This document shows, in pieces, positions 1 through 32,143 of a stretch of DNA of 32,143 nucleotides. The stretch lies in IMG/VR virus record IMGVR_UViG_3300045988_128600. One strand, written 5' to 3'. Below the pieces are notes generated by a model. That model had not been told where the DNA came from. It did not search any database and was given only the letters and a program-made list of their open reading frames with translations. The translations under genes were made by a program, and so were the position numbers. The DNA comes from a virus. The first letter of the stretch is position 1. The number at the start of each line of letters is the position of its first letter.

Positions 1-1
1 G

Positions 2-3000
2 AATGGAACTATAACAGTAGATTAGTTCTTGAAAAAAGTAAATAATGTTGTCACTAAAGAAAATTTAATGGCTGATGCTACATCTAAAGCAGCAACTGTT
101 CTCGAGGATGACTTTGGTAAAAAAGTTAAAATTAACGGTGAGGATTGTCAAAAGCTTGCTGAAGATATGACTGAAGTTATTGTAACAACAGATAAATTAA
201 AAACTACTAATAAGCAAGTTGCTGGGTCTTATGAAAAAATAAAAGCTGCAATTGAAAATTATAAAAATGCTACTGGAGATTTAGGGTAGAAATTAATTTC
301 TATGGTTAATGGTTTTTCTTCATTGGCTATGGGATTGGCTTCCATTAAGAGTATTTTTGATACTTTATCTGATGAAGATATGTCATTTTTTGATAAATTT
401 TTATCAGTTAGTATATCTTTAAGTATGGGTATTTCTATGACCATTTCTGGCTTATCTACTATGACTAAAGCTTATAAAGAATTGGCAGAAGCTAAAACTT
501 TAGATAATATAAAGACTTCGCTTAATACGGCTATTACAGAAATTAATAATGTGGTAAAAGCTTAGGCAGCCGCCAGAACAGGAGCTCAAACAGCAGCTAC
601 AGATAGATAGGCATTGGCTGAAAGCAAACTTACAAAAAATATAATATTGTAGAATGCCGCTTGGTTAGTCCGTAATAAACAGATGTCCGCAACAGCAGCT
701 CTTGGATTAAGTTTAGCTGGTACTATATTAGTTGTAGTTGCAGCTGCAGCAGCTTTAGTACTTATATCTAAAGCAGTTTATAATTCTATTCATAAAGAAG
801 AAATAGCGGCTGAAGCAGCAGCTAAAGCGGCTTCAGATCTTGGTAATGCTTATGATGAGTGTCGTGAAAAGTATCAGCAAATGATTGATGAGTTTAATGA
901 ATATAAAGATGCCATAGATGCTTTGGATAATTTAACTAAAGGAACTCAAGAATATCGTGATGCTTTAGAGGAAGCTAATCAAAAGGCTTTAGAATTAATC
1001 CAAAATAATCCTGATAAATTTAATAAAGATGATTATTATTGGGATGATAATAAATTAGTTATTAAAGATACAGCTATGTCTCGTGTAGCTGAAACCAGTA
1101 GACAAGAGACTGTAGATTTATAGGCTACTTCTGCTATGGCTAATGCCAATAATGCTCAAGCATAGGCAAATTTATAGAAAAAAAATCTTGTCGATACTGT
1201 TACTGGTTCTTTACGCAACACAACTGGCGTAGATAAAACTATTGATGCTTATTTAAATAGCGATAGAGTTGCTGTTGATAAGGAAGATTTAAAAGATATC
1301 CTTAATCTTGATAACGATATAGATGATAAGGCTTTAGTTAATGTCCTTTGGCGCAATATTGATGCTTTAAATGAGTTAAGAAATACCATGGATGGGGTTG
1401 AAACCTCTTTTGATCTTGCTAGTAAAACCGCTGCAAGAGCACAATGGTCCGGATCTGGTAAAGAAAATACTAAAGCTGGAAAAATGGCGCTTGAAGGTGG
1501 CGGAAGATTATATAATAATCTTTATGCCGAGGGAGAAAATACTGTTAAAGGTTATTCATTAAGCACTAATTGGGCTGCTTATGAAAAAATGAATAATTTA
1601 AATTCTCTAAAAGGATATGAACGTTCTATTAAGAGCGATAAAGTTGAATATAGCTATTATGATGAGAATGGTGAAAAGATAACTTAGGAAATCAATAAAG
1701 AAGCTATTCAAATCGCGGCCGCAACCCAATATGCTAATGATAGAATTGGAGAAGCTTTAGATAGCTTATATCAAAATATTGCTAAAGCTAATAAAGATGG
1801 CCTTGATAGTGTAGGGAAATATTTATCAACAGAAAATTTTGATAATATGACAAAAGGCGAGCTTGAACAATTTTAGGGATTAACTGATGATTAGTTAAAA
1901 GAATATGGAATTGATAAACAAGCTATTGAAGAAGCTAAGAAAGTTGTATTTGATGAAATTGATGGTCTTAATGAAGCTATGAGCGATTAGATCACTGTTG
2001 GAGTGAATAAGACTTTAAAAGAAAATATTTAGAATTTTGGCTCTGAAGGTAAAGATGCCTATATTAGTGCTATCAATCAAATTGGTGAATCTATTGATTG
2101 GAATGCTTTGTCTCCAGAATCTTAGGCTGAAGCTTGGAATAAAATTTCTAATATTAATTGGTTTGATTTTGATGCTCAACGTCAAGCTGAAACTCTAATT
2201 AAAGAAATGGGCGGAGATGTTTCTGTTCTTGGAGATAATTGGGATAAAGCTTTTAGCTAGATGCGCAAAGCTGGAGATGTCGTTCCAGTATTAACTGATA
2301 TCAAAGAACGCCTTGATAAAATAGATAATATTACTAAAGATATGAAAATCGGTAAGATTTTAGAAAAAGAAGATTATGATACTTTAGTAAATTATAATAG
2401 TGAATTGGCAAGATATTTTGCTATTTTATCTGATGGGTCTGCTGTTTTTGTAGGTGATCCTCTTGATTTTCAGTAGATGGTTAAATCCACTAAGCAGGAT
2501 GAATTAAGTAGAACTATAAGTGGATACCAAAATGCTATTGATTAGTATTATGCGGGAGCTGAAGAACTTAAAAAAGCGGGTGGATTAGATTAGATTCGAG
2601 AAGCTGGTTCTGAAAATGTTAATAATCAATTAGCATTTTTAAAGACTTAGAATTATGATGAAACATAGATCTCTGATTGGATTGGTAAGCTTGCTAATTC
2701 TAGAGGATAGGATATTGACACTTTAAAAGCTATCGCTGAAGCAGTTAATGAAGTTGGTGACTCTTTCTTATCTAGCAAAGGTAATATAGAACAATATACA
2801 GCAAGTAGTCAATAGGCTATGAATGAATTGGCAATGACCGCCGACACTGCTCAAGAAGCAGAAGAAATGCTTAAAAATGGCGGTATCAATGAAATGGCTT
2901 ATAATATGAGTGCCATGCAGCGTATGTCTAGTGAAAAATGGGGAGATTTAGATCCTACTGAAGTAAACAAGTATGCTGACTCTTTGATGAAAACTGCTAA

Positions 3001-6000
3001 AAAATCTGAGTTATTAAGTAATGAGCTTGAAAATAATAAAGAAGCTGCTGAAGACGTTGCTCTTTATACCATGAAGATGAATAATGGTATAGAGAAATTA
3101 AGTGATAATTTTGATGGATGGGCTAATGTATTAAAGAAATCTGATTCTGCTTCACAAGAGTATTATGATGCAATGGTTGATATTAAAGATGCCATGTCTA
3201 ACGTTTTAGGTGTTTCAGAAGAATTTTTAAGTGATGATTTTATTATCAATAATTTAGATGATATTGCATTAGCGGCAAATGGTGACGCTGAAGCTATTGA
3301 TCGTTTAGCTTTAGCAGCCAGTAAAGATATTGTTATAAACTTAGATTTTGAAGATGAAACAACAAAACAAGAAGTTTTAAGTTTGTATGATGATTTGATG
3401 GCTGAAATGCCCGATCTTGAAGTTGGAGCTACTTTAGATGATAAAGAGTTCTTAACAAAACTTAATAATTTTGTAAAACAATCAGGAATGAGTGTTGAAC
3501 AAGCTTAGGCTTTTTTCAATAGTTTGGGATATGAACCAGAATTTGTAACAGATACAAAAACTGTAAAAAGAAGTATTCCTCAAGAAAGAACTCATACGGA
3601 TTATGAAATTACTGACGGAACTATAGATATTTTAGGGTAGGAATGGCACATTCCTACAATAGACAGACTTACAACTACTAGTGTTAGTGATTACGTTGAT
3701 GTAGATGAAAAAATTCAAGTTCCTGCTTTTGGTACAGATAATCCATAGGTAAAATCTTTAACTAAAAGATCAAGTGGAATAATGAACAATTTTTCAAGTG
3801 CCAACCCTGGAGCTAAAGGTTCAGGAGGCAAAGGGGGAAGTAAAAATAAGCCAACCAAAGAAGCTCTAACTAAAAAAAGCGATGTTGTTGATCGTTATAA
3901 AGAAATTACTGATAATATCAATGATACCACTCGTGCTTTAGATAAAGCTAATAAATCGGCAGATAGACTTTGGGGTAAGGCTCATCTTGATGCGATGGCT
4001 AAAAGTAATAAATTAACTTTAAAAGAAATTGATTTATTAAAACAAAAGCAAAAAGAAGCTTAGGCTTATTTAAAGACAGATAAAGCTACTTTATAGCAAG
4101 CTGCGAAAAAAGCTGGAATTACTTTCACATTTGATGAAGATGGTGACATTTCTAATTATACTGATTAGATGACTAAACTTTATAATTAGCTCATAGCTGC
4201 TTAGAATAAAGCAAATTCTTTTTCTACAAAAGATGCTCAAGACGCTTATAAAGAAGCAACTTTAGATCCGATTCAAGAGAAAATCAATGAGTTGAAAGAT
4301 GCTATTAAGCAATATGAAGATACAAGAGATTTAGTCGAAGAATTAACTGATGATATCCAAGATAAAATAAACGAATGGCAAGATAGAAATTATCAAATGC
4401 TTACTTATGAAGTTGAAATAAAGGTTCAATTAGATGAAAATGATACTAAAAAATTAGAATATTATTTTGATAAATTAAGTAATAATATTTATAAAGCCGC
4501 TGAAGCTCTTGGATATTTACAAGGTCAATTTGATCCAGTAATTAGTCAATTAGGAACTTATGAGAATTTCTATAGTCAGTTAAATAACGCTTATTCTAAT
4601 GGAGAAATTTCTCAAGAAAATTATATCGAAGGCTTACAAGACGTGTATGATAATACATTAGATAATTTAAATGCTTTGTAGGATTTAGATAAAGAAATGC
4701 TTGAATATTATGGTAATACTATAGATTTAGCAAATGATGAATTGTCTAAATATACAGATCATATGGAGCATTTGACTAGTGTATTGGATCATTATCGTTC
4801 TATTATTACTTTGTTAGGTAAAGATAAAGATTATGATAAAGTTTTATCAGTTTTAAATGGAACTGCTTAGACTAAGAAAAATAATTTTGATACTTCTAAA
4901 CAATGGTATGAAAGCTTGAAGCGTGAACGTGATGCAGCGGCCGCAGCTTTAGCCAGTTCAACTGATGAGGCTGAGCGTGAAGTGCTTCAAAAGAATTATG
5001 ATGCTATATTAGCTGCATTCGATGAAGCGGAAGAGGATATGCTTTCTAAAGCTGAAGAATATGGCGAAGCATTAAAAGAAATTCTTACTACAAAGATGGA
5101 GCAAGCTGCGGATGAAATGAATAAGCAATTAAGCACTACTAAAGTAAGTATTAATGGTAATAACTTTAATATTTCTGGTTGGGATGCTTTAAATGATGCT
5201 TTGGATAGAATGTCTTCTTATCAAGATGAATATTTAACAAAAACTAATTAGATTTATGAAATGAATAAACTACTTAATAATGTTAATTAGGCTATTGATA
5301 AAACAAATAATCAAGCAGCTAAAAATAGATATCAGCAATTTACTAAAGAGATTGAATAGTTAAGAGATAAAGATAAATTAAGTCAATTAGAATTAGAAAT
5401 TGCTTAGGCTAAATATAAAGTGCTTGAAGCGCAAATCGCGTTAGAAGAAGCTCAAAATGCAAAGTCTACAGTTAGATTACAACGTGATAATGAGGGTAAT
5501 TTTGGTTATGTGTATACCGCAGACCAAGAGAAAGTAAATGACGCGCAATAGGCTTTAGCAGACGCGGAAAATGATTTATATAACATTCGTCTTGATGCGA
5601 CAAATAAATATGGTCAACAAAAACTTCAATATGAGAAAGAGTTGGCTGAAAAACTTGCGGAACTTGATTAGAAGGCTGCGGAAGACGCGGTTTATCGTGA
5701 GACTACATATCAACAAGAACGCGCATTAGTAATTCAACAATATACTGATTTAATTACTACTGCTGGAAACCTTTACGCGAAAGCGCAAGAAGAGGATAGC
5801 AGAGTCGTTCAAGATGCTTGGGTAAATTCTTTTGATATTATCAAAGATAATAGTAATAGTTGGAAAGATACTATTACTGAAAATACTAATATTATCAATG
5901 ATACATTTAAAGAATGGCAAGACAGTATGGATGAAATTAGTAAAATTGTTGGTGATGATTTAAAAGATACTCAATAGAAAGTTAAAGATGTTACTGATGA

Positions 6001-6766
6001 AAGTAATAAACTTTATCAAGAAGTATCTAATAGAGTTATTCCTGCTCTTGAAAGCGAGTTAAGTTCTGTCCGTAGTGCTACTGAAGCTTGGGCACAACAT
6101 CGTCAGCAATTACTTGATACTATTAGAGCTTATGAAGAGCTTTTGAACGCTATTCAAGCGACATTGCGCGCTTAGAGCGGATTTGGTAGTAATAGTGATG
6201 AAGATACTGACTGGGCGGCTATGATGGGTACTGTGGCTTATGGTTCAGCAGAATATAATTAGTATAAAAATATTCGTGATGTCAGAATCGCGAATGGTAA
6301 AAAAATCAATTATGATACTACTGCTAGAGTTGATGCTTATTATAAATTATTAAGTGAAGGAAAAATTTCAGGTTTGCCGAATGGGAAATAGAATTTTACT
6401 CAACTTACTGATGAAGAATGGCGAAAACTTGTTGGATTTAAAAGTGGTGGTTATACTGGCACTTGGAATGATGATGGAAAATTAGCGTTCTTACATTAGA
6501 AAGAATTAGTTCTTAATGCTGATGATACAGAAAATATGTTAGCTTCTATCCAATTAGTTAGATAGATCGCGAAACAATTAGATTTCAATAGTCAACAAAT
6601 TTCTACTCTTTCTTCTTCTGGATTTACTGTTAGTTCTCAAGATGGAACATTAGAATAGAATGTTAGAATTGAAGCTAATTTCCCGAACGCTACTGATAGA
6701 TATGAAATTCAAGAAGCATTTAATACATTGGTTAATGTAGCTTCTCAGTATGCCAATAGAAAATAA
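2..6766 (+). CDS. Tail tape measure protein, 5'-partial (at least 2255 codons), translated with TAG as sense
   Basis: Frame 2 is open from nt 2 to the TAA at 6764-6766 with no TAA or TGA; only in-frame TAG codons occur (e.g. 23-25, 287-289, 563-565). The track ORFs 29, 302, 683, 1388, 2261, 2819, 3782, 4292 and 4916 are all frame 2. It has hydrophobic TM-like segments (683-790, 302-470) and Ala/Glu/Lys/Gln-rich coiled-coil. The C-terminus reads GGYTGTWNDDGKLAFLH(Q)KELVLNADDTENM, typical of siphophage TMPs, and a terminator follows directly. Confidence 0.8.
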
Positions 6767-6772
6767 AATTAA

Positions 6773-6808
6773 GGGTGAAGTCTTATGGGCTTCACCCTTT
6801 TTCTTTTT
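6773..6808 (+). terminator. Rho-independent terminator after the tape measure gene
   Basis: GGGTGAAG (6773-6780) pairs with CTTCACCC (6790-6797) around the loop tcttatggg. A T-run tttttcttttt follows, 6 nt after the TAA stop. Confidence 0.7.
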
Positions 6809-6867
6809 GGGTAATTATATTGAATAAAACTAATTAATTTTTTAGAAAATTATAGAGTAATGAGTAA

Positions 6868-6878
6868 AAGGAGGGATT
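6868..6878 (+). promoter_or_regulatory. Shine-Dalgarno (AAAAGGAGGG) for the TTG-initiated gene at 6882
   Basis: aaaaggaggg lies 4-6 nt upstream of TTG 6882 and there is no ATG alternative in frame. The same AAAGGAG-type SD recurs before genes at 10309, 10487, 15664, 18373, 18969, 20749, 28801, 30490 and 31183. Confidence 0.7.
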
Positions 6879-6881
6879 ATT

Positions 6882-9800
6882 TTGGCTGATAACGCACTAA
6901 ATATTCAAGAAAGTTTATGTCAAGCAATGAGTATTATTGCTAATTCAAGTGTTGATAAAGTTAAATTTGATAGTACCATTGAATGTACTATTATTGATGC
7001 AACTGATAAACTTATTGGTAAGTATAAGGTTAAAAATGAATCTTATGCAGAATTTTATGCTTATTCCCAAATAACCACTTATAACAAAGGCGATAAAGTG
7101 TATGTATAGATTCCAAAAGGAGATTATAATAGCACTAAATTTATTGTCGGTAAAAAGACCGATAAAAATGAAGATAAACCATATAATTTTGTTAATCCTT
7201 TTAATACTTTTATTGATTTAACTGGTAATTTCTTTATTGCCAAAGATAATAATAAAGAAGTTTGGAGTATCTTAGCTAATGGCAATGAAGAGGAAATTGA
7301 AATTACTCCAAATGGCGGAATTACCTTTACTGATGAGCAATAGGGATGTACGCGGTTGGGGCTGCGTGCCGATTTCCGCGCCTGGCTTGAAACGCTCGGC
7401 GTAGTAAGTGGTAATTATGGATTAAAATTAAATATATATGGTATTAAAGATGATACTGCGGACAATATTAAAAAAATAGAAAATAGTATTAAAAATAATG
7501 GAGAAATCCCTTTAATTGCATCTATTGACTTAGATACTAATGATATGTATGGCAATCCTTATAATTTTGAAGGATATTATTCTCAAGAAATTGTTATTGA
7601 TACTAGCGCAGTAGCTAAAATATATAATATAAAAATATTTTTATATCAAAAAGGTAATTTTAAAGATAGTAATAATAATTTAATTAGTTATGCTAATGAT
7701 TTCAATATGTCAATTCCGCCTAACAATATCTTTGTAAAAGATATATACATGGGACTGGGTATTTCCGCTGATGAGATAGAAAATGAATATGTAAGATTGT
7801 ATTCATTAGATGGAAGCACTTATGTAATTGATGATAAAGGTTAGATTGATTCTAAAACTATTAAATTGAAATGGGTTCATTTTGATGAAGATGGCAATAG
7901 AGTTCAAATAACTGAGCATAAAAAAGATGATGCTTTTGAAGTTCGTTGGTATATGTATGAATTTGGAGCACCATCCGCGGACGAATATTCTGGTGTCTAT
8001 TGGACTGCGATTGAGGATAATAAAAATAATTTTTATTATTAGCTAAAACCGCGCTCTAATAAAAATCAAGAATAGGTTAAAGTAATTATTTTATATAATG
8101 GAAAAGTTTATAGAAGTAATATAATTACTTTTAATAATGAAAAACAAGTTCCTAATGATGCGACTATTGATAGCTTAAATGCTTTATCTATTCATTGTGA
8201 AGATTAGACTAATGGTAATTATTTAATTTATAATTAGGCTAATTATTTGATGAATAGATCAGATGGAAAAATTAGTCGTAAATTAACTTTACATTTTGAT
8301 TCTAAGACTTATGCTATTAATAATGGCATAATTGGTAAAAATTAGAATGGAGAAAGTAAATTAGTTGAAGCTTAGAGAGTAATTTGGCAGATTCCTATTA
8401 AGAATACTATGCTTAATTTTGGTATTAAAGATGATGGAACTGATGCTACTTATAAAGAAATTATTATTGATTTAACTAATGAAAATGTCAATGTTTCTCC
8501 TGGAGAATTTTCTTTAAATTATACTATTAATACTTTTTATAGTAGTAATAAATCTAATAATACTGTAATTGCTAAAGTAGAAAAAGATGGTATTGTTTAT
8601 ACCGCCATTAAAGATTTCACTTTTGGATAGGCAGGAACTAATGGTACTGACTGTACTTTAGTAATTGATATGATAACTCATGAGAATTTAAATAATAAAA
8701 TATTTACTGCTATAAAAAGTGGAGTAAGAGATAATTATACTTTTAGAGCTTAGTTATATGATAATGAAGGTAAAGAAATCGCTGATTTTAAAAATTGTAA
8801 TTGGACTTGGAGTTTTATGACTGGATCAACGGTTAATAATGTTGATTTATAGAATACTAATAATTAGAATTGTGCGTTAAGGGTTAATACTACAAACTCT
8901 ATAATGAATAATTTAATTATTTTATAGGTAAAATTATCTGGTTGGGGAGATTATGATTTAACTGCTTATTATCCAGTTCCTATTACGACTTTAGATAATG
9001 CTTATATAAATGGTCCAACAGAGGTAATTTATTTAAGTAATGGCGAACCTGTATTTTCTAAAGAGCCTTATAAATTATTTATAAATGGGGAAGTAGATGA
9101 AACTGCGACTTGGAGTATTTATCCCACTGGGTCTACCGATAAATTTATTGGGTAGATTAAATATAATGATAAGAAAAAAGAATATAGATTAAGTCCTATG
9201 AATTTTTATGTTGATGGTGTAAGTACTTATGGAGTCCAAGGGAAATAGGGAAGCAATGTAGTTTGGAGCCAACCTATCTTAGTTGTTTAGAATAAATATC
9301 CATCAGCAATGGTAAATAAATGGGATGGATAGTTAAATATAGATAGTGATAATAATTTTATCGGTGTTGCTTAGATCGCGGCCGGTAAAAAAGAAAATAA
9401 TAATACATTTACTGGTGTCCTAATGGGGTCTTTTGGTGATAGTAATGTTGATAGTAGTCTTAGTAAAAACACTGGTGTTTATGGATATTATCAAGGTAAG
9501 TAGGTTTATGCTTTAAAAGATGATGGAACTGCAACATTTGGTAAATCTGGAAATGGTTAGATTGAAATTAAAGGCGATTCTGGAAAAATAAAATCTGCTG
9601 GTTATGATAATGGTAATGGTCTTTTAATTGATTTAAAAGATAGTAAAATAGATGGTAAAAGTAATAGCAATAGTGTTTTTTTATTAAATAAGACTAGCCC
9701 TTATTTAAAAATTACTGATCCAATTAATAATGTAATTTTAATGAATATTGGAAGCGATAGTTATTATTTACAATCAAAAAATTACACTTCTTCTACAGGG

Positions 9801-10289
9801 ACTTATTTTAATTTAGCAACAGGAAATATTACAACAAACAGTATTACTGTAAATAGTGGAACATTTAAAGATGATATTATTATTAATTATACAGGTAGTA
9901 CTGGTAGCGGATGGACTTATGGAGATCAAAGTTTAAATTATATTTTAGATTAGATTGGAAAAGCCGCCAAAGAAGCTAGCGATTTGGCAACAGCTTCTAT
10001 CACATGGACTCAAGATATAGCTAATGCTTAGACAAGAGCAGACGAAGCTATTAACCAATTAACATATGTAAGTCAAATTCTTAATTATAGAAATGGGTCA
10101 GGAAATATTTATTTACATTATTGGAACCAAGAATCTAGCGCTAGATTTGTTGTTTAGAGCAATGGAACTGTCGGTATGATAGGAGGTACAGGGTATTATT
10201 TAAATGTAACTGATAATTCTATTTATTTACGAGGTCCAGTTGTAATAAATGGTTCATTAACGCTTAATGGAAAAGAAATTACTGGTTGA
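6882..10289 (+). CDS. Large tail-tip/baseplate structural protein (1135 aa; Dit/Tal-position gene), TTG start, TAG read through
   Basis: Frame 0 is continuous from TTG 6882 to TGA 10287-10289 with about 25 in-frame TAG codons. The track ORFs 6882, 7356, 8409 and 9741 are all frame 0. It sits directly downstream of the TMP with a strong SD. The sequence is Asn/Thr/Gly-rich and beta-rich, and the C-terminus reads IYLRGPVVINGSLTLNGKEITG. Confidence 0.75.
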
Positions 10290-10308
10290 AAAAAGGAGAA
10301 AAAGGAAA

Positions 10309-10485
10309 ATGAAAGAACAAGATATTAATTTTTTAAAAGTTTTATATAATACTCTCTCTTTAGTATCAACTAAAGGAGAAGATACTATTCTTATGGGAGA
10401 GTGTTTAAAACAATTAAGAGATTTTACAAATAGATTAGTGGATCTTCAAGAGGAGAAGAATAACGAAAATAATTAGGAGGGATAA
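10309..10485 (+). CDS. Small hypothetical protein (58 aa), predicted helical
   Basis: ATG 10309 is preceded by the SD aaaaggagaaaaagga. It reads through TAG 10474-10476 to TAA 10483-10485. The alternative ATG at 10267 (same frame) lacks an SD and overlaps the upstream gene, so it is disfavoured. Confidence 0.5.
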
Positions 10486-10486
10486 A

Positions 10487-13366
10487 ATGGTTAATAAATT
10501 ATATCCACCTATTATATCTGGAACTTTACCAGCATTTGTTGGATAGGAAATTGCTATTCCATTTCAAATGAATCGTGCGGTTAGTATGGTAGAAGTTTCA
10601 GGATTGTGTTATATAATTAAAACAGTGTCAAGTAATGTCGTAATTGCTTAGGGGACAACCGCGGATTTTACCCCAAGCAAAGTCCGCGGTTGCTTAGAAC
10701 AAGGGTTTATTACTTTCAATATAAATCTTAAATCAATTACTAATAATGGAAAACCTATTCAATATAAATTGAATCCAGGTTAGTCTTATAAAATTCAATT
10801 AGCATATATTAATACTAATGGAGTAGTCGGATACTATTCTACAGTTGGTATTGCTAAATGTACGACTAAGCCCGCAGTTTATATAAAAGGTTTTGAAAAT
10901 AATTTAGTAGGAATAAATAAAATAAATTTTATTGGAGTATATAGTCAAAAAGAAAAAAATGATGATATTACTGAAAAAGTTTATTCATATAGATTTAAAG
11001 TATATGATGAAAATGGTAATATTTTTGCTGATAGTGGAGAACAATTACATAATTCAATCAATGACACAGAATTAAATGAAAGTTATGATAGTTTTGAATT
11101 AAATAAAGAATTACAAAAAAATAAAAATTATTTTATTCAATATTCTATAACCACTATCAATAACTATGAAGCAGAAAGTATTCGTTATCAAATTATTAAT
11201 AGAGAAACTATTAATCCAGAATTACAAGCGACTCTTTCTGCGGTTATGGATGAAAATAATGGGTATGTAAAAATTAATTTAAATGGAATCCGTGATAAAA
11301 AGACAGGATTAGAAATTCCCGCGACAGGAGCTTTTGCTTTATTAAGAGCCAGTAGCGAAGATGATTTTAATACTTGGAATACAATATTAAAGTTTAAATT
11401 AGTTGGTGAAACTCCTTCAAGAGAATTGTATAAAGATTTTACTGTTGAGCATGGATTTAGTTATCAATATGCGGTATAGCAATATAGCGATGAAACCGCG
11501 GTCCGCAGTAATAAAATTTTCTCTAATACGATATATAGTATTTTTGAAGATAGTTTTTTATACGGCAATGGACAGTTATTAAGAATAAGATTTAATCCAA
11601 AAGTAAGTAGTTTTAAAATCAATACTCTTGAAAGTAAAACTGACACTATTGGAAGCCAGTATCCTTATATTTTCAGAAATGGAAATACTTATTATCACGA
11701 ATTTCCCATAAGTGGTTTAATTTCTCACCTTATGGATGAAGATCACTTGTTTATAGATAAATTGGGCGATGATGAAATTAAAGATTTTACATCAACTGAT
11801 TTGACTAACTATAATATTAATATAGAGCGTCAATTTAAAACTAAGGCTTTAGAATTTTTAACTGATGGAGAACCTAAATTATTTAAGTCTCCAACCGAAG
11901 GAAATTTTATTGTACGTTTATTAAATGTGAGTTTAAGTCCAGAAGATAAATTAGGTCGTATGCTTCATACATTTAGCGGAACCGCTTATGAGATTGACAA
12001 AGTTAGTTTTGATAATCTTACTACTTATGGATTTATTGATGCAAATCCACCTGAAAGTGAAATTCTTAAATGGGATAGTGTATCTTTTGATGGATGGTAT
12101 AAAATTACTGGCTATATTGATGATGTAAATACCTATATTGATAATTTAAAAGATGAAAATTTAACTTAGGCAGAAATTAAGAAATTACAAGCAAATAAAC
12201 AAACTTGTTTAGATAATTTATTACAAACGTTAAGTTTTTATCCTATGTTTGAATTACTATATAATGGAGACCATTATAGCTTATAGACTAAAGATATCTT
12301 GGCTAATTCTCCTGCAATAACTATTCGATTTGAAGGTTTTGCTCCTGGAGATAAATTTAATGTTGATGGAGAAGAAATTGTTATTGGTATTACAGGAGCT
12401 TATTTAATAGATCATGTAGCTCCTATTCATAGTGTAAAAATAATTGAATTATCCGACGTAGGATTACAGCAAGGAACTATTGTATATTCTTATTATGGTA
12501 AACAAGCAAGTAAATTTGATACTATTAGTGATATTCAAGTTGCTGACTTACCTTTAGAGCAATATTATGGCACTGAGGGTAATATTTTAAATCTTTACAA
12601 TGATAATTTCAAATATAAAATCACAAAAATTTATTTCTTGCGTTTTACGAAGCGTGAAGTATAGAAACTATATACTAATAATAGAGTTAATTTTTATATA
12701 GCTCCTGATAGGGTATTGGAAGATAATAATTATACCATGGAGATTAAGCGTGAAGATTTTGATCCAACTTTAATCTATCATGTGTATGTGGTTAAAGAAA
12801 ATGAAGAAAGAGATTATTACATTGATGGTTATACTAAAAAAGAAATTTATGATTCAGGTATTTTAATAGATGAGAAAAATTGGGCCTGTAATATTAGAAT
12901 AAATGAAGATAATAAATAGATTATTGGTATAGACCATAAAAATGAATATCAAATAAAAGATTTGACTGATATTACTTCTATTGAAATTGATCCGGGCGTT
13001 TTATGTGAATTGTCAGTACAACGTCAAGAAGTAGTTTATTCTTTTGAAAATGATAATCAAACTACTTATAGAATTTTTAATGGATAGACCTATACTACAA
13101 CGACTATTTATCAATTAAAGCAAAATTGGTTAAGAGCTAAAAAAGCTTTAAAAGATTTTAAAGAATTAGAACAAGATAAAAGTAATCCTGACTTCTCTAA
13201 CGATGATCCATTTTATAATGTAAATCAAAATAATATTTAGGATTGTATAAAAAAATACAATAGAAAAGTAGCAGAATTACAAAAAACTATAGATGAAACT
13301 TATGCTTTATTCATTGATACTTTAAGAAAGGCGGTAGAGGATTATGAAGACTCAAAGACAATATGA
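10487..13366 (+). CDS. Large baseplate/tail structural protein (959 aa), TAG read through
   Basis: ATG 10487 lies 5 nt after the SD AGGAGGG. Frame 2 is continuous to TGA 13364-13366, with the track ORFs 11246, 11732, 12299 and 12716 all frame 2 and in-frame TAGs at e.g. 10544, 10649 and 11479. It contains a motif LFKSPTEGNFIVRLLNVSLSPEDKLGRMLHTFSG that recalls baseplate hub/tail proteins. Its end overlaps the next gene start by 23 nt. Confidence 0.75.
10656..10692. repeat. GC-rich 10-bp perfect inverted repeat (CAACCGCGGA ... TCCGCGGTTG) inside coding sequence
   Basis: 10656-10665 is the reverse complement of 10683-10692, with a 17-nt spacer. Both arms contain CCGCGG. It lies inside the 10487 gene in an otherwise AT-rich context. 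Confidence 0.6.
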
Positions 13367-15650
13367 TACCGACTTTCTTAAAAAGTTAGATGAATTTAAA
13401 CATAAAGTAGTTTATGCTCGTATTGAGCTACTAACATTTGATGAATTACCAATAGAAAGTATAGAGGGTAAGATAACTGGCGGATCAATTAATATTGATG
13501 GAACATCTGCGGTCCGCCGGTCTTGTTCTCTTACTATGGCCACGAATGAGAAATTATATAAACAATATTCTTGGGGTTTAAATTCTAAGTTTAGTTTGGC
13601 TATTGGATTAGAAAATAAAATTGATAATAAATATCCAGATATTATTTGGTTTAATCAAGGTATTTATTTAATTACATCTTTTAATACTTCTCAAAGTGCT
13701 AGTTCATATAATATCTCTATTCAAGGTAAAGATAAGATGTGTCTATTAAATGGAGATTTAGGAGGAGATTTACCTGCTTCTGTAGATTTTGGACAAGAAG
13801 AAGTAATTACTTATAGTTATAATAAACAAAATAGTATAACTAAAGATAATTATATAAAAGGAAAATATTGTTATATTGTTAATAGTGAAGAAGAAGCTAA
13901 AAAACATAATATTTATTATATTTCTACTTAGAATAAACAAACTACTTATTATGTTTTAGATGAAGAAGAGTTTAGTAATAAAGAGTATTATTTAAGGGAG
14001 AGTTATTTGAATTTAATTTCAATTCCTATTTAGACTATTATTAAAAAACTTCTTACAGTTTATGGCAAAGAAAAAGAAAGTAATATAATTATTAATGATT
14101 TAGATCAATATGGTTATGAGCTATTAGCTAATAAATGTGATGAAACTATGTATTTCTTTAAAGACGCGCAAACGAATAGAATAGTTAATGCTTCAATAGG
14201 GACAATACCTACTTTATTAGATATAAATAATAATAAAATAACTGATATGAGTAGTATTAAATTCGATAATTTAGATAGTAATAAATTATTAGATGACATT
14301 TCTGAACCGACTAAAGTAAGGCTGGTAAATAATGGAACTATTTACACTATTATAAGTCGAATAACTAATGAAACAGTTGGTTATCGTATTTGTGATTTAG
14401 TCTATGCAGGAGAACTTATTACTAGTGTTGGTGAAAATATAACCAGTGTATTAGATAAGATTAAAAATATGCTAAGTTGTTTTGAGTATTACTATGATAT
14501 AGATGGTAGATTTATTTTTTAGCGAAAGAAATTTTATGAATATTAGTCTTGGAATAATATAGTAAATAATTCTAATGGAGATAGTTATATTGAGCCTGCG
14601 GTTTATTCTTCTTCTTCAATTTATTCTTTTAGAGATGGATAGACGGTTATTTCTTTTAATAATACTCCATAGATTACTAATCTAAGAAATGATTTTTCTA
14701 TTTGGGGATAGAGAGAAAGCGCTAGTGGGACAGAAATCCCTATTCATTTAAGATATGCAATAGATCAAAAACCTATTCAATATACCACAATTATTGTGAA
14801 TGATAATGATATAAATAGGTATAAATCTACAATGTATAATAATGATATTTTTGATACTATGAATCTGCAATTAGAACAAAAGACTTATAAAAACAAATGG
14901 TATCAAAGCGAAAATGAACCGGGGGTTATTTATTGCGATTGGCGTGAAGTTTTATATCGTATGGCTGTAGATTATTATCAATATAATTATGCAGATGATT
15001 TTACTAGTAAAGTGGCAACCGCTAACCCTGATTTCTATCCTTCTGGAATAACTGGTTATGAAACTTATTATGTAGATTTATTTTCTTTTTGGAGAGATAT
15101 TTATGATTATGATAAGTTAGATTTTAAAGAAGAAGTAAAGAATAATCCTGAAAATTTAAATTTTTGGTTTGATTTTATTGGGGAAGAAAATGCGGATATT
15201 GCTAAATACTCAGTTCAATTAATCGGAGATAGAACAAAAGCAATTAATGATACTAATATAAAAGTTATATGTTATAGAGATACACCTGATGTATTATTTA
15301 TGACATAGACAGATTATGATTCTATTATTTAGAATAATTATCCAACAGAAAGTGGGTATATTTGGATTAATATTCCTTCTGGATATGATAATTATTTTAA
15401 AATTAGTTCTAAAGGTAAGAGCGCAGTTGATGAAATTGAAGATTTACTTTATACAACAGCTTATTGTACGGAAAGTGTTTCAATTTCTACTATTCCAGTT
15501 TATTATTTAGAGCCTAATAATAGAATTTACATTGAAGATAAAAGAAGTGGCGTTGAAGGAGAATATTTAGTTAATAAAATAACTATTCCATTAACTTATA
15601 ATGGTTCAATGTCTATTAGTGCCACCAAAGCAATATCAAGAGTATATTAA
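13344..15650 (+). CDS. Minor structural / tail-associated protein (768 aa), TAG read through
   Basis: ATG 13344 is preceded by the SD aaggcggtagagg. Frame 0 is continuous to TAA 15648-15650, with the track ORFs 13344, 14148 and 14796 all frame 0. The C-terminal part (YYLEPNNRIYIEDKRSGVEGEYLVNKITIPLTYNGS) resembles phage minor structural / tail endopeptidase-family C-termini. Confidence 0.75.
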
Positions 15651-15663
15651 GGAGGACCACTAA

Positions 15664-16008
15664 ATGGCAAGAAAGATAAGACAAATTCGTTATTATGGTG
15701 AAGGTCTTAATTCTAAGAACTATCCAAGTGATGTTAATATGAGTAAATTAATTACAGGAACCGCATTTAAAAATAATAATCAAAATGTGTTGATTACTCA
15801 GTTGGGTATTTAGACTTTACCAGGAACAAAATTTTATTTGAATGATAGTGCTAATGCTATTATTGTTGGAAATACTGGCATTTATGAACTAGATTTAGAA
15901 GGTATTTCTACTATTAATTTAATTAAATTTGATAGAAGTTCTATGAATTTGATTAATCAAAATAAAGAAGCATATCTTATTATAGATTATTTATTTGAGG
16001 AGGGTTGA
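15664..16008 (+). CDS. Small hypothetical structural-module protein (114 aa)
   Basis: ATG 15664 lies 7 nt after the SD AAGGAGG. It has one in-frame TAG near 15811 and a TGA stop at 16006-16008, followed directly by a TAA and the ATG of the next gene. Confidence 0.6.
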
Positions 16009-16010
16009 TA

Positions 16011-18284
16011 ATGGGTTTTTATGGTAATATAACTAATACTTCAAAAACAACCTTCGCTTTTGATAGAATTTATAATAATAGACTTCAAATGGATAATAAT
16101 TGTGCTAGCGATGGAGTGTTTTTAGGTCGCTATGTTTTAGTCGAGTATGGTCTTCCAGCTTCTTAGTATATAATAGGCTATCTTGACAATAATGGGAATA
16201 TGTATGATGATCCTACTGATAGAAGTGATTCTCATATTATTTTATGCGAAAAAGGAAAAATGGTAAAAATTAGTAAAAGTAGTTATTGGTATTTATATAC
16301 GGGAGATATCAAATCTGATGGGTCTCCGTATTGGAGATATCTTACTAGAATTACTAATGATAGAGTTGATGATGAATAGTATAATAAAAATTATCAAATA
16401 GATTATCCTGTTTATGGACGAGGATATGATTCTACTGTTTGGATAAAACAATATATTAATAATCAAGAAACTTATATTTAGATTGCTGAATTAAATACCG
16501 TTGTTCCAAATTTTTCAATTTATCCATTGCTTCCTCAAGACCCATATGTTGCGGTTGATAACGCTAGTATTGTATATCAACCAGGTAAGTATTATTATTA
16601 CGATGAAACTGATAGTCATTATAAATTAGATAATAATGATACTAAAACTGAGGGACGTATTTATTATTTAGAAAGTGAACTTGGACCGGCGATAACCACG
16701 GATCAAAGTAGCACAAATTTACTTTATAAATTAAGAGTTCCCACTAATTTCCAGCTTGATTTAGATGATAATAATATCTATTATAATAAAGAAGGATTTA
16801 GTAAGATAAAACGTTCTTATGATAGTATTACAGAAAATAGTATTAATTATAAATTAAGTCAGTCAGGATATAAATTTTATTATAATGTAGAATAGGATAA
16901 TGTTGTTGGTGAACCGATTGAAGATGGCTATGACCGCAAATCACTTGTAGTAAAGCTTCCTGCTCTTGGTAATGTGGTATGTGAAACTTATGATTTACTT
17001 TATGGCCAAAATCGTAATGATTCTGTTACTAATTTTGATAAAACTAATGTTAAGGGAGCTTTAAATACTCTTAATAAAAAAATGAATTTAGAAAAATTAG
17101 AGACTAATAAACTTATTTACTTTTCTACTGAAACTGACAATGATATTAATGACAATTATATAAAATCTGCAACTATTTAGGGAGATAATCTAATTTCAAT
17201 AAATGCAGATATTGAAAAAAATGGTGGAGCTATTAAAATTACCCATAATAATTTAGATGTAAATAAAGCATCAAAAAGCTATGGTAAAGATGTTGATTTT
17301 AACACTTTTGGTTCTTCCATTACTTTACCTAAATTATTTACTGATAGAGCTGGGCATGTTGTAAAAGAAGAAACATTCTCAGTTAGTATCCCAAAAGGCT
17401 CTTATGAAAATACTAAAGAGGGTAATGTTCTTACTTCTTTAAGTTTTATTGATACTACTGGAGCTTTAAGTAGTGAGAAATCTTATTTAGGGACTTTAAC
17501 ATTAGGAACTGGATATACTACTAATGATAAATTAAATACTATCACTAAAGATACAACTCTTAATGATAGTATTAGTAAGTTGATTGACAATAGCGATAGT
17601 AAATATAATACTTTATTAGGTCAAACTAATAATAGTTTTGGCAAAGACACTGTTCCAACTCTTTATGGCTTAAGACAAGGGATTAATAGTGATAGAGATA
17701 GTATTAGTAATTTAAGTGATAAAATTGATATTTTAAATGGAACTGTATCTACTACTAATTCTGTTGCTTATAGTATTAAATAGGCTATTGATAAATTAGA
17801 TAAAATTGATAATAAAGTAGACAAACAATTTGTTACAGCGGTAGAAGAAAAAGATGGTTTAATAACTGTTTCAAGAAGCGCCTTACAAGAAAGTGATTTA
17901 CCTATTACTTTTGATGGAACTTATAGTAATAGTAATAAAGTTGCTACTATGAGTAGTTTAAATACTTTAAAAGCAAATCTTTTAGGTGATTATACTGGTA
18001 CATTAGCTGATGTAAATACATTAGCAAATAGTAAATTAAATGAAAGCGCGGTGCGCAGTCTTACATATAATGCGACTTCTGGAAATAATGGAGCTAAAAC
18101 AATAGCAGAAATGTTTGATTTAATTGTAGAATTATAGAATAAAAATACATAGTTAAATACAATTATCAAAGCCTTATAGAATAAAGATATTGAATTAAAT
18201 AATTTAATTGTTGGATTAAGAACTGATGTTGATGCTTTAAAAAATAGCTCAAATAATACTGATACTCCATCTGAAACAACTTAA
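16011..18284 (+). CDS. Tail fibre-like protein (757 aa) with a C-terminal coiled-coil, TAG read through
   Basis: ATG 16011 is translationally coupled to the upstream gene. Frame 0 is continuous to TAA 18282-18284, with the track ORFs 16527, 16974, 17580 and 17949 all frame 0. It has Ser/Thr/Asn-rich beta segments and a heptad-like C-terminus (LNTLKANLLGD...ALQNKDIELNNLIVGLRTDVDALK). A terminator follows. Confidence 0.7.
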
Positions 18285-18291
18285 TTTAAAT

Positions 18292-18325
18292 AAAAGGTTT
18301 GGTCTTAATAGGCCAAACCCTTTTA
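18292..18325 (+). terminator. Rho-independent terminator
   Basis: GGTTTGG (18296-18302) pairs with CCAAACC (18313-18319), with a further possible C:G pair inside, then TTTT. Confidence 0.65.
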
Positions 18326-18372
18326 GTATTGATTAAAAAGATTTTATAAATAATAGAAAGGAGTCGATTATC

Positions 18373-18954
18373 TTGCCTAATACATTAAATAAATATGTAA
18401 AATTTGTCAGAGGTTCTAAAACCGCTTTTGAAAATTTAGGGACGAAAAGAGACAATGATACTTTATATTTTATTTATGGAGAAAATGATTCTTCTGGAGA
18501 ACTTTATTTAGGTAGTCGTCTAATTTGCGGTGGAATTAGTTCCGCAGGTAAGTTAAGCGATTTAAGTGATATTGTTCTTAATGAAGTTAAGACAAATCAA
18601 GTTTTAATTTATAATGAAGAACAAAAGAAATGGGTTAATTAGGGTTTAGAAAATAATGAGACTTTAATTAATTCTATTGTTGAAAAATTATCTACAGAAG
18701 AAAATTTAGCTAAATTAGCTCCTGTTTTTAAGGGCACAGTCCCAGGTTTAGTTCCAGTTTCTTTACATGAAATTAAAGGAGAACATATTCTTACTGATGC
18801 AGGTACATGGATTAATATGCCAGTAGGAACATTAACTTAGGGAGATATTGAAACAATTAATATAGCTAATAAATATTTAGTAGATAAAGGTCCTGATAAT
18901 TTGGTAACTCGTGTTGAAGCAGTTGAACAAACTGTTTCTTGGACTGATATTTAA
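18373..18954 (+). CDS. Small fibre-associated protein (193 aa) with the shared N-terminal anchor motif
   Basis: TTG 18373 lies 9 nt after the SD AAAGGAG. It has one in-frame TAG at 18640-18642 and a TAA at 18952-18954. The N-terminus VKFVRGSKTAFENL...LYFIYGENDSSGELYLGSRLI resembles the common phage tail-fibre / Mtd-N-type N-terminal domain. Confidence 0.65.
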
Positions 18955-18968
18955 AGGAGTGAAAAAAA

Positions 18969-20630
18969 TTGAACGTTAAGTTTTTAAAAGGCTCTCAAGC
19001 CGAATTTGAAAATGTGGCAGGTAGATATAAACCTGGTGCGTTTTATTTAGTAATTAATGACGATAAGTCCGCCGAAGATTATAAAAAGCCAAGCCGTCTT
19101 TATTATGGCGTAGATGAAAATAATTGTGTTCCTGTAAATCAAGGTATTAATGTAGTTGATACTACCGCAGGTTTACCCCAAGGTTTTACTCAAAACACTG
19201 CTGGTGAATTTTATTATGTAAAAGATAAAAATATTTTATGTATTAATAATGGTAAAGGTTGGATTCAAACTAACACCGATACTGTTTTAAATACTAATAA
19301 AAAAGATAGCAATGTATCAGTAAACAGCAATCCTGAAAAACCTAATGGAGTTTCTATAACTAATACTATTGCTGATAGTAGTGGTAATATTATTACTGAG
19401 ACTTATGATATTATAGGTAGCGATTATATCCAAATTGAAGCAATTCCTGCTGTTGATGATAAAGGCGTAGATACTGTTAAACTGAGTTTAAAAGGAATCA
19501 ATTATCAATTAAGCTCTTCTTTAAATGAAAAAACTTTAAATGTTAATTTAAAGAATAGTGATACTGATGCAGGTAATTTTAATATTATTGCTGGTAGTAA
19601 TGTTAATATTGCTGAAACTTCTACAGGAAACTATACTTTAAGTGTAAATAAAGCTGTTGATAGTATTGATGTAATTAATCGTGTTGGTGGTACTGGTTTT
19701 ATTGCTTCTATTAGTGGTCCTGGCGTTGAAGGAGCTGGTAATGGTACGACTTTATCTGCTGATATTGATCCAGAAATTGCTTTAGAAGGCAAGACTGGTG
19801 GCTACAAATTTAAAGATGGCGTTTTAACTCTTCCTGTTTATAGCAAGCAAGATATTGATAATCAACTTAGAAGTATTAATGCTATGGTATTTCGTGGCGG
19901 ATTCCAAGTTAAAGATGGAGCTATTGCCTATGACAATTCTGATATTACTGAAATTACTGAAGGTAATACTTTTATTTATACTGGAGCCGAAGACACACTT
20001 TGGAATGGTCATTATTTACGTCCTGGTGATTTAATTATTGCTTCTAGTGAAGAGGTTAATGGTGCTATTACTGGTACTATTAATTGGACCTATGTTCCTT
20101 CTGCCGATGATCCTGTTACTGAAATTGAAGGAGCCAATGATAATAGTACTGCTGGTTTTATCATTAAACTTGGTTCTACCAAAAAACTTTTAGATTATGC
20201 TCTTAACGGTGAAAGTGGCATTGTTTTAGAAACAAAAGTTTTAACAGATTCAAAAGGTCAACCTACTAATTCTAAAGTTGTTACTATTAAACATAGTAAT
20301 ACTTTAACTGTAAATACTCCAGTTTCTCAATCCTATGCTGATGAACAAACTATTACTATTAATGAGCCAACTGAAATTGATGCTCAAGGGCATGTAATTA
20401 AATCTACTCAAAAAACTTTTACTGTAAAAAATACTCATCAAGAAATTGCTAATGCAGATTATACAGTAAATGGTACTGATACTTTAATTCCTAACCTTAA
20501 AGTTGCTGGCGCTGATCTTGAAGGCAAACCGCTTGTTTTCACTAGCAATAGCCTAAAAGTTAATGTTTCTGCGGCGACTGTGACTGATGATGCTAAAGTC
20601 AATTTTGAGTTAGAGTGGGGAACATTCTAA
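18969..20630 (+). CDS. Putative receptor-binding / tail fibre protein (553 aa), entirely free of TAG codons
   Basis: TTG 18969 follows the SD aaaggagtg. It is an uninterrupted standard-code ORF ending at TAA 20628-20630. The N-terminus VKFLKGSQAEFENV...FYLVINDD...RLYYGVDENN carries the same anchor motif as the genes at 18373, 20749 and 31183. It is Gly/Thr/Asn-rich and beta-rich, and a terminator follows. Confidence 0.8.
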   Translation: MNVKFLKGSQAEFENVAGRYKPGAFYLVINDDKSAEDYKKPSRLYYGVDENNCVPVNQGINVVDTTAGLPQGFTQNTAGEFYYVKDKNILCINNGKGWIQTNTDTVLNTNKKDSNVSVNSNPEKPNGVSITNTIADSSGNIITETYDIIGSDYIQIEAIPAVDDKGVDTVKLSLKGINYQLSSSLNEKTLNVNLKNSDTDAGNFNIIAGSNVNIAETSTGNYTLSVNKAVDSIDVINRVGGTGFIASISGPGVEGAGNGTTLSADIDPEIALEGKTGGYKFKDGVLTLPVYSKQDIDNQLRSINAMVFRGGFQVKDGAIAYDNSDITEITEGNTFIYTGAEDTLWNGHYLRPGDLIIASSEEVNGAITGTINWTYVPSADDPVTEIEGANDNSTAGFIIKLGSTKKLLDYALNGESGIVLETKVLTDSKGQPTNSKVVTIKHSNTLTVNTPVSQSYADEQTITINEPTEIDAQGHVIKSTQKTFTVKNTHQEIANADYTVNGTDTLIPNLKVAGADLEGKPLVFTSNSLKVNVSAATVTDDAKVNFELEWGTF

Positions 20631-20691
20631 GGGCAATACTATTTAATAATAAATATAATTTTTTCTATTTTATATAGAAGAATGTTTTTAT

Positions 20692-20728
20692 GGGGAAAGA
20701 TGAAATATTCTTTCCCCATATTTTTTTT
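20692..20728 (+). terminator. Rho-independent terminator
   Basis: GGGGAAAGA (20692-20700) pairs with TCTTTCCCC (20709-20717) around the loop tgaaatat, followed by an 8-T run. Confidence 0.7.
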
Positions 20729-20748
20729 AGGATAGAAAGGAGTAAATT

Positions 20749-23700
20749 ATGTCTAAGATACGTTTTCGTCCTGTATAGGGTCCAGAAAAAAAAATAAAAG
20801 AATATCCTCAAAGCGATGGATATTTTTATGTGGCAACAGATACAGGCCGAGTTTATTTAGATACGGCAACTGAAAATAAAATGCCAATAGGGTCTAGTGG
20901 TGTTCAGGTAATTTACGGTACAGATAATACTGTAGAAATTGAATATGATGCGGATGAAAACCCAGTGGCTTATTTAATTCTTTTATCAAAATTATCTATA
21001 ACAAATTGTCATATAGATGATTTAATTTTAAATTTAGACGGATGTTTTTATCGAATTTTAGGATTTGCTTTAAATGAAAACCGCGAAGAATGCGCGAGAT
21101 GTGAAAAATTAACTGTCGCCGGGGCAGGCGGTGGCGGAGAAGGAGACTCTGAACAAAAAGTTTTAGGAACTGTTTCTTTAACAAGAATTCCACCCGATAG
21201 TCCTGTTGATGTTTTGAATGAAGAAAATGTTAAAGTAAAGGTATTGGTTAAATGTAGAACTGTTGGAGGAGTTCCACAATCTTCGTCTGTGCAAGGAATT
21301 ATAACTATAAGTGAAATTAAAAGTGCTACAGAAAAAGAAATTTATTATACTTCTCCTCCTACTACTTATGAGCACAATATTCCGCAAGAAATTGATTTAA
21401 CTAATATTTTAAGAAATTCATGTTCTAGTGAAATTAATTTTAGTATTTATTATAATCCTGATAAAGAAAATAATAGATTTTAGAAAAGCTCTGATACTAT
21501 TAATATTAATAAACATCATCTTTCTTTTAGTTGGAAAGAAAGTAGTTTTAGTAATGATAGTCCAGTTGACAATGGACAAATATCTGTTAGTTGGTTAATG
21601 TCTGAAGATATCGCCAGATCTGTTGAAGTTTATTTTGATGATTATTTAGTTTTAGATAGAACTTATAGTGATACTGATTCTTCTTCTGAAGATTCTTTTG
21701 TTATTACTCCTGATACAAATATATTAGGGACTGATAAAGTTTCTACTTTAAAAAATTATTTTACTCATGGTGAGCATATAATAAAAGCAAAGTTATATTT
21801 AATGAATAATTCTAAAAAAGGTGCAGGAACAGATTTTATTCAGAAAGAAATCGTTATTCAAGAACCAGGTAATAAAATGCCTTTAATTTGGGTACAAGAT
21901 TTTAAAACAGAATATTATACTTATGAGACAATAAGAATTCCTTTTAAAGTATTAGATCCAAATAATAATGGAGCTTTTATAACTCTTTATAAAAATGGTG
22001 TTCAAGTAGGAACTAGAGAATTAGATAGTTCGCAAGTTAGAGAATGGCAATATTGGGAAATTACTAATTTAACTGTAGATGATAGTTCTTATTATACTAT
22101 TAAAGTTGGTACTGATCCTTATTCTTATTCTCGTAATTTTAATTTTACAATTTTAATTGACCCTTTAAGAGATATGAAGTTAGTAAAAAAAGATAATTTA
22201 AAGGTTAATTTTATAGCTACTGGTCGTTCTAATTCAGAAGGAAAATTAGGTCGTGAAACTTATTTAATTAATAATAATAAATATGTAGAATTTAAAAATT
22301 TTAATTGGTATAATAATGGTTGGGTTTTTGATGAAAATAATACGACTTGTTTACGAGTAAGCAATGGTGCTGAAGTATCTATCCCAGTCGGAAAAATGGC
22401 TTTTAAAGATGAATCATCATCTGCTACTATTGAGATTCAATTTAAAATAAAGAATCCTCAAAATTATGCTAAAGTTATAACTAAATATACTAGATATAAA
22501 GTAAGTAAAGATAATTGGGAAGATAATGATGCTTGGGATAAATTTAAAGCCCAAAATAAATATCTTAATTATGATGAGTTTTTAACTAAAGAATATTTAC
22601 CAACAACTAATTATACTTATGATGATTTAGAATATAATAAAATAGAACAAGATTTTAATTTAAAGAATTTAGTTTGCGCATATGGTAAATTAGGGAATTC
22701 TGTCTCTCCTGGTATTTATTTTAGTCCATAGGATGCTGTATTTACAGCTAACGGGGCTCAAGAAACAGTTTCAGTTGATTTTATTGAAAATGAAATGCTA
22801 AATCTTTCATTTGTTTATACTAAAAAGAAAAGTGATATAGAAGGCGGAAATTCTAAATTATTAGAAATTTTTATGAATGGCGTTTTAACTAGTGTTGTAC
22901 GTTGTAGTAGTGATGTTTGGAATATTGATTCTGATTTCATTAAATTTATGTCTAATACTTGTGATATTGATATTTATAGTATTAGAGTTTATGATACAGA
23001 TTTAACTATTCCTGAAATAGTCCAAAATTACGCTTTTGATAAGAGAAGTATAAAACAGTGGGACCAAAAAGATCTTTATGAAAACAATACGGTATTAAAA
23101 GATGATGTATTTTCTTATACTAAAATGAAAAAGTATAATGATAATCATCCAACTGAACCTTTAATGCCCTATATTATTTTAAGGACTACTAAAAATAATA
23201 AAAATAATACGGATAATAGATTACCTTATTCTAAAGCAAAAGGAAGCTAGGAAGGAACTTTAGAATTTGTTAACACTGCTTTAGACGCTGCTTACAATAG
23301 TGGTGAATTAGAAAAAGTTGCTATAAAAGAAGGATGGAAACCTGTAATCGAAAAAAATGAAGAAACATAGGAAGAAGTAGTAAAATATACTGTGGTATAG
23401 AATTATTATATGCATCATTGTCCTAGTTTTATAACTGTTCTTAATGGATGTACTTTCCAAGTTCAAGGTACTTCTTCACAATTTTATCCTCGTCGTAATT
23501 ATAAAGCTAAATGCAAAGAATCAATGCTTTTAAATAGAGGCCCATTTGCTGAAGACTATAAAAAAGCAGGAGACTAGTATAATGAAGATATAACTAAACA
23601 TCCTTGCTATTTAGAGTGGTTTTATATGGATAATAAAACAGTTGGTACTACTAAATTTACTTTAAAAATAGATTTTATGGAATCTTCTGGAGATTATAAT

Positions 23701-26700
23701 AGAGGATTTGCTAATTTAGTTAACGAGATTTATTCTAAACATCCAGTAGAAGACTATAAGGATTCTTTTGATAATTATAATTTATATGGAAATTTAGAAG
23801 ATTATCGCACTTCGGTAAAAGGATTCCCCGTTTTAGCTTTCCATTATATGTCCAACGATGATAATACTTACTCTAAGGAAAATAGTAATAACTGTATTTT
23901 TATTGGCAAATATAATATGTTATTAGATAAAGGCTCAGATGAATGTTTTGGATTTAAACCAAATAAAAAGATTTTACAAAATCAAATTACGGGCAATCCT
24001 AAAGTAAGAGATATGGCAGAATGTTGGGAATTTTAGAACAATTCAAGAACTTTTTGCTCTTTCCGCGACCCTTGGAATCGTTATAAATTATCATTTAGAA
24101 ATCCTAATATGGTAATCCCTCCAGATGGAGATAATCCTGAATTAGTTAAAGGCGCTCCAAAAGTCGTTGATTCTTTTGAACCAAGATATAATCCAAATGA
24201 TGATTTAATTGCTGATAATTTATTTAGTTTAAAAGAGTGGCTTGATCCAGATGGGACATAGACTAAGATTGTTGGGGAAGAATTAAAAAATGTAGCCCCA
24301 GATAGACTTACTAAAAAAGAAATAGTTGATGAAATTACTGGTATAAAATCTATTAAATGGATTATAAAGAACCCAGACGGAGAAGAAATAGAATTTAATG
24401 TTGCTAATGATACAAGTAAACAAGAATTACTTTTAGCTTTAATGTCTAACTGGGAAGACGCAGTTAGTTGGGTATGGAGTACTTGTTTAGATTGCGATAT
24501 TGAATTTGATGATGGATAGAAATTAAAAATTCCATCTATGGGCATTTATACTAAAGTTGATGGATTAGCTGAAGCTATATATATTCCTAATGTCTATTAT
24601 GTTGAAGATGGAGTTAATGAAAATGGAAAAATTATTTATAAATTAGCTTCTGAAGAATATAACTCTGAAACAAGATATTATAAGTAGATTAATGAAAATA
24701 ATAGTTTAAAGTATGTAAGCATAAAACTTACAAATAATTCAGATAAAGTATATAAAGCAAATATTTATTATCTTTTAACTGATAGTAAAAATGAAATTTA
24801 TGTATTAAGTTCTGATAAATTTAATTCTTCTTTAGACTATTATTCTTTTAATAAAAATGAAGAAGGTATTGAGGAAAGATGGAAATTACCTAATCCAGTA
24901 ACCTATGGCTCTATTACTTATACTAAAGATAGTAAAGAATACCGTCAAGCTAAATTTAAAAATGAATTAAGTAATTTCTTTGATATTGAATATTTAGCTT
25001 CTTACCTTTTAATGACAGAAATTTTTGAATGTTATGATTCTCGTGGAAAAAATGCAATGTTTGCTTCTTGGGGACCTCAAAAAGGCAATATTCAAAAATC
25101 TACTGGTAAACAACATTATGTTTGGTATCCTATCTTTTATGATATTGATACTCAATTAGGTATTAATAATACTGGTATCCCATCCTTTGAATACTATATT
25201 GATGCTACTGAAGAAGGAAGTTTTTCAACTAATGATAGTGTTCTTTGGAATAATTTTTACACTTTCTTTAGAAGCAAGATGGTGGATAAATATAAGCAAT
25301 TAATGGGAACTCAAAATAATTCTTATAGTCCAAATGATTCAAGAGTAAATAAAATTTTTACTAAAGGAGCAGGAAGCGGAGCTAAAAAGAGTGATATCGT
25401 AGATAAATGGTATCGTACTGATCCATCGGTATTTCTTGATAGTTATGCAGTTTTGGGAGACCGACCAATTATTGCTTTAAGTTTAGACGAAGAATTTAAG
25501 TATATTATTCCAACAAACTCTAAAGCTGAAAATATGCCAGTGTTTGGTCGTTTAACTGATGGAGGTTCATATGAGGTTGAAGATGATAAATATTTTTATG
25601 CTTTGCAAGGAGATAGAAATCTTTATCGCGCGCAATTTTTAGCTAATCGTCTTAATTACATTGACTCTTGGTTGACTGTTGGCACTTATGCCAGAAATGG
25701 CGGAGGAAGCTATATTAGAAGTCGTATTTCTGCGAACAATCCTAAGAATACATCAGATAAATGGATTGAAGGTACTAACACTCAAAATATGGAAGGATTA
25801 ATTACAAATTCTCAGTATTGGAAAAATGGTGCTGAATTCGAAGAAAAAAATCATATGTTTGATGGTGAGTATTGGATTAACATGGAACCCGCGCGTAATG
25901 CCTATGTTACTATTGGTACAGATGGAGAGAATTTTCCTTCAAAAAAATATAATGGTTTAGAACCGGTTAAATATGTAGCTCCTGATATTAAAAAAGGAAT
26001 TATGAGTAGCGGTAATTATAAAGAACAATTATATTACATTTATGGAATGGATCAAATGAAATCTCTTGGTGATTTAAGCAAATTATATTTCCAAGAGTTT
26101 GCAGCTGAAGGAAAAATGGAGCGTTTAACTGATTTATTATTAGGATATGATGGAAAAGATGAAAGCGGTAATGAATATTTTAATAATGATGTAAATGACT
26201 GGTCTTTTTCAAAAGGCGGAATGCCTTTACTTAAAGAAATGAATCTTTGTAATATTAACTTTAAAAAAGACTAGGGGGCATTAGATTTAACTAAAAGTGA
26301 AAAACTTGAAAACTTTAGAAATACTAAATCTAATATCCCGAGAGTTAATTTTGCTCCTGGAGTAGCTTTAAATACTTTATATTTAACCAATCGAACAAAT
26401 TATTTAAGTTTAATAGAAGCTAATTTATTAACGAAATTAATAACTAACTATATATATCCTGAAAAAAATCCAATTACTGGAAAACTTGAGGTCTCAGATG
26501 AAAATCGTGGTTTATATATTCAAGATCTTACTGATGCTGAAGAAGGAAAAGAAAAAACCGAGATAAGAACTTTTGATATTCGAGGCGGTAATTTAGGTTA
26601 TAATAGTTATGAATTGTTACGCAAATATATTTCAGCTAGTAAAAATAGTAAATTAGATTTATCTAATTGTATTATTAATTTAAATAATGTTTAGTGGAGT

Positions 26701-28494
26701 CCATATAGACTTCTGACTGACACTAAAACAACTCTTGATCCAGAAAGAAAATCTTATTATAGAGATAATGGACATTTTTAGTTGGTAGCTATTCCAAAAG
26801 ATTAGGTTAATAAAATAACAAAATCTGATATTAAAAATAATTAGATTTATTATTTAGATACAATAAATGGAGACAATAATAATCATAGTATAATAACTGA
26901 TTATAATTTATTAATTGATATTTATAATAATTATAGGGGTCTTAATACTAATAAGCCAGAAATATCTGGTGTTATGTATATAAAAAATAATAATTAGATT
27001 GATGAATCTATTATCTAGAATGAGTTATAGGATAAATACCCTGATTTAATAATTTTTGTAGAAAATGTTAAACAAGAATGTTCTGCCAAGTTTATTTTAG
27101 AAAAAGAAGATATTGATGGAGTGTTAATTTAGGAGGTTCTAAAAACTTAGAAATTACCCTTATCTAGCAGTAAATTCTTTGATGATCCAACAAATTCTTC
27201 TAGCGAAACTTATATTTCTTTTGGTAGTTTACAAGAAAAAATGCCAACTTATGATTTTAAAGGTTGGGAAGATGATACGGGAAAATTAGTAATTACTGTT
27301 GGAAAAAACGTAAATGAAGAAGATGTTGTTTTAAAAAGCGATTGGAATTCTTTGTCTTTACAATCTAATAAAATGGATTATATTTTTAAAGCGAGATTTG
27401 AGCGCAAATCTTATACGATCACTTTCGTTAATGGTGACCGCGTTATTAATGATTCAACTGTAAAGAAAGTATTTAATTATGGTGAAAGAATTACTGTTCC
27501 AGAAGAATTCTATTATTTTAATAATACAGAAGTATCTGATTTACCAGAAGGCGAAGACCCATTAGAATGGACTTGGAAATAGGCTGGATGGGCGGATAAA
27601 GATGGAGTTAAAATTGATTTAACTAAACAATTAGCCTATGCTGACCGCGAATTCTACGCTGTTGGAGAGCCGATTAGTGTTTATGATAATATTTTAACTA
27701 ATGATTCTACTCATAAATATTATGATATTATAAATTCTGATGGAGAGTTATCGTTTGTAATGACTGACTTAGCTAAGAATTTAAAAGGCAAAATTACTTT
27801 ACCTACAACTTATAATGGTTAGCCAATTACAAGAATTAAATATAGCCAAGTTAACCCATCAGCAGCAGTTGGTATTCAAGTAAATCCTAATATCACTGCG
27901 ATATTTTTTGCTCCAAAAGATAGCAATAAAATTTCTGTAATAGATGATTATGCTTTTATTTTAGATAGTGGGTTAGAATATTTCCAATTTAGTGATTGTT
28001 TAAAGAAAATTGGTACTAAAGCATTTTATCAATGTCCTTTAAGTCGTAATAACATAATTCCTTATTCTTCTTCTACTGAAGGTTTGACTTTTGGAGCTCA
28101 AGCATTTTATCAAAGTAAGATGGGTTCTTATTCTCCTTATAATTTAATTATAGAGGGATGCAAAGACGGTATTCTTAATTTTGATATAAATGCATTTTCT
28201 GGTCAGACAATTTTAAATATGTCTGGTAATTAGTTTAAAGGTTATACTGGCGCTATTCAAGTATAGATTGGTACTAATAAACACCCAATTAAACAAATTA
28301 CAGCAGATAGCTCTGGCAATATTTTTACTCCTCGTCAAACTGGTATGCCTACAGTGGCTAATGGATACACAGGTCGTTTTAGATATTATTATGTTGCTAG
28401 TTATGGTGAAAGTATTAAAAATACTTTACACAATATTTATGAAGCAATGATATCTAATAGAGCGAATTTTGAAGAAGAGCCTATTGTAAAGTGA
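20749..28494 (+). CDS. Giant multidomain tail fibre / adhesin (about 2581 aa), TAG read through
   Basis: ATG 20749 lies 7 nt after the SD AAAGGAG. Frame 1 is open to TGA 28492-28494; I checked this codon by codon across 21481-21600, 24034-25014 and 26272-28494. The track ORFs 20830, 21598, 22795, 23626, 25012 and 27241 are all frame 1. The N-terminus carries the anchor motif (IRFRPVQGPE...YFYVATDTGRVYLD). A LamG/ConA-like stretch follows (NSKLLEIFMNGVLT...CDIDIYSIRVYDTDLTIPEIVQNY). A CotH-like stretch is present (KNAMFASWGP...HYVWYPIFYDIDTQLG). The C-terminal part has BspA-type LRR-like repeats (IGTKAFYQCPL...LTFGAQAFYQS...FDINAFSGQTIL). Domain calls are by eye only. Confidence 0.7.
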
Positions 28495-28503
28495 GGATAA
28501 ATT

Positions 28504-28704
28504 ATGGAAAAAGAAATTGTTTATAGATATATGGGTTCTAATGGTATTATTGAATCTTCTATATAGTTGACAGGAATTCCTGCGACTACTTTGTATAGAT
28601 TAATAGCAGATTACAATAAGAAATTAACGAGAGATGGAAAAGAATTTTTTTCCATCTCTCCTTTAGTCCCTGAAAGTGAATTAAAAGAATGGTATGAGGT
28701 TTAA
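28504..28704 (+). CDS. Small protein (66 aa) with a helix-turn-helix-like segment
   Basis: ATG 28504 follows a weak SD (tgagga). It has one in-frame TAG at 28564 and a TAA at 28702-28704. The segment IQLTGIPATTLYRLIADYNKKL resembles an Xis/AlpA/MerR-type HTH. A strong terminator follows. Confidence 0.5.
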
Positions 28705-28740
28705 ATAGGCCAGAATACATTGATTTAAATATAAAAAAAA

Positions 28741-28782
28741 TTAGGTTAAATAGGAAAAGAAACTATTTAACCTAATTTTTTT
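28741..28782 (+). terminator. Strong rho-independent terminator, possibly bidirectional
   Basis: A perfect 13-bp stem, TTAGGTTAAATAG (28741-28753) against CTATTTAACCTAA (28763-28775), with the loop gaaaagaaa. It is flanked upstream by an 8-A run and downstream by a 7-T run. Confidence 0.75.
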
Positions 28783-28800
28783 AGAAAGGAAGAGATAGAT

Positions 28801-30477
28801 TTGATAGTTAAAAATGATAGTGTTATCGAACAAGCTAAATGGGAAGAACTTCAAAAGAAAATCAATACTTTAGCTAAAGATAATAAAATAAAAAACGTTA
28901 ATGGAAAAATCGTTGAAATAAAATCTATTGAAGACTATTATAGTAATATTACTGGTATCGTTCAAATGAAGAAGTTAGATCCATCTGTTCTTCGCATACC
29001 TTTAGATGAGCCTATTATAAATATAAATGCTGATACTCGTCAAATTGAATTAACTAAAGAATTTGGAAAAACTCAATTACTTACTGTTGAAAATGATCAT
29101 TTAGCAGAAACAATTTATTTTCAAATTGATAGATATTTTGATTTACAAGATTTAGCAGCTGATGATATTAAAATTTATATTTAGTATTATCTAAATGATC
29201 AAATTCAAGGTTATTCTGAAGCTATTTGCCCTGATATTGGTACTGCTGGAAAATTAATTTTTGGTTGGCAAATTAGTGATGAAGTAACTAGTGAATCTGG
29301 TACTTTATAGTTTTCTATTATTTTCTTCAAAAAGAATCCAAAAGATAATAATAATTTAATGTATGTGTTTAATACATTACCTGCGCAAATGGTTATCAAT
29401 AAAACTTTAGACATTGATGAAGATTTAGTTACTGCGCAACCTGTTGATTATTTAACTGGGTATTTAGAAAGTTTAATCGATTCAAAGAAATCCGCGGGCT
29501 TTGGAGTCCCTGATAATGTGGCTTTCTTGACAAGTATTTTAAATAATAAATCAGTTTATTTAACTGGTGATAAATTATATGCTTTAGCTTATAATGATAC
29601 TTTAAACAATCCAGATAATACTACTATTGAATATAAATGGATTTGTAATTATAGAGGAACTAATACTGAATTAAAAAATGGTATTGGTTATGAATACAAA
29701 AAAATTGTTGATGATAATAGTATCTTTAGTGGAGATATGGCTTATAATGAAAAATTGACCTATTTTACTAAAAATGGAGATACTTATATTAATAGTAGTA
29801 GTGATATTAATCTTGAAAATTATGTTGCTAAAAAGAATGACCTTTATTTAAAAGTTCAATATTGTGAAGTTGATGGATGCGGAAGTTATAGTGTGACAGC
29901 ATTTGGCGCAACCGCGAATCAAGTAAGTAAAGAAGTTAAATGGGCTGGATTAGCTATTTCTGTTGAAGGTATTAGCGAAGATTTTAAAATTATTCTTGAT
30001 CCCTCCCCTGATAATGGATGTTATTATGGCTCTTCTAATACAATTACTGCTATTGGATAGAATGATGAAGGAGTTCAATGTACTTATCTTTGGACAAAAA
30101 ATGGGTCTGAATTTAGTAATGAAAAAACTGTAACTTTAACTCAAGAAGATAATTACACTTTAACGGTTCATGGGTATAAAAATAAAGATAATATAGATTA
30201 TGGTCCAATTAATTTTACCAATTATTTTGACCCTATTAATTTAGTACCTACTGGTGAAGTAAAAACTGAAAATGGAAAATATATTGTTAATATCACTAAT
30301 ACTAGTGAGTTGGGAAATGGAATTTATGAATATTAGTGGAAAAATGCTGAAGGTGTTACTCAAATAACTACTTCTGGGACTAATAACGCAATAGAAATAA
30401 ATGAAAATATTACTCAAGTGGCTGTCATTATTAAAAAAGGTGAAAGAAATTCAAAGCCAGGAGTACTTACGATATAA
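28801..30477 (+). CDS. Tail fibre / baseplate protein (558 aa) with Ig-like C-terminal repeats, TAG read through
   Basis: TTG 28801 follows the SD gaaaggaag. Frame 1 is continuous to TAA 30475-30477, with the track ORFs 28801 and 29359 both frame 1 and in-frame TAGs at e.g. 29182 and 30058. The N-terminal 110 aa (DHLAETIYFQIDRYFD...) are paralogous to the next gene. The C-terminus (CTYLWTKNGSEF...YTLTVHGYKNKD) looks Ig-like. Confidence 0.7.
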
Positions 30478-30489
30478 GAGGTAAGATAA

Positions 30490-31110
30490 ATGATAACTAA
30501 TCCAACTGATTATTATAGCGTTTTACATCAAATACAAGATGAAAATTTTCCAGTAAAATATCCAGCTCTTCCTGCTCCAGAAGATGAAAAATTAGTTTAG
30601 GTAAATTTAAATTCAAGGATTATTAGTAATGAAAATAATTATATTACAGTTGAAGGCGATCACGCTGCTGAAATTATTTATTTTGAAATAGATAGATATT
30701 TTGACACTATGGATTTAACTAATATGATGTGTATTATTCAGTATATTAATGCTGATAATGAAAAGCGCATTTATCCAGTTCCATATTATGACACTTTAAC
30801 TCATAAAGATAAAATTATTTTTCCTTGGGTTTTAAATTATAGTGCTACTAAAAAATCTGGCAATTTAAATTATATGATAACTTTTTACAAAATAGAAAAA
30901 GATTCTAATAATTTATTATATAATTTAAACACATTGCCAGCAAGCCTTTAGGTTTATTCTAAACTTAATTTAGATTCTATTGTAAAAGAAGAAGATTATT
31001 ATGTAATTGATGATAGCCAAGTAGTCCAACAAATTTGGGAACGTTTAGCTCGTTTGGAAGGATTTGTTGGTGGTAATGGGTTGGATGTTTATTGGATTGT
31101 TCTTGAATAA
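30490..31110 (+). CDS. Fibre/baseplate-associated protein (206 aa), paralogous to the N-terminal domain of the 28801 gene
   Basis: ATG 30490 follows the SD AAGAGG. Frame 1 runs to TAA 31108-31110 with a TAG at about 30598 read through. It contains GDHAAEIIYFEIDRYFD, against NDHLAETIYFQIDRYFD in the upstream gene. Confidence 0.7.
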
Positions 31111-31120
31111 ATAAACTAAA

Positions 31121-31160
31121 TGGTATAGAATTATTAATTAATTCTATACCATTAATTTAT
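31121..31160 (+). terminator. Hairpin terminator
   Basis: A perfect 12-bp inverted repeat, TGGTATAGAATT (31121-31132) against AATTCTATACCA (31140-31151), followed by T-rich ttaatttat. Confidence 0.6.
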
Positions 31161-31182
31161 AGAAAGGAGTTATTGAAGATCG

Positions 31183-32143
31183 ATGGCTCTATTTAAAATT
31201 TTAAAAGGAGACTCAAATAATTTAGTTTCCTATGATAATGCTGAAGTAGTTAATGGTAAAATTCCTTTTCCTGCCTTGGGTTCAGGAAAAACTTTATTTA
31301 CAACAGTAGATAGTACTCCTATTACAGAAGGATACGCTTATTTCACAGAAGATACTCATAAATTTTATATTGATACTAAAGACAAAAGATTAAATTTATA
31401 TACTGATCACGCGGATTATGCTACTTATGATGAAAATGGACGTAATTTAGCAGAATTATCAGAAGTATCTTATGAAAATATTGATGATACTGGAGGACAG
31501 ATTGGAGTAATAAATATTAATGGTATTGAATATCCTATTACTTGTCCTGCTGATATCGCTGGAAAAACTATAAACAAATATACTTTTGATGTTAGCGCCG
31601 ATTAGATGGTTTTTACTATTCCTTTTAATTTTAGTGATAGTAGTACACTTACTCTTTATTATAATGGTATTATGATTTAGGAAGCAGAAAATTATACTAT
31701 AGATGGTAATACTATTATTTTAAATGGTTGGAAAGGCAAACAAGGGGATTTTCTAACTGTAATGGGTATCGAAGGAGCAGCTGGAATTAATGTTGATGAA
31801 GATATTATTCGAATTTAGACTGAGTTAAATAAAGCTTTAGAAAAAATTAACTCTTCCACTGAAAACTTAATCTATAAAAATAAATCTAATATAATGACTG
31901 CTGATGGCAGAATTATAATGGATAGTAATTATGTTCCTACAACTGATATGGAATTAGCTACTAAAAAATATGTTGATAATGCCACTCCCCCTACGGTTGG
32001 AACTACTACTGATTATTCTATTTATATTGGATCTACACAACCTGCTTCTGGGACCGCTCCTTTAGTATGGATAGATACAACTGCTAAAACTGGCACTTTT
32101 AAATATAGAACTTCTACCACAGGTACTTGGACCCCTGTCCCCG
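31183..32143 (+). CDS. Tail fibre protein, 3'-partial (over 320 aa), TAG read through
   Basis: ATG 31183 follows the SD AAAGGAG with a 13-nt spacer. Frame 1 is open to the window end, with TAGs at 31603, about 31678 and about 31816. The N-terminus FKILKGDSNNLVSY...AYFTEDTHKFYID carries the anchor motif. An internal TDMELATKKYVDN segment is typical of fibre shafts. Confidence 0.7.

Follow-up and report, generated by a model that had tools for sequence, protein, structure and literature searches.

Amber codons are probably read as glutamine in the tail-gene operon of an uncultured tailed phage

Gut phages that use genetic code 15 have been validated by metaproteomics (PMC9523058) and covered by annotation surveys (PMC11210395). 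Among them, the 540-kb Lak phages and the crAss-like phages of Bacteroidota concentrate TAG in structural and late genes, retain TAA and TGA as stop codons, encode a tRNA(CUA), and have TAG opposite Gln in homologues. A further described system is phAss-1, the proposed Phassvirus (OQ749652; NCBI "Caudoviricetes code 15 clade"; PMC10607447), which has a genome of ~136 kb, a very long tape-measure protein, a relationship to Enterococcus phage EF1, and a predicted Clostridia-type host and reads TAG as Gln with tRNA-Sup-CTA genes. Suppressor tRNA genes of code-15 phages also occur in cassettes with a theta ribozyme, in which cleavage takes place within 5 nt of the tRNA 3' end and CCA is usually unencoded (PMC10879173). 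In code-4 phages the recoded stop codon is TGA, which is translated as Trp. The supE-type amber suppressor of Escherichia coli is a mutant host tRNA-Gln with a CUA anticodon that inserts Gln at UAG.

The window, i.e., the whole stretch of 32,143 nt that was analyzed, is the tail-gene operon of an uncultured tailed phage with a genome of ~190 to 197 kb. In its tail genes UAG most probably encodes Gln (NCBI translation table 15) and UAA and UGA terminate, with a phage tRNA(CUA) presumably present as in the relatives; we assign this reading a probability of about 0.92. The recoding is a further example of the kind already described in gut phages and leaves the knowledge of phage stop-codon recoding unchanged. 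The traits listed above for Lak and crAss-like phages recur here, the tRNA(CUA) in relatives, but a genome of ~190 kb, an AT-rich composition (29% GC), strong Shine-Dalgarno (SD) sites, and probable Bacillota-type hosts mark a different lineage. The likeness to phAss-1 comprises remote homologues of g1 to g4 (25 to 42% amino acid identity), the long tape-measure protein, the relationship to phage EF1, and the predicted decoding and host type, whereas the genome sizes (~136 kb versus ~190 to 197 kb) and the tRNA(CUA) sequences differ.

With TAG as a sense codon, 14 same-strand open reading frames (ORFs) span ~98% of the window, compared with 41% under the standard code, and they contain 136 in-frame TAG codons and no internal TAA or TGA. 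The features are as follows.

2..6766, plus strand: g1, C-terminal 2,254 codons of the tail tape-measure protein, 5' end cut by the window edge; 45 TAG; stop TAA
6771..6799, plus strand: intrinsic-terminator-like hairpin, 13 pairs and a T-run, 5 nt past the g1 stop
6882..10289, plus strand: g2, tail-module protein, 1,135 aa; 24 TAG (56% of its Gln codons); SD site GGAGG; stop TGA
10267..10485, plus strand: small ORF, 72 aa; 1 TAG; codon-usage-scored gene call
10487..13366, plus strand: g3, tail/baseplate-module protein, 959 aa; 10 TAG; phrog_30026
13344..15650, plus strand: g4, tail protein, 768 aa; 9 TAG; phrog_1887 (tail protein)
15664..16008, plus strand: g5, 114-aa protein; 1 TAG
16011..18284, plus strand: g6, fiber-like protein, 757 aa; 9 TAG
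18296..18319, plus strand: terminator-like hairpin past g6
18373..18954, plus strand: g7, 193-aa protein; 2 TAG; weak match to PF24243 (Phage_tail_C)
18969..20630, plus strand: g8, fiber-like protein, 553 aa; 0 TAG
20689..20720, plus strand: terminator-like hairpin past g8
20749..28494, plus strand: g9, giant tail/fiber protein, 2,581 aa; 25 TAG
28504..28704, plus strand: small ORF, 66 aa; SD site; 1 TAG (28564)
28739..28785, plus strand: AT-rich hairpin with a T-run after it; seen on direct reading of the sequence but missed by the scan
28801..30477, plus strand: g10, 558-aa protein; 4 TAG
30490..31110, plus strand: g11, 206-aa protein; 2 TAG
31119..31153, no strand: palindromic hairpin past g11, 15 pairs
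31183..32143, plus strand: g12, tail-fiber-like protein, 3' end cut by the window edge; 3 TAG in 320 codons

Two frames stay open over long distances, frame 2 between 2 and 6766 (2,254 codons, 45 TAG, stop TAA) and frame 1 between 20746 and 28494 (2,582 codons, 25 TAG, stop TGA). Since the off-frame density of TAA plus TGA in the window amounts to 10.6% per codon, a frame of 2,254 codons without either cannot be due to chance. Table 11 yields fragments only (22 ORFs of ≥100 aa); on the plus strand, open frames of ≥150 codons grow from 4,401 aa under the standard code to 10,507 aa with TAG as sense, and reading TGA as sense adds nothing to their length. Of the 13 complete ORFs, nine have TAA as their stop, four have TGA, and none has TAG, and these stops are followed by either an SD site and a start codon or a hairpin; an AGGAG-type SD site precedes most starts. 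Code 4, the TGA-to-Trp recoding, was rejected because TGA and TAA remain stops and no TGA lies in frame, four genes of the window ending in TGA. The original prediction had proposed the open frames with their in-frame TAGs, including the genes starting at 6882, 10487, 13344, 16011, 28801, and 31183, the nature of the gene ends, and the exclusion of code 4, all of which we confirmed with every coordinate. It had overlooked the small ORFs at 10267 to 10485 and 28504 to 28704. Its five hairpins were recovered at 6771 to 6799, 18296 to 18319, 20689 to 20720, and 31119 to 31153, and the fifth (~28741) on direct reading but not by the scan. Its estimate of TAG usage, 2 to 3% of codons and similar to that of CAA, proved too high: TAG accounts for 1.29% of the window codons (2.0 to 2.1% in g1 and g2, ~1% elsewhere), about half the value of CAA (2.44%), and CAG is as rare as had been stated (0.22%).

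Pfam and PHROGs assigned almost no functions to the window proteins, and megablast of 25 kb of the window against GenBank phages gave no match. A full-length g1 homologue (2,740 aa), which adjoins a g2 homologue, carries PF10145 (PhageMin_Tail). Full-length relatives of g2 with 77 to 94% identity are widespread, g3 has homologues in MT835469, phAss-1, and Enterococcus phage EF1, and g4 had 2,501 homologues in the protein search. The small ORF at 10267 to 10485 has a 58-aa counterpart in the relative contig 118370, an N-terminal motif is common to g7, g8, and g12, and the N-terminal domains of g10 and g11 are paralogous. The C terminus of g9 shows a weak BspA-type LRR match, and at three TAG sites of this gene a few relatives align TAA.

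Fragmentation under table 11 is the single observation in favor of regarding these ORFs as pseudogenes of a decaying standard-code prophage or as an assembly or sequencing artifact. This explanation is effectively refuted: of the three stop codons, TAG is the sole one found in frame, and the same architecture recurs in hundreds of database entries and in at least 19 contigs that were assembled independently; an assembly chimera was likewise considered and rejected. Among the single-nucleotide codon differences located beyond a gene's first TAG, 67.5% are synonymous, compared with 20.9% expected at random, and by this measure purifying selection acts on the sequence after the TAGs. The TAGs sit within conserved blocks and not at domain ends, and every aligned relative has kept TAG at 39 of the 111 covered TAG sites. 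As judged from these comparisons, TAG is a conserved, selected sense codon in the window genes.

The meaning of the codon was deduced from exchanges with 19 or more related contigs of 85 to 97% nucleotide identity (cutoff, ≥80%). At TAG sites, 138 of 236 site-events were exchanges with CAA or CAG; the others included Lys (29), Glu (14), Asn (10), Ser (6), Tyr (4), and Trp (1) but never Ile, and the order of Lys, Glu, and Asn resembles the nonsynonymous spectrum of the Gln codons themselves. Conversely, some relative has TAG at 28% of the window CAA sites and at 70% of the CAG sites, and in no relative does TAG occupy any of the 546 TAT or 100 TGG sites of the window. In these alignments TAG and CAA/CAG have thus been interchangeable over evolution. 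It is very improbable that TAG is a sense codon for another residue (Lys, Glu, Ser, Tyr, Trp, or Ile), e.g., through a class-II-like tRNA charged by SerRS. Trp, Ile, and Tyr isotypes have been predicted for a minority of phage tRNA-Sup (PMC10879173), but the low counts of these residues among the exchanges speak against them, as does the lack of TAG at TAT sites, which are one mutation away.

More distant homologues point in the same direction. The column of the g4 TAG at 14520 (aa 393) is Gln in 113 of 114 homologues with <60% identity and also in the cultured, standard-code Enterococcus phage EF1, which counts against any residue other than Gln. When the TAG columns of g4 are scored alone with BLOSUM, Glu and Gln come out equal; over the pooled TAG columns, Gln reaches 19.8% versus a background of 3.6%. 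Of three solved NrdD sequences, two, including that of T4, have Gln opposite the single TAG in the nrdD gene of a relative. A deep protein search with g2 retrieved close relatives only among the best 120 matches listed, and because the database translations of these relatives evidently read through TAG, it is no independent test. With the CAA/CAG exchanges, the near-invariant g4 column, and nrdD, Gln is by far the best-supported meaning of TAG, in agreement with the original assignment and with its expectation that Gln would align opposite TAG.

The original prediction also called for a suppressor tRNA with a CUA anticodon. The window contains no tRNA, and Rfam and ARAGORN found nothing in it, but a tRNA(CUA) is present in all nine near-relative contigs examined at the tRNA array locus; these contigs also carry the tail module, with g4 93 to 98% identical in amino acids. 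Flanked by tRNA-Val and tRNA-Tyr, the gene belongs to a large tRNA array that is separated from the tail operon by ~80 kb. It was located by walking upstream of the second fiber module, a paralogue of g12 elsewhere in the relatives' genomes providing the route to the array; scanning twice for exact patterns of the first suppressor-tRNA family had hit a more distant subclade only. The missing tRNA in the window and the recoded phAss-1 relatives without a detectable tRNA-Sup (PMC10607447) would also suit a host suppressor or host code that reads TAG, the relatives' tRNA(CUA) being dispensable or absent here. We regard this as very improbable in view of the nine array loci and of the other tRNA(CUA) families carried by more distant lineages; moreover, constitutive reading of TAG by the host would leave the existence of TAG-poor and TAG-rich gene classes unexplained. 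From the closest relatives we infer instead that the window genome has its own tRNA(CUA).

In the relatives' tRNA(CUA), U1 is unpaired with position 72, G73 and U35 are present, and CCA is not encoded. The identity rules of GlnRS accord with G73 and with a 1-72 pair that is weak or absent, and the unpaired U1, G73, and U35 are compatible with a Gln identity of this predicted tRNA. The supE-type suppressor shares the weak or absent 1-72 pair and G73, but here the tRNA is a dedicated phage gene. The clade has suppressors of 90 nt (21-nt variable arm), 73 nt, and 72 nt. A variable region such as that of the commonest, 90-nt allele is not usual in a Gln tRNA and gives a superficial likeness to class II, and SerRS can use a long variable region and G73, which would favor charging with Ser. 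In genomes with the same TAG positions, however, the place of the 90-nt allele is taken by one of 73 nt whose variable loop has the normal 4 nt. Similarity to typed phage tRNAs assigned no isotype to the suppressors, whose body is not recognizably derived from the phage tRNA-Gln(UUG). Pyrrolysine decoding was considered and rejected: tRNA-Pyl is marked by a variable loop of 3 nt, an anticodon stem of 6 bp, an atypical T-loop, and a small D-loop that lacks GG, and the tRNAs found here have a D-loop GG, 5-bp anticodon stems, variable regions of 4 or 21 nt, and, in the 90-nt allele, the T-loop TTCGAAT. The ARAGORN label "tRNA-Pyl" derives from the anticodon only, and its "tRNA-SeC(tca)" call in two relatives is probably false, given the poor fold.

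At the base right after the tRNA(CUA) of the relatives, a candidate minimal HDV-like ("theta") ribozyme begins, e.g., in contig L081 at 6921 after a tRNA at 6831 to 6920, with no encoded CCA between them. The pattern of the element is GGTGCT...CCTCCTCGYGG...CTAATTTGTTT, and its fold is a nested double pseudoknot (P1, P1.1, P2, and P3). Each of the 18 proposed pairs forms in all three sequence variants, seven of them with compensatory changes, and slid-pairing controls on the variants gave none; the first pair (a G1-U wobble) and the C of "CUAA" (J4/2) are invariant. The Rfam match to HDV-F-prausnitzii, the one HDV family available, was weak, its 26.1 bits falling short of the gathering threshold (44). 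Suppressor alleles that encode CCA (L053, L058, and L088) lack the element. It is therefore a predicted theta ribozyme in the arrangement of PMC10879173, resembling those cassettes in the position directly after a CCA-less tRNA(CUA) of a code-15 phage, the nested helices, the wobble, and the C in J4/2 but known here from relatives and not from the window; its sequence was not found in the supplementary text examined from that paper.

A bolder proposal, which we consider unlikely, is that the suppressor body has been swapped at least three times in front of a near-invariant theta ribozyme in a clade with a TGA-recoding sister, the 90-nt allele perhaps being newly charged or regulated. If true, the clade would provide a natural range of suppressor designs against an SD-using, Bacillota-type background, the variable arm could be a regulatory or orthogonality element or indicate charging via a nondiscriminating GluRS and GatCAB, and code switching in non-Bacteroidota phages would become experimentally approachable. 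The nearest GenBank relative, MT835469.1, does look TGA-recoded.

The Firmicutes host of the original prediction is plausible on the indirect support of the SD sites, the tail-gene homology to Enterococcus phage, and the binning of relatives in Bacillota or "Mollicutes" metagenome-assembled genomes (MAGs). The clade is widespread, with hundreds of ~190-kb contigs in public assemblies, one of them filed in a "Mollicutes" MAG, and its structural genes are shredded in annotation unless table 15 is applied. It is a well-resolved example of recoding outside the crAss-like and Lak phages, and the relatives show the whole kit, i.e., TAG-rich late genes, a TAG-free block, a suppressor tRNA, and a predicted 3' processing ribozyme.

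The suggested comparison of early and late genes bore out a difference in TAG use. In contig 118370, TAG makes up 1.38% of the tail-module codons, 0.5% in the minus-strand nrdD, nrdG, and dUTPase genes, and 0.03% (1 of 3,266 codons) in the nonstructural block after the tRNA array, which includes methylase, DUF2828, and MVP-like genes; total Gln content shows no clear compensation between TAG-rich and TAG-free gene sets. The enrichment in tail genes and near-absence in the nonstructural block fit the published code-switch model, reportedly that of Borges et al. from 2022. According to such models, genes with little or no TAG could be read by the unmodified host machinery, and full-length products of the TAG-rich structural genes would have to await synthesis of the suppressor tRNA. 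The phage-encoded tRNA(CUA), its 3' end released for CCA addition by 5' cleavage of the predicted ribozyme, would then decode UAG as Gln in the tail genes, and recoding may switch on or time late expression if the TAG-free block is, as assumed, early. Within the window, g8 is the sole large gene without TAG, a feature the original prediction had missed. All 16 of its Gln codons are CAA (probability of no TAG, ~0.002 before correction for multiple genes), and its orthologue in contig 118370 has two TAGs.

The bacterial code breaks the window (32,143 nt; GC content, 29%) into 22 ORFs of at least 100 amino acids, and about 41% of it lies in plus-strand open frames of at least 150 codons under the standard code. 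With TAA and TGA as the sole stops, 12 long plus-strand frames comprising 10,507 amino acids cover about 98% of the sequence, and reading TGA as sense brings no gain in open-frame length. A codon-usage-scored gene call gave 14 ORFs that together contain 136 in-frame TAG codons and not a single internal TAA or TGA. The two non-coding frames of these genes have TAA plus TGA at 10.6% per codon; open stretches of 2254 and 2582 codons with neither are therefore not a product of chance, and the long frames interrupted only by TAG, from which the original prediction started, hold. All 13 complete ORFs stop at TAA (9) or TGA (4), AGGAG-type SD sites precede most starts, and hairpins followed by T-runs occur at 6771-6799, 18296-18319, 20689-20720, and 31119-31153; together with a hairpin near 28741, seen by direct reading of the sequence, all five proposed terminators were recovered, and the genes end as had been claimed.

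The 2254 residues encoded by g1 (2-6766) are the C-terminal part of a tape-measure protein; its full-length homologue (2740 amino acids) has PF10145. The product of g4 (13344-15650) matches a PHROG tail protein and is homologous to tail-module proteins of Enterococcus phage EF1, phAss-1, and MT835469.1. The other window genes gave no useful family matches in Pfam or PHROGs; their location and recurring N-terminal motifs suggest baseplate and fibre proteins. Because of this content of tape-measure, tail-protein, and baseplate/fibre-like genes, the window is therefore regarded as a late, structural operon. Two small ORFs in apparent intergenic gaps had been overlooked, each with an SD site, one TAG, and a counterpart in contig 118370, a near relative carrying the tail module:
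10267-10485, plus strand, small ORF of 72 amino acids
28504-28704, plus strand, small ORF of 66 amino acids

TAG makes up 1.29% of the codons in the window, about half the share of CAA (2.44%), and reaches 2.0-2.1% in g1 and g2 (6882-10289) only, so that the predicted density of about 2-3%, similar to CAA, was too high; CAG is indeed rare (0.22%). The only large gene without TAG is g8 (18969-20630; 553 amino acids; P of ~0.002 before multiple-test correction), in which 16/16 Gln codons are CAA. Since its orthologue in contig 118370 has two TAG codons, the absence is probably due to drift rather than indicative of a separately regulated gene. At three TAG sites in a variable part of g9 (20749-28494), i.e., 23368, 23575, and 24259, TAA is aligned in one to three relatives, which could be a local misalignment or mean that the giant protein of these genomes is really truncated or split.

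In the part of each gene that follows its first TAG, 67.5% of the single-nucleotide codon differences are synonymous compared with 20.9% for random changes; translation thus continues past the TAG codons, and the frames are kept by selection, in agreement with the proposed sense decoding. Alignments with a nucleotide identity of at least 80% cover 111 TAG sites, and TAG is shared by every relative at 39 of them. When each site and alternative codon was counted once, 138 of the 236 exchange events of TAG involved Gln codons, followed by Lys (29), Glu (14), and Asn (10), and this ranking resembles the non-synonymous spectrum of CAA and CAG. TAG is present in some relative at 28% of the CAA sites and 70% of the CAG sites of the window, and at none of the 546 TAT and 100 TGG sites. 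TAT is one mutation away from TAG and CAA two, yet TAG is exchanged with CAA and never with TAT. Distant homologues were compared with a g4 query in which TAG was masked as X. The TAG-393 column contains Q in 113 of 114 homologues below 60% identity and also in the cultured, standard-code phage EF1. Q amounts to 19.8% in the pooled TAG columns of g4 versus a background of 3.6%; the columns other than 393 are variable and polar, and Glu equals Gln in score when g4 is taken by itself. A relative has one TAG in its gene for anaerobic ribonucleotide reductase, and of three solved NrdD sequences aligned there, T4 NrdD and one other have Q and the third has H. Taken together, the evidence excludes Tyr, Trp, Ser, and Leu as the selected meaning of TAG, and these sequence comparisons strongly favour Gln, the residue originally named as probable and as expected opposite TAG in homologues.

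The window contains no tRNA or Rfam match. A paralogue of g12 (31183-32143, cut by the window edge) elsewhere in the genomes of relatives led to a tRNA array, and walking downstream from there revealed a suppressor tRNA with a CUA anticodon, tRNA(CUA), only in a more distant subclade; pattern scans for the tRNA(CUA) family of that subclade had no match in the near relatives. Their own locus came to light upstream of a second fibre-gene module, which interrupts the array. Here, as foreseen for a TAG-recoded phage, each of the nine near-relative contigs retrieved at the locus has tRNA(CUA) flanked by tRNA-Val and tRNA-Tyr, and these nine also carry the tail module. The second fibre-like module (L045:418-14919; L numbers denote stretches of relatives' or database genomes) is inserted in the array of the near relatives, divides it in two, and includes a paralogue of the C-terminal part of g12; the array of the more distant subclade is unsplit.

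The commonest tRNA(CUA) allele has 90 nt and a 21-nt variable region, a 73-nt allele with a normal variable loop shares its locus and 3' flank, and a third form of 72 nt is found in another contig. The anticodon loop CUCUAAA and G73 are common to the three forms, and U1 does not pair with position 72 in those of 90 and 73 nt; given the known identity elements of tRNA-Gln, such features are compatible with Gln charging, short of proof. Similarity to typed phage tRNAs was uninformative about the isotype. The ARAGORN name "tRNA-Pyl" refers to the anticodon only, and the tRNAs lack the tRNA-Pyl architecture. Unrelated bodies of 90, 73, and 72 nt stand at one locus before a nearly identical ribozyme and flank (L075-L081, L089, L090, and L092), and the suppressor body looks as if it had been replaced cassette-style. 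An ARAGORN call of tRNA-SeC(tca) at 7660-7739 (L089 and L092) folds poorly as a cloverleaf and is probably false; it may be an opal-suppressor remnant.

CCA is not encoded in the 90-, 73-, and 72-nt alleles, and a 55-nt element begins at the very next base, with a sub-threshold Rfam match to an HDV-family ribozyme (26.1 bits; threshold, 44). Direct reading of the element revealed a P1 helix with G-U as the first pair, a P1.1 helix, a 7-bp P2 helix, a C opening J4/2, and an HDV-like P3/L3 (ACC-UCCUCGC-GGU). All 18 proposed pairs form in three sequence variants, seven of them with compensatory changes, which were absent from shifted-pairing ("slid") controls. Suppressor alleles that encode CCA are devoid of the element. 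A role for theta ribozymes in the maturation of phage tRNAs without encoded CCA, above all amber suppressors, has been proposed for code-15 phages (PMC10879173), and the arrangement of theta ribozyme and suppressor tRNA described there is the one seen in the near relatives.

TAG use in early and late genes, a comparison proposed with the original prediction, was assessed in relatives, and it differs between the tail module and the block after the tRNA array of contig 118370:
Tail module, TAG 1.38% of codons
Second fibre module, TAG 0.65% of codons
nrdD, nrdG, and dUTPase genes, minus strand, TAG 0.5% of codons
26852-38896 of the composite L081+L045+L051, block after the tRNA array, 3266 codons, TAG 0.03% (one codon)

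This distribution matches the published picture for recoded phages, an enrichment of recoded codons in late genes, and it fits a model in which full-length structural proteins would be made only after the suppressor tRNA appears. The single-TAG block may consist of early genes or be an island acquired recently; its products are an Eco57I-type methylase, a DUF2828/DUF7788 protein, a major-vault-protein-like protein (MVP shoulder, vault repeat), and HNH proteins. Its higher proportion of CAG (1.32% of codons versus 0.15-0.22% in tail genes) suggests that many TAG codons arose by CAG-to-TAG transition. A gene for a response-regulator receiver and LytTR-type DNA-binding protein closely follows the tail module and lies on the other strand (contig 118370 composite B, 29314-30030, minus strand, within L037).

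At least 19 IMG/VR contigs of 85-197 kb contain the same module (g4, 93-98% amino acid identity; DNA, 85-97% identity), and full-length copies on contigs of ~190-197 kb number in the hundreds in protein databases; the clade is therefore common. Database translation evidently reads through its TAG codons already, since the deposited proteins have a full length that table 11 does not give at these loci. The GenBank phage set contains no close relative of the window. Among described groups, phAss-1 (25-42% amino acid identity to window proteins; "Caudoviricetes code 15 clade" at NCBI) is the nearest; Gln decoding of TAG and tRNA-Sup-CTA genes have been reported for it (PMC10607447). MT835469.1 (176,210 bp; L022-L025), the nearest GenBank relative of g3 (10487-13366) and g4 with 27-42% amino acid identity, looks TGA-recoded rather than TAG-recoded: long open frames take up 0.65 of the genome under the standard code, 0.70 if TAG is read as sense, and 0.81 if TGA is, its g4 homologue has two in-frame TGA codons, and ARAGORN detected only four tRNAs and no suppressor. 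Related lineages may thus use different stop reassignments.

Clues to the host are the strong SD sites, the homology of tail genes to those of Enterococcus phages, the anaerobic ribonucleotide reductase, and the ROOL and RAGATH-33 RNAs in the arrays. A g4 homologue with 96% amino acid identity is located on CAMELE010000001.1 (163,874 bp; L096) in the MAG "uncultured Mollicutes bacterium," a GTDB species representative that also holds a second phage-like contig (L109); this MAG is either a host clue or a bin largely of phage DNA. More distant homologues are mostly found in MAGs of Clostridia, Lachnospiraceae, Erysipelotrichaceae, and Oscillospiraceae, and such bins may contain mis-binned phage contigs. 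On this indirect evidence, a Bacillota-type host using the standard code is likely. As far as tested, all defining features of code-15 phages are present; the tRNA(CUA) is seen in the relatives and not in the window, and is predicted for the window's own phage. The overall interpretation of TAG as a sense codon, probably for Gln, is supported. TAG recoding, its tRNA basis, and the ribozyme have all been described before, unlike the lineage, which bears only a remote similarity to its nearest described kin. For practical purposes, the main outcome is that such genes can be annotated correctly with table 15.

The tRNA arrays of the relatives have further peculiarities. The anticodon loop of a tRNA-Lys(UUU) holds an insert of 64-68 nt (L045:19109-19248; also L044, L046, L050, L051, L054, and L056), and the interrupted gene is missed by the default mode of ARAGORN and scores 59.9 bits with Rfam. 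The tRNA is perfect once the insert is removed, and other contigs have an intact gene at the orthologous locus. The insert falls short of group I intron length, and it resembles a tRNA in having a 7-bp acceptor stem, a T-arm, and a terminal GCCA. RAGATH-33 RNAs (124-139 bits) are located inside phage tRNA arrays at L045:17905-18033, L047:16734-16862, and L058:3298-3410, and a ROOL RNA (320 bits) at L058:799-1392.

Follow-up and report, generated by a model that had tools for sequence, protein, structure and literature searches.

Phages lambda, TP901-1 and TM4 are established systems in which a tape measure protein (TMP) acts as a ruler. In TM4, a 114-aa deletion in the TMP, for which a loss of 17 nm was predicted, shortened the tail by about 20 nm (PMC1796659), and SPbeta has a non-contractile tail of 320 nm (PMC8270828). 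The SPbeta-type ruler, YomI, has 2295 aa in vB_BsuS-Goe11 (Spbetavirus; genomes of about 126-134 kb) and carries PF10145 together with embedded SLT (1425-1533, 118.9 bits) and Peptidase_M23 (1579-1674, 103.7 bits) domains. Cultured Enterococcus phages (VRE9_1-4, EF1, EF5 and H1; 134-142 kb) use the standard code and have no in-frame TAG in the TMP, which is annotated at 2673 aa in VRE9_4, and the phiCD5763/LIBA2945 group has been described as siphoviruses without sheath genes. The longest known tails, at >800 nm, belong to Thermus phages P74-26 and P23-45 (PMC9022992; PMC10034513). The phAss-1 group consists of human-gut phages recoded from TAG to Gln, with TMPs of 3149-3209 aa, which were taken to be siphoviruses that probably infect Clostridia (PMC10607447). 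Both the long-TMP family and TAG-recoded gut phages with TMPs of this size are already known, and the locus described here adds a member.

The locus lies at the start of a 32,143-nucleotide stretch of virus DNA (IMG/VR record IMGVR_UViG_3300045988_128600), the whole of which we call the window. Our reading is that positions 2..6766 hold part of the TMP gene of an uncultivated gut phage of ~190-197 kb with an SPbeta-like virion module, in which TAG would encode Gln and the tail would be long and non-contractile. We hold this explanation with high confidence, as a single judgement on the whole that takes in the Gln assignment, the morphology, the tail length and the dependence on a suppressor tRNA. 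We document here the open frame, its recoding, its status as a single gene, its TMP family membership, the SPbeta-like synteny and the length distribution of the family.

Results

The tape measure gene and its downstream neighbours

On the plus strand, frame 2..6766 translates as 2255 codons, namely 2254 sense codons and a terminal TAA, with 45 in-frame TAG, no TGA and no TAA besides the terminator (Table 1). The first-pass annotation had described an ORF open from the window edge to 6766 and encoding at least 2255 aa; the long open frame stands, with a product of 2254 aa, since the stop codon had been counted. It had also regarded the N-terminus as missing, and the window indeed aligns from residue 715 onward of full-length relatives, its residues 1-2254 being collinear with residues 715-2971 at 89.5% identity to L003 and 91.3% to P0009, the latter a 2971-aa product independently called as one gene by the public collection. 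Collinear relatives that are ~90% identical have TMPs of 2971-2974 aa, and in all relatives the gene starts at a conserved ATG, which is preceded by a GAAAGGAG Shine-Dalgarno and has a stop a few codons upstream. Judged by these relatives, ~714 N-terminal codons would lie outside the window, the complete TMP would have ~2970 aa, and the window would contain the 3' three-quarters of its gene.

Table 1. Features of the window, with positions counted from its first letter.
Feature	Position	Strand	Basis or remarks
TMP gene, C-terminal 2254 codons	2..6763	+	open frame, PHROG 4211, collinear relatives
Variable central 'spacer' of TMP	2..3853	+	window aa 1-1284, ~residues 715-2000 of full protein
45 TAG codons read as sense, most likely Gln	23..6658	+	first 23-25, last 6656-6658
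Moderately hydrophobic segment FLSVSISLSMGISMTISGL	398..454	+	Kyte-Doolittle scan, peak 1.55
Strongly hydrophobic, membrane-helix-like segment …AALGLSLAGTILVVVAAAAALVLISKAVY…	680..790	+	Kyte-Doolittle peak 2.63; window aa 227-263
Conserved C-terminal TMP module	3854..6763	+	window aa 1285-2254
C-terminal motif GFKSGGYTGTW…GKLAFLH(Q)KELVLNADDTENM	6422..6571	+	common to SPbeta-group YomI and other Bacillota-phage TMPs
TMP stop codon TAA	6764..6766	+	
Intrinsic-terminator-like hairpin, 13-bp stem and T-run	6771..6808	+	directly after TMP stop
First gene 3' of TMP, ~1135 aa, 24 TAGs	6882..10289	+	TTG start, AGGAGG at 6869-6874
Tail-module gene, 959 aa, PHROG 30026	10487..13366	+	E 2.4e-11
Tail protein, 768 aa, PHROG 32343 / PHROG 1887 'tail protein'	13344..15650	+	E 8.3e-45 and 1.7e-10
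Rest of tail/adsorption module, eight more ORFs	15664..32143	+	ORF map
TAG-free ORF	18969-20630	+	
2581-aa giant ORF	20749-28494	+	PHROG 14959, E 5.9e-52
Fibre-like ORF running off window end	31183-32143	+	PHROG 2710 'tail fiber protein', E 6.8e-5

The hairpin behind the TMP stop was the one terminator found by a scan in which 0.1 were expected (folding energy -19.5 kcal/mol, z -3.9), and its stem is kept just past the TMP stop in each relative that has it, amounting to 12 TMP-centred loci, with 4 further overlapping loci re-sampling the same region of some of those 12 contigs. The next gene is 84-89% identical in relatives and matched neither Pfam nor PHROG; its position makes its product a candidate tail-tip or fibre-type protein, and in L036 a weak precomputed match to Peptidase_S74 falls on its homologue. 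The PHROG 30026 gene is 89-98% identical in relatives, and on the remaining tail/adsorption ORFs Pfam gave nothing above sub-threshold matches. The downstream tail module had been thought unusually large; it is large, but normal for the lineage, as VRE9_4 illustrates.

Identity and parts of the protein

Within the window, PHROG 4211 ('tail length tape measure protein') matches TMP residues 1537-2224 (E 5e-11), while a full-length relative matches PF10145 (94.9 bits against a cutoff of 33.2, aa 197-404) and full-length relatives match TIGR01760 (101.6 bits, aa 157-501, and 123 bits, cutoff 28.8); P0009 also has a precomputed PF10145 match. Together with the placement of the gene after tube and chaperone genes, these matches bear out its initial naming as a TMP. 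The TP901-type core is not in the window itself because the corresponding region lies upstream of base 1, and its presence in the window's protein is probable from full-length relatives that are 89-91% identical.

No Pfam domain reached its cutoff on the window's own 2254 aa, where sub-threshold matches (POTRA_TamA, SUS_EPBD, Gifsy-2 and PAH) were rejected as chance noise. Embedded peptidase or transglycosylase domains, which the first-pass annotation had proposed to look for, were not detected by Pfam in the window part or in full-length relatives. Likewise, the N- and C-terminal TMP profiles had no sequence relatives among solved structures, and the sole tandem repeat in the gene was a trivial two-copy one of 22 nt. 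As a structural proxy we used an AlphaFold2 model of P0001, which is 91% identical to the last 692 aa of the window TMP. The model contains ~78% helix, with helices of up to 160 residues, at a mean pLDDT of 55 (low confidence), and proline makes up 0.8% of the window TMP. At this low confidence the model suggests a mostly helical, extended protein, which with its hydrophobic segment would have the features of the TMP family.

The two parts of the protein in the window differ in conservation. Spacer identity is 85-96% within the L003 subgroup only, alignments to the other subgroups being partial and reaching 31% at most, whereas the C-terminal module is 80-97% identical across all close subgroups. 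This module matches 2693 library proteins at E<=1e-3, in almost every case at the C-terminus of the protein, and 887 clusters (<=50% identity) at E<=1e-30, and its motif is 60% identical to YomI-type proteins of 26 Bacillus phages (tblastn). The tail genes flanking the TMP are 97-98% identical to L001. The strongly hydrophobic segment keeps its position in all relatives, standard-code ones included, with counterparts at residues ~900-1100 of L001, L003, L020, L021 and L022. The full TMP would accordingly comprise a conserved N-terminus (MAKQLNSYQVNLQF…) with a TP901-type core, outside the window; a central spacer of ~1100-1300 aa, interchangeable in sequence and kept in length; one strongly hydrophobic helix; and a conserved, mostly helical C-terminal module of ~970 aa ending in a GGYTG…LHxKELVLNxxDT motif.

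As a separate observation, the central cassette of the TMP is replaced between otherwise near-identical relatives with the total length kept (2737-2974 aa).

Comparison with described phages

YomI and the window's TMP are both very long rulers, and L003 residues 135-501 align to YomI 330-687 (E 5e-27) over the TP901-type core, PF10145 being present in YomI and in the full-length relatives. A GGYTG…LHxKELxLNxxDTENM motif is also shared (L003 2858-2905 against YomI 2138-2185, 60% by BLASTP). Beyond core and motif no similarity between YomI and the window's TMP was detectable, and the latter is ~680 aa longer. Because the SLT and M23 domains went undetected in it and its relatives, which have PF10145 only, the protein resembles YomI as a ruler but, by its domain architecture, is not a YomI orthologue. 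The larger relatives (~190-197 kb), the recoding and the low sequence identity speak against placing the phage in the genus Spbetavirus, whose members are temperate Bacillus phages of about 126-134 kb with an arbitrium system.

The best GenBank phage matches were the TMPs of the Enterococcus phages, at 25-26% identity over 69% of the C-terminal 958 aa, while megablast of the window's first 12 kb gave no match to GenBank phages. The VRE9_4 TMP, which also has PF10145 as its sole Pfam domain, is similar at the N-terminus, the C-terminus and part of the middle, although it is ~300 aa shorter and identity is only about 25%. Its head-to-tail module is syntenic gene for gene by PHROG (35301, 4088, 30998, 3853, 31155, 6123, 4051, 2729, 30570, TMP), except for two extra genes between the chaperone-like gene and the TMP. 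PHROG 30026 adjoins PHROG 32343 in both phages, but the pair lies ~22 kb downstream of the TMP in VRE9_4 and directly after it in the window lineage. phAss-1 (proposed Phassvirus; OQ749652, 135,976 bp; NCBI 'Caudoviricetes code 15 clade') is likewise a recoded gut phage with a very long TMP, which matches that of the window at E 2e-27 (23.8% identity over 560 aa, 58% of the query); the genomes of its group are about 133-136 kb against ~192 kb here, and the two are not closely related. P74-26 and P23-45 would be built on the same principle, in that a TMP of great length goes with a non-contractile tail of great length, but their tails are about twice the length predicted here and they belong to an unrelated lineage with no sequence match seen.

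The first-pass annotation had called the protein exceptionally long, which holds against model phages only. Among 132 cluster representatives of its own family (>=2000 aa, sharing the C-terminal module, mutual identity <=50%), the median TMP is 2956 aa (IQR 2772-3087), and those of the phAss-1 group are longer still. A TMP of ~2970 aa is thus very long by textbook standards and average within the SPbeta-like long-tailed family.

Predicted tail length and ruler function

By analogy with the established systems, the TMP would lie stretched out within the tail tube as it grows and would halt tube polymerisation once its own length is reached. Using a scaling of 0.14-0.156 nm per residue, taken from other phages and calibrated on SPbeta, we predict a non-contractile tail of ~416-463 nm (roughly 0.42-0.46 micrometres) for the full ~2970 aa; the earlier figure of at least 340 nm is arithmetically correct for the fragment. 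A ruler function would find indirect support in the total length of the TMP being kept despite replacement of its central third, and the narrow family length distribution despite sequence turnover is as expected if length itself is selected.

The protein might be a genuine TMP and the tail still much shorter than 0.42-0.46 micrometres, were part of the TMP folded, cleaved or placed beyond the tube. Consistent with this, the low-confidence model of the C-terminal 692 residues leaves ~20% of them outside helices, short beta elements included, window TMP aa ~1150-1290 form a Gly/Ser-rich, beta-rich stretch, and we found no measured tail length in the literature for this lineage or for its cultured relatives VRE9_4, EF1 and phiCD5763, the phiCD5763 paper giving capsid size but not tail length. 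However, SPbeta, with which the virion module is shared, reaches 320 nm with 2295 aa even though ~250 aa of these form the globular SLT and M23 domains, the window's TMP gave no detectable globular enzymatic domain, and the family length distribution is narrow. We therefore consider a much shorter tail unlikely, and prefer a tail near the predicted length.

Upstream virion module and morphology

In the relatives the TMP stands between tube/chaperone genes and distal-tail genes, in the order YomU_Tube, a 368-aa gene, the YomO/PHROG 30570 gene in chaperone position, TMP and tail genes; the window itself supplies the downstream side. Directly 5' of the TMP (P0009) on a 192,383-bp contig, precomputed Pfam matches in L036/L037 name YonD_N, YonB, YomW, YomV_2nd, YomU_Tube and YomO (PF27290, PF27364, PF27256, PF27211, PF27173 and PF27287, the last weak), so that the virion genes upstream of the TMP fall in SPbeta-named families. 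The contigs of the relatives are about 190-197 kb; among the gemstone clades of Borges et al., Sapphire stands at 201±22 kb and Agate at 154±27 kb. A host scan against species-representative genomes gave one match, to a 15-kb, wholly phage, TAG-recoded contig in an Acutalibacteraceae MAG, and we consider this insufficient for naming the host.

PHROGs, local Pfam and precomputed Pfam revealed no sheath family in the 12 genes that precede the TMP, the VRE9_4 annotation from portal to TMP lists none either, and siphovirus morphology is the probable reading. That the phage is instead a myovirus, with a contractile tail whose tube length the TMP would still set, seems very unlikely to us: most upstream genes do fall in PHROGs of unknown function, and a sheath gene could lie beyond the roughly 12 kb upstream, but the run from portal through the MCP-like gene to YomW, YomV, YomU_Tube, YomO and TMP holds no sheath-sized or sheath-family gene, and the homologous modules are those of SPbeta (non-contractile) and the phiCD5763/LIBA2945 group.

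One gene read through TAG

The first-pass annotation had named two ways in which its reading could fail, separate genes fused by TAG read-through and TAG being a stop after all. Neither is the case, because standard-code relatives encode the TMP as collinear single ORFs, of 2960 aa with no TAG in L022 and of 2817 aa with one TAG in L021. Two or more genes joined in the 6.8-kb frame might have been suspected from an internal ATG at 68, just past the TAG at 23, and from the central region being swapped as a cassette between relatives. However, the context of that ATG (…KENLMADAT…) is internal to the 2971-aa product in relatives, and cultured VRE9_4 has one TMP CDS with the same end-to-end pattern of similarity. 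Furthermore, with TAG as sense the related loci contain no TAG-terminated genes and have a coding coverage of 0.94-0.95. With the standard-code homologues also against it, we regard such a fusion as highly improbable and the frame as a single gene.

Over the 2254 positions of the TMP stretch the two off-frames contain 101 and 380 TAA/TGA, and the absence of these codons from the TMP frame is far beyond chance. TAG occurs 45 times in frame against 66 and 45 in the off-frames, a similar frequency, so the reading frame shows no avoidance of TAG. With TAA and TGA as the only stops, the plus strand of the window contains 12 long ORFs with 136 in-frame TAGs altogether and a coverage of 95%, and no ORF of >=100 aa terminates in TAG, while under the standard code coverage falls to 59% and 31/33 ORFs of that length end in TAG. 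Among six collinear TMP sequences, 36/71 TAG columns are TAG throughout, and in the others the alternative codon is most often CAG (10/30) or CAA (8/30; 18/30 together). Likewise, Gln occupies 21.6% of TAG-aligned positions in standard-code relatives against a background of 6.7%. The claim that TAG is recoded is thus sustained by the rise in coverage, the CAG/CAA exchange and the uninterrupted standard-code homologues; comparison indicates that TAG is a sense codon in the window, and provides strong evidence that the residue is most likely Gln.

Dependence on a suppressor tRNA would follow by inference from the recoding; no tRNA was found in the window and 18 related loci, which cover the structural region (roughly 60 kb of ~192 kb), and in published TAG-recoded phages a suppressor tRNA is sometimes absent (PMC10607447). 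Although the standard code breaks the TMP frame into ORFs of at most 229 aa and this tRNA was not found, the idea that TAG is a true stop, the region being either a row of small genes or a remnant that has decayed or does not code, is already contradicted here by the missing TAA/TGA, by amino-acid conservation of 89-97% that continues unbroken through TAG positions in many independent contigs, by the TAG to CAG/CAA exchange and by the coding coverage, and can be set aside as next to impossible.

Discussion

The window's TMP does not overturn current understanding. For annotation, gene calling under the standard code shatters one gene of 9 kb into dozens of pieces, and a typical tail module reappears once TAG is translated as Gln. 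With in-frame TAG about every 50 codons, the ruler would be made only once TAG suppression is active, and the ruler, hence tail assembly, would require active suppression in the infected cell.

In the TAG-recoded ~192-kb branch, the major virion genes (capsid, tube and chaperone-position) are without TAG. That the most abundant virion proteins are TAG-free hints at a balance between recoding and translation efficiency.

A broader reading is possible, which we put forward tentatively and as one joint proposal, doubtful in its entirety. The phage might belong to a very large, almost wholly uncultivated radiation of SPbeta-like siphoviruses with a ruler of ~2.6-3.2 thousand residues and tails of ~0.4-0.46 micrometres clade-wide. 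The central third of the ruler would be a sequence-unconstrained spacer, swappable by recombination, and the code switch would gate or throttle tail assembly specifically and not late genes generally, the latter suggested by the ruler and minor tail proteins of the ~192-kb branch being TAG-rich and its capsid, tube and chaperone-position genes TAG-free.

The length-conserving swap of the ruler's middle amounts to a natural experiment in favour of the protein-ruler model. With the window, the 'big siphovirus' assemblage (SPbeta / phiCD211 / Enterococcus) gains a TAG-recoded branch of ~192 kb. TMPs of ~3000 aa are the norm in this assemblage, and tails near half a micrometre are therefore predicted to be common among gut Bacillota phages.

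Identity and completeness of the tape measure gene

[quoted passage not shown] Residues 1-2254 of the window TMP align collinearly over their whole length with residues 715-2971 in the TMPs of two close relatives, L003 (89.5% identity) and L012 (88.5%), and in the database protein P0009 (91.3%), an alignment that places ~714 residues outside the window and predicts a full-length TMP of ~2970 aa, incomplete in the window at its 5' end. The TAA/TGA-free run in the TMP frame spans 2737-2981 codons in all recoded relatives and 3308 in the related locus L020. In all relatives the TMP starts at an ATG behind GAAAGGAG, with an upstream stop no more than a few codons before it, and has a conserved N-terminus beginning MAKQLNSYQVNLQF. 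The window's ATG at position 68 lies inside the gene, in sequence that is mid-protein in the relatives.

The first-pass annotation had raised the possibility that two genes are joined in frame here merely by TAG read-through. This was tested and failed, as the TMPs of the standard-code relatives L021 (2817 aa, one TAG) and L022 (2960 aa, no TAG), whose loci have a coding density of 95-97% when read with the standard code, are single ORFs collinear with and homologous to the window TMP. TAG is almost absent throughout these two 20-kb loci, where it terminates none of the ORFs of 100 aa or more. AT-rich genomes tend to favour TAA, which could be enough to explain the scarcity, or the loci may be in a TAG-depleted state connected with the reassignment in their recoded relatives.

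The gene product is recognised as a TMP by the 2625-position profile of PHROG 4211 ('tail length tape measure protein'), which matches residues 1537-2224 of the window part (E 5e-11); Pfam found no domain above cutoff anywhere in that part. Full-length relatives matched PF10145 (L003, 94.9 bits; L022, 102.3 bits; cutoff 33.2) and TIGR01760 tape_meas_TP901 (101.6 and 123 bits, respectively; cutoff 28.8) at their N-terminus, which bears out the first assignment and, judging from these relatives, puts the canonical TMP core in the missing N-terminus. Our local Pfam-A copy is without newer families (PF27173 YomU_Tube, PF27364 YonB and others), and proteins of the related loci L036 and L037 that had no match in it do carry precomputed newer-family annotations, so negative results from it for phage structural proteins need care.

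Structure prediction for a 91%-identical proxy of the last 692 TMP residues gave ~78% helix, with helices of up to 160 residues, at a mean pLDDT of 55, a low confidence of the kind commonly seen when a TMP chain is modelled on its own. Proline content is 0.8%, and one strongly hydrophobic helix keeps its position in all relatives. We found no tandem repeats of note in the gene and no relatives of the TMP among solved structures.

Coordinates of features in the window and of TAG-free genes in the related locus L026
Feature	Position (nt)	Strand	Annotation
TMP gene, 5' part outside window	2-6766	+	PHROG 4211
Region replaced between TMP subgroups	2-3853		
Hydrophobic helix of TMP	680-790		
Terminator-like hairpin and T-run	6771-6808		
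TTG start of next gene	6882	+	
Tail-module ORF	10487	+	PHROG 30026
Tail-module ORF	13344	+	PHROGs 32343/1887 ('tail protein')
ORF	18373-18954	+	
ORF	18969-20630	+	
ORF of 2581 aa	20749-28494	+	PHROG 14959
ORF	28966-30477	+	
ORF	30490-31110	+	
ORF	31183-32143	+	
L026 TAG-free structural genes	2758-3675, 3693-4799, 8764-9762, 11166-11699		

TAG is read as a sense codon

Within the window the TMP frame comprises 2255 codons, the last of which (6764-6766) is TAA, and translation gave no TGA and no other TAA. The first-pass description of a frame free of TAA and TGA was correct up to this sole terminator, and its minimum of 2255 aa becomes 2254 encoded residues, one fewer. With 101 and 380 TAA/TGA codons in the two off-frames of the same interval, chance cannot account for an open frame this long. 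TAG occurs 45 times in frame against 66 and 45 times in the off-frames, and so is not avoided in the TMP frame. When only TAA and TGA were taken as stops, the + strand of the whole window resolved into 12 long ORFs with 95% coverage, all terminating in TAA or TGA, whereas under the standard code coverage was 59% and TAG terminated 31 of the 33 ORFs that reached 100 aa.

TAG accounts for 1.3% of the codons in frame and for a third of the Gln-type ones (TAG, CAA and CAG). We built a codon alignment of six collinear TMP sequences, from the window and five IMG/VR relatives (89-91% identity), and found TAG in 71 columns, 36 of which have it in all six sequences; in the variable columns the main alternatives were CAG (10 of 30 non-TAG codons) and CAA (8 of 30). 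Against two distant standard-code relatives, Gln occupied 21.6% of TAG-aligned positions versus a 6.7% background, with no other residue enriched. The full product is also stored independently in a public protein collection as one 2971-aa protein (P0009). These patterns of codon exchange indicate that TAG is a sense codon, most likely for glutamine, and the contrary possibility of TAG as a true stop, likewise tested, failed on the gain in coverage and on the exchange of TAG with CAG and CAA. No suppressor tRNA was detected in the window or in the structural region covered by 18 related loci.

All 12 window ORFs lie on the + strand, every 1-kb bin has a positive GC skew (0.11-0.33), and GC content is 25-34% (mean 29%).

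Exchange of the central TMP region

Identity between TMP subgroups is 53-68% over the N-terminal ~700 aa and 80-97% over the C-terminal ~970 aa. The central stretch of ~1100-1300 aa has essentially been exchanged, aligning in part only and at no more than 31% identity; despite this swapped middle, total length stays at 2737-2974 aa. The related locus L001 has flanking tail genes 97-98% identical to those of the window and a TMP middle at most 26% identical, and two further loci (L005 and L009) join an L003-like C-terminus to a different middle, a mosaic that indicates recombination inside the TMP gene. Such cassette exchange within the ruler, with length retained, is as expected if selection acts on length and not on sequence.

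Genomic context, tail type and host

Upstream of the TMP the relatives carry a head-to-tail module in the order PHROGs 35301, 4088, 30998, 3853, x, 31155, 6123, 4051, 2729, x, 30570, and this order is the same gene for gene in the cultured Enterococcus phage VRE9_4 (134 kb; annotated TMP 2673 aa). On the 192,383-bp contig encoding P0009, precomputed Pfam annotations upstream of the TMP are YonD_N, YonB, YomW, YomV_2nd, YomU_Tube and YomO, families all named for SPbeta virion proteins. No tail sheath family was found in scans of the relatives' modules with PHROG, local Pfam or precomputed Pfam; the related phiCD5763/LIBA2945 group has been termed 'big siphoviruses' without sheath genes, and the SPbeta tail is non-contractile (PMC8270828).

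Downstream, PHROGs 30026 and 32343 adjoin as in VRE9_4, and the remainder of the 25-kb module is mostly unannotatable; it is 84-99% conserved in close relatives and in the same order in standard-code L022. Its giant 2581-aa ORF contains 25 TAGs and matches a 2494-position profile of unknown function (E 5.9e-52), with a sub-threshold BspA-type LRR match near its C-terminus; the VRE9_4 tail module has a 2572-aa hypothetical protein (PHROG 33923). The ORFs at 28966 and 30490 have N-terminal regions similar by eye (HLAETIYFQIDRYFDLQDL versus HAAEIIYFEIDRYFDTMDL, NTLPAQMVINKTLDID versus NTLPASLQVYSKLNLD) and look like tandem paralogues with different C-termini. Also by eye, an N-terminal pattern (K/R)F(L/V/R)(K/R)G…F/Y recurs in the ORFs at 18373, 18969, 20749 and 31183 (KYVKFVRGSKTAFENL, LNVKFLKGSQAEFENV, MSKIRFRPVQGPEKK, MALFKILKGDSNNL), and may be a shared anchoring region of fibre-like proteins.

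A host in the Bacillota, probably the Clostridia, is weakly suggested by strong AGGAGG-type ribosome-binding sites, by virion-module homologues in phages that infect Bacillus, Enterococcus and Clostridioides, and by a recoded 15-kb contig, all of it phage, that was placed in the bin of an Acutalibacteraceae MAG.

Expression and uneven use of TAG

In the TMP gene TAG falls about every 50 codons, evenly spread, so no useful TMP product would be made without suppression, a need that accords with the published proposal (Borges et al. preprint) that late genes are gated by recoding. Five nt past the TMP stop lies a hairpin resembling an intrinsic terminator (13-bp stem, -19.5 kcal/mol, z -3.9), and at least 12 relatives have its stem conserved at this point. 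The hairpin implies a putative boundary in transcription, or a point of attenuation, where the ruler gene gives way to the distal tail genes. The next gene has its start preceded by AGGAGG.

The ORF at 18969 uses TAG for none of its 16 Gln-type codons (P=1.7e-3). In L026 the TAG-free genes are those for an MCP-like protein (PHROG 4088/YonB), PHROG 35301, the tube (PHROG 2729/YomU) and a protein in chaperone position, and favour CAG over CAA; in neighbouring minor genes TAG makes up 50-68% of Gln-type codons. This codon usage points to avoidance of the recoded codon in the most abundant virion proteins.

TMP and tail length within the family

We searched all 1.84 billion cluster representatives with the C-terminal TMP module; 2693 proteins matched at E<=1e-3, of which 887 reached E<=1e-30. 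Among the best 150 matches, 132 were at least 2000 aa long, with the module at their C-terminal end, and the shorter ones are probably fragments. These 132 proteins have a median length of 2956 aa (IQR 2772-3087, maximum 3506), among which ~2970 aa is the 52nd percentile. The TMP is exceptionally long, as first described, when set against model phages, but not within its own family. TMPs of 3149-3209 aa are already on record for TAG-recoded phages of the human gut (phAss-1; PMC10607447), and the phAss-1 TMP is distantly related to that of the window (E 2e-27).

The SPbeta tail is 320 nm long (PMC8270828) and its TMP, YomI, has 2295 aa in the SPbeta-like phage Goe11, giving 0.139 nm per residue, or 0.156 when the ~250 aa of SLT and M23 domains in YomI are left out. 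In TM4, deleting 114 aa of the TMP cost the tail ~20 nm, against a predicted loss of 17 nm (PMC1796659). On the SPbeta calibration the 2254 window residues predict a tail of at least 313-352 nm, a range that includes the earlier minimum of 340 nm, and the ~2970-aa protein would give ~416-463 nm (~0.42-0.46 micrometres). Siphovirus tails are mostly 50-200 nm, with a record of nearly 1 micrometre in P74-26 (PMC10034513; PMC9022992).

The TMP gene is real, was rightly read at first pass and is TAG-to-Gln recoded, and the phage that carries it stands among the SPbeta-like big siphoviruses, with precedent in recoded gut phages, and is no outlier.

What the first reader, a model, noticed from the sequence alone, without database searches (positions are those of the whole stretch)
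1715..29497. Over-representation of GC-only palindromic motifs (CCGCGG, GCGGCCGC) and a recurrent in-frame GCGGTSCGC nonamer
In about 32 kb at roughly 30% GC, CCGCGG occurs 5 times (7975, 10659, 10684, 11496, 29492) against about 0.4 expected, always in a WCCGCGG context. GCGGCCGC occurs twice (1715, 4937) and GCGGCCGG once (9378), against about 0.01 expected. GCGGT(C/G)CGC occurs three times (11498, 13509, 18047), each time in frame encoding Ala-Val-Arg in a different structural gene (ETAVRS, SAVRRS, SAVRS). Each of those uses the GC-rich synonymous codons that the genome normally avoids. This looks like selection for a DNA-level site. Candidates are a target of a restriction-modification or other modification system, a nuclease or recombinase site, or a structural or packaging signal.
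Basis: seen in the sequence. Interest (0 to 1): 0.5.

Follow-up and report, generated by a model that had tools for sequence, protein, structure and literature searches.

The report
Short GC word bias, not sites
The GC-only palindromes in this AT-rich, TAG-recoded gut phage are real and far above chance, but they are by-products of a weak genome-wide pressure favouring the four-letter words CCGC/GCGG and CGCG, not discrete functional sites.

Summary
Observation confirmed. All motifs are present (one coordinate is off by 1). They exceed a codon-aware null that keeps proteins and codon usage fixed: CCGCGG 5 vs 0.57, GCGGCCGS 3 vs 0.10, GCGGTSCGC 3 vs 0.01.

CCGC (41 vs 11.7), its complement GCGG and CGCG carry the signal. 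Pooled over 20 genomes, CCGCGG is exactly what its 5-mers predict (120 vs 120.2).

The bias occurs in all three codon phases, in genes of both orientations, in every 10-kb bin of 69 kb of one relative's genome, and in all 19 close relatives. It is absent from T4 and phage K.

Sites turn over. CCGCGG occupies 24 positions in the clade, and 1 is fixed. Gains equal losses. Every one-step route into the words is 1.7-5.9x faster than background, transversions included. Exits are 0.54-0.76x at three of four CCGC positions.

That indicates a weak, strand-symmetric directional pressure on DNA (odds about 2.6). It does not fit conserved sites, rare-codon clusters or a single deamination-repair route. 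Its cause is unresolved. No methyltransferase or Vsr signature was found in about 95 kb of the roughly 195-kb genome.

Verdict: a real, lineage-specific compositional signature of moderate interest.

The parts
1..32143 (.). Whole window. Synonymous-site enrichment of the tetranucleotides CCGC (41 vs 11.7 expected), GCGG (56 vs 35) and CGCG (33 vs 13), spread over nearly all genes.
   Evidence: all three codon phases. (1.3-3.3x in 10 of the 12 genes; about 85 site clusters, mean spacing 375 bp, CV 1.10).
7975..7980 (.). CCGCGG in TCC GCG GAC (Ser-Ala-Asp), gene 6927-10289.
   Evidence: Present in 13 of 20 clade genomes; variants are CTGCTG, CCGCAG and CCGCTG.
10659..10664 (.). CCGCGG in ACC GCG GAT (Thr-Ala-Asp), gene 10487-13366. 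The only near-fixed site.
   Evidence: Present in 19 of 20 genomes. Local third-position polymorphism is ordinary. The protein segment is absent in the sister lineage.
10684..10689 (.). CCGCGG in GTC CGC GGT (Val-Arg-Gly), a different codon phase from the other four.
   Evidence: Present in 17 of 20 genomes. Not retained outside the clade.
11496..11506 (.). CCGCGG overlapping GCGGTCCGC, in ACC GCG GTC CGC (Thr-Ala-Val-Arg).
   Evidence: Present in 12 of 20 genomes; alternates with ACTGCGG, GCGGTTCGC and CCGCAG.
29492..29497 (.). CCGCGG in TCC GCG GGC (Ser-Ala-Gly), gene 28771-30477.
   Evidence: Present in only 4 of 20 genomes, with 8 variants.
1715..1722 (.). GCGGCCGC in GCG GCC GCA (Ala-Ala-Ala).
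   Evidence: Lies outside the region aligned with relatives.
4937..4944 (.). GCGGCCGC in GCA GCG GCC GCA GCT (a five-Ala run).
   Evidence: Ten synonymous variants among 20 genomes. The usual GCT GCT encoding is avoided: GCTGC 12 vs 26, TGCTGC 0 vs 10.9.
9378..9385 (.). GCGGCCGG in GCG GCC GGT (Ala-Ala-Gly).
   Evidence: Present in 5 of 20 genomes, with 11 variants.
13509..13517 (.). GCGGTCCGC in GCG GTC CGC CGG (Ala-Val-Arg-Arg), four rare codons in a row.
   Evidence: The nonamer is kept in 18 of 20 genomes. The protein context is unrelated to the other two nonamers.
18048..18056 (.). GCGGTGCGC in GCG GTG CGC (Ala-Val-Arg).
   Evidence: Eleven variants among 20 genomes.

Best explanation
Shown. 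The palindromes are not units in themselves. Three overlapping four-letter words are each made roughly two to five times commoner than the proteins and the codon usage require: CCGC, its complement GCGG, and CGCG. CCGCGG, GCGGCCGC and GCGG-T-CCGC are simply what appears where these words overlap or abut.

The excess is written into synonymous positions. It occurs in all three codon phases, in genes of either orientation, across at least 69-95 kb of a roughly 195-kb genome, and in all 19 close relatives.

Individual sites are gained and lost continually while their density stays constant. Single-base changes that create one of the words become established 1.7-5.9 times more often than comparable changes elsewhere. 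Changes that destroy CCGC are somewhat rarer than background at three of its four positions.

So a weak, constant, strand-symmetric directional pressure acts on the double-stranded DNA sequence. The odds are about 2.6 per site, equivalent to a scaled selection coefficient near 1.

Inferred. The pressure is a fixation bias, not one specific kind of mutation. It is either weak selection for a high density of a short word, or biased correction of mismatches in the heteroduplexes formed when these mosaic phages recombine. If it is selection, the word would be read by a DNA-handling protein. Candidates are the phage's own replication and recombination machinery (it encodes DnaE, DnaB-like and DnaG-type proteins, RecJ-like, RuvC-like) or the host's end-processing nuclease.

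A milder CCGC/GCGG bias is shared by the wider phage family. The extra CGCG preference is specific to this clade, and that is what makes CCGCGG stand out here.
For: - Codon-aware null: CCGC 41 vs 11.7 (z 8.6), CGCG 33 vs 12.9, GCGG 56 vs 35. The top 5-mers are CCGCG at 8.4x and CGCGG at 4.3x, exactly the sub-words of CCGCGG.
- All three codon phases are enriched: 3.5x, 3.1x, 6.0x.
- There is no hexamer-specific signal. CCGCGG is 120 vs 120.2 from its 5-mers. CCGC is 1.99x over its 3-mers and CGCG is 1.50x.
- There is no general clustering of GC-ending codons (lag-1 z=0.8). The excess appears only when the intervening dinucleotide is GC (2.1x) or CG (4.85x).
- Clade-wide: CCGC 4-5x and CCGCGG 2-9 per roughly 20 kb vs 0.2-0.9 expected in every close relative.
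- The opposite-strand replication module shows CCGC 2.7x, CGCG 1.6x and CCGCGG 40 vs 6.3.
- Every 10-kb bin of 69 kb from one relative's genome is 1.6-2.6x enriched.
- Turnover: 24 CCGCGG positions, 1 fixed, 9 singletons, 3-9 per genome. Gains equal losses: 415 vs 420.
- Strand symmetry: [T]GC>[C]GC has the highest T>C rate of 16 contexts, and GC[A]>GC[G] has the highest A>G rate.
- Gains into CCGC, GCGG and CGCG are 1.7-3.2x baseline at every measurable position. The transversions GC[T]G>GCGG and C[A]GC>CCGC are 5.6x and 5.9x. Control routes into CCGG, CCGA and CCGT are 0.45-1.1x. Losses from CCGC are 0.55, 0.76 and 0.54x at positions 1, 2 and 4.
- Method controls: T4 gives CCGC 29 vs 25.9 and CCGCGG 0 vs 1.2. 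Phage K gives CCGC 5 vs 6.2. The same test recovers phage K's GATC avoidance, 0 vs 67.5.
- Sixty other family members: CCGC median 1.77x, CGCG 0.96x.
Against: - The cause is not identified. No protein that reads CCGC or CGCG was found, and the host is unknown.
- Rate estimates rest on parsimony over a neighbour-joining tree of recombining genomes. Several positions have few events (5-20).
- Total flux at the favoured sites is higher than pure selection predicts: 1.5-3.3x against about 1.2x. So raised mutability contributes.
- Loss at CCGC position 3 and at GCGG position 3 is not reduced (1.26x and 1.12x).
- The comparison of terminal and internal branches, which could have separated fixation bias from mutation bias, was not significant (P=0.67).
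- The three Ala-Val-Arg nonamers are still more frequent than pairwise context predicts (3 of 3 tripeptides).
- GCGG-to-CCGC pairs at 0-2 nt spacing exceed random placement (2, 2, 1 vs 0.07). The 4-mer model may therefore not capture everything.
- Non-coding DNA is too scarce to test (5 vs 2.0).
Confidence: 0.6

Rival explanations
1. Context-dependent mutation or repair input bias. The phage replicase or a sequence-specific repair enzyme makes W>S changes preferentially next to GC or CG. One example would be a Vsr-like very-short-patch endonuclease coupled to a cytosine methyltransferase that recognises CCGC or CCGCGG. The words then accumulate without any selection.
For: - Gain rates are raised more than loss rates are lowered.
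- Total substitution flux at these sites is 1.5-3.3x that of other sites, closer to a mutation-bias prediction than to pure selection.
- On the coding strand the T-derivatives of CCGC are depleted: CTGC 0.71, TCGC 0.79, CCGT 0.54. A T:G to C:G repair would produce that.
- The enriched words are exactly the sub-words of one hexamer. In E. coli, from my own knowledge of the Bhagwat & McClelland and Merkl et al. 1992 analyses, sub-words of CCWGG are raised by Vsr repair in the same way.
- The phage encodes its own DnaE-type polymerase.
Against: - Transitions and transversions at all four positions, on both strands, converge on the same words. GC[T]G>GCGG is 5.6x and C[A]GC>CCGC is 5.9x. Vsr acts only on T:G mismatches.
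- The complementary derivatives GCAG and GCGA are not depleted.
- There is no CpG hypermutability: C>T is 5.6 both at CpG and at non-CpG. So there is no sign of 5-methylcytosine decay for a repair system to counter.
- Losses from CCGC are reduced at three positions.
- No methyltransferase or Vsr motif was found in about 95 kb.
Confidence: 0.25
2. CCGCGG, GCGGCCGC and GCGGTSCGC are discrete functional DNA sites kept by selection: a target of a restriction-modification or other modification system, a nuclease or recombinase site, or a packaging or structural signal.
For: - All three motifs are far above a codon-aware null.
- Sites 10659 and 10684 are kept in 19 and 17 of 20 genomes, and GCGGTCCGC at 13509 in 18 of 20.
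- All three Ala-Val-Arg tripeptides use the nonamer.
- GCGG and CCGC abut at 0-2 nt more often than random placement predicts.
Against: - The hexamer has no excess over its 5-mers (1.00).
- Twenty-three of 24 CCGCGG positions are polymorphic and 9 are singletons.
- The conserved pair lies in a lineage-specific protein loop.
- Spacing is Poisson-like.
- Phages normally avoid restriction targets, as this one does for six 4-bp palindromes.
- No methyltransferase signature was found in about 95 kb.
- The nonamers sit in unrelated proteins and are two different words.
Confidence: 0.05
3. By-product of word avoidance. The phage avoids TGCA, GCTGC/TGCTGC, CTG-containing words and other restriction-type targets. 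Replacing the T or A at those junctions with C or G creates CGC/GCG words passively.
For: - TGCA is the most depleted 4-mer (35 vs 69). TGCTGC is 0 vs 10.9, GCTGC 12 vs 26, CTGC 57 vs 82 and GCTG 85 vs 113.
- The T>C rate at [T]GCA is 2.5x baseline.
- Poly-Ala runs escape GCTGC by using GCG GCC GCN, which yields GCGGCCGC.
Against: - [T]GCG>CGCG is raised 2.2x and C[T]GCG 2.6x, although no TGCA is involved. TGCA accounts for only about a quarter of the excess TGC>CGC events.
- When T is avoided before GC, C and G rise more than proportionally while A does not.
- CTGC depletion is weak or absent in the replication module (0.75-1.06), yet CCGC is still 2.3-3.2x there.
- GCAGC is enriched, not avoided.
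- Gains also occur at positions unrelated to TGC, for example CCG[T]>CCGC at 3.2x and G[T]GG>GCGG at 2.8x.
Confidence: 0.1
4. Translational effect. This would be codon-pair preference, or clusters of rare codons that slow the ribosome at particular places in structural proteins.
For: - Twenty-eight of 41 CCGC sites are in one phase: nCC GCn, a rare C-ending Thr, Ser, Ala or Pro codon before Ala.
- The late structural module shows a stronger bias than the replication module: 2.0-2.6x vs 1.6-1.8x.
Against: - Enrichment is seen in all three phases.
- The substitution pattern is symmetric between a word and its reverse complement.
- GC-ending codons are not autocorrelated (lag-1 z=0.8).
- Sites are not positionally conserved.
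Confidence: 0.03

Closest known systems
Genome-wide oligonucleotide skews caused by very-short-patch (Vsr/Dcm) repair in E. coli. From my own knowledge: CCWGG-related tetranucleotides are over-represented and CTAG is depleted (Bhagwat & McClelland 1992; Merkl et al. 1992).
   Same: A dispersed, non-site-specific excess of the sub-words of one short GC-rich palindrome. It is created at many positions by a directional bias, not by conservation of individual sites. T-containing one-off derivatives are depleted on the coding strand.
   Different: Here transversions as well as transitions feed the words. The complementary derivatives are not depleted. There is no excess C>T at CpG. No vsr or cytosine-methyltransferase signature was found in about 95 kb.
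Restriction-site avoidance in phage genomes (short palindromes counter-selected).
   Same: It is lineage-specific, acts on short words at synonymous sites, and changes between sister lineages. The same genomes do show classical avoidance of TGCA, GATC, GTAC, CTAG, TCGA and CCGG.
   Different: The sign is opposite. CCGC/GCGG and CGCG are enriched, not depleted. CGCG and GCGC, typical restriction targets, are strongly avoided in other family members: L070 GCGC 1 vs 21.7, L059 2 vs 13.
Chi-type over-represented recombination signals. From my own knowledge: B. subtilis AGCGG, S. aureus GAAGCGG, L. lactis GCGCGTG. They are GC-rich words with a GCG core in AT-rich Bacillota.
   Same: Short GC-rich words containing GCGG or CGCG are kept at high density by weak per-site selection with free turnover of positions. 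The phage's nearest annotated DnaE relatives infect Bacillota.
   Different: No single 5-8-mer stands out above its sub-words. Both orientations are enriched in both gene orientations. The host and its Chi sequence are unknown.
Primase initiation words. From my own knowledge: T7 GTC within GGGTC/TGGTC, E. coli DnaG CTG.
   Same: A trinucleotide core with flanking preferences that is needed repeatedly on both strands. The phage encodes its own DnaG-type primase and DnaB-like helicase. The mean spacing of site clusters is about 375 bp.
   Different: This is purely a resemblance. No specificity data exist for this primase, and spacing is random, not regular (CV 1.10).
Mobile GC clusters of yeast mitochondrial DNA and in-frame palindromic elements such as Rickettsia RPEs.
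   Same: GC-rich palindromic sequence inside an AT-rich genome, sometimes in frame.
   Different: Those are inserted elements tens of bases long. Here there is no inserted sequence. The motifs arise by synonymous point substitutions in codons that align one-to-one with relatives.

Membership tests
Type II restriction-modification target (SacII CCGCGG / NotI GCGGCCGC) under selection in the phage | The full recognition sequence deviates from expectation beyond what its sub-words predict. | tested here: not met
   CCGCGG 120 observed vs 120.2 expected from its 5-mers over 20 genomes. GCGGCCGC occupies only 3 positions in the clade, all in Ala runs.
Type II restriction-modification target (SacII CCGCGG / NotI GCGGCCGC) under selection in the phage | A cognate methyltransferase is encoded by the phage or its host. 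| tested here: inconclusive
   No PCQxFS, (D/N/S)PP(Y/F/W) or FxGxG methyltransferase signatures in about 95 kb of the roughly 195-kb genome. The one DPPF is inside a RecD-like helicase. The remaining roughly 100 kb and the host were not examined.
Type II restriction-modification target (SacII CCGCGG / NotI GCGGCCGC) under selection in the phage | The motif is methylated in virion DNA. | not testable with these tools
   Needs SMRT or nanopore kinetics or current data.
Vsr/very-short-patch-repair-driven word skew | Only the T:G to C:G route (T>C, or A>G on the other strand) into the target is accelerated. | tested here: not met
   The transversions GC[T]G>GCGG (5.6x) and C[A]GC>CCGC (5.9x) are accelerated as well.
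Vsr/very-short-patch-repair-driven word skew | The methylated cytosine is a C>T hotspot, which is the lesion the system repairs. | tested here: not met
   The C>T rate is 5.6 at CpG and 5.6 at non-CpG. At C[C]GC it is 4.2, lower and not higher.
Vsr/very-short-patch-repair-driven word skew | T-containing one-off derivatives are depleted on both strands. | tested here: inconclusive
   CTGC 0.71, TCGC 0.79 and CCGT 0.54 are depleted. Their complements GCAG 1.26, GCGA 1.14 and ACGG 0.95 are not.
Chi-like or other oriented over-represented signal | One specific 5-8-mer is enriched beyond its sub-words. | tested here: not met
   CCGCG is only 1.24x over its 4-mers and CCGCGG 1.00x over its 5-mers. 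All flanks of CCGC are enriched.
Chi-like or other oriented over-represented signal | Orientation bias relative to replication or DNA ends. | tested here: inconclusive
   Both CCGC and GCGG are enriched in genes of both orientations. Origin, terminus and genome ends are unknown.
Rare-codon cluster / translational pause site | GC-ending (rare) codons cluster along the gene irrespective of the word they form. | tested here: not met
   Lag-1 co-occurrence is 253 vs 243.5, z=0.8. The excess appears only with GC or CG between the third positions.
Rare-codon cluster / translational pause site | The effect is confined to one reading phase and one strand. | tested here: not met
   All three phases are enriched. 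The substitution bias is reverse-complement symmetric.
Inserted GC-rich palindromic mobile element | Extra sequence is present relative to relatives that lack the motif. | tested here: not met
   Relatives without the motif have the same codons with synonymous point differences and no length change.
Restriction-site avoidance (side feature of the same genomes) | Short palindromes are depleted relative to a codon-aware null. | tested here: met
   TGCA 35 vs 69, GATC 54 vs 90, GTAC 44 vs 74, CTAG 39 vs 66, TCGA 21 vs 38, CCGG 8 vs 15. This is consistent across the clade.

The most novel reading that the evidence does not exclude
CCGC/GCGG, extended to CGCG in this clade, is the recognition word of a DNA-transaction protein. 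It is kept at about one site per 375 bp on an otherwise 29% GC genome by weak positive selection. Two candidates are the initiation word of the phage's own DnaG-type primase and a short Chi-like signal that tames the host's AddAB/RecBCD-type nuclease. The different GC words favoured or shunned in sister lineages (GCGC 3x in one, near zero in another) would then track changes in that protein or in the host. This would be a case of a phage genome being positively 'seeded' with a short word. That is the mirror image of restriction-site avoidance.
Probability: 0.15. Interest if true: 0.6.

Novelty: new variant of a known kind. Interest (0 to 1): 0.35.

Why it matters
Phage genomes are known to shed short words that host defences recognise. 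A reproducible, lineage-specific enrichment of a short GC word is much less familiar. Here it is maintained by turnover and visible as accelerated gain along a phylogeny.

If the pressure is selective, it points to an unrecognised sequence-reading step in a large, uncultivated, TAG-recoded family of gut phages. That step could be priming, end protection or recombination, and the word could help predict hosts or enzyme specificities. If it is a repair or conversion bias, it is an example of context-specific GC-biased fixation in a virus.

There is also a practical lesson. Striking long GC-only palindromes in AT-rich genomes should be tested against their own sub-words, and against a codon-aware null under the correct genetic code, before being called sites.

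Tried and rejected
1. **Standard genetic code.** It gives fragmented ORFs. With TAG read as sense, 96% of the window is coding, so all frame analyses were redone under that code.
2. **Chance or composition.** Rejected by Markov models and synonymous shuffles.
3. **Artefact of the null model.** Rejected. T4 and phage K give ratios near 1, and the known GATC avoidance is recovered.
4. **Rare-codon or GC3 islands.** Rejected.
5. **Paralogous protein segments behind the three nonamers.** Rejected; the contexts are unrelated.
6. **An unusually conserved region around 10659 and 10684.** Rejected. The sites are also not retained outside the clade.
7. **The WCCGCGG flank rule.** Rejected.
8. **Regular spacing of sites.** Rejected, CV 1.10.
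9. **RNA hairpins from GCGG...CCGC pairs.** Rejected. The excess is only at 0-2 nt spacing, which is too short for a loop.
10. **Near-identical or protein-level relatives of a structural protein in GenBank phages.** None found. DnaE finds only relatives at 40-42% identity: Phass-1, Enterococcus phages and SPbeta-like phages. The Phass-1 paper does not mention methyltransferases.
11. **PHROGs and Pfam on ten TAG-free ORFs.** Almost nothing informative.
12. **Literature searches for CCGCGG or CCGC enrichment in phages, and for VSP-related word skews.** Nothing relevant in the held library.
13. **Host signature through bacterial NrdD loci.** Uninformative. Most hits look like phage contigs binned into MAGs, and the likely genuine Erysipelotrichaceae chromosomes lack the signature.
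14. **Terminal versus internal branch test for fixation bias.** Not significant.
15. **Hunt for a methyltransferase or Vsr** by walking about 63 kb beyond the window. None found.

Full report
**1.

CCGCGG is at 7975, 10659, 10684, 11496 and 29492. GCGGCCGC is at 1715 and 4937. GCGGCCGG is at 9378. The window is 29.1% GC with a strong positive GC skew throughout.

**2. The genetic code had to be fixed first**

Under the standard code the window breaks into short ORFs. If TAG is read as a sense codon, it resolves into 13 long ORFs on the + strand, up to 2,582 aa, covering 96% of the sequence.

Nine contain a rare GCG (Ala) codon preceded by a C-ending codon and/or followed by a G-starting codon.

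**3. A codon-aware null**

I shuffled synonymous codons within each gene, which keeps every protein and each gene's codon usage. This gives CCGCGG 5 vs 0.57, GCGGCCGS 3 vs 0.10 and GCGGTSCGC 3 vs 0.01, all P<0.001.

Ranking all k-mers against the same null shows that the signal is carried by shorter words:

| Word | Observed | Expected |
|---|---|---|
| CCGC | 41 | 11.6 (z 8.6, the top 4-mer) |
| CGCG | 33 | 12.8 |
| GCGG | 56 | 35 |
| CCGCG | 14 | 1.7 |
| CGCGG | 12 | 2.8 |

These are exactly the sub-words of CCGCGG. CCGC is enriched in all three codon phases (3.5x, 3.1x, 6.0x), so this is not a codon-pair effect.

Total CpG is unchanged (459 vs 443). CCGG, TCGA, ACGT and CCGT are depleted, and GGCC, CGGC and GCCG are neutral. 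So this is not a general preference for G+C runs.

GC-ending codons are not autocorrelated (lag-1 z=0.8). The excess appears only where the fixed dinucleotide between two third positions is GC (2.1x) or CG (4.85x).

**4. The long motifs have no signal of their own**

Pooled over the window and 19 relatives, CCGCGG is observed 120 times against 120.2 expected from CCGCG, CGCGG and CGCG. CCGCG is 1.24x over its 4-mers. CCGC is 1.99x and CGCG 1.50x over their 3-mers. The range of the effect is therefore about four bases.

The two GCGGCCGC sites are Ala runs written GCG GCC GCN. The usual GCT GCT encoding is avoided: GCTGC 12 vs 26, TGCTGC 0 vs 10.9.

The three nonamers are two different words in unrelated protein contexts. 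They remain the least well explained item. The window has exactly three Ala-Val-Arg tripeptides and all three use GCG GTS CGC. The only other one found in about 40 kb of extra sequence is GCG GTT CGG. GCGG followed by CCGC at 0-2 nt spacing occurs 2, 2 and 1 times against 0.07 for random placement.

**5. Relatives**

IMG/VR holds a clade of 19 contigs, 97-197 kb long, sharing 83-95% nucleotide identity with the window. There are also many more distant family members.

Every close relative shows CCGC at 4-5x, CGCG at about 2x and CCGCGG at 2-9 copies per roughly 20 kb against 0.2-0.9 expected. Relatives at 73% protein identity or less have CCGC at only about 2x and essentially no CCGCGG. Some of them enrich GCGC about 3x, and others almost lack it: L070 1 vs 21.7, L059 2 vs 13.

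Two unrelated AT-rich phages give ratios near 1 with the identical pipeline. T4 has CCGC 29 vs 25.9 and CCGCGG 0 vs 1.2. Phage K has CCGC 5 vs 6.2. The pipeline also recovers phage K's GATC avoidance, 0 vs 67.5. Sixty other family members have a median CCGC of 1.77x and CGCG of 0.96x.

So a mild CCGC/GCGG bias is a family trait. The focal clade has a stronger version plus a CGCG preference, and that combination generates CCGCGG.

**6. The bias is genome-wide**

Walking out of the window shows that about 5 kb downstream the genes switch strand into a nucleotide-metabolism and replication module. By sequence it encodes:
- NrdD, NrdG, dUTPase and a RuvC-like protein;
- a DnaE-type polymerase and a RecD-like helicase;
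- a RecJ-like protein, a DnaG-type primase and a DnaB-like helicase;
- a ligase and GyrA/B-like topoisomerase subunits.

In that module, counted in the coding orientation, CCGC is 2.7x, GCGG 1.5x, CGCG 1.6x and CCGCGG 40 vs 6.3 over 12 genomes.

Tiling 69 kb of one genome gives 1.6-2.6x in every 10-kb bin. The late module is higher than the replication module. CCGCGG is 9 vs 2.0 overall. In the window, the three words together are 1.3-3.3x enriched in 10 of the 12 genes, and site spacing is Poisson-like (CV 1.10).

**7. Conservation or turnover**

CCGC alternates with CTGC, and GCGG with GCAG or GCTG, with up to 11 variants per site.

CCGCGG occupies 24 aligned positions. One is fixed and nine are singletons, yet every genome carries 3-9 copies. 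Gains and losses of the words balance, 415 vs 420.

The two best-kept sites, 10659 and 10684, lie in a region of ordinary synonymous polymorphism. They sit in a protein loop that is absent from the sister lineage.

**8. What kind of force**

I polarised third-position changes on a neighbour-joining tree by parsimony. This shows:

- (a) [T]GC>[C]GC has the highest T>C rate of 16 contexts. Its reverse complement GC[A]>GC[G] has the highest A>G rate. The process is therefore strand-symmetric.
- (b) TGCA avoidance contributes, with [T]GCA at 2.5x. But [T]GCG at 2.2x and C[T]GCG at 2.6x cannot be explained that way.
- (c) Every measurable one-step route into CCGC, GCGG or CGCG is accelerated. Transitions are 1.7-3.2x. 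The transversions GC[T]G>GCGG and C[A]GC>CCGC are 5.6x and 5.9x. Routes into CCGG, CCGA and CCGT are not accelerated (0.45-1.1x).
- (d) Losses from CCGC are 0.55, 0.76 and 0.54x at three positions and 1.26x at the fourth.
- (e) C>T is no faster at CpG than elsewhere.

Convergence of different mutation types at all positions on the same words, with partly slowed exit, is what a fixation bias produces. That bias could be weak selection or biased gene conversion. The implied odds are about 2.6, a scaled coefficient near 1.

It is not what a single lesion-repair route such as Vsr (T:G only) would give. There is also no 5-methylcytosine decay signal for such a system to counter.

Caveats:
- Parsimony on recombining genomes is crude, and some classes have only 5-20 events.
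- Total flux at these sites (1.5-3.3x) exceeds the pure-selection prediction of about 1.2x, so raised mutability is also present.
- A comparison of terminal and internal branches was not significant.

Selection and mutation or repair bias are therefore not cleanly separated.

**9. Search for a cause**

- No DNA methyltransferase or Vsr catalytic signatures occur in about 95 kb of the roughly 195-kb genome.
- The phage carries its own DnaE, DnaB and DnaG replisome and recombination enzymes.
- Its nearest annotated DnaE relatives, at 40-42% identity, are gut phage Phass-1 and phages of Enterococcus and Bacillus. This hints at a Bacillota host. The Phass-1 paper predicts a Clostridia-class host and does not mention methyltransferases (PMC10607447).
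- Bacterial loci retrieved through NrdD did not reveal a host with the same signature. Most were probably phage contigs binned into MAGs.
- The held literature has no report of CCGC or CCGCGG enrichment in phages.

**10. Comparison with known systems**

In behaviour, the closest parallel is the VSP-repair word skew of E. coli, where sub-words of a GC-rich palindrome are raised genome-wide. Two defining features were tested and not met, namely T:G-only input and a deamination hotspot, so I do not file it there.

It is the mirror image of restriction avoidance, which the same genomes also display for six 4-bp palindromes.

Chi-like and primase-word readings are compatible with density selection. 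They remain untested resemblances. No longer specific word and no orientation bias were found.

**11. Verdict**

The finding is a real, strong and reproducible compositional signature. The inference of discrete SacII- or NotI-like sites is not.

The thing to explain is a lineage-specific, weakly driven excess of CCGC/GCGG and CGCG. Its mechanism is open: I put fixation bias at about 0.6, mutational input bias at about 0.25, avoidance by-product at about 0.1, and discrete sites at about 0.05.

Interest is moderate (0.35). Positive enrichment of a short word in a phage is unusual and cleanly documented here, but it is a compositional effect with no identified reader protein.

Noticed in passing
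window 1-32143: The window uses TAG as a sense codon (code-15-like). Under the standard code, ORFs are fragmented. With TAG coding there are 13 long + strand ORFs of up to 2,582 aa covering 96% of the sequence. There are 0-45 in-frame TAGs per gene, and gene 18963-20630 has none.
   Followed up: yes
L070, L073, L085, L235 (TGA-sense fit); L044, L047, L051, L076, L083 (standard code): Members of the same broad phage family fit different genetic codes: TAG-sense, TGA-sense or standard. Recoding therefore seems to have switched repeatedly within the family.
   Followed up: partly
window, whole; also L001-L039, L146-L157: Short palindromes are depleted against the codon-aware null: TGCA 35 vs 69, GATC 54 vs 90, GTAC 44 vs 74, CTAG 39 vs 66, TCGA 21 vs 38, CCGG 8 vs 15. 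TGCTGC is 0 vs 10.9, and the Shine-Dalgarno-like AGGTG is 7 vs 20.5. This is a classical restriction-avoidance-type signature sitting alongside the enrichment.
   Followed up: partly
L037/L064; L070; L059; L088; L293: Sister and distant lineages have their own GC-word signatures. GCGC is about 3x enriched in L037 and L064. It is nearly absent in L070 (1 vs 21.7, with CGCG 4 vs 15) and in L059 (2 vs 13). GGCC is 1 vs 9.3 in L088. L293 lacks almost all CpG-containing G/C 4-mers and all GATC.
   Followed up: no
window 683-1120 vs L098 (contig 110853): Contig 110853 is 100% identical in protein to the window here, but only about 85% identical in DNA over the rest of the aligned region. That indicates mosaicism from recombination within the clade.
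   Followed up: no
L104 15385-20417; L147; L303; L337 (beyond the window's 3' end): About 5 kb past the window the genes switch strand into a module encoding a RuvC-like protein, dUTPase, NrdG/NrdD, a dNMP kinase, DnaE-type Pol III alpha, a RecD-like helicase, a RecJ-like protein, a DnaG-type primase, a DnaB-like helicase, ThyX, a GIY-YIG endonuclease, an ATP-dependent ligase, GyrA/B-like subunits and PhoH. It also has an endolysin carrying 9 in-frame TAGs. These identities were read from sequence motifs by eye and were not confirmed with profile searches.
   Followed up: partly
L161 and L310 (contig IMGVR_UViG_3300045988_118370, 197,006 bp): The NrdD locus lies at 183-197 kb of this contig, and the adjoining module continues at 1-16.8 kb. 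The contig therefore appears to be a complete, circularly closed or permuted genome of about 197 kb.
   Followed up: no
L228-L297 (genome-contig hits to NrdD): NrdD homologues at 70-87% identity sit in MAGs labelled Mollicutes, Bacteroidaceae, Lachnospiraceae, Treponema, Prevotella and even Methanobrevibacter, often on 100-170 kb contigs, some of them TAG- or TGA-recoded. These are probably phage contigs mis-binned into bacterial and archaeal MAGs.
   Followed up: partly
window 10675-10695: A 6-bp inverted repeat, AAGCAA...TTGCTT, brackets the CCGCGG at 10684, inside the coding sequence of gene 10487-13366. It may be chance.
   Followed up: no
window 11498, 13509, 18048; L098 ~1700: All four Ala-Val-Arg tripeptides seen use GCG for Ala and a CGN codon for Arg, not the usual GCT and AGA. 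That is more than pairwise codon context predicts.
   Followed up: partly

Follow-up and report, generated by a model that had tools for sequence, protein, structure and literature searches.

Mtd_N (Pfam PF18454), the N-terminal domain of the major tropism determinant (Mtd) of Bordetella phage BPP-1, is also found at the N-termini of many tail-fibre proteins, and it has been classed as one of the structural domains with which receptor-binding proteins begin (PMC9230537). Some phages carry several receptor-binding proteins in which a conserved N-terminal part precedes C-terminal parts that are unrelated and have been exchanged horizontally (PMC6872550, PMC9700779, PMC10253068). For instance, the Klebsiella phages KP32/K11, phiK64-1/RaK2 and phiKp24, and CBA120 with its tailspikes, carry several fibre or spike genes in one tail module; they infect Gram-negative hosts, their spikes are depolymerases, and their assembly order and simultaneous display have been shown experimentally.

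The DNA analysed here, a stretch of 32,143 nt (the window), resembles these systems in carrying several fibre-type genes in one tail module, and is best explained as the distal part of a tail module, from an uncultivated gut phage with a large genome (~160-200 kb). It differs in that its candidate anchors are Mtd_N-like, whereas those of the Klebsiella phages and CBA120 are T7-tail-like, XD or T4 gp10-like, and in that we only infer assembly order and simultaneous display.

Genetic code and gene content of the tail region

If translation stops at TAA and TGA alone, 12 long ORFs lie on the + strand of the window, and the four genes of main concern here, A to D, exist as long ORFs only if TAG is a sense codon. 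In comparisons with orthologues TAG aligns with Gln in 41 cases and with the next best residue in 12; as judged from these alignments, the phage reads TAG as Gln. Every gene start has a strong Shine-Dalgarno site, the TTG starts of A and B included, and these sites point to a Firmicutes-like host. Among INPHARED phages, megablast with 22 kb of the window found no match and tblastn with canonical B-type and D-type N-termini found none at E<=0.01. The features are as follows.

2-6766, + strand: partial tape measure gene (phrog_4211 tape measure, E 5e-11)
6882-10289, + strand: large tail or baseplate gene (ORF with Shine-Dalgarno)
10487-13366, + strand: large tail or baseplate gene (ORF with Shine-Dalgarno)
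13344-15650, + strand: large tail or baseplate gene (ORF with Shine-Dalgarno)
15664-16008, + strand: tail or baseplate gene (ORF with Shine-Dalgarno), grouped with the preceding three large genes
16011-18284, + strand: fibre-like gene, 757 aa, with a different conserved N-terminus (MGFYGNI...)
18373-18954, + strand: gene A, module-bearing, 193 aa (ORF under TAG=Q)
18394-18516, + strand: module of gene A, residues 8-48, YVKFVRGSKTAFENLGTKRDNDTLYFIYGENDSSGELYLGS
18969-20630, + strand: gene B, module-bearing, 553 aa
18969-19112, + strand: module of gene B, residues 1-48, MNVKFLKGSQAEFENVAGRYKPGAFYLVINDD[KSAEDYKKPS]RLYYGV
20749-28494, + strand: gene C, module-bearing, 2581 aa
20749-20865, + strand: module of gene C, residues 1-39, MSKIRFRPVQGPEKKIKEYPQSDGYFYVATDTGRVYLDT
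28801-30477, + strand: gene without the module between C and D, 558 aa
30490-31110, + strand: gene without the module between C and D, 206 aa
31183-32143, + strand: gene D, module-bearing, runs past the window end
31183-31377, + strand: module of gene D, residues 1-65, MALFKILKGDSNNL[~33-aa insertion]EGYAYFTEDTHKFYIDT

A match to the tail protein phrog_1887 (E 1.7e-10) also lies upstream of genes A to D. The two genes that separate C and D are mutual paralogues over ~140 aa (BLASTP 37% identity, E 1.6e-15) and share a DNA repeat at 29081 and 30644 with 79% identity.

The four proteins draw few matches in PHROGs and Pfam and none in NCBIfam. Gene A, with its TTG start, an upstream aaaggag Shine-Dalgarno and 2 in-frame TAG codons, is short and has no binding domain recognisable by Pfam, PHROGs or NCBIfam; its homologues retain the first ~100 aa only. 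Gene B also starts with TTG, has zero in-frame TAG codons and carries a second conserved motif after the module (VNQGI...GEFYYV..NIL...W.Q.N); a full-length search with it retrieved unannotated close relatives only. It is also GC-richer. Gene D, which comprises 320 aa within the window (342 aa in its L001 orthologue), belongs to a family with the consensus MALFKILKG..GYAYFTPDDGKFYID, drawn from 45 database fragments, and matches tail-fibre phrog_2710 and DUF4183 weakly.

Gene C has TAG in frame 25 times, including once within the module at codon 10, and has orthologues of 2488-2592 aa in three related loci (L011, L012 and L014). Its central region matches phrog_14959, of unknown function, over residues 655-1070, and residues 2393-2454 match weakly a BspA-type repeat (LRR_5), a type typical of surface adhesins. 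Among INPHARED phages, residues 685-1121 matched only two distant human-faecal phage records, one annotated as 'hypothetical protein' and the other carrying no annotation. A sequence search of the PDB with the central 836 aa gave no real match, and when IMG/VR was scanned again, this time with aligned C sequences as the query, the same 13 loci came back. A resemblance of residues ~1480-1520 (HYVWYPIFYDIDTQLG) to CotH, considered as a lead, was supported by neither the Pfam scan nor the PDB sequence search.

A shared module at the four N-termini

Family profiles confirm homology among the four N-termini, confined to the first 40-65 residues, where the genes are best read as ancient paralogues. 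The module begins at residue 8 in A and at residue 1 in B, C and D, and opens with a strand h-[KR]-h-x-x-G. A short helix or turn, closed by a hydrophobic residue, comes next, then a loop that varies and tolerates insertions of 0 to ~35 residues, and finally a tight beta-hairpin G-x-h-Y-h-x-x-D-[TD]-x-x-h-Y-h-[GD]. Pairwise BLASTP detects A-B (31% over 45 aa) and C-D (45% over 20 aa), and none of the cross pairs between A/B and C/D is significant. Alignment of family profiles with hhalign, on the other hand, joins A-B (95.5% probability, E 1.6e-8), B-C (about 95-95.7%), B-D (about 94.5-94.8%) and C-D (about 97.7-97.8%, E 2e-12 to 7e-13), with z = 13.5, 18.4, 11.8 and 15.4, respectively, against a column-shuffle null. 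Since A-C is weak (19.8%) and A-D nil, A is tied to C and D solely through B. A second hhalign run reproduced B-C, C-D and B-D; families picked by synteny alone still gave 93.5% for A-B, 71.4% for B-C and 88.6% for C-D, and five unrelated control N-termini reached <=3.3%.

When 609 six-frame segments of the window were scanned with a combined HMM, exactly four copies were recovered, all at ORF starts and with 40-52 bits, the next best segment scoring 3.7 bits. HMMs built with one family left out ranked the omitted window copy first each time, with E-values of 0.052 (A), 0.023 (B), 1.1e-5 (C) and 1.9e-6 (D). A repeat search of the window found no DNA-level similarity among the modules, and the regions downstream of the module are unrelated among all four proteins.

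The original prediction, made from the letters of the window, had proposed a common pattern at these four N-termini followed by unrelated C-terminal parts. All four N-termini lie at the positions it gave, and the pattern is borne out by family profiles and HMM scans, in which the window copies alone were recovered, and no relation was found among the remainders. The alignments that it relied on are significant between profiles, not between the single sequences of the cross pairs. Its uniform spacing of ~20 residues between the two halves does not hold, as D has a ~33-residue insertion between them and B a 12-residue insertion inside the hairpin turn. Two gene models also needed correction: C is a gene of 2581 aa, and D runs past the window end. 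The tail setting agrees with the matches to phrog_4211 and phrog_1887 upstream.

Monomer models from AF2 for B 1-113 and D 1-140, of moderate confidence (pLDDT 68 and 67.5, ~90 over the D hairpin), have a short helix following the first G, and their strands that contain Y form a hairpin. Foldseek searches of both models against the PDB returned nothing below E 0.4. At E ~0.6-7, which is not significant, they listed Mtd (1yu0-1yu4), an intertwined trimeric beta-prism in its crystal structures, and HylP (6x3m/2c3f), both at E 1-7 with monomer queries, and collagen XV/XVIII trimerisation domains, the non-significant best match of both models (probability <=0.8, rmsd ~1 Å over 25 residues). A sequence search of the PDB with three module profiles gave propeller-hairpin noise or nothing, and no solved structure, Mtd and HylP included, was matched. 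Taken by itself, the hairpin half looks like the generic hairpins of propeller blades, both designed and natural.

Relation to Mtd_N and spread among gut phages

Mtd_N is a short N-terminal unit of trimeric tail-fibre-type proteins; the module resembles it in being short and N-terminal and in preceding C-terminal parts that vary. No protein of the four in the window matches PF18454 at E<=1, nor do the isolated N-termini at E<=10, and no window copy attains any Pfam gathering threshold. The link runs through relatives: in the B family 10 of 28 members match PF18454 (best E 4.8e-7), precomputed matches exist for three database relatives (P0019, P0024 and P0035), and the B family, with its Mtd_N-positive members, aligns to A, C and D over the whole module (hhalign ~94.5-95.5%). 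Members of the other families match Pfam in 0 of 12 cases for C and in 1 of 27, at E 0.12, for D. C and D are tied to Mtd_N only via profile-profile links to the B family, and their sub-families escape its model. The module also differs from Mtd_N in that neither its sequence nor, at a significant level, its modelled fold matched the crystal structures of Mtd.

A second family, PF24243 (Phage_tail_C, 'Phage tail tip domain'), has a 26-position model that runs from the first strand through the helix into the hairpin. A-type N-termini match this model instead of Mtd_N; window A does so weakly over residues 10-35 (E 3e-4 and 20.5 bits for the N-terminus alone, 17.3 bits for the whole protein), both scores lying below the curated cut-off of 23.7 bits, and the window copies of B, C and D do not match. 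One other N-terminus in a nine-sequence set reaches E 2e-6, precomputed matches exist for P0012 and P0021, and some B-type members match both PF24243 and Mtd_N. PF24243 differs from the module in not being strictly N-terminal, as it matches internally in at least one relative (P0183, residues 133-157). Our literature search found no paper on the PF24243 and PF18454 families. Overall, the module would be a divergent member of a sequence superfamily around Mtd_N and PF24243, with the Mtd_N label only partly earned, and C and D are, by their profiles, large sub-families not yet recognised by Pfam. The 'Mtd_N-type' label of the original prediction accordingly stands for the relatives of B and through profile links, and fails for direct matches of the window copies.

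That the module is widespread, as also predicted, is clear from its matches to 3,760 clusters (50% identity) at E<=1e-3. Among the best 150 of these, the match starts within the first 16 residues in ~143, in proteins of 60-2635 aa; many of the relatives found have 2,000-2,600 aa. At the IMG/VR loci found via a D-type N-terminus, 32 of 79 have two to four consecutive genes that start with the module, with three in L039, L060 and L082 and four in L092, and a prophage of Clostridiales bacterium CCNA10 has two module genes. The other multi-copy arrays differ from that of the window phage in being mostly not TAG-recoded relatives, with copies that have no B- or D-type insertions, and among the loci examined a protein of ~2,500 aa carries the module only in direct relatives of the window phage. 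Because two to four genes of this kind occur in many related phages, the four-gene array is ordinary: the shared module is real, widespread and commonly found in multi-copy arrays, and finding it in four genes reveals no new mechanism.

Its practical value lies in annotation. Gut viromes are rich in N-termini of the C type (F-R-P-V-Q-G...GYFYVATDTG.IYLD) and of the D type (MALFKILKG...GYAYFT.DDG.FYID), which go unrecognised by Pfam, NCBIfam and PHROGs. The Mtd_N superfamily link would mark thousands of 'hypothetical proteins', giants of 2,000-2,600 aa included, as tail-fibre-type, and would flag their downstream parts as candidate host-range determinants. Additionally, the window is a clear example of a stop-codon-recoded phage with a tail module that is unreadable without TAG=Gln.

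Putative role of the module and rival readings

Four genes here share an N-terminal module, differ in their remainders and lie downstream of tape measure and tail genes, the arrangement by which genes for multiple receptor-binding proteins are recognised. The best explanation, which we consider probable, is a tail module in which four paralogous N-termini serve as docking plugs and several host-recognition proteins are carried per virion. The module would be a putative anchor, as suggested by its position, its conservation pattern and the known Mtd_N-type and other fibre N-termini. Three copies may form a small trimeric plug that sets the trimer register and attaches the N-terminal end of the fibre to the baseplate or to a second fibre; binding or enzymatic activities, different in each protein, would reside in the unrelated C-terminal parts, and the virion could thus display several different host-recognition proteins simultaneously. 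Over evolutionary time the C-terminal parts are replaced behind the conserved module. Close relatives whose C proteins are 94-99% identical show 82-97% identity in B and 63-90% in D, the most variable of the four, with the variation in B and D falling after the first ~100 residues; in distant relatives nothing of A and D is retained beyond their first ~100 residues. Every relative (L001-L013, L014 and L016) has A, B and C in this order, and the conserved order makes joint display more likely than alternative cassettes.

The most serious rival, itself rather doubtful, is that not all four are receptor-binding proteins and that some are structural parts of a composite or branched fibre, stacking via the same plug. 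A, short and with no recognisable binding domain, could be an adaptor, and the huge C, which is strongly conserved among close relatives, unlike B and D, could be a scaffold; branched fibre systems are known (PMC9700779, PMC10253068, PMC6872550). The weak adhesin-type repeat match near the C-terminus of C speaks against a purely structural role for that protein. It is less likely still that the module is a folding and trimerisation nucleus only, a 'foldon' at the N-terminus, with other parts of each protein attaching to the tail. This would suit the collagen trimerisation domains as best Foldseek matches, and the conserved region in A, B and C reaches ~residue 100 and could hold the real docking surface. 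Those matches, however, are not significant, the module sits at the extreme N-terminus in nearly all of its best relatives, and the conserved N-terminus of characterised fibres and spikes is generally the virion-proximal attachment part (PMC6872550, PMC9230537).

We regard it as very unlikely that A to D are alternative cassettes, with one or a subset per virion chosen by inversion, a diversity-generating retroelement (DGR) or recombination, even though the Mtd_N link recalls Mtd as a DGR target and D is strikingly variable among near-identical phages. All four genes share one strand, in an order fixed across all relatives, and each has a Shine-Dalgarno and a start to itself; the modules have no similarity at the DNA level, and no recombinase or reverse transcriptase gene was seen within the 32 kb. 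A DGR, considered owing to the Mtd link, would be recognised by a template/variable repeat (TR/VR) pair of ~100-150 nt with adenine-specific mismatches and a reverse transcriptase nearby. The 32-kb window (of a genome of ~190 kb) has no direct repeat >61 nt and none with a TR/VR pattern, and Pfam and PHROG scans of genes from 6882 on, and PHROG scans of the tape measure, found no reverse transcriptase, so the DGR was dropped for lack of a TR/VR repeat in the window. The 'exchangeable cassettes' of the original prediction hence survive as C-terminal swapping in evolution, not as switching. Chance or compositional similarity of a generic beta-hairpin in an AT-rich genome, with no common ancestry, is largely refuted and scarcely credible. 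The non-significant A/B versus C/D BLASTP pairs, a hairpin consensus that also fits propeller blades, and the silence of Pfam on C and D would agree with it; the hhalign probabilities of 94-98% across both module halves, z = 12-18 against shuffled columns, a chain that synteny-only families still join while control N-termini stay low, and exactly four window matches, every one at an ORF start, do not.

A more speculative extension of the docking-plug reading, and an improbable one, is that the baseplate or the giant C offers one generic socket, for which the paralogues compete or which they fill in a fixed hierarchy, so that the set of fibres on a virion would be mixed or programmable. B, free of TAG and GC-richer, would then be a recent import from a standard-code phage, pluggable at once via the universal module. 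This idea starts from the occurrence of what would be the same plug on proteins as different as a stub of 193 aa and a giant of 2,581 aa.

Homology of the four N-termini

Four tail genes of the window (A-D) share one N-terminal module of about 40-65 residues. Translated with the standard code, the window breaks up into short ORFs and its genes fall into fragments; with TAA and TGA as the sole stops, 12 long + strand ORFs cover nearly the whole of it, and a sense reading of TGA or TAA instead brought no improvement. These 12 genes, all on the + strand, contain 136 in-frame TAG codons. In alignments of orthologues Gln stood opposite TAG 41 times, ahead of Lys and Glu (12 times each), so the original prediction was right to translate TAG as Q. 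All genes, including those with TTG starts at 18373 and 18969, have a strong Shine-Dalgarno sequence 6-12 nt before the start. Matches to tape measure and tail protein families upstream place A-D in the distal part of the tail module:

2-6766, + strand: partial gene (2254 aa), tape measure family match (phrog_4211, E 5e-11)
13344, + strand: gene with tail protein family match (phrog_1887, E 1.7e-10)
18373-18954, + strand: gene A, 193 aa, TTG start; module at residues 8-48
18550-18640, + strand: second motif of A (residues ~60-90), shared with B
18969-20630, + strand: gene B, 553 aa, TTG start, no in-frame TAG; module at residues 1-48
19170-19290, + strand: second motif of B (residues ~55-101), shared with A
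20749-28494, + strand: gene C, 2581 aa, 25 in-frame TAG codons; module at residues 1-39
31183 to past the window end, + strand: gene D, 320 aa within the window (its orthologue in the related locus L001 has 342 aa); module at residues 1-65

Pairwise BLASTP related A to B (31% over 45 aa) and C to D (45% over 20 aa), with no link between A/B and C/D. A profile of 16 N-termini, run against 5.8 billion proteins, found 97 further fragments belonging to the same four sub-families. When the family alignments were compared with hhalign, A-B reached 95.5% (E 1.6e-8), B-C 95.7%, B-D 94.8% and C-D 97.7% (E 2e-12), A-C being weak and A-D nil; the corresponding z values, from 60 column shuffles of each target, were 13.5 (A-B), 18.4 (B-C), 11.8 (B-D) and 15.4 (C-D). 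A repeat run aligned both module halves (B-C 95.1%, C-D 97.8%, B-D 94.5%). Because the database fragments had been chosen with the joint profile, the comparison was also run on families gathered solely by synteny or whole-protein search, which gave 93.5% for A-B, 71.4% for B-C and 88.6% for C-D; control N-termini from five other gene families of the same phages did not exceed 3.3%.

A combined HMM scanned over 609 six-frame segments of the window found exactly four copies, all at ORF starts, with 40-52 bits (next best segment: 3.7 bits). Even when a family was left out of the model, its window copy still ranked first (E 0.052 for A, 0.023 for B, 1.1e-5 for C and 1.9e-6 for D). The motif that had originally been read by eye in these four genes is thus correct and, with family profiles, statistically solid, and chance similarity is unlikely. 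By these profiles A-B-C-D are homologous as a chain, with B the sole tie of A to C and D. There is no DNA-level similarity among the four modules, which are therefore old paralogues and not recent duplicates.

Module anatomy and relation to known families

The module follows the consensus h-[KR]-h-x-x-G-x-x-x-x-h ... G-x-h-Y-h-x-x-D-[TD]-x-x-h-Y-h-[GD]. In a joint alignment of 49 sequences the Gly of K-F-x-x-G and the first Tyr of the hairpin are invariant, and one Asp and the second Tyr nearly so. Versions from more distant phages are more canonical; for example, three consecutive genes of the relative L016 start YIKFKRGTPTAFNNLAQKDSDTLYFIYEEDEAVGQLWIGD, VMFKRGPSTNLPWSSAVDGAFYLTSDTNRLYVGNG and AFRVARGLDKNINQLPYKDGYVYFATDTKKIYLDT. 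The two halves are joined by a variable loop, into which window D has an insertion of about 33 residues, and window B carries 12 extra residues within the hairpin turn; these insertions explain why curated models miss these two copies.

Mtd_N (Pfam PF18454) was matched by none of the four window proteins, and A matched PF24243, the 26-position Pfam model 'Phage tail tip domain', at E 3e-4 (20.5 bits, under the cut-off of 23.7); among nine scanned N-termini, namely A-D copies found in the window or in relatives, the best E for PF24243 was 2e-6. Relatives of B matched Mtd_N in 10 of 28 cases (best 4.8e-7) and PF24243 in three, and precomputed annotations place PF18454 on three database relatives and PF24243 on two. 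The proposed label 'Mtd_N-type' is thus fair at the level of a superfamily, as reached through B, and does not extend to a demonstrated family membership of the window copies. The C family had no Pfam match in 12 members and the D family one in 27 (E 0.12); a scan of NCBIfam gave no match. The main value of these results is for annotation: they mark out, in gut phages, two large sub-families of the Mtd_N-like module that Pfam does not see.

Searched by sequence against solved structures, the module profiles hit nothing but propeller hairpins, designed or natural, so the hairpin half on its own is not diagnostic. In a few database proteins, such as P0156 (2123 aa) and P0165 (631 aa), the module profile aligns at 5-11 distinct internal sites, which are probably propeller-like hairpin repeats and not fibre N-termini. 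Both AF2 monomer models, for residues 1-113 of B and 1-140 of D (mean pLDDT 68 and 67.5; about 90 in the D hairpin), put a short helix behind the conserved Gly and form strands from the segments that contain the two Tyr residues. Neither model had a significant Foldseek match: collagen XV/XVIII trimerisation domains came top for both (probability up to 0.8), and HylP (6x3m, 2c3f) and Mtd (1yu0-1yu4) appeared at E 1-7.

Modular arrays and their possible role

An exhaustive search with the module profile across 1.84 billion representatives recovered 3,760 clusters at E<=1e-3, of which 362 reached E<=1e-10; this bears out the description of the module as widespread. The match begins within residues 1-16 for about 143 of the 150 best relatives; protein length runs from 60 to 2,635 aa, with many giants of 2,000-2,600 aa like C. 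Two to four module-bearing gene starts lie within 10 kb in 32 of 79 IMG/VR loci recovered through the D-type N-terminus, a count that is too low for the 18 close relatives of the window phage because their C copy is 10.4 kb from D. Three module genes are consecutive in L039, L060 and L082 and four in L092, and the completely sequenced Clostridiales bacterium CCNA10 carries a prophage with two copies in a row. Arrays of several copies are thus common, and the set described here is a new, divergent case of a known, common tail-fibre architecture.

Beyond the module we found no significant similarity among A-D, in line with the unrelated C-termini originally predicted. Identity among close relatives is 94-99% for C, 95-99% for A, 82-97% for B and 63-90%, with indels, for D; residues 1 to ~100 are conserved and variation lies downstream. 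In the distant relatives L012, L014 and L016, A and D are recognisable only over the first ~100 residues. Classical receptor-binding proteins combine a conserved structural N-terminus with an exchanged C-terminus (PMC9230537, PMC6872550), and A-D resemble them in having a conserved N-terminal part and a varied or replaced downstream part.

On the best-supported reading, A-D would each be a trimeric fibre-type protein. Trimer formation would start at the N-terminal module, which would also attach the trimer to the baseplate or another fibre, and one virion would bear several different distal domains simultaneously; we infer the anchor role, the trimerisation and the simultaneous display. Little in the distal parts suggests a function: a weak BspA-type LRR match was seen in C (E 7e-4) and likewise flagged in its L014 orthologue, D has weak matches to tail-fibre phrog_2710 and DUF4183, and family scans offered no functional candidate for A and B. 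A composite or branched fibre, with structural roles for some members of the A-D set, is a possible but less favoured arrangement, and a pure 'foldon' role of the module is more doubtful still. The A-B-C order is conserved in every lineage examined, the window genes are co-directional, each with its own ribosome-binding site, and no DGR-like repeat was found in the window; switching cassettes are unlikely. As a whole, the original interpretation of several displayed fibres is reasonable but only partly demonstrated.

Gene B, neighbouring genes and related contigs

Gene B has no TAG among 553 codons (7.5 expected, P about 5e-4) and the highest G+C of the cluster (0.326), features which suggest that it may have been recently imported from a standard-code phage. 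Its L014 orthologue (10891-12606) is similarly TAG-free (0/571, GC 0.351); those in L011 and L016 have 7 and 4 TAG codons. Downstream of the module A and B have a second short motif in common (..VLIYNEEQKKWVNQ in A, ..ILCINNGKGWIQTN in B), which reads G.FYYV..NIL.V....W.Q.N across the B family.

Relatives of the window phage in IMG/VR are contigs of 97-201 kb, and a contig of 185,922 bp holds an exact copy of gene B; a nucleotide search of the INPHARED phage collection with 22 kb of the window gave no match. A near-identical phage contig, L097 (CAMELE010000001.1, 163,874 bp), which is 96% identical across the D N-terminus, is deposited as part of a metagenome-assembled genome named 'uncultured Mollicutes bacterium'. 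This placement may point to the host or may be a binning artefact from shared low G+C (0.29).

The central part of C (22700-25400, residues ~655-1550) matches two unannotated families, phrog_14959 (E 6e-52) and phrog_24896 (E 8e-25). A CotH-type identity considered for the C segment HYVWYPIFYDIDTQLG was unsupported by Pfam or PDB sequence search. Directly upstream of A, a 757-aa fibre-like gene (16011-18284), absent from L016, has a different conserved N-terminus, MGFYGNITNTSKTTFAFDRIY..., with 56% identity over 52 residues to a 1544-aa L014 orthologue and a diverged remainder; the cluster thus contains another type of conserved N-terminal module. Between C and D, the genes at 28801-30477 and 30490-31110 are paralogues over ~140 residues (37% identity, E 1.6e-15), with the common motif DH.AE.IYF.IDRYFD..DL and a 79% identical DNA repeat (29081 / 30644), and the longer one ends in weak Ig/PKD-like matches.

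Follow-up and report, generated by a model that had tools for sequence, protein, structure and literature searches.

The window considered here is the whole analysed stretch of 32,143 nucleotides from the virus record IMGVR_UViG_3300045988_128600. When TAG is treated as a sense codon, its + strand has 31.9 kb in open frames of 100 codons or more (a sum that includes slight overlaps within the 32.1 kb window) versus 19.1 kb under the standard code, and long, contiguous, same-strand genes are regained, which is the pattern looked for in a code-15 late module. Treating TGA as sense brings no gain in the summed open frames. In the window phage TAG encodes glutamine. A glutamine of the window, in YADEQTITINEP, aligns with YTDEqTIVINEP (where q is TAG) of the relatives L002-L004, and all five columns in which the close, type-A orthologues of gene g8 carry TAG are glutamine codons in the window, with CAA, CAG and TAG being found at the same site. 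No tRNA was found in the window; the tRNA array of its relatives covers Thr, Ser, Gly, Lys, Cys and Leu, with no CUA anticodon among the pieces examined of the approximately 190 kb genome.

The genes run in the order g1, g2-g6 and then g7-g12. The protein of the first is tape-measure-like and longer than 2,254 residues, the last has a weak match to the tail-fibre family phrog_2710, and g8, the subject of this analysis, comes after the tape-measure and baseplate genes in a stretch of fibre-like genes. The window is best explained as the tail and fibre module of a gut phage of roughly 190 kb that reads TAG as glutamine.

g8 (18969-20630, + strand) is a tail-fibre-like gene of 553 codons that begins with TTG and ends with TAA. 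In agreement with an earlier note on this DNA, it has a TTG start with a Shine–Dalgarno sequence of its own (AAGGAG, 18954-18959, + strand, read from the sequence), which is placed 9 bases upstream of the TTG and overlaps the TAA stop codon of g7, and none of its 553 codons is an in-frame TAG. The TTG start is kept in 24 of 24 close orthologues. The same note had counted roughly 20 glutamines encoded by CAA or CAG; there are in fact 16, and CAA is used throughout (CAG 0). Sequence and profile searches of g8 against Pfam, PHROG and the PDB gave no match. The AlphaFold2 model is all-beta and of low confidence (pLDDT 61, pTM 0.24), and a Foldseek comparison of this model with the PDB returned only noise (best TM-scores about 0.1 or lower); homology to any described fibre family was thus not detectable in sequence or fold searches. 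A search in and around the gene for template/variable repeats of the diversity-generating kind found no such pair.

Directly upstream of g8 lies g7 (18373-18954, + strand; 193 codons), which has in-frame TAGs at positions 18640 and 18838. Only 14 bases separate the end of g7 from the start of g8, with no hairpin between them, and the previous terminator-like hairpin is the one that follows g6 (18296-18319, + strand), so that g7 and g8 look like a single transcription unit and are probably co-transcribed. The downstream boundary of this unit is a terminator-like hairpin with a T-run (about 20689-20730, + strand). The terminator previously described as belonging to g8 alone does, therefore, follow the gene, but it would serve the apparent g7-g8 unit as a whole. 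The two proteins also have an N-terminal motif in common (VKFVRGSKTAFENL / VKFLKGSQAEFENV), with 29% identity over 90 residues, and residues 10-35 of g7 match PF24243, 'Phage tail tip domain', weakly and with a score below threshold. The motif had been taken for a shared N-terminal fibre anchor; it is clear between g7 and g8 but only faint in g9 and g12.

The g7-g8 block has been exchanged between related genomes. Sliding DNA identity against the relatives L024, L026 and L139 delimits an exchangeable block that comprises the C-terminal end of g6 together with g7 and g8 (~17900-20600, + strand); in genomes that are otherwise close relatives, a divergent version stands in its place. Against L024 the identity falls from 80-93% to 51-70% between ~17,900 and 20,600 and then returns to 80-95%, whereas against L026 the drop starts within g7 (~18,450-18,600), g7 is divergent together with g8, and the downstream recovery reaches only 58-79%. 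The position of g8 is nevertheless fixed: all of the relatives examined have it after g7 and before the giant g9. Its identity among relatives is 81-97%, compared with 92-100% for the baseplate genes g3-g5, and the locus holds 26 clusters at 60% identity. The g8-like proteins conserve the N-terminal motif and a C-terminal ELEWGTF end around a highly divergent middle. The best explanation of these features is that g8, a gene native to this phage family, specifies a distal tail fibre, is hypervariable and behaves like a cassette, and that its product may bind a receptor, much as the earlier note had proposed from its cassette-like character; the fixed locus, the higher variability relative to g3-g5 and the block swapped in L024 and L026 all argue for this.

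The absence of TAG from such a gene is less extreme than first estimated. A TAG rate of 2.3% had been ascribed to the flanking genes, which is too high: the flanks are at about 1.0% of codons (1.04% in g7, 0.97% in g9; g6 has 1.19%), the mean for all genes of the window except g8 is 1.36%, and only g1 and g2 reach 2.0-2.1%. The expectation for g8 is 5.1-7.5 TAGs and not 12-13, and the accompanying P(0) of ~e^-12.7 was overstated. For g8 alone, P(0) lies between 5e-4 and 6e-3 under a Poisson model, shuffling of glutamine codon labels gives P = 0.0013-0.0045, and a beta-binomial model that allows for gene-to-gene scatter gives P = 0.0032, or 0.038 after Bonferroni correction for 12 genes. The longest TAG-free run in the window, of 599 codons, has a scan-statistic P of 0.045-0.15. 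Taken alone, the small single-gene probability for g8, of 1e-3 to 5e-3, counts against a reading in which its glutamine codons merely drift.

Comparison with relatives places the zero in context. Each of 24 g8 orthologues with 80-97% identity has between 0 and 3 TAGs, and these fall at five of the window's own glutamine positions; the orthologues with TAG (80-92% identity) have it at positions 58, 100, 299, 313 and 460, the last of which is TAG in 12 of 24 sequences. The TAG-free state of g8 is confined to one sublineage: within twenty related genomes that range from 0 to 3 TAGs, it is seen only in the window, L001, L005-L008 and L022. A scan with the baseplate gene g5 gave no new close relatives. 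The divergent alleles at the locus carry 3 TAGs (L024), 5 (L026) or 7 (L139 and L140), and another reaches 12. TAG is accordingly not strictly excluded across orthologues and alleles, the close ones having 0-3 and the divergent ones up to 12 of 18 glutamine codons. When glutamine columns are compared, those that ever have TAG make up 5/15 in g8 versus 113/208 in other genes (Fisher P = 0.18), and near-fixed TAG columns 0/15 versus 38/208 (P = 0.08).

These counts bear directly on the suggestion that g8 has to be translated where the suppressor is missing, early in infection or in naive hosts, and excludes TAG for that reason. In favour of this, g8 has its own ribosome-binding site and start, and the window allele is TAG-free. 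However, TAG is present in most orthologues and in divergent alleles with 3-12 TAGs, and g8 sits in one unit with the TAG-bearing g7 in the middle of the late module, where its partner proteins all need suppression. Since the co-transcribed g7 and all of the surrounding virion genes require the suppressor anyway, selection for suppressor-free translation is unsupported, and we attach almost no probability to it.

The other suggestion of the earlier note, that the gene was acquired recently and came from a phage or host with the standard code, is likewise unsupported. The synonymous codon usage of g8 is native. Its GC3 of 0.137 compares with 0.12-0.16 in neighbouring genes, and 25% of size-matched chunks are equally or more distant from the rest in synonymous usage. 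The higher GC content of g8 lies in codon positions 1 and 2 and hence reflects amino-acid composition, and its tetranucleotide deviation is mostly reproduced by re-encoding the same protein with window-wide codon usage, a residual excess being left after this control for protein composition (0.383 observed versus 0.348 +/- 0.015). Apart from this small tetranucleotide excess, comparison of codon usage, GC3 and tetranucleotides with the neighbours gives no signal of foreign composition beyond that of the amino acids. All 47 database homologues of g8 that were examined are at the same locus in the same phage family, all of the close ones are from recoded genomes, and no match to g8 was found in 50,697 deposited phage genomes (megablast, tblastn). 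A standard-code sister lineage does exist, with a capsid-position protein that is 87-89% identical; the g8-like genes of standard-code relatives have 27-31% identity to the window, and none of the clusters at 60% mixes the two codes. Native GC3 and codon usage, coupled with the lack of a close standard-code homologue, thus argue against recent acquisition.

g8 is not the only part of the fibre region that is poor in TAG. A second TAG-free block lies inside g9 (21484-22726, + strand; 415 codons, 11 Gln), across which an alternative g9 allele of about 70% identity has 2-6 TAGs, and a third, also inside g9 (24688-26269, + strand; 528 codons, 14 Gln), has 7-12 TAGs in the alternative allele. TAG poverty looks block- and haplotype-specific. 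Tested jointly against shuffles, the three TAG-free runs give P = 0.011 for the whole window and P = 0.053 for g3-g12, and it follows from this joint excess that pure site-by-site drift describes the fibre region incompletely. (A possible likeness between conserved g9 motifs and CotH-type kinases had no Pfam support and is not claimed.) It could be that g8 and these two blocks of g9 arose by recombination: they would once have resided in standard-code or weakly recoded relatives, have reached this genome through homologous exchange between fibre cassettes, and have yet to accumulate TAG. The presence of standard-code and weakly recoded lineages of the family in the same sample, the visibly mosaic fibre genes, the allele-specific distribution of TAG in g9 and the joint excess of the three longest runs would all fit such a history. 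Scans for a standard-code donor using g8, the g8-allele alignment, the second g9 block and its alignment nevertheless gave only very divergent versions (for the second g9 block, 54% identity to the window, with g8 at the 27-31% given above), and this, together with the native GC3 and synonymous usage of g8 and the recoded genomes of all its close homologues, renders the recombinant origin distinctly improbable.

The g8-like family as a whole under-uses TAG. Of 16 clusters of g8-like alleles that are at most 60% identical and come from strongly recoded genomes, 14 have a TAG share of glutamine codons lower than the locus mean (Wilcoxon P = 0.008), and the pooled count is 53.5 TAGs observed versus 90.1 expected, about 0.6 times the locus rate. 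The share ranges from 0 to 12/18 across clusters, with TAG-free members in three of them. Under positional controls with 8 allele types, g8-like genes have 0.42-0.47 of the expected TAG and g10-like genes 0.40, compared with 0.9 for g7-like, 1.0 for g9-like and 1.3 for g6-like genes; in the window g10 (28801-30477, + strand) has 4 TAGs among 22 glutamines, the 0.40-fold figure holding across 7 allele types.

Other late genes go further. The earlier note had allowed that the absence of TAG from g8 would lose its significance if late genes elsewhere were equally TAG-free, and in related genomes this is what is found: the capsid-position gene, the major-tail-position gene and two further genes are TAG-free among genes with 2-4% TAG. 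These four structural genes, of a type made in abundance, are almost entirely TAG-free in ~53-57 of 58-63 related genomes, and in the capsid-position and major-tail-position genes the TAG share of glutamine is 0.005-0.014 across about 60 genomes. The outcome is a gradient: the four structural genes have virtually no TAG, g8 and g10 have about half the expected level, g7 and g9 match the average, and g6, g2 and the connector genes exceed it. It is conceivable, although we rather doubt it, that this reflects a graded avoidance that tracks protein demand across the late genes, with TAG-free fibre alleles as a purged end state and not a product of chance. If it did, what stop-codon suppression costs the phage could be read from its genome through this gradient.

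Applied to the fibre genes in particular, such selection would hold TAG low in g8- and g10-like genes, and the window allele would be fully purged. The suppressor tRNA would compete with host release factor 1, each TAG would lower the yield of full-length protein, and proteins needed in many copies would lose their TAGs. Under-use in 14 of 16 independent clusters, the recurrence of TAG-free alleles in three, an equal depletion in g10-like genes and the near absence of TAG from four abundant-type genes, even though CAG is a single transition from TAG, are consistent with this, and selection for or against recoded stops by gene family has been proposed by Borges et al. Set against it are alleles in which TAG makes up 7/18, 7/19 or 12/18 of glutamine codons, close orthologues with TAG at the conserved glutamines 58 and 100, and features of g8 itself, which has the lowest GC3 of the module, a TTG start and no expression-type codon bias. 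The TAG-free capsid and tail genes have a GC3 of 0.24-0.32, frequent CAG and more NNC codons, a bias that g8 (GC3 0.10-0.14, CAA only) does not have, and this weakens an explanation of the family-level under-use by expression cost. Complete purging of g8 by selection is, in our judgement, unlikely.

We consider instead that the lack of TAG in g8 is probably ordinary heterogeneity of a recoded phage, the gene being neither foreign nor suppressor-independent. TAGs are present in the g8 of close relatives, and the zero is therefore best seen as a quirk of one lineage superimposed on an approximately two-fold under-use in the family. According to this interpretation CAA, CAG and TAG would be interchangeable, drifting glutamine codons in these genomes, with the g8-like family and g10 using TAG about half to 0.6 times as often as their neighbours do. 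The few TAGs of the sister lineages would then happen to be CAA in the window sublineage, giving a count of zero that has no function of its own. The family-level under-use most likely stems from mild selection against TAG in the more abundantly made proteins, because suppression competes with the release factor, and the capsid-position and major-tail-position genes may represent an extreme form of the same avoidance.

Had the original finding been borne out, g8 would have been either a gene that crosses genetic-code boundaries or a host-range protein outside the recoded programme, and neither holds. A TAG-free gene in a recoded phage is not by itself evidence of foreign origin or early expression, and codon counts should be compared family-wide before they are interpreted. 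What such a comparison does reveal is that TAG use is reproducibly different between late gene families of this phage group.

Mosaic tail-fibre and receptor-binding cassettes combine a conserved N-terminal attachment region with variable distal parts. g8 is like them in its conserved position and ends, its divergent middle and the sharp edges of the exchanged block, and unlike the described fibre families in that it has no detectable homology or confident structure, its receptor binding being presumed. A second parallel is with the crAss-like phages, whose late genes use code 15 (Yutin et al., 2021, PMC7886860), with proteomic validation (Peters et al., 2022, PMC9523058). Here too the TAG codons of tail and fibre genes are read as glutamine, and standard-code gene callers fragment such genes, g8 and g7 being represented in the database by fragments of 458 and 89 residues, respectively. 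No sequence relationship to those phages was found, however (the 50,697 deposited phage genomes gave no match), and the gene order, in which the baseplate genes come after the tape measure, is the order of long-tailed phages.

In recoded gut phages, in-frame recoded stops have been reported in only 26-71% of genes, and gene families are described there as preferring or avoiding them (Borges et al., 2021, bioRxiv 10.1101/2021.08.26.457843; published in Nat Microbiol in 2022). The phage studied here resembles those in that TAG specifies glutamine, recoding is concentrated in structural genes, only some genes carry TAG, and TAG is depleted or enriched relative to CAA/CAG in certain gene families. 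Avoidance in integrases and preference in lysis and some tail genes were tested in that work (10.1101/2021.08.26.457843), whereas the under-use in distal fibre genes and the near absence of TAG from capsid-position and major-tail-position genes, seen here in a family of ~190 kb genomes, were neither of them reported there. As in the phages of Borges et al., close relatives operate with different codes, and the standard-code sister lineage, whose capsid-position protein is 87-89% identical, offers a usable system in which to study the spread of recoded codons.

Reading TAG as a sense codon opens almost the entire window: + strand open frames 100 codons or longer total 31.9 kb of the 32.1 kb (with slight overlaps), compared to only 19.1 kb under the standard code. 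No such increase is seen with TGA read as sense. The window (GC content 25-34%) carries 12 consecutive genes, all on the + strand: a tape-measure-like protein exceeding 2,254 residues (g1), baseplate-like and tail-tip-like proteins (g2-g6) and a run of fibre-like genes (g7-g12) that includes the 2,581-residue g9. No tRNA genes were found in it. Contigs of 97-197 kb from gut metagenomes and IMG/VR hold identical or near-identical copies, and no similar sequence was found among 50,697 deposited phage genomes. Within the fibre-like run, g8 (18969-20630, + strand) has a TTG start, a TAA stop and, as an earlier note had reported, no in-frame TAG in its 553 codons. The Shine-Dalgarno sequence claimed for it is also present, as an AAGGAG 9 bases 5' of the TTG that overlaps the g7 stop codon. 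The same note had counted roughly 20 Gln residues encoded by CAA or CAG; there are 16, all CAA. Nor does g8 have a terminator of its own. A hairpin with a T-run follows it (20689-20720), the nearest such hairpin before this one lies 3' of g6 (18296-18319) and none was found between g7 and g8, and therefore the transcription unit probably comprises both genes. A common sequence, ATAGAAAGGAG, with similar flanks, is found 5' of g7 (18341-18371) and g9 (20720-20750), with a related form, TTAGAAAGGAAG, 5' of g10 (~28781-28800); each copy follows a terminator-like hairpin, and they may act as a late promoter or translation-initiation region shared by these genes.

The absence of TAG from g8 is a genuine observation, with a significance orders of magnitude weaker than the P(0) of about e^-12.7 initially proposed. 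That estimate took the flanking genes to contain about 2.3% TAG, giving 12-13 expected in g8. This rate is too high: the measured frequencies are 1.04% for g7, 0.97% for g9, 1.19% for g6 and 1.36% for all genes except g8, with only g1 and g2 reaching ~2%, and the recomputed expectation is 5.1-7.5. The probability of zero TAG is 5e-4 to 6e-3 under a per-codon Poisson model, 0.0013-0.0045 when Gln codon labels are shuffled, and 0.0032 under a beta-binomial model with gene-to-gene scatter (0.038 corrected for 12 genes); a run of 599 codons, the window's longest without TAG, has P of 0.045-0.15.

Comparison with related phages shows that TAG-freeness is not a property of g8 as a gene. Its orthologues in 20 related genomes (80-97% identity) contain 0-3 TAGs each, and among those compared only the window and the related loci L001, L005-L008 and L022 have none. 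Each of the five columns with TAG corresponds to a Gln codon in the window (58, 100, 299, 313 and 460), and the same sites show CAA, CAG and TAG among orthologues. TAG occupies position 460 in 12 of 24 sequences, and 458-residue database fragments are orthologues cut at an in-frame TAG aligned to this residue (window YADEQTITINEP vs YTDEqTIVINEP). The alignment shows directly that TAG encodes Gln, because the TAG columns coincide with CAA/CAG Gln sites. The search for alternative alleles at this locus that the earlier note had recommended uncovered divergent versions (36-40% identity) with 3, 5 and 7 TAGs, those of loci L139 and L140 having TAG at the otherwise invariant Gln-58 and Gln-100 among others. 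The g8-like gene of a further locus, L216 (IMGVR_UViG_3300045988_122222; start 3751), uses TAG for 12 of 18 Gln codons, at a locus mean of 0.35, which shows that the family tolerates heavy recoding. The TAGs in orthologues and alleles, together with the two in-frame TAGs of g7 in the same unit, argue against suppressor-independent translation of g8. Counted by site rather than by sequence, to control roughly for shared ancestry, TAG ever occurs in 5/15 Gln columns of g8 versus 113/208 in g3-g10 (P = 0.18) and is near-fixed in 0/15 versus 38/208 (P = 0.08).

Recent horizontal acquisition from a standard-code phage or host had also been put forward, and no sign of foreign origin was found in GC3, synonymous usage, tetranucleotides or homologue placement. 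The GC3 of g8 is 0.137 (other genes 0.12-0.16), its higher overall GC sits in codon positions 1 and 2, and its synonymous usage distance from the rest is matched or exceeded by 25% of size-matched control chunks. Of all tetranucleotide profiles in the window, that of g8 deviates most (0.383 vs 0.293 +/- 0.037), but most of this deviation comes from protein composition (rich in Gly/Val/Thr/Ala, poor in Tyr/Arg/Met), since a value of 0.348 +/- 0.015 is already reached when the same protein is re-encoded with the codon usage of the whole window. Searching 5.8 billion proteins yielded 47 homologues, and those traced all map between g7 and g9 on contigs of related phages. The gene varies like a cassette, as had been suggested: identity among relatives is 81-97% compared to 92-100% for the baseplate genes g3-g5; at the related locus L026 it drops to 53% for g7 and 36% for g8 while g4-g6 remain at 88-98%; and DNA identity to locus L024 falls from 80-93% to 51-70% at ~17,900-20,600 before returning to 80-95%. 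Two g9 alleles (~70% and 94-99% identity) assort independently of g8. Across g8 alleles, both ends of the protein are conserved, over the N-terminal ~100 residues and in the C-terminal ELEWGTF. The protein has no family or fold match, and its position, variability and all-beta prediction point to a probable fibre/receptor-binding protein.

TAG poverty comes in blocks along the window, and the three longest TAG-free runs taken together exceed shuffles (P = 0.011 over the whole window; 0.053 on g3-g12 only). Two such blocks lie inside g9, at 21484-22726 (415 codons) and 24688-26269 (528 codons), outside which g9 has 1.5% TAG. TAG density here is haplotype-specific, because the ~70%-identity alternative allele bears 2-6 and 7-12 TAGs, respectively, in these blocks. 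Import of TAG-free blocks from standard-code relatives, which would fit these patterns, is plausible in principle because a standard-code sister lineage is present in the same sample as the recoded genomes, with a capsid-position protein 87-89% identical and a head module of which 91-94% is open in the standard code. However, the g8-like genes of those relatives are only 27-31% identical to g8, their version of the second g9 block is 54% identical to the window, no 60% identity cluster of g8-like genes mixes both codes, and no donor of g8 or of a g9 block was found among the standard-code relatives scanned. The sister loci (L082-L093, L096, L108, L203-L212, L224, L227, L242 and L248) belong to the same ~190 kb phage family and have head and fibre modules essentially without in-frame TAG; loci L186, L213, L214 and L228 are weakly recoded intermediates, with a TAG share of Gln codons (TAG/(CAA+CAG+TAG)) of 0.05-0.16.

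Scans with a conserved part of g9 delivered 80 loci of the wider family, from strongly recoded, weakly recoded and standard-code genomes, most with a g8-like gene before a g9-like gene. The g8-like genes form 26 clusters at 60% identity. Across the 16 clusters from strongly recoded genomes, their TAG share falls short of the locus mean in 14 and exceeds it in two (Wilcoxon P = 0.008), with 53.5 TAGs observed and 90.1 expected; the range is 0 to 12/18 Gln, and three clusters have TAG-free members. The pooled family rate of 0.19 gives P(0 of 16) = 0.035 and several clusters have shares of 0-0.08, so that zero is unremarkable within this family. Over eight allele types, TAG use relative to expectation is 0.42-0.47x in g8-like, 0.40x in g10-like, 0.9x in g7-like, 1.0x in g9-like and 1.3x in g6-like genes. 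The g10-like under-use (window 28801-30477), seen in 7/7 allele types, equals that of g8. A paralogous N-terminal domain (VENDHLAETIYFQIDRYFD vs VEGDHAAEIIYFEIDRYFD) is common to g10 and g11 (30490-31110); a repeat is also seen at the DNA level, at 29081 and 30644. In g9, the region ~25000-25300 (residues ~1420-1510) and its counterparts in L176-L249 contain the very strongly conserved motifs MTEIFECYDSRGKN, WYPIFYDIDTQLGINNTGIPSFEY and SVLWNNFY, kept in alleles only ~40-50% identical overall; they suggest a possible enzymatic or structural core, and a Pfam search on the region gave no match. Elsewhere in related genomes (L050-L056), a tRNA array (Thr, two Ser, Gly or Lys, Cys, sometimes Leu) is situated close to a paralogue of the g12 C-terminal part (46-49% identity), and none of these fetched pieces contained a suppressor tRNA with the anticodon CUA.

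Walking upstream in a relative, contig IMGVR_UViG_3300045988_119030 (loci L114/L029; fibre region 94-99% identical), reached head and tail genes at ~16.6-23.7 kb of its own coordinates. Four late genes there are TAG-free, of 305 residues, 375 residues (capsid position, phrog_4088), 198 residues and 333 residues (major-tail position, 'virion structural protein' phrog_2729, E = 1e-56), among neighbours with 2-4% TAG. A fifth, of 193 residues just before the tape-measure gene, likewise lacks TAG on this contig but is inconsistently TAG-free across relatives (TAG share of Gln 0.155). In the 63 related loci fetched (each gene in 58-63), the four have a TAG share of 0.005-0.025, compared to 0.15-0.61 for terminase, portal and connector genes. 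Other late genes are thus as strictly TAG-free as g8 or more, which removes the significance that its TAG absence was held to have unless this were so. The capsid-position, 305-residue and major-tail-position genes, unlike the 198-residue gene, have frequent CAG (10/12 Gln codons in the capsid-position gene), higher GC3 and more NNC codons, an expression-type bias. By contrast, GC3 is lower in g8 than in any other gene of the module, and g8 encodes Gln by CAA only. The pattern in the TAG-free head and tail genes looks like real selection to keep the recoded codon out of abundant virion proteins. For the under-use of TAG across the g8-like family, the foremost candidate cause is mild selection tied to protein demand, and a history of block-wise recombination is the main alternative.

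Collectively, g8 is a fibre gene that is both exchangeable and native to its phage, which decodes TAG as Gln. The zero in g8 is a lineage-specific extreme of a family whose TAG use is about half that of its neighbours, and is not evidence of cross-code transfer or suppressor-independent expression. Proteomic support for TAG-to-Gln decoding exists in crAss-like phages (PMC9523058). Uneven TAG use between genes of recoded phages has already been described as a general phenomenon, in-frame recoded stops occurring in only 26-71% of the genes of such phages, with some gene families enriched and others depleted for them (Borges et al., bioRxiv 10.1101/2021.08.26.457843).
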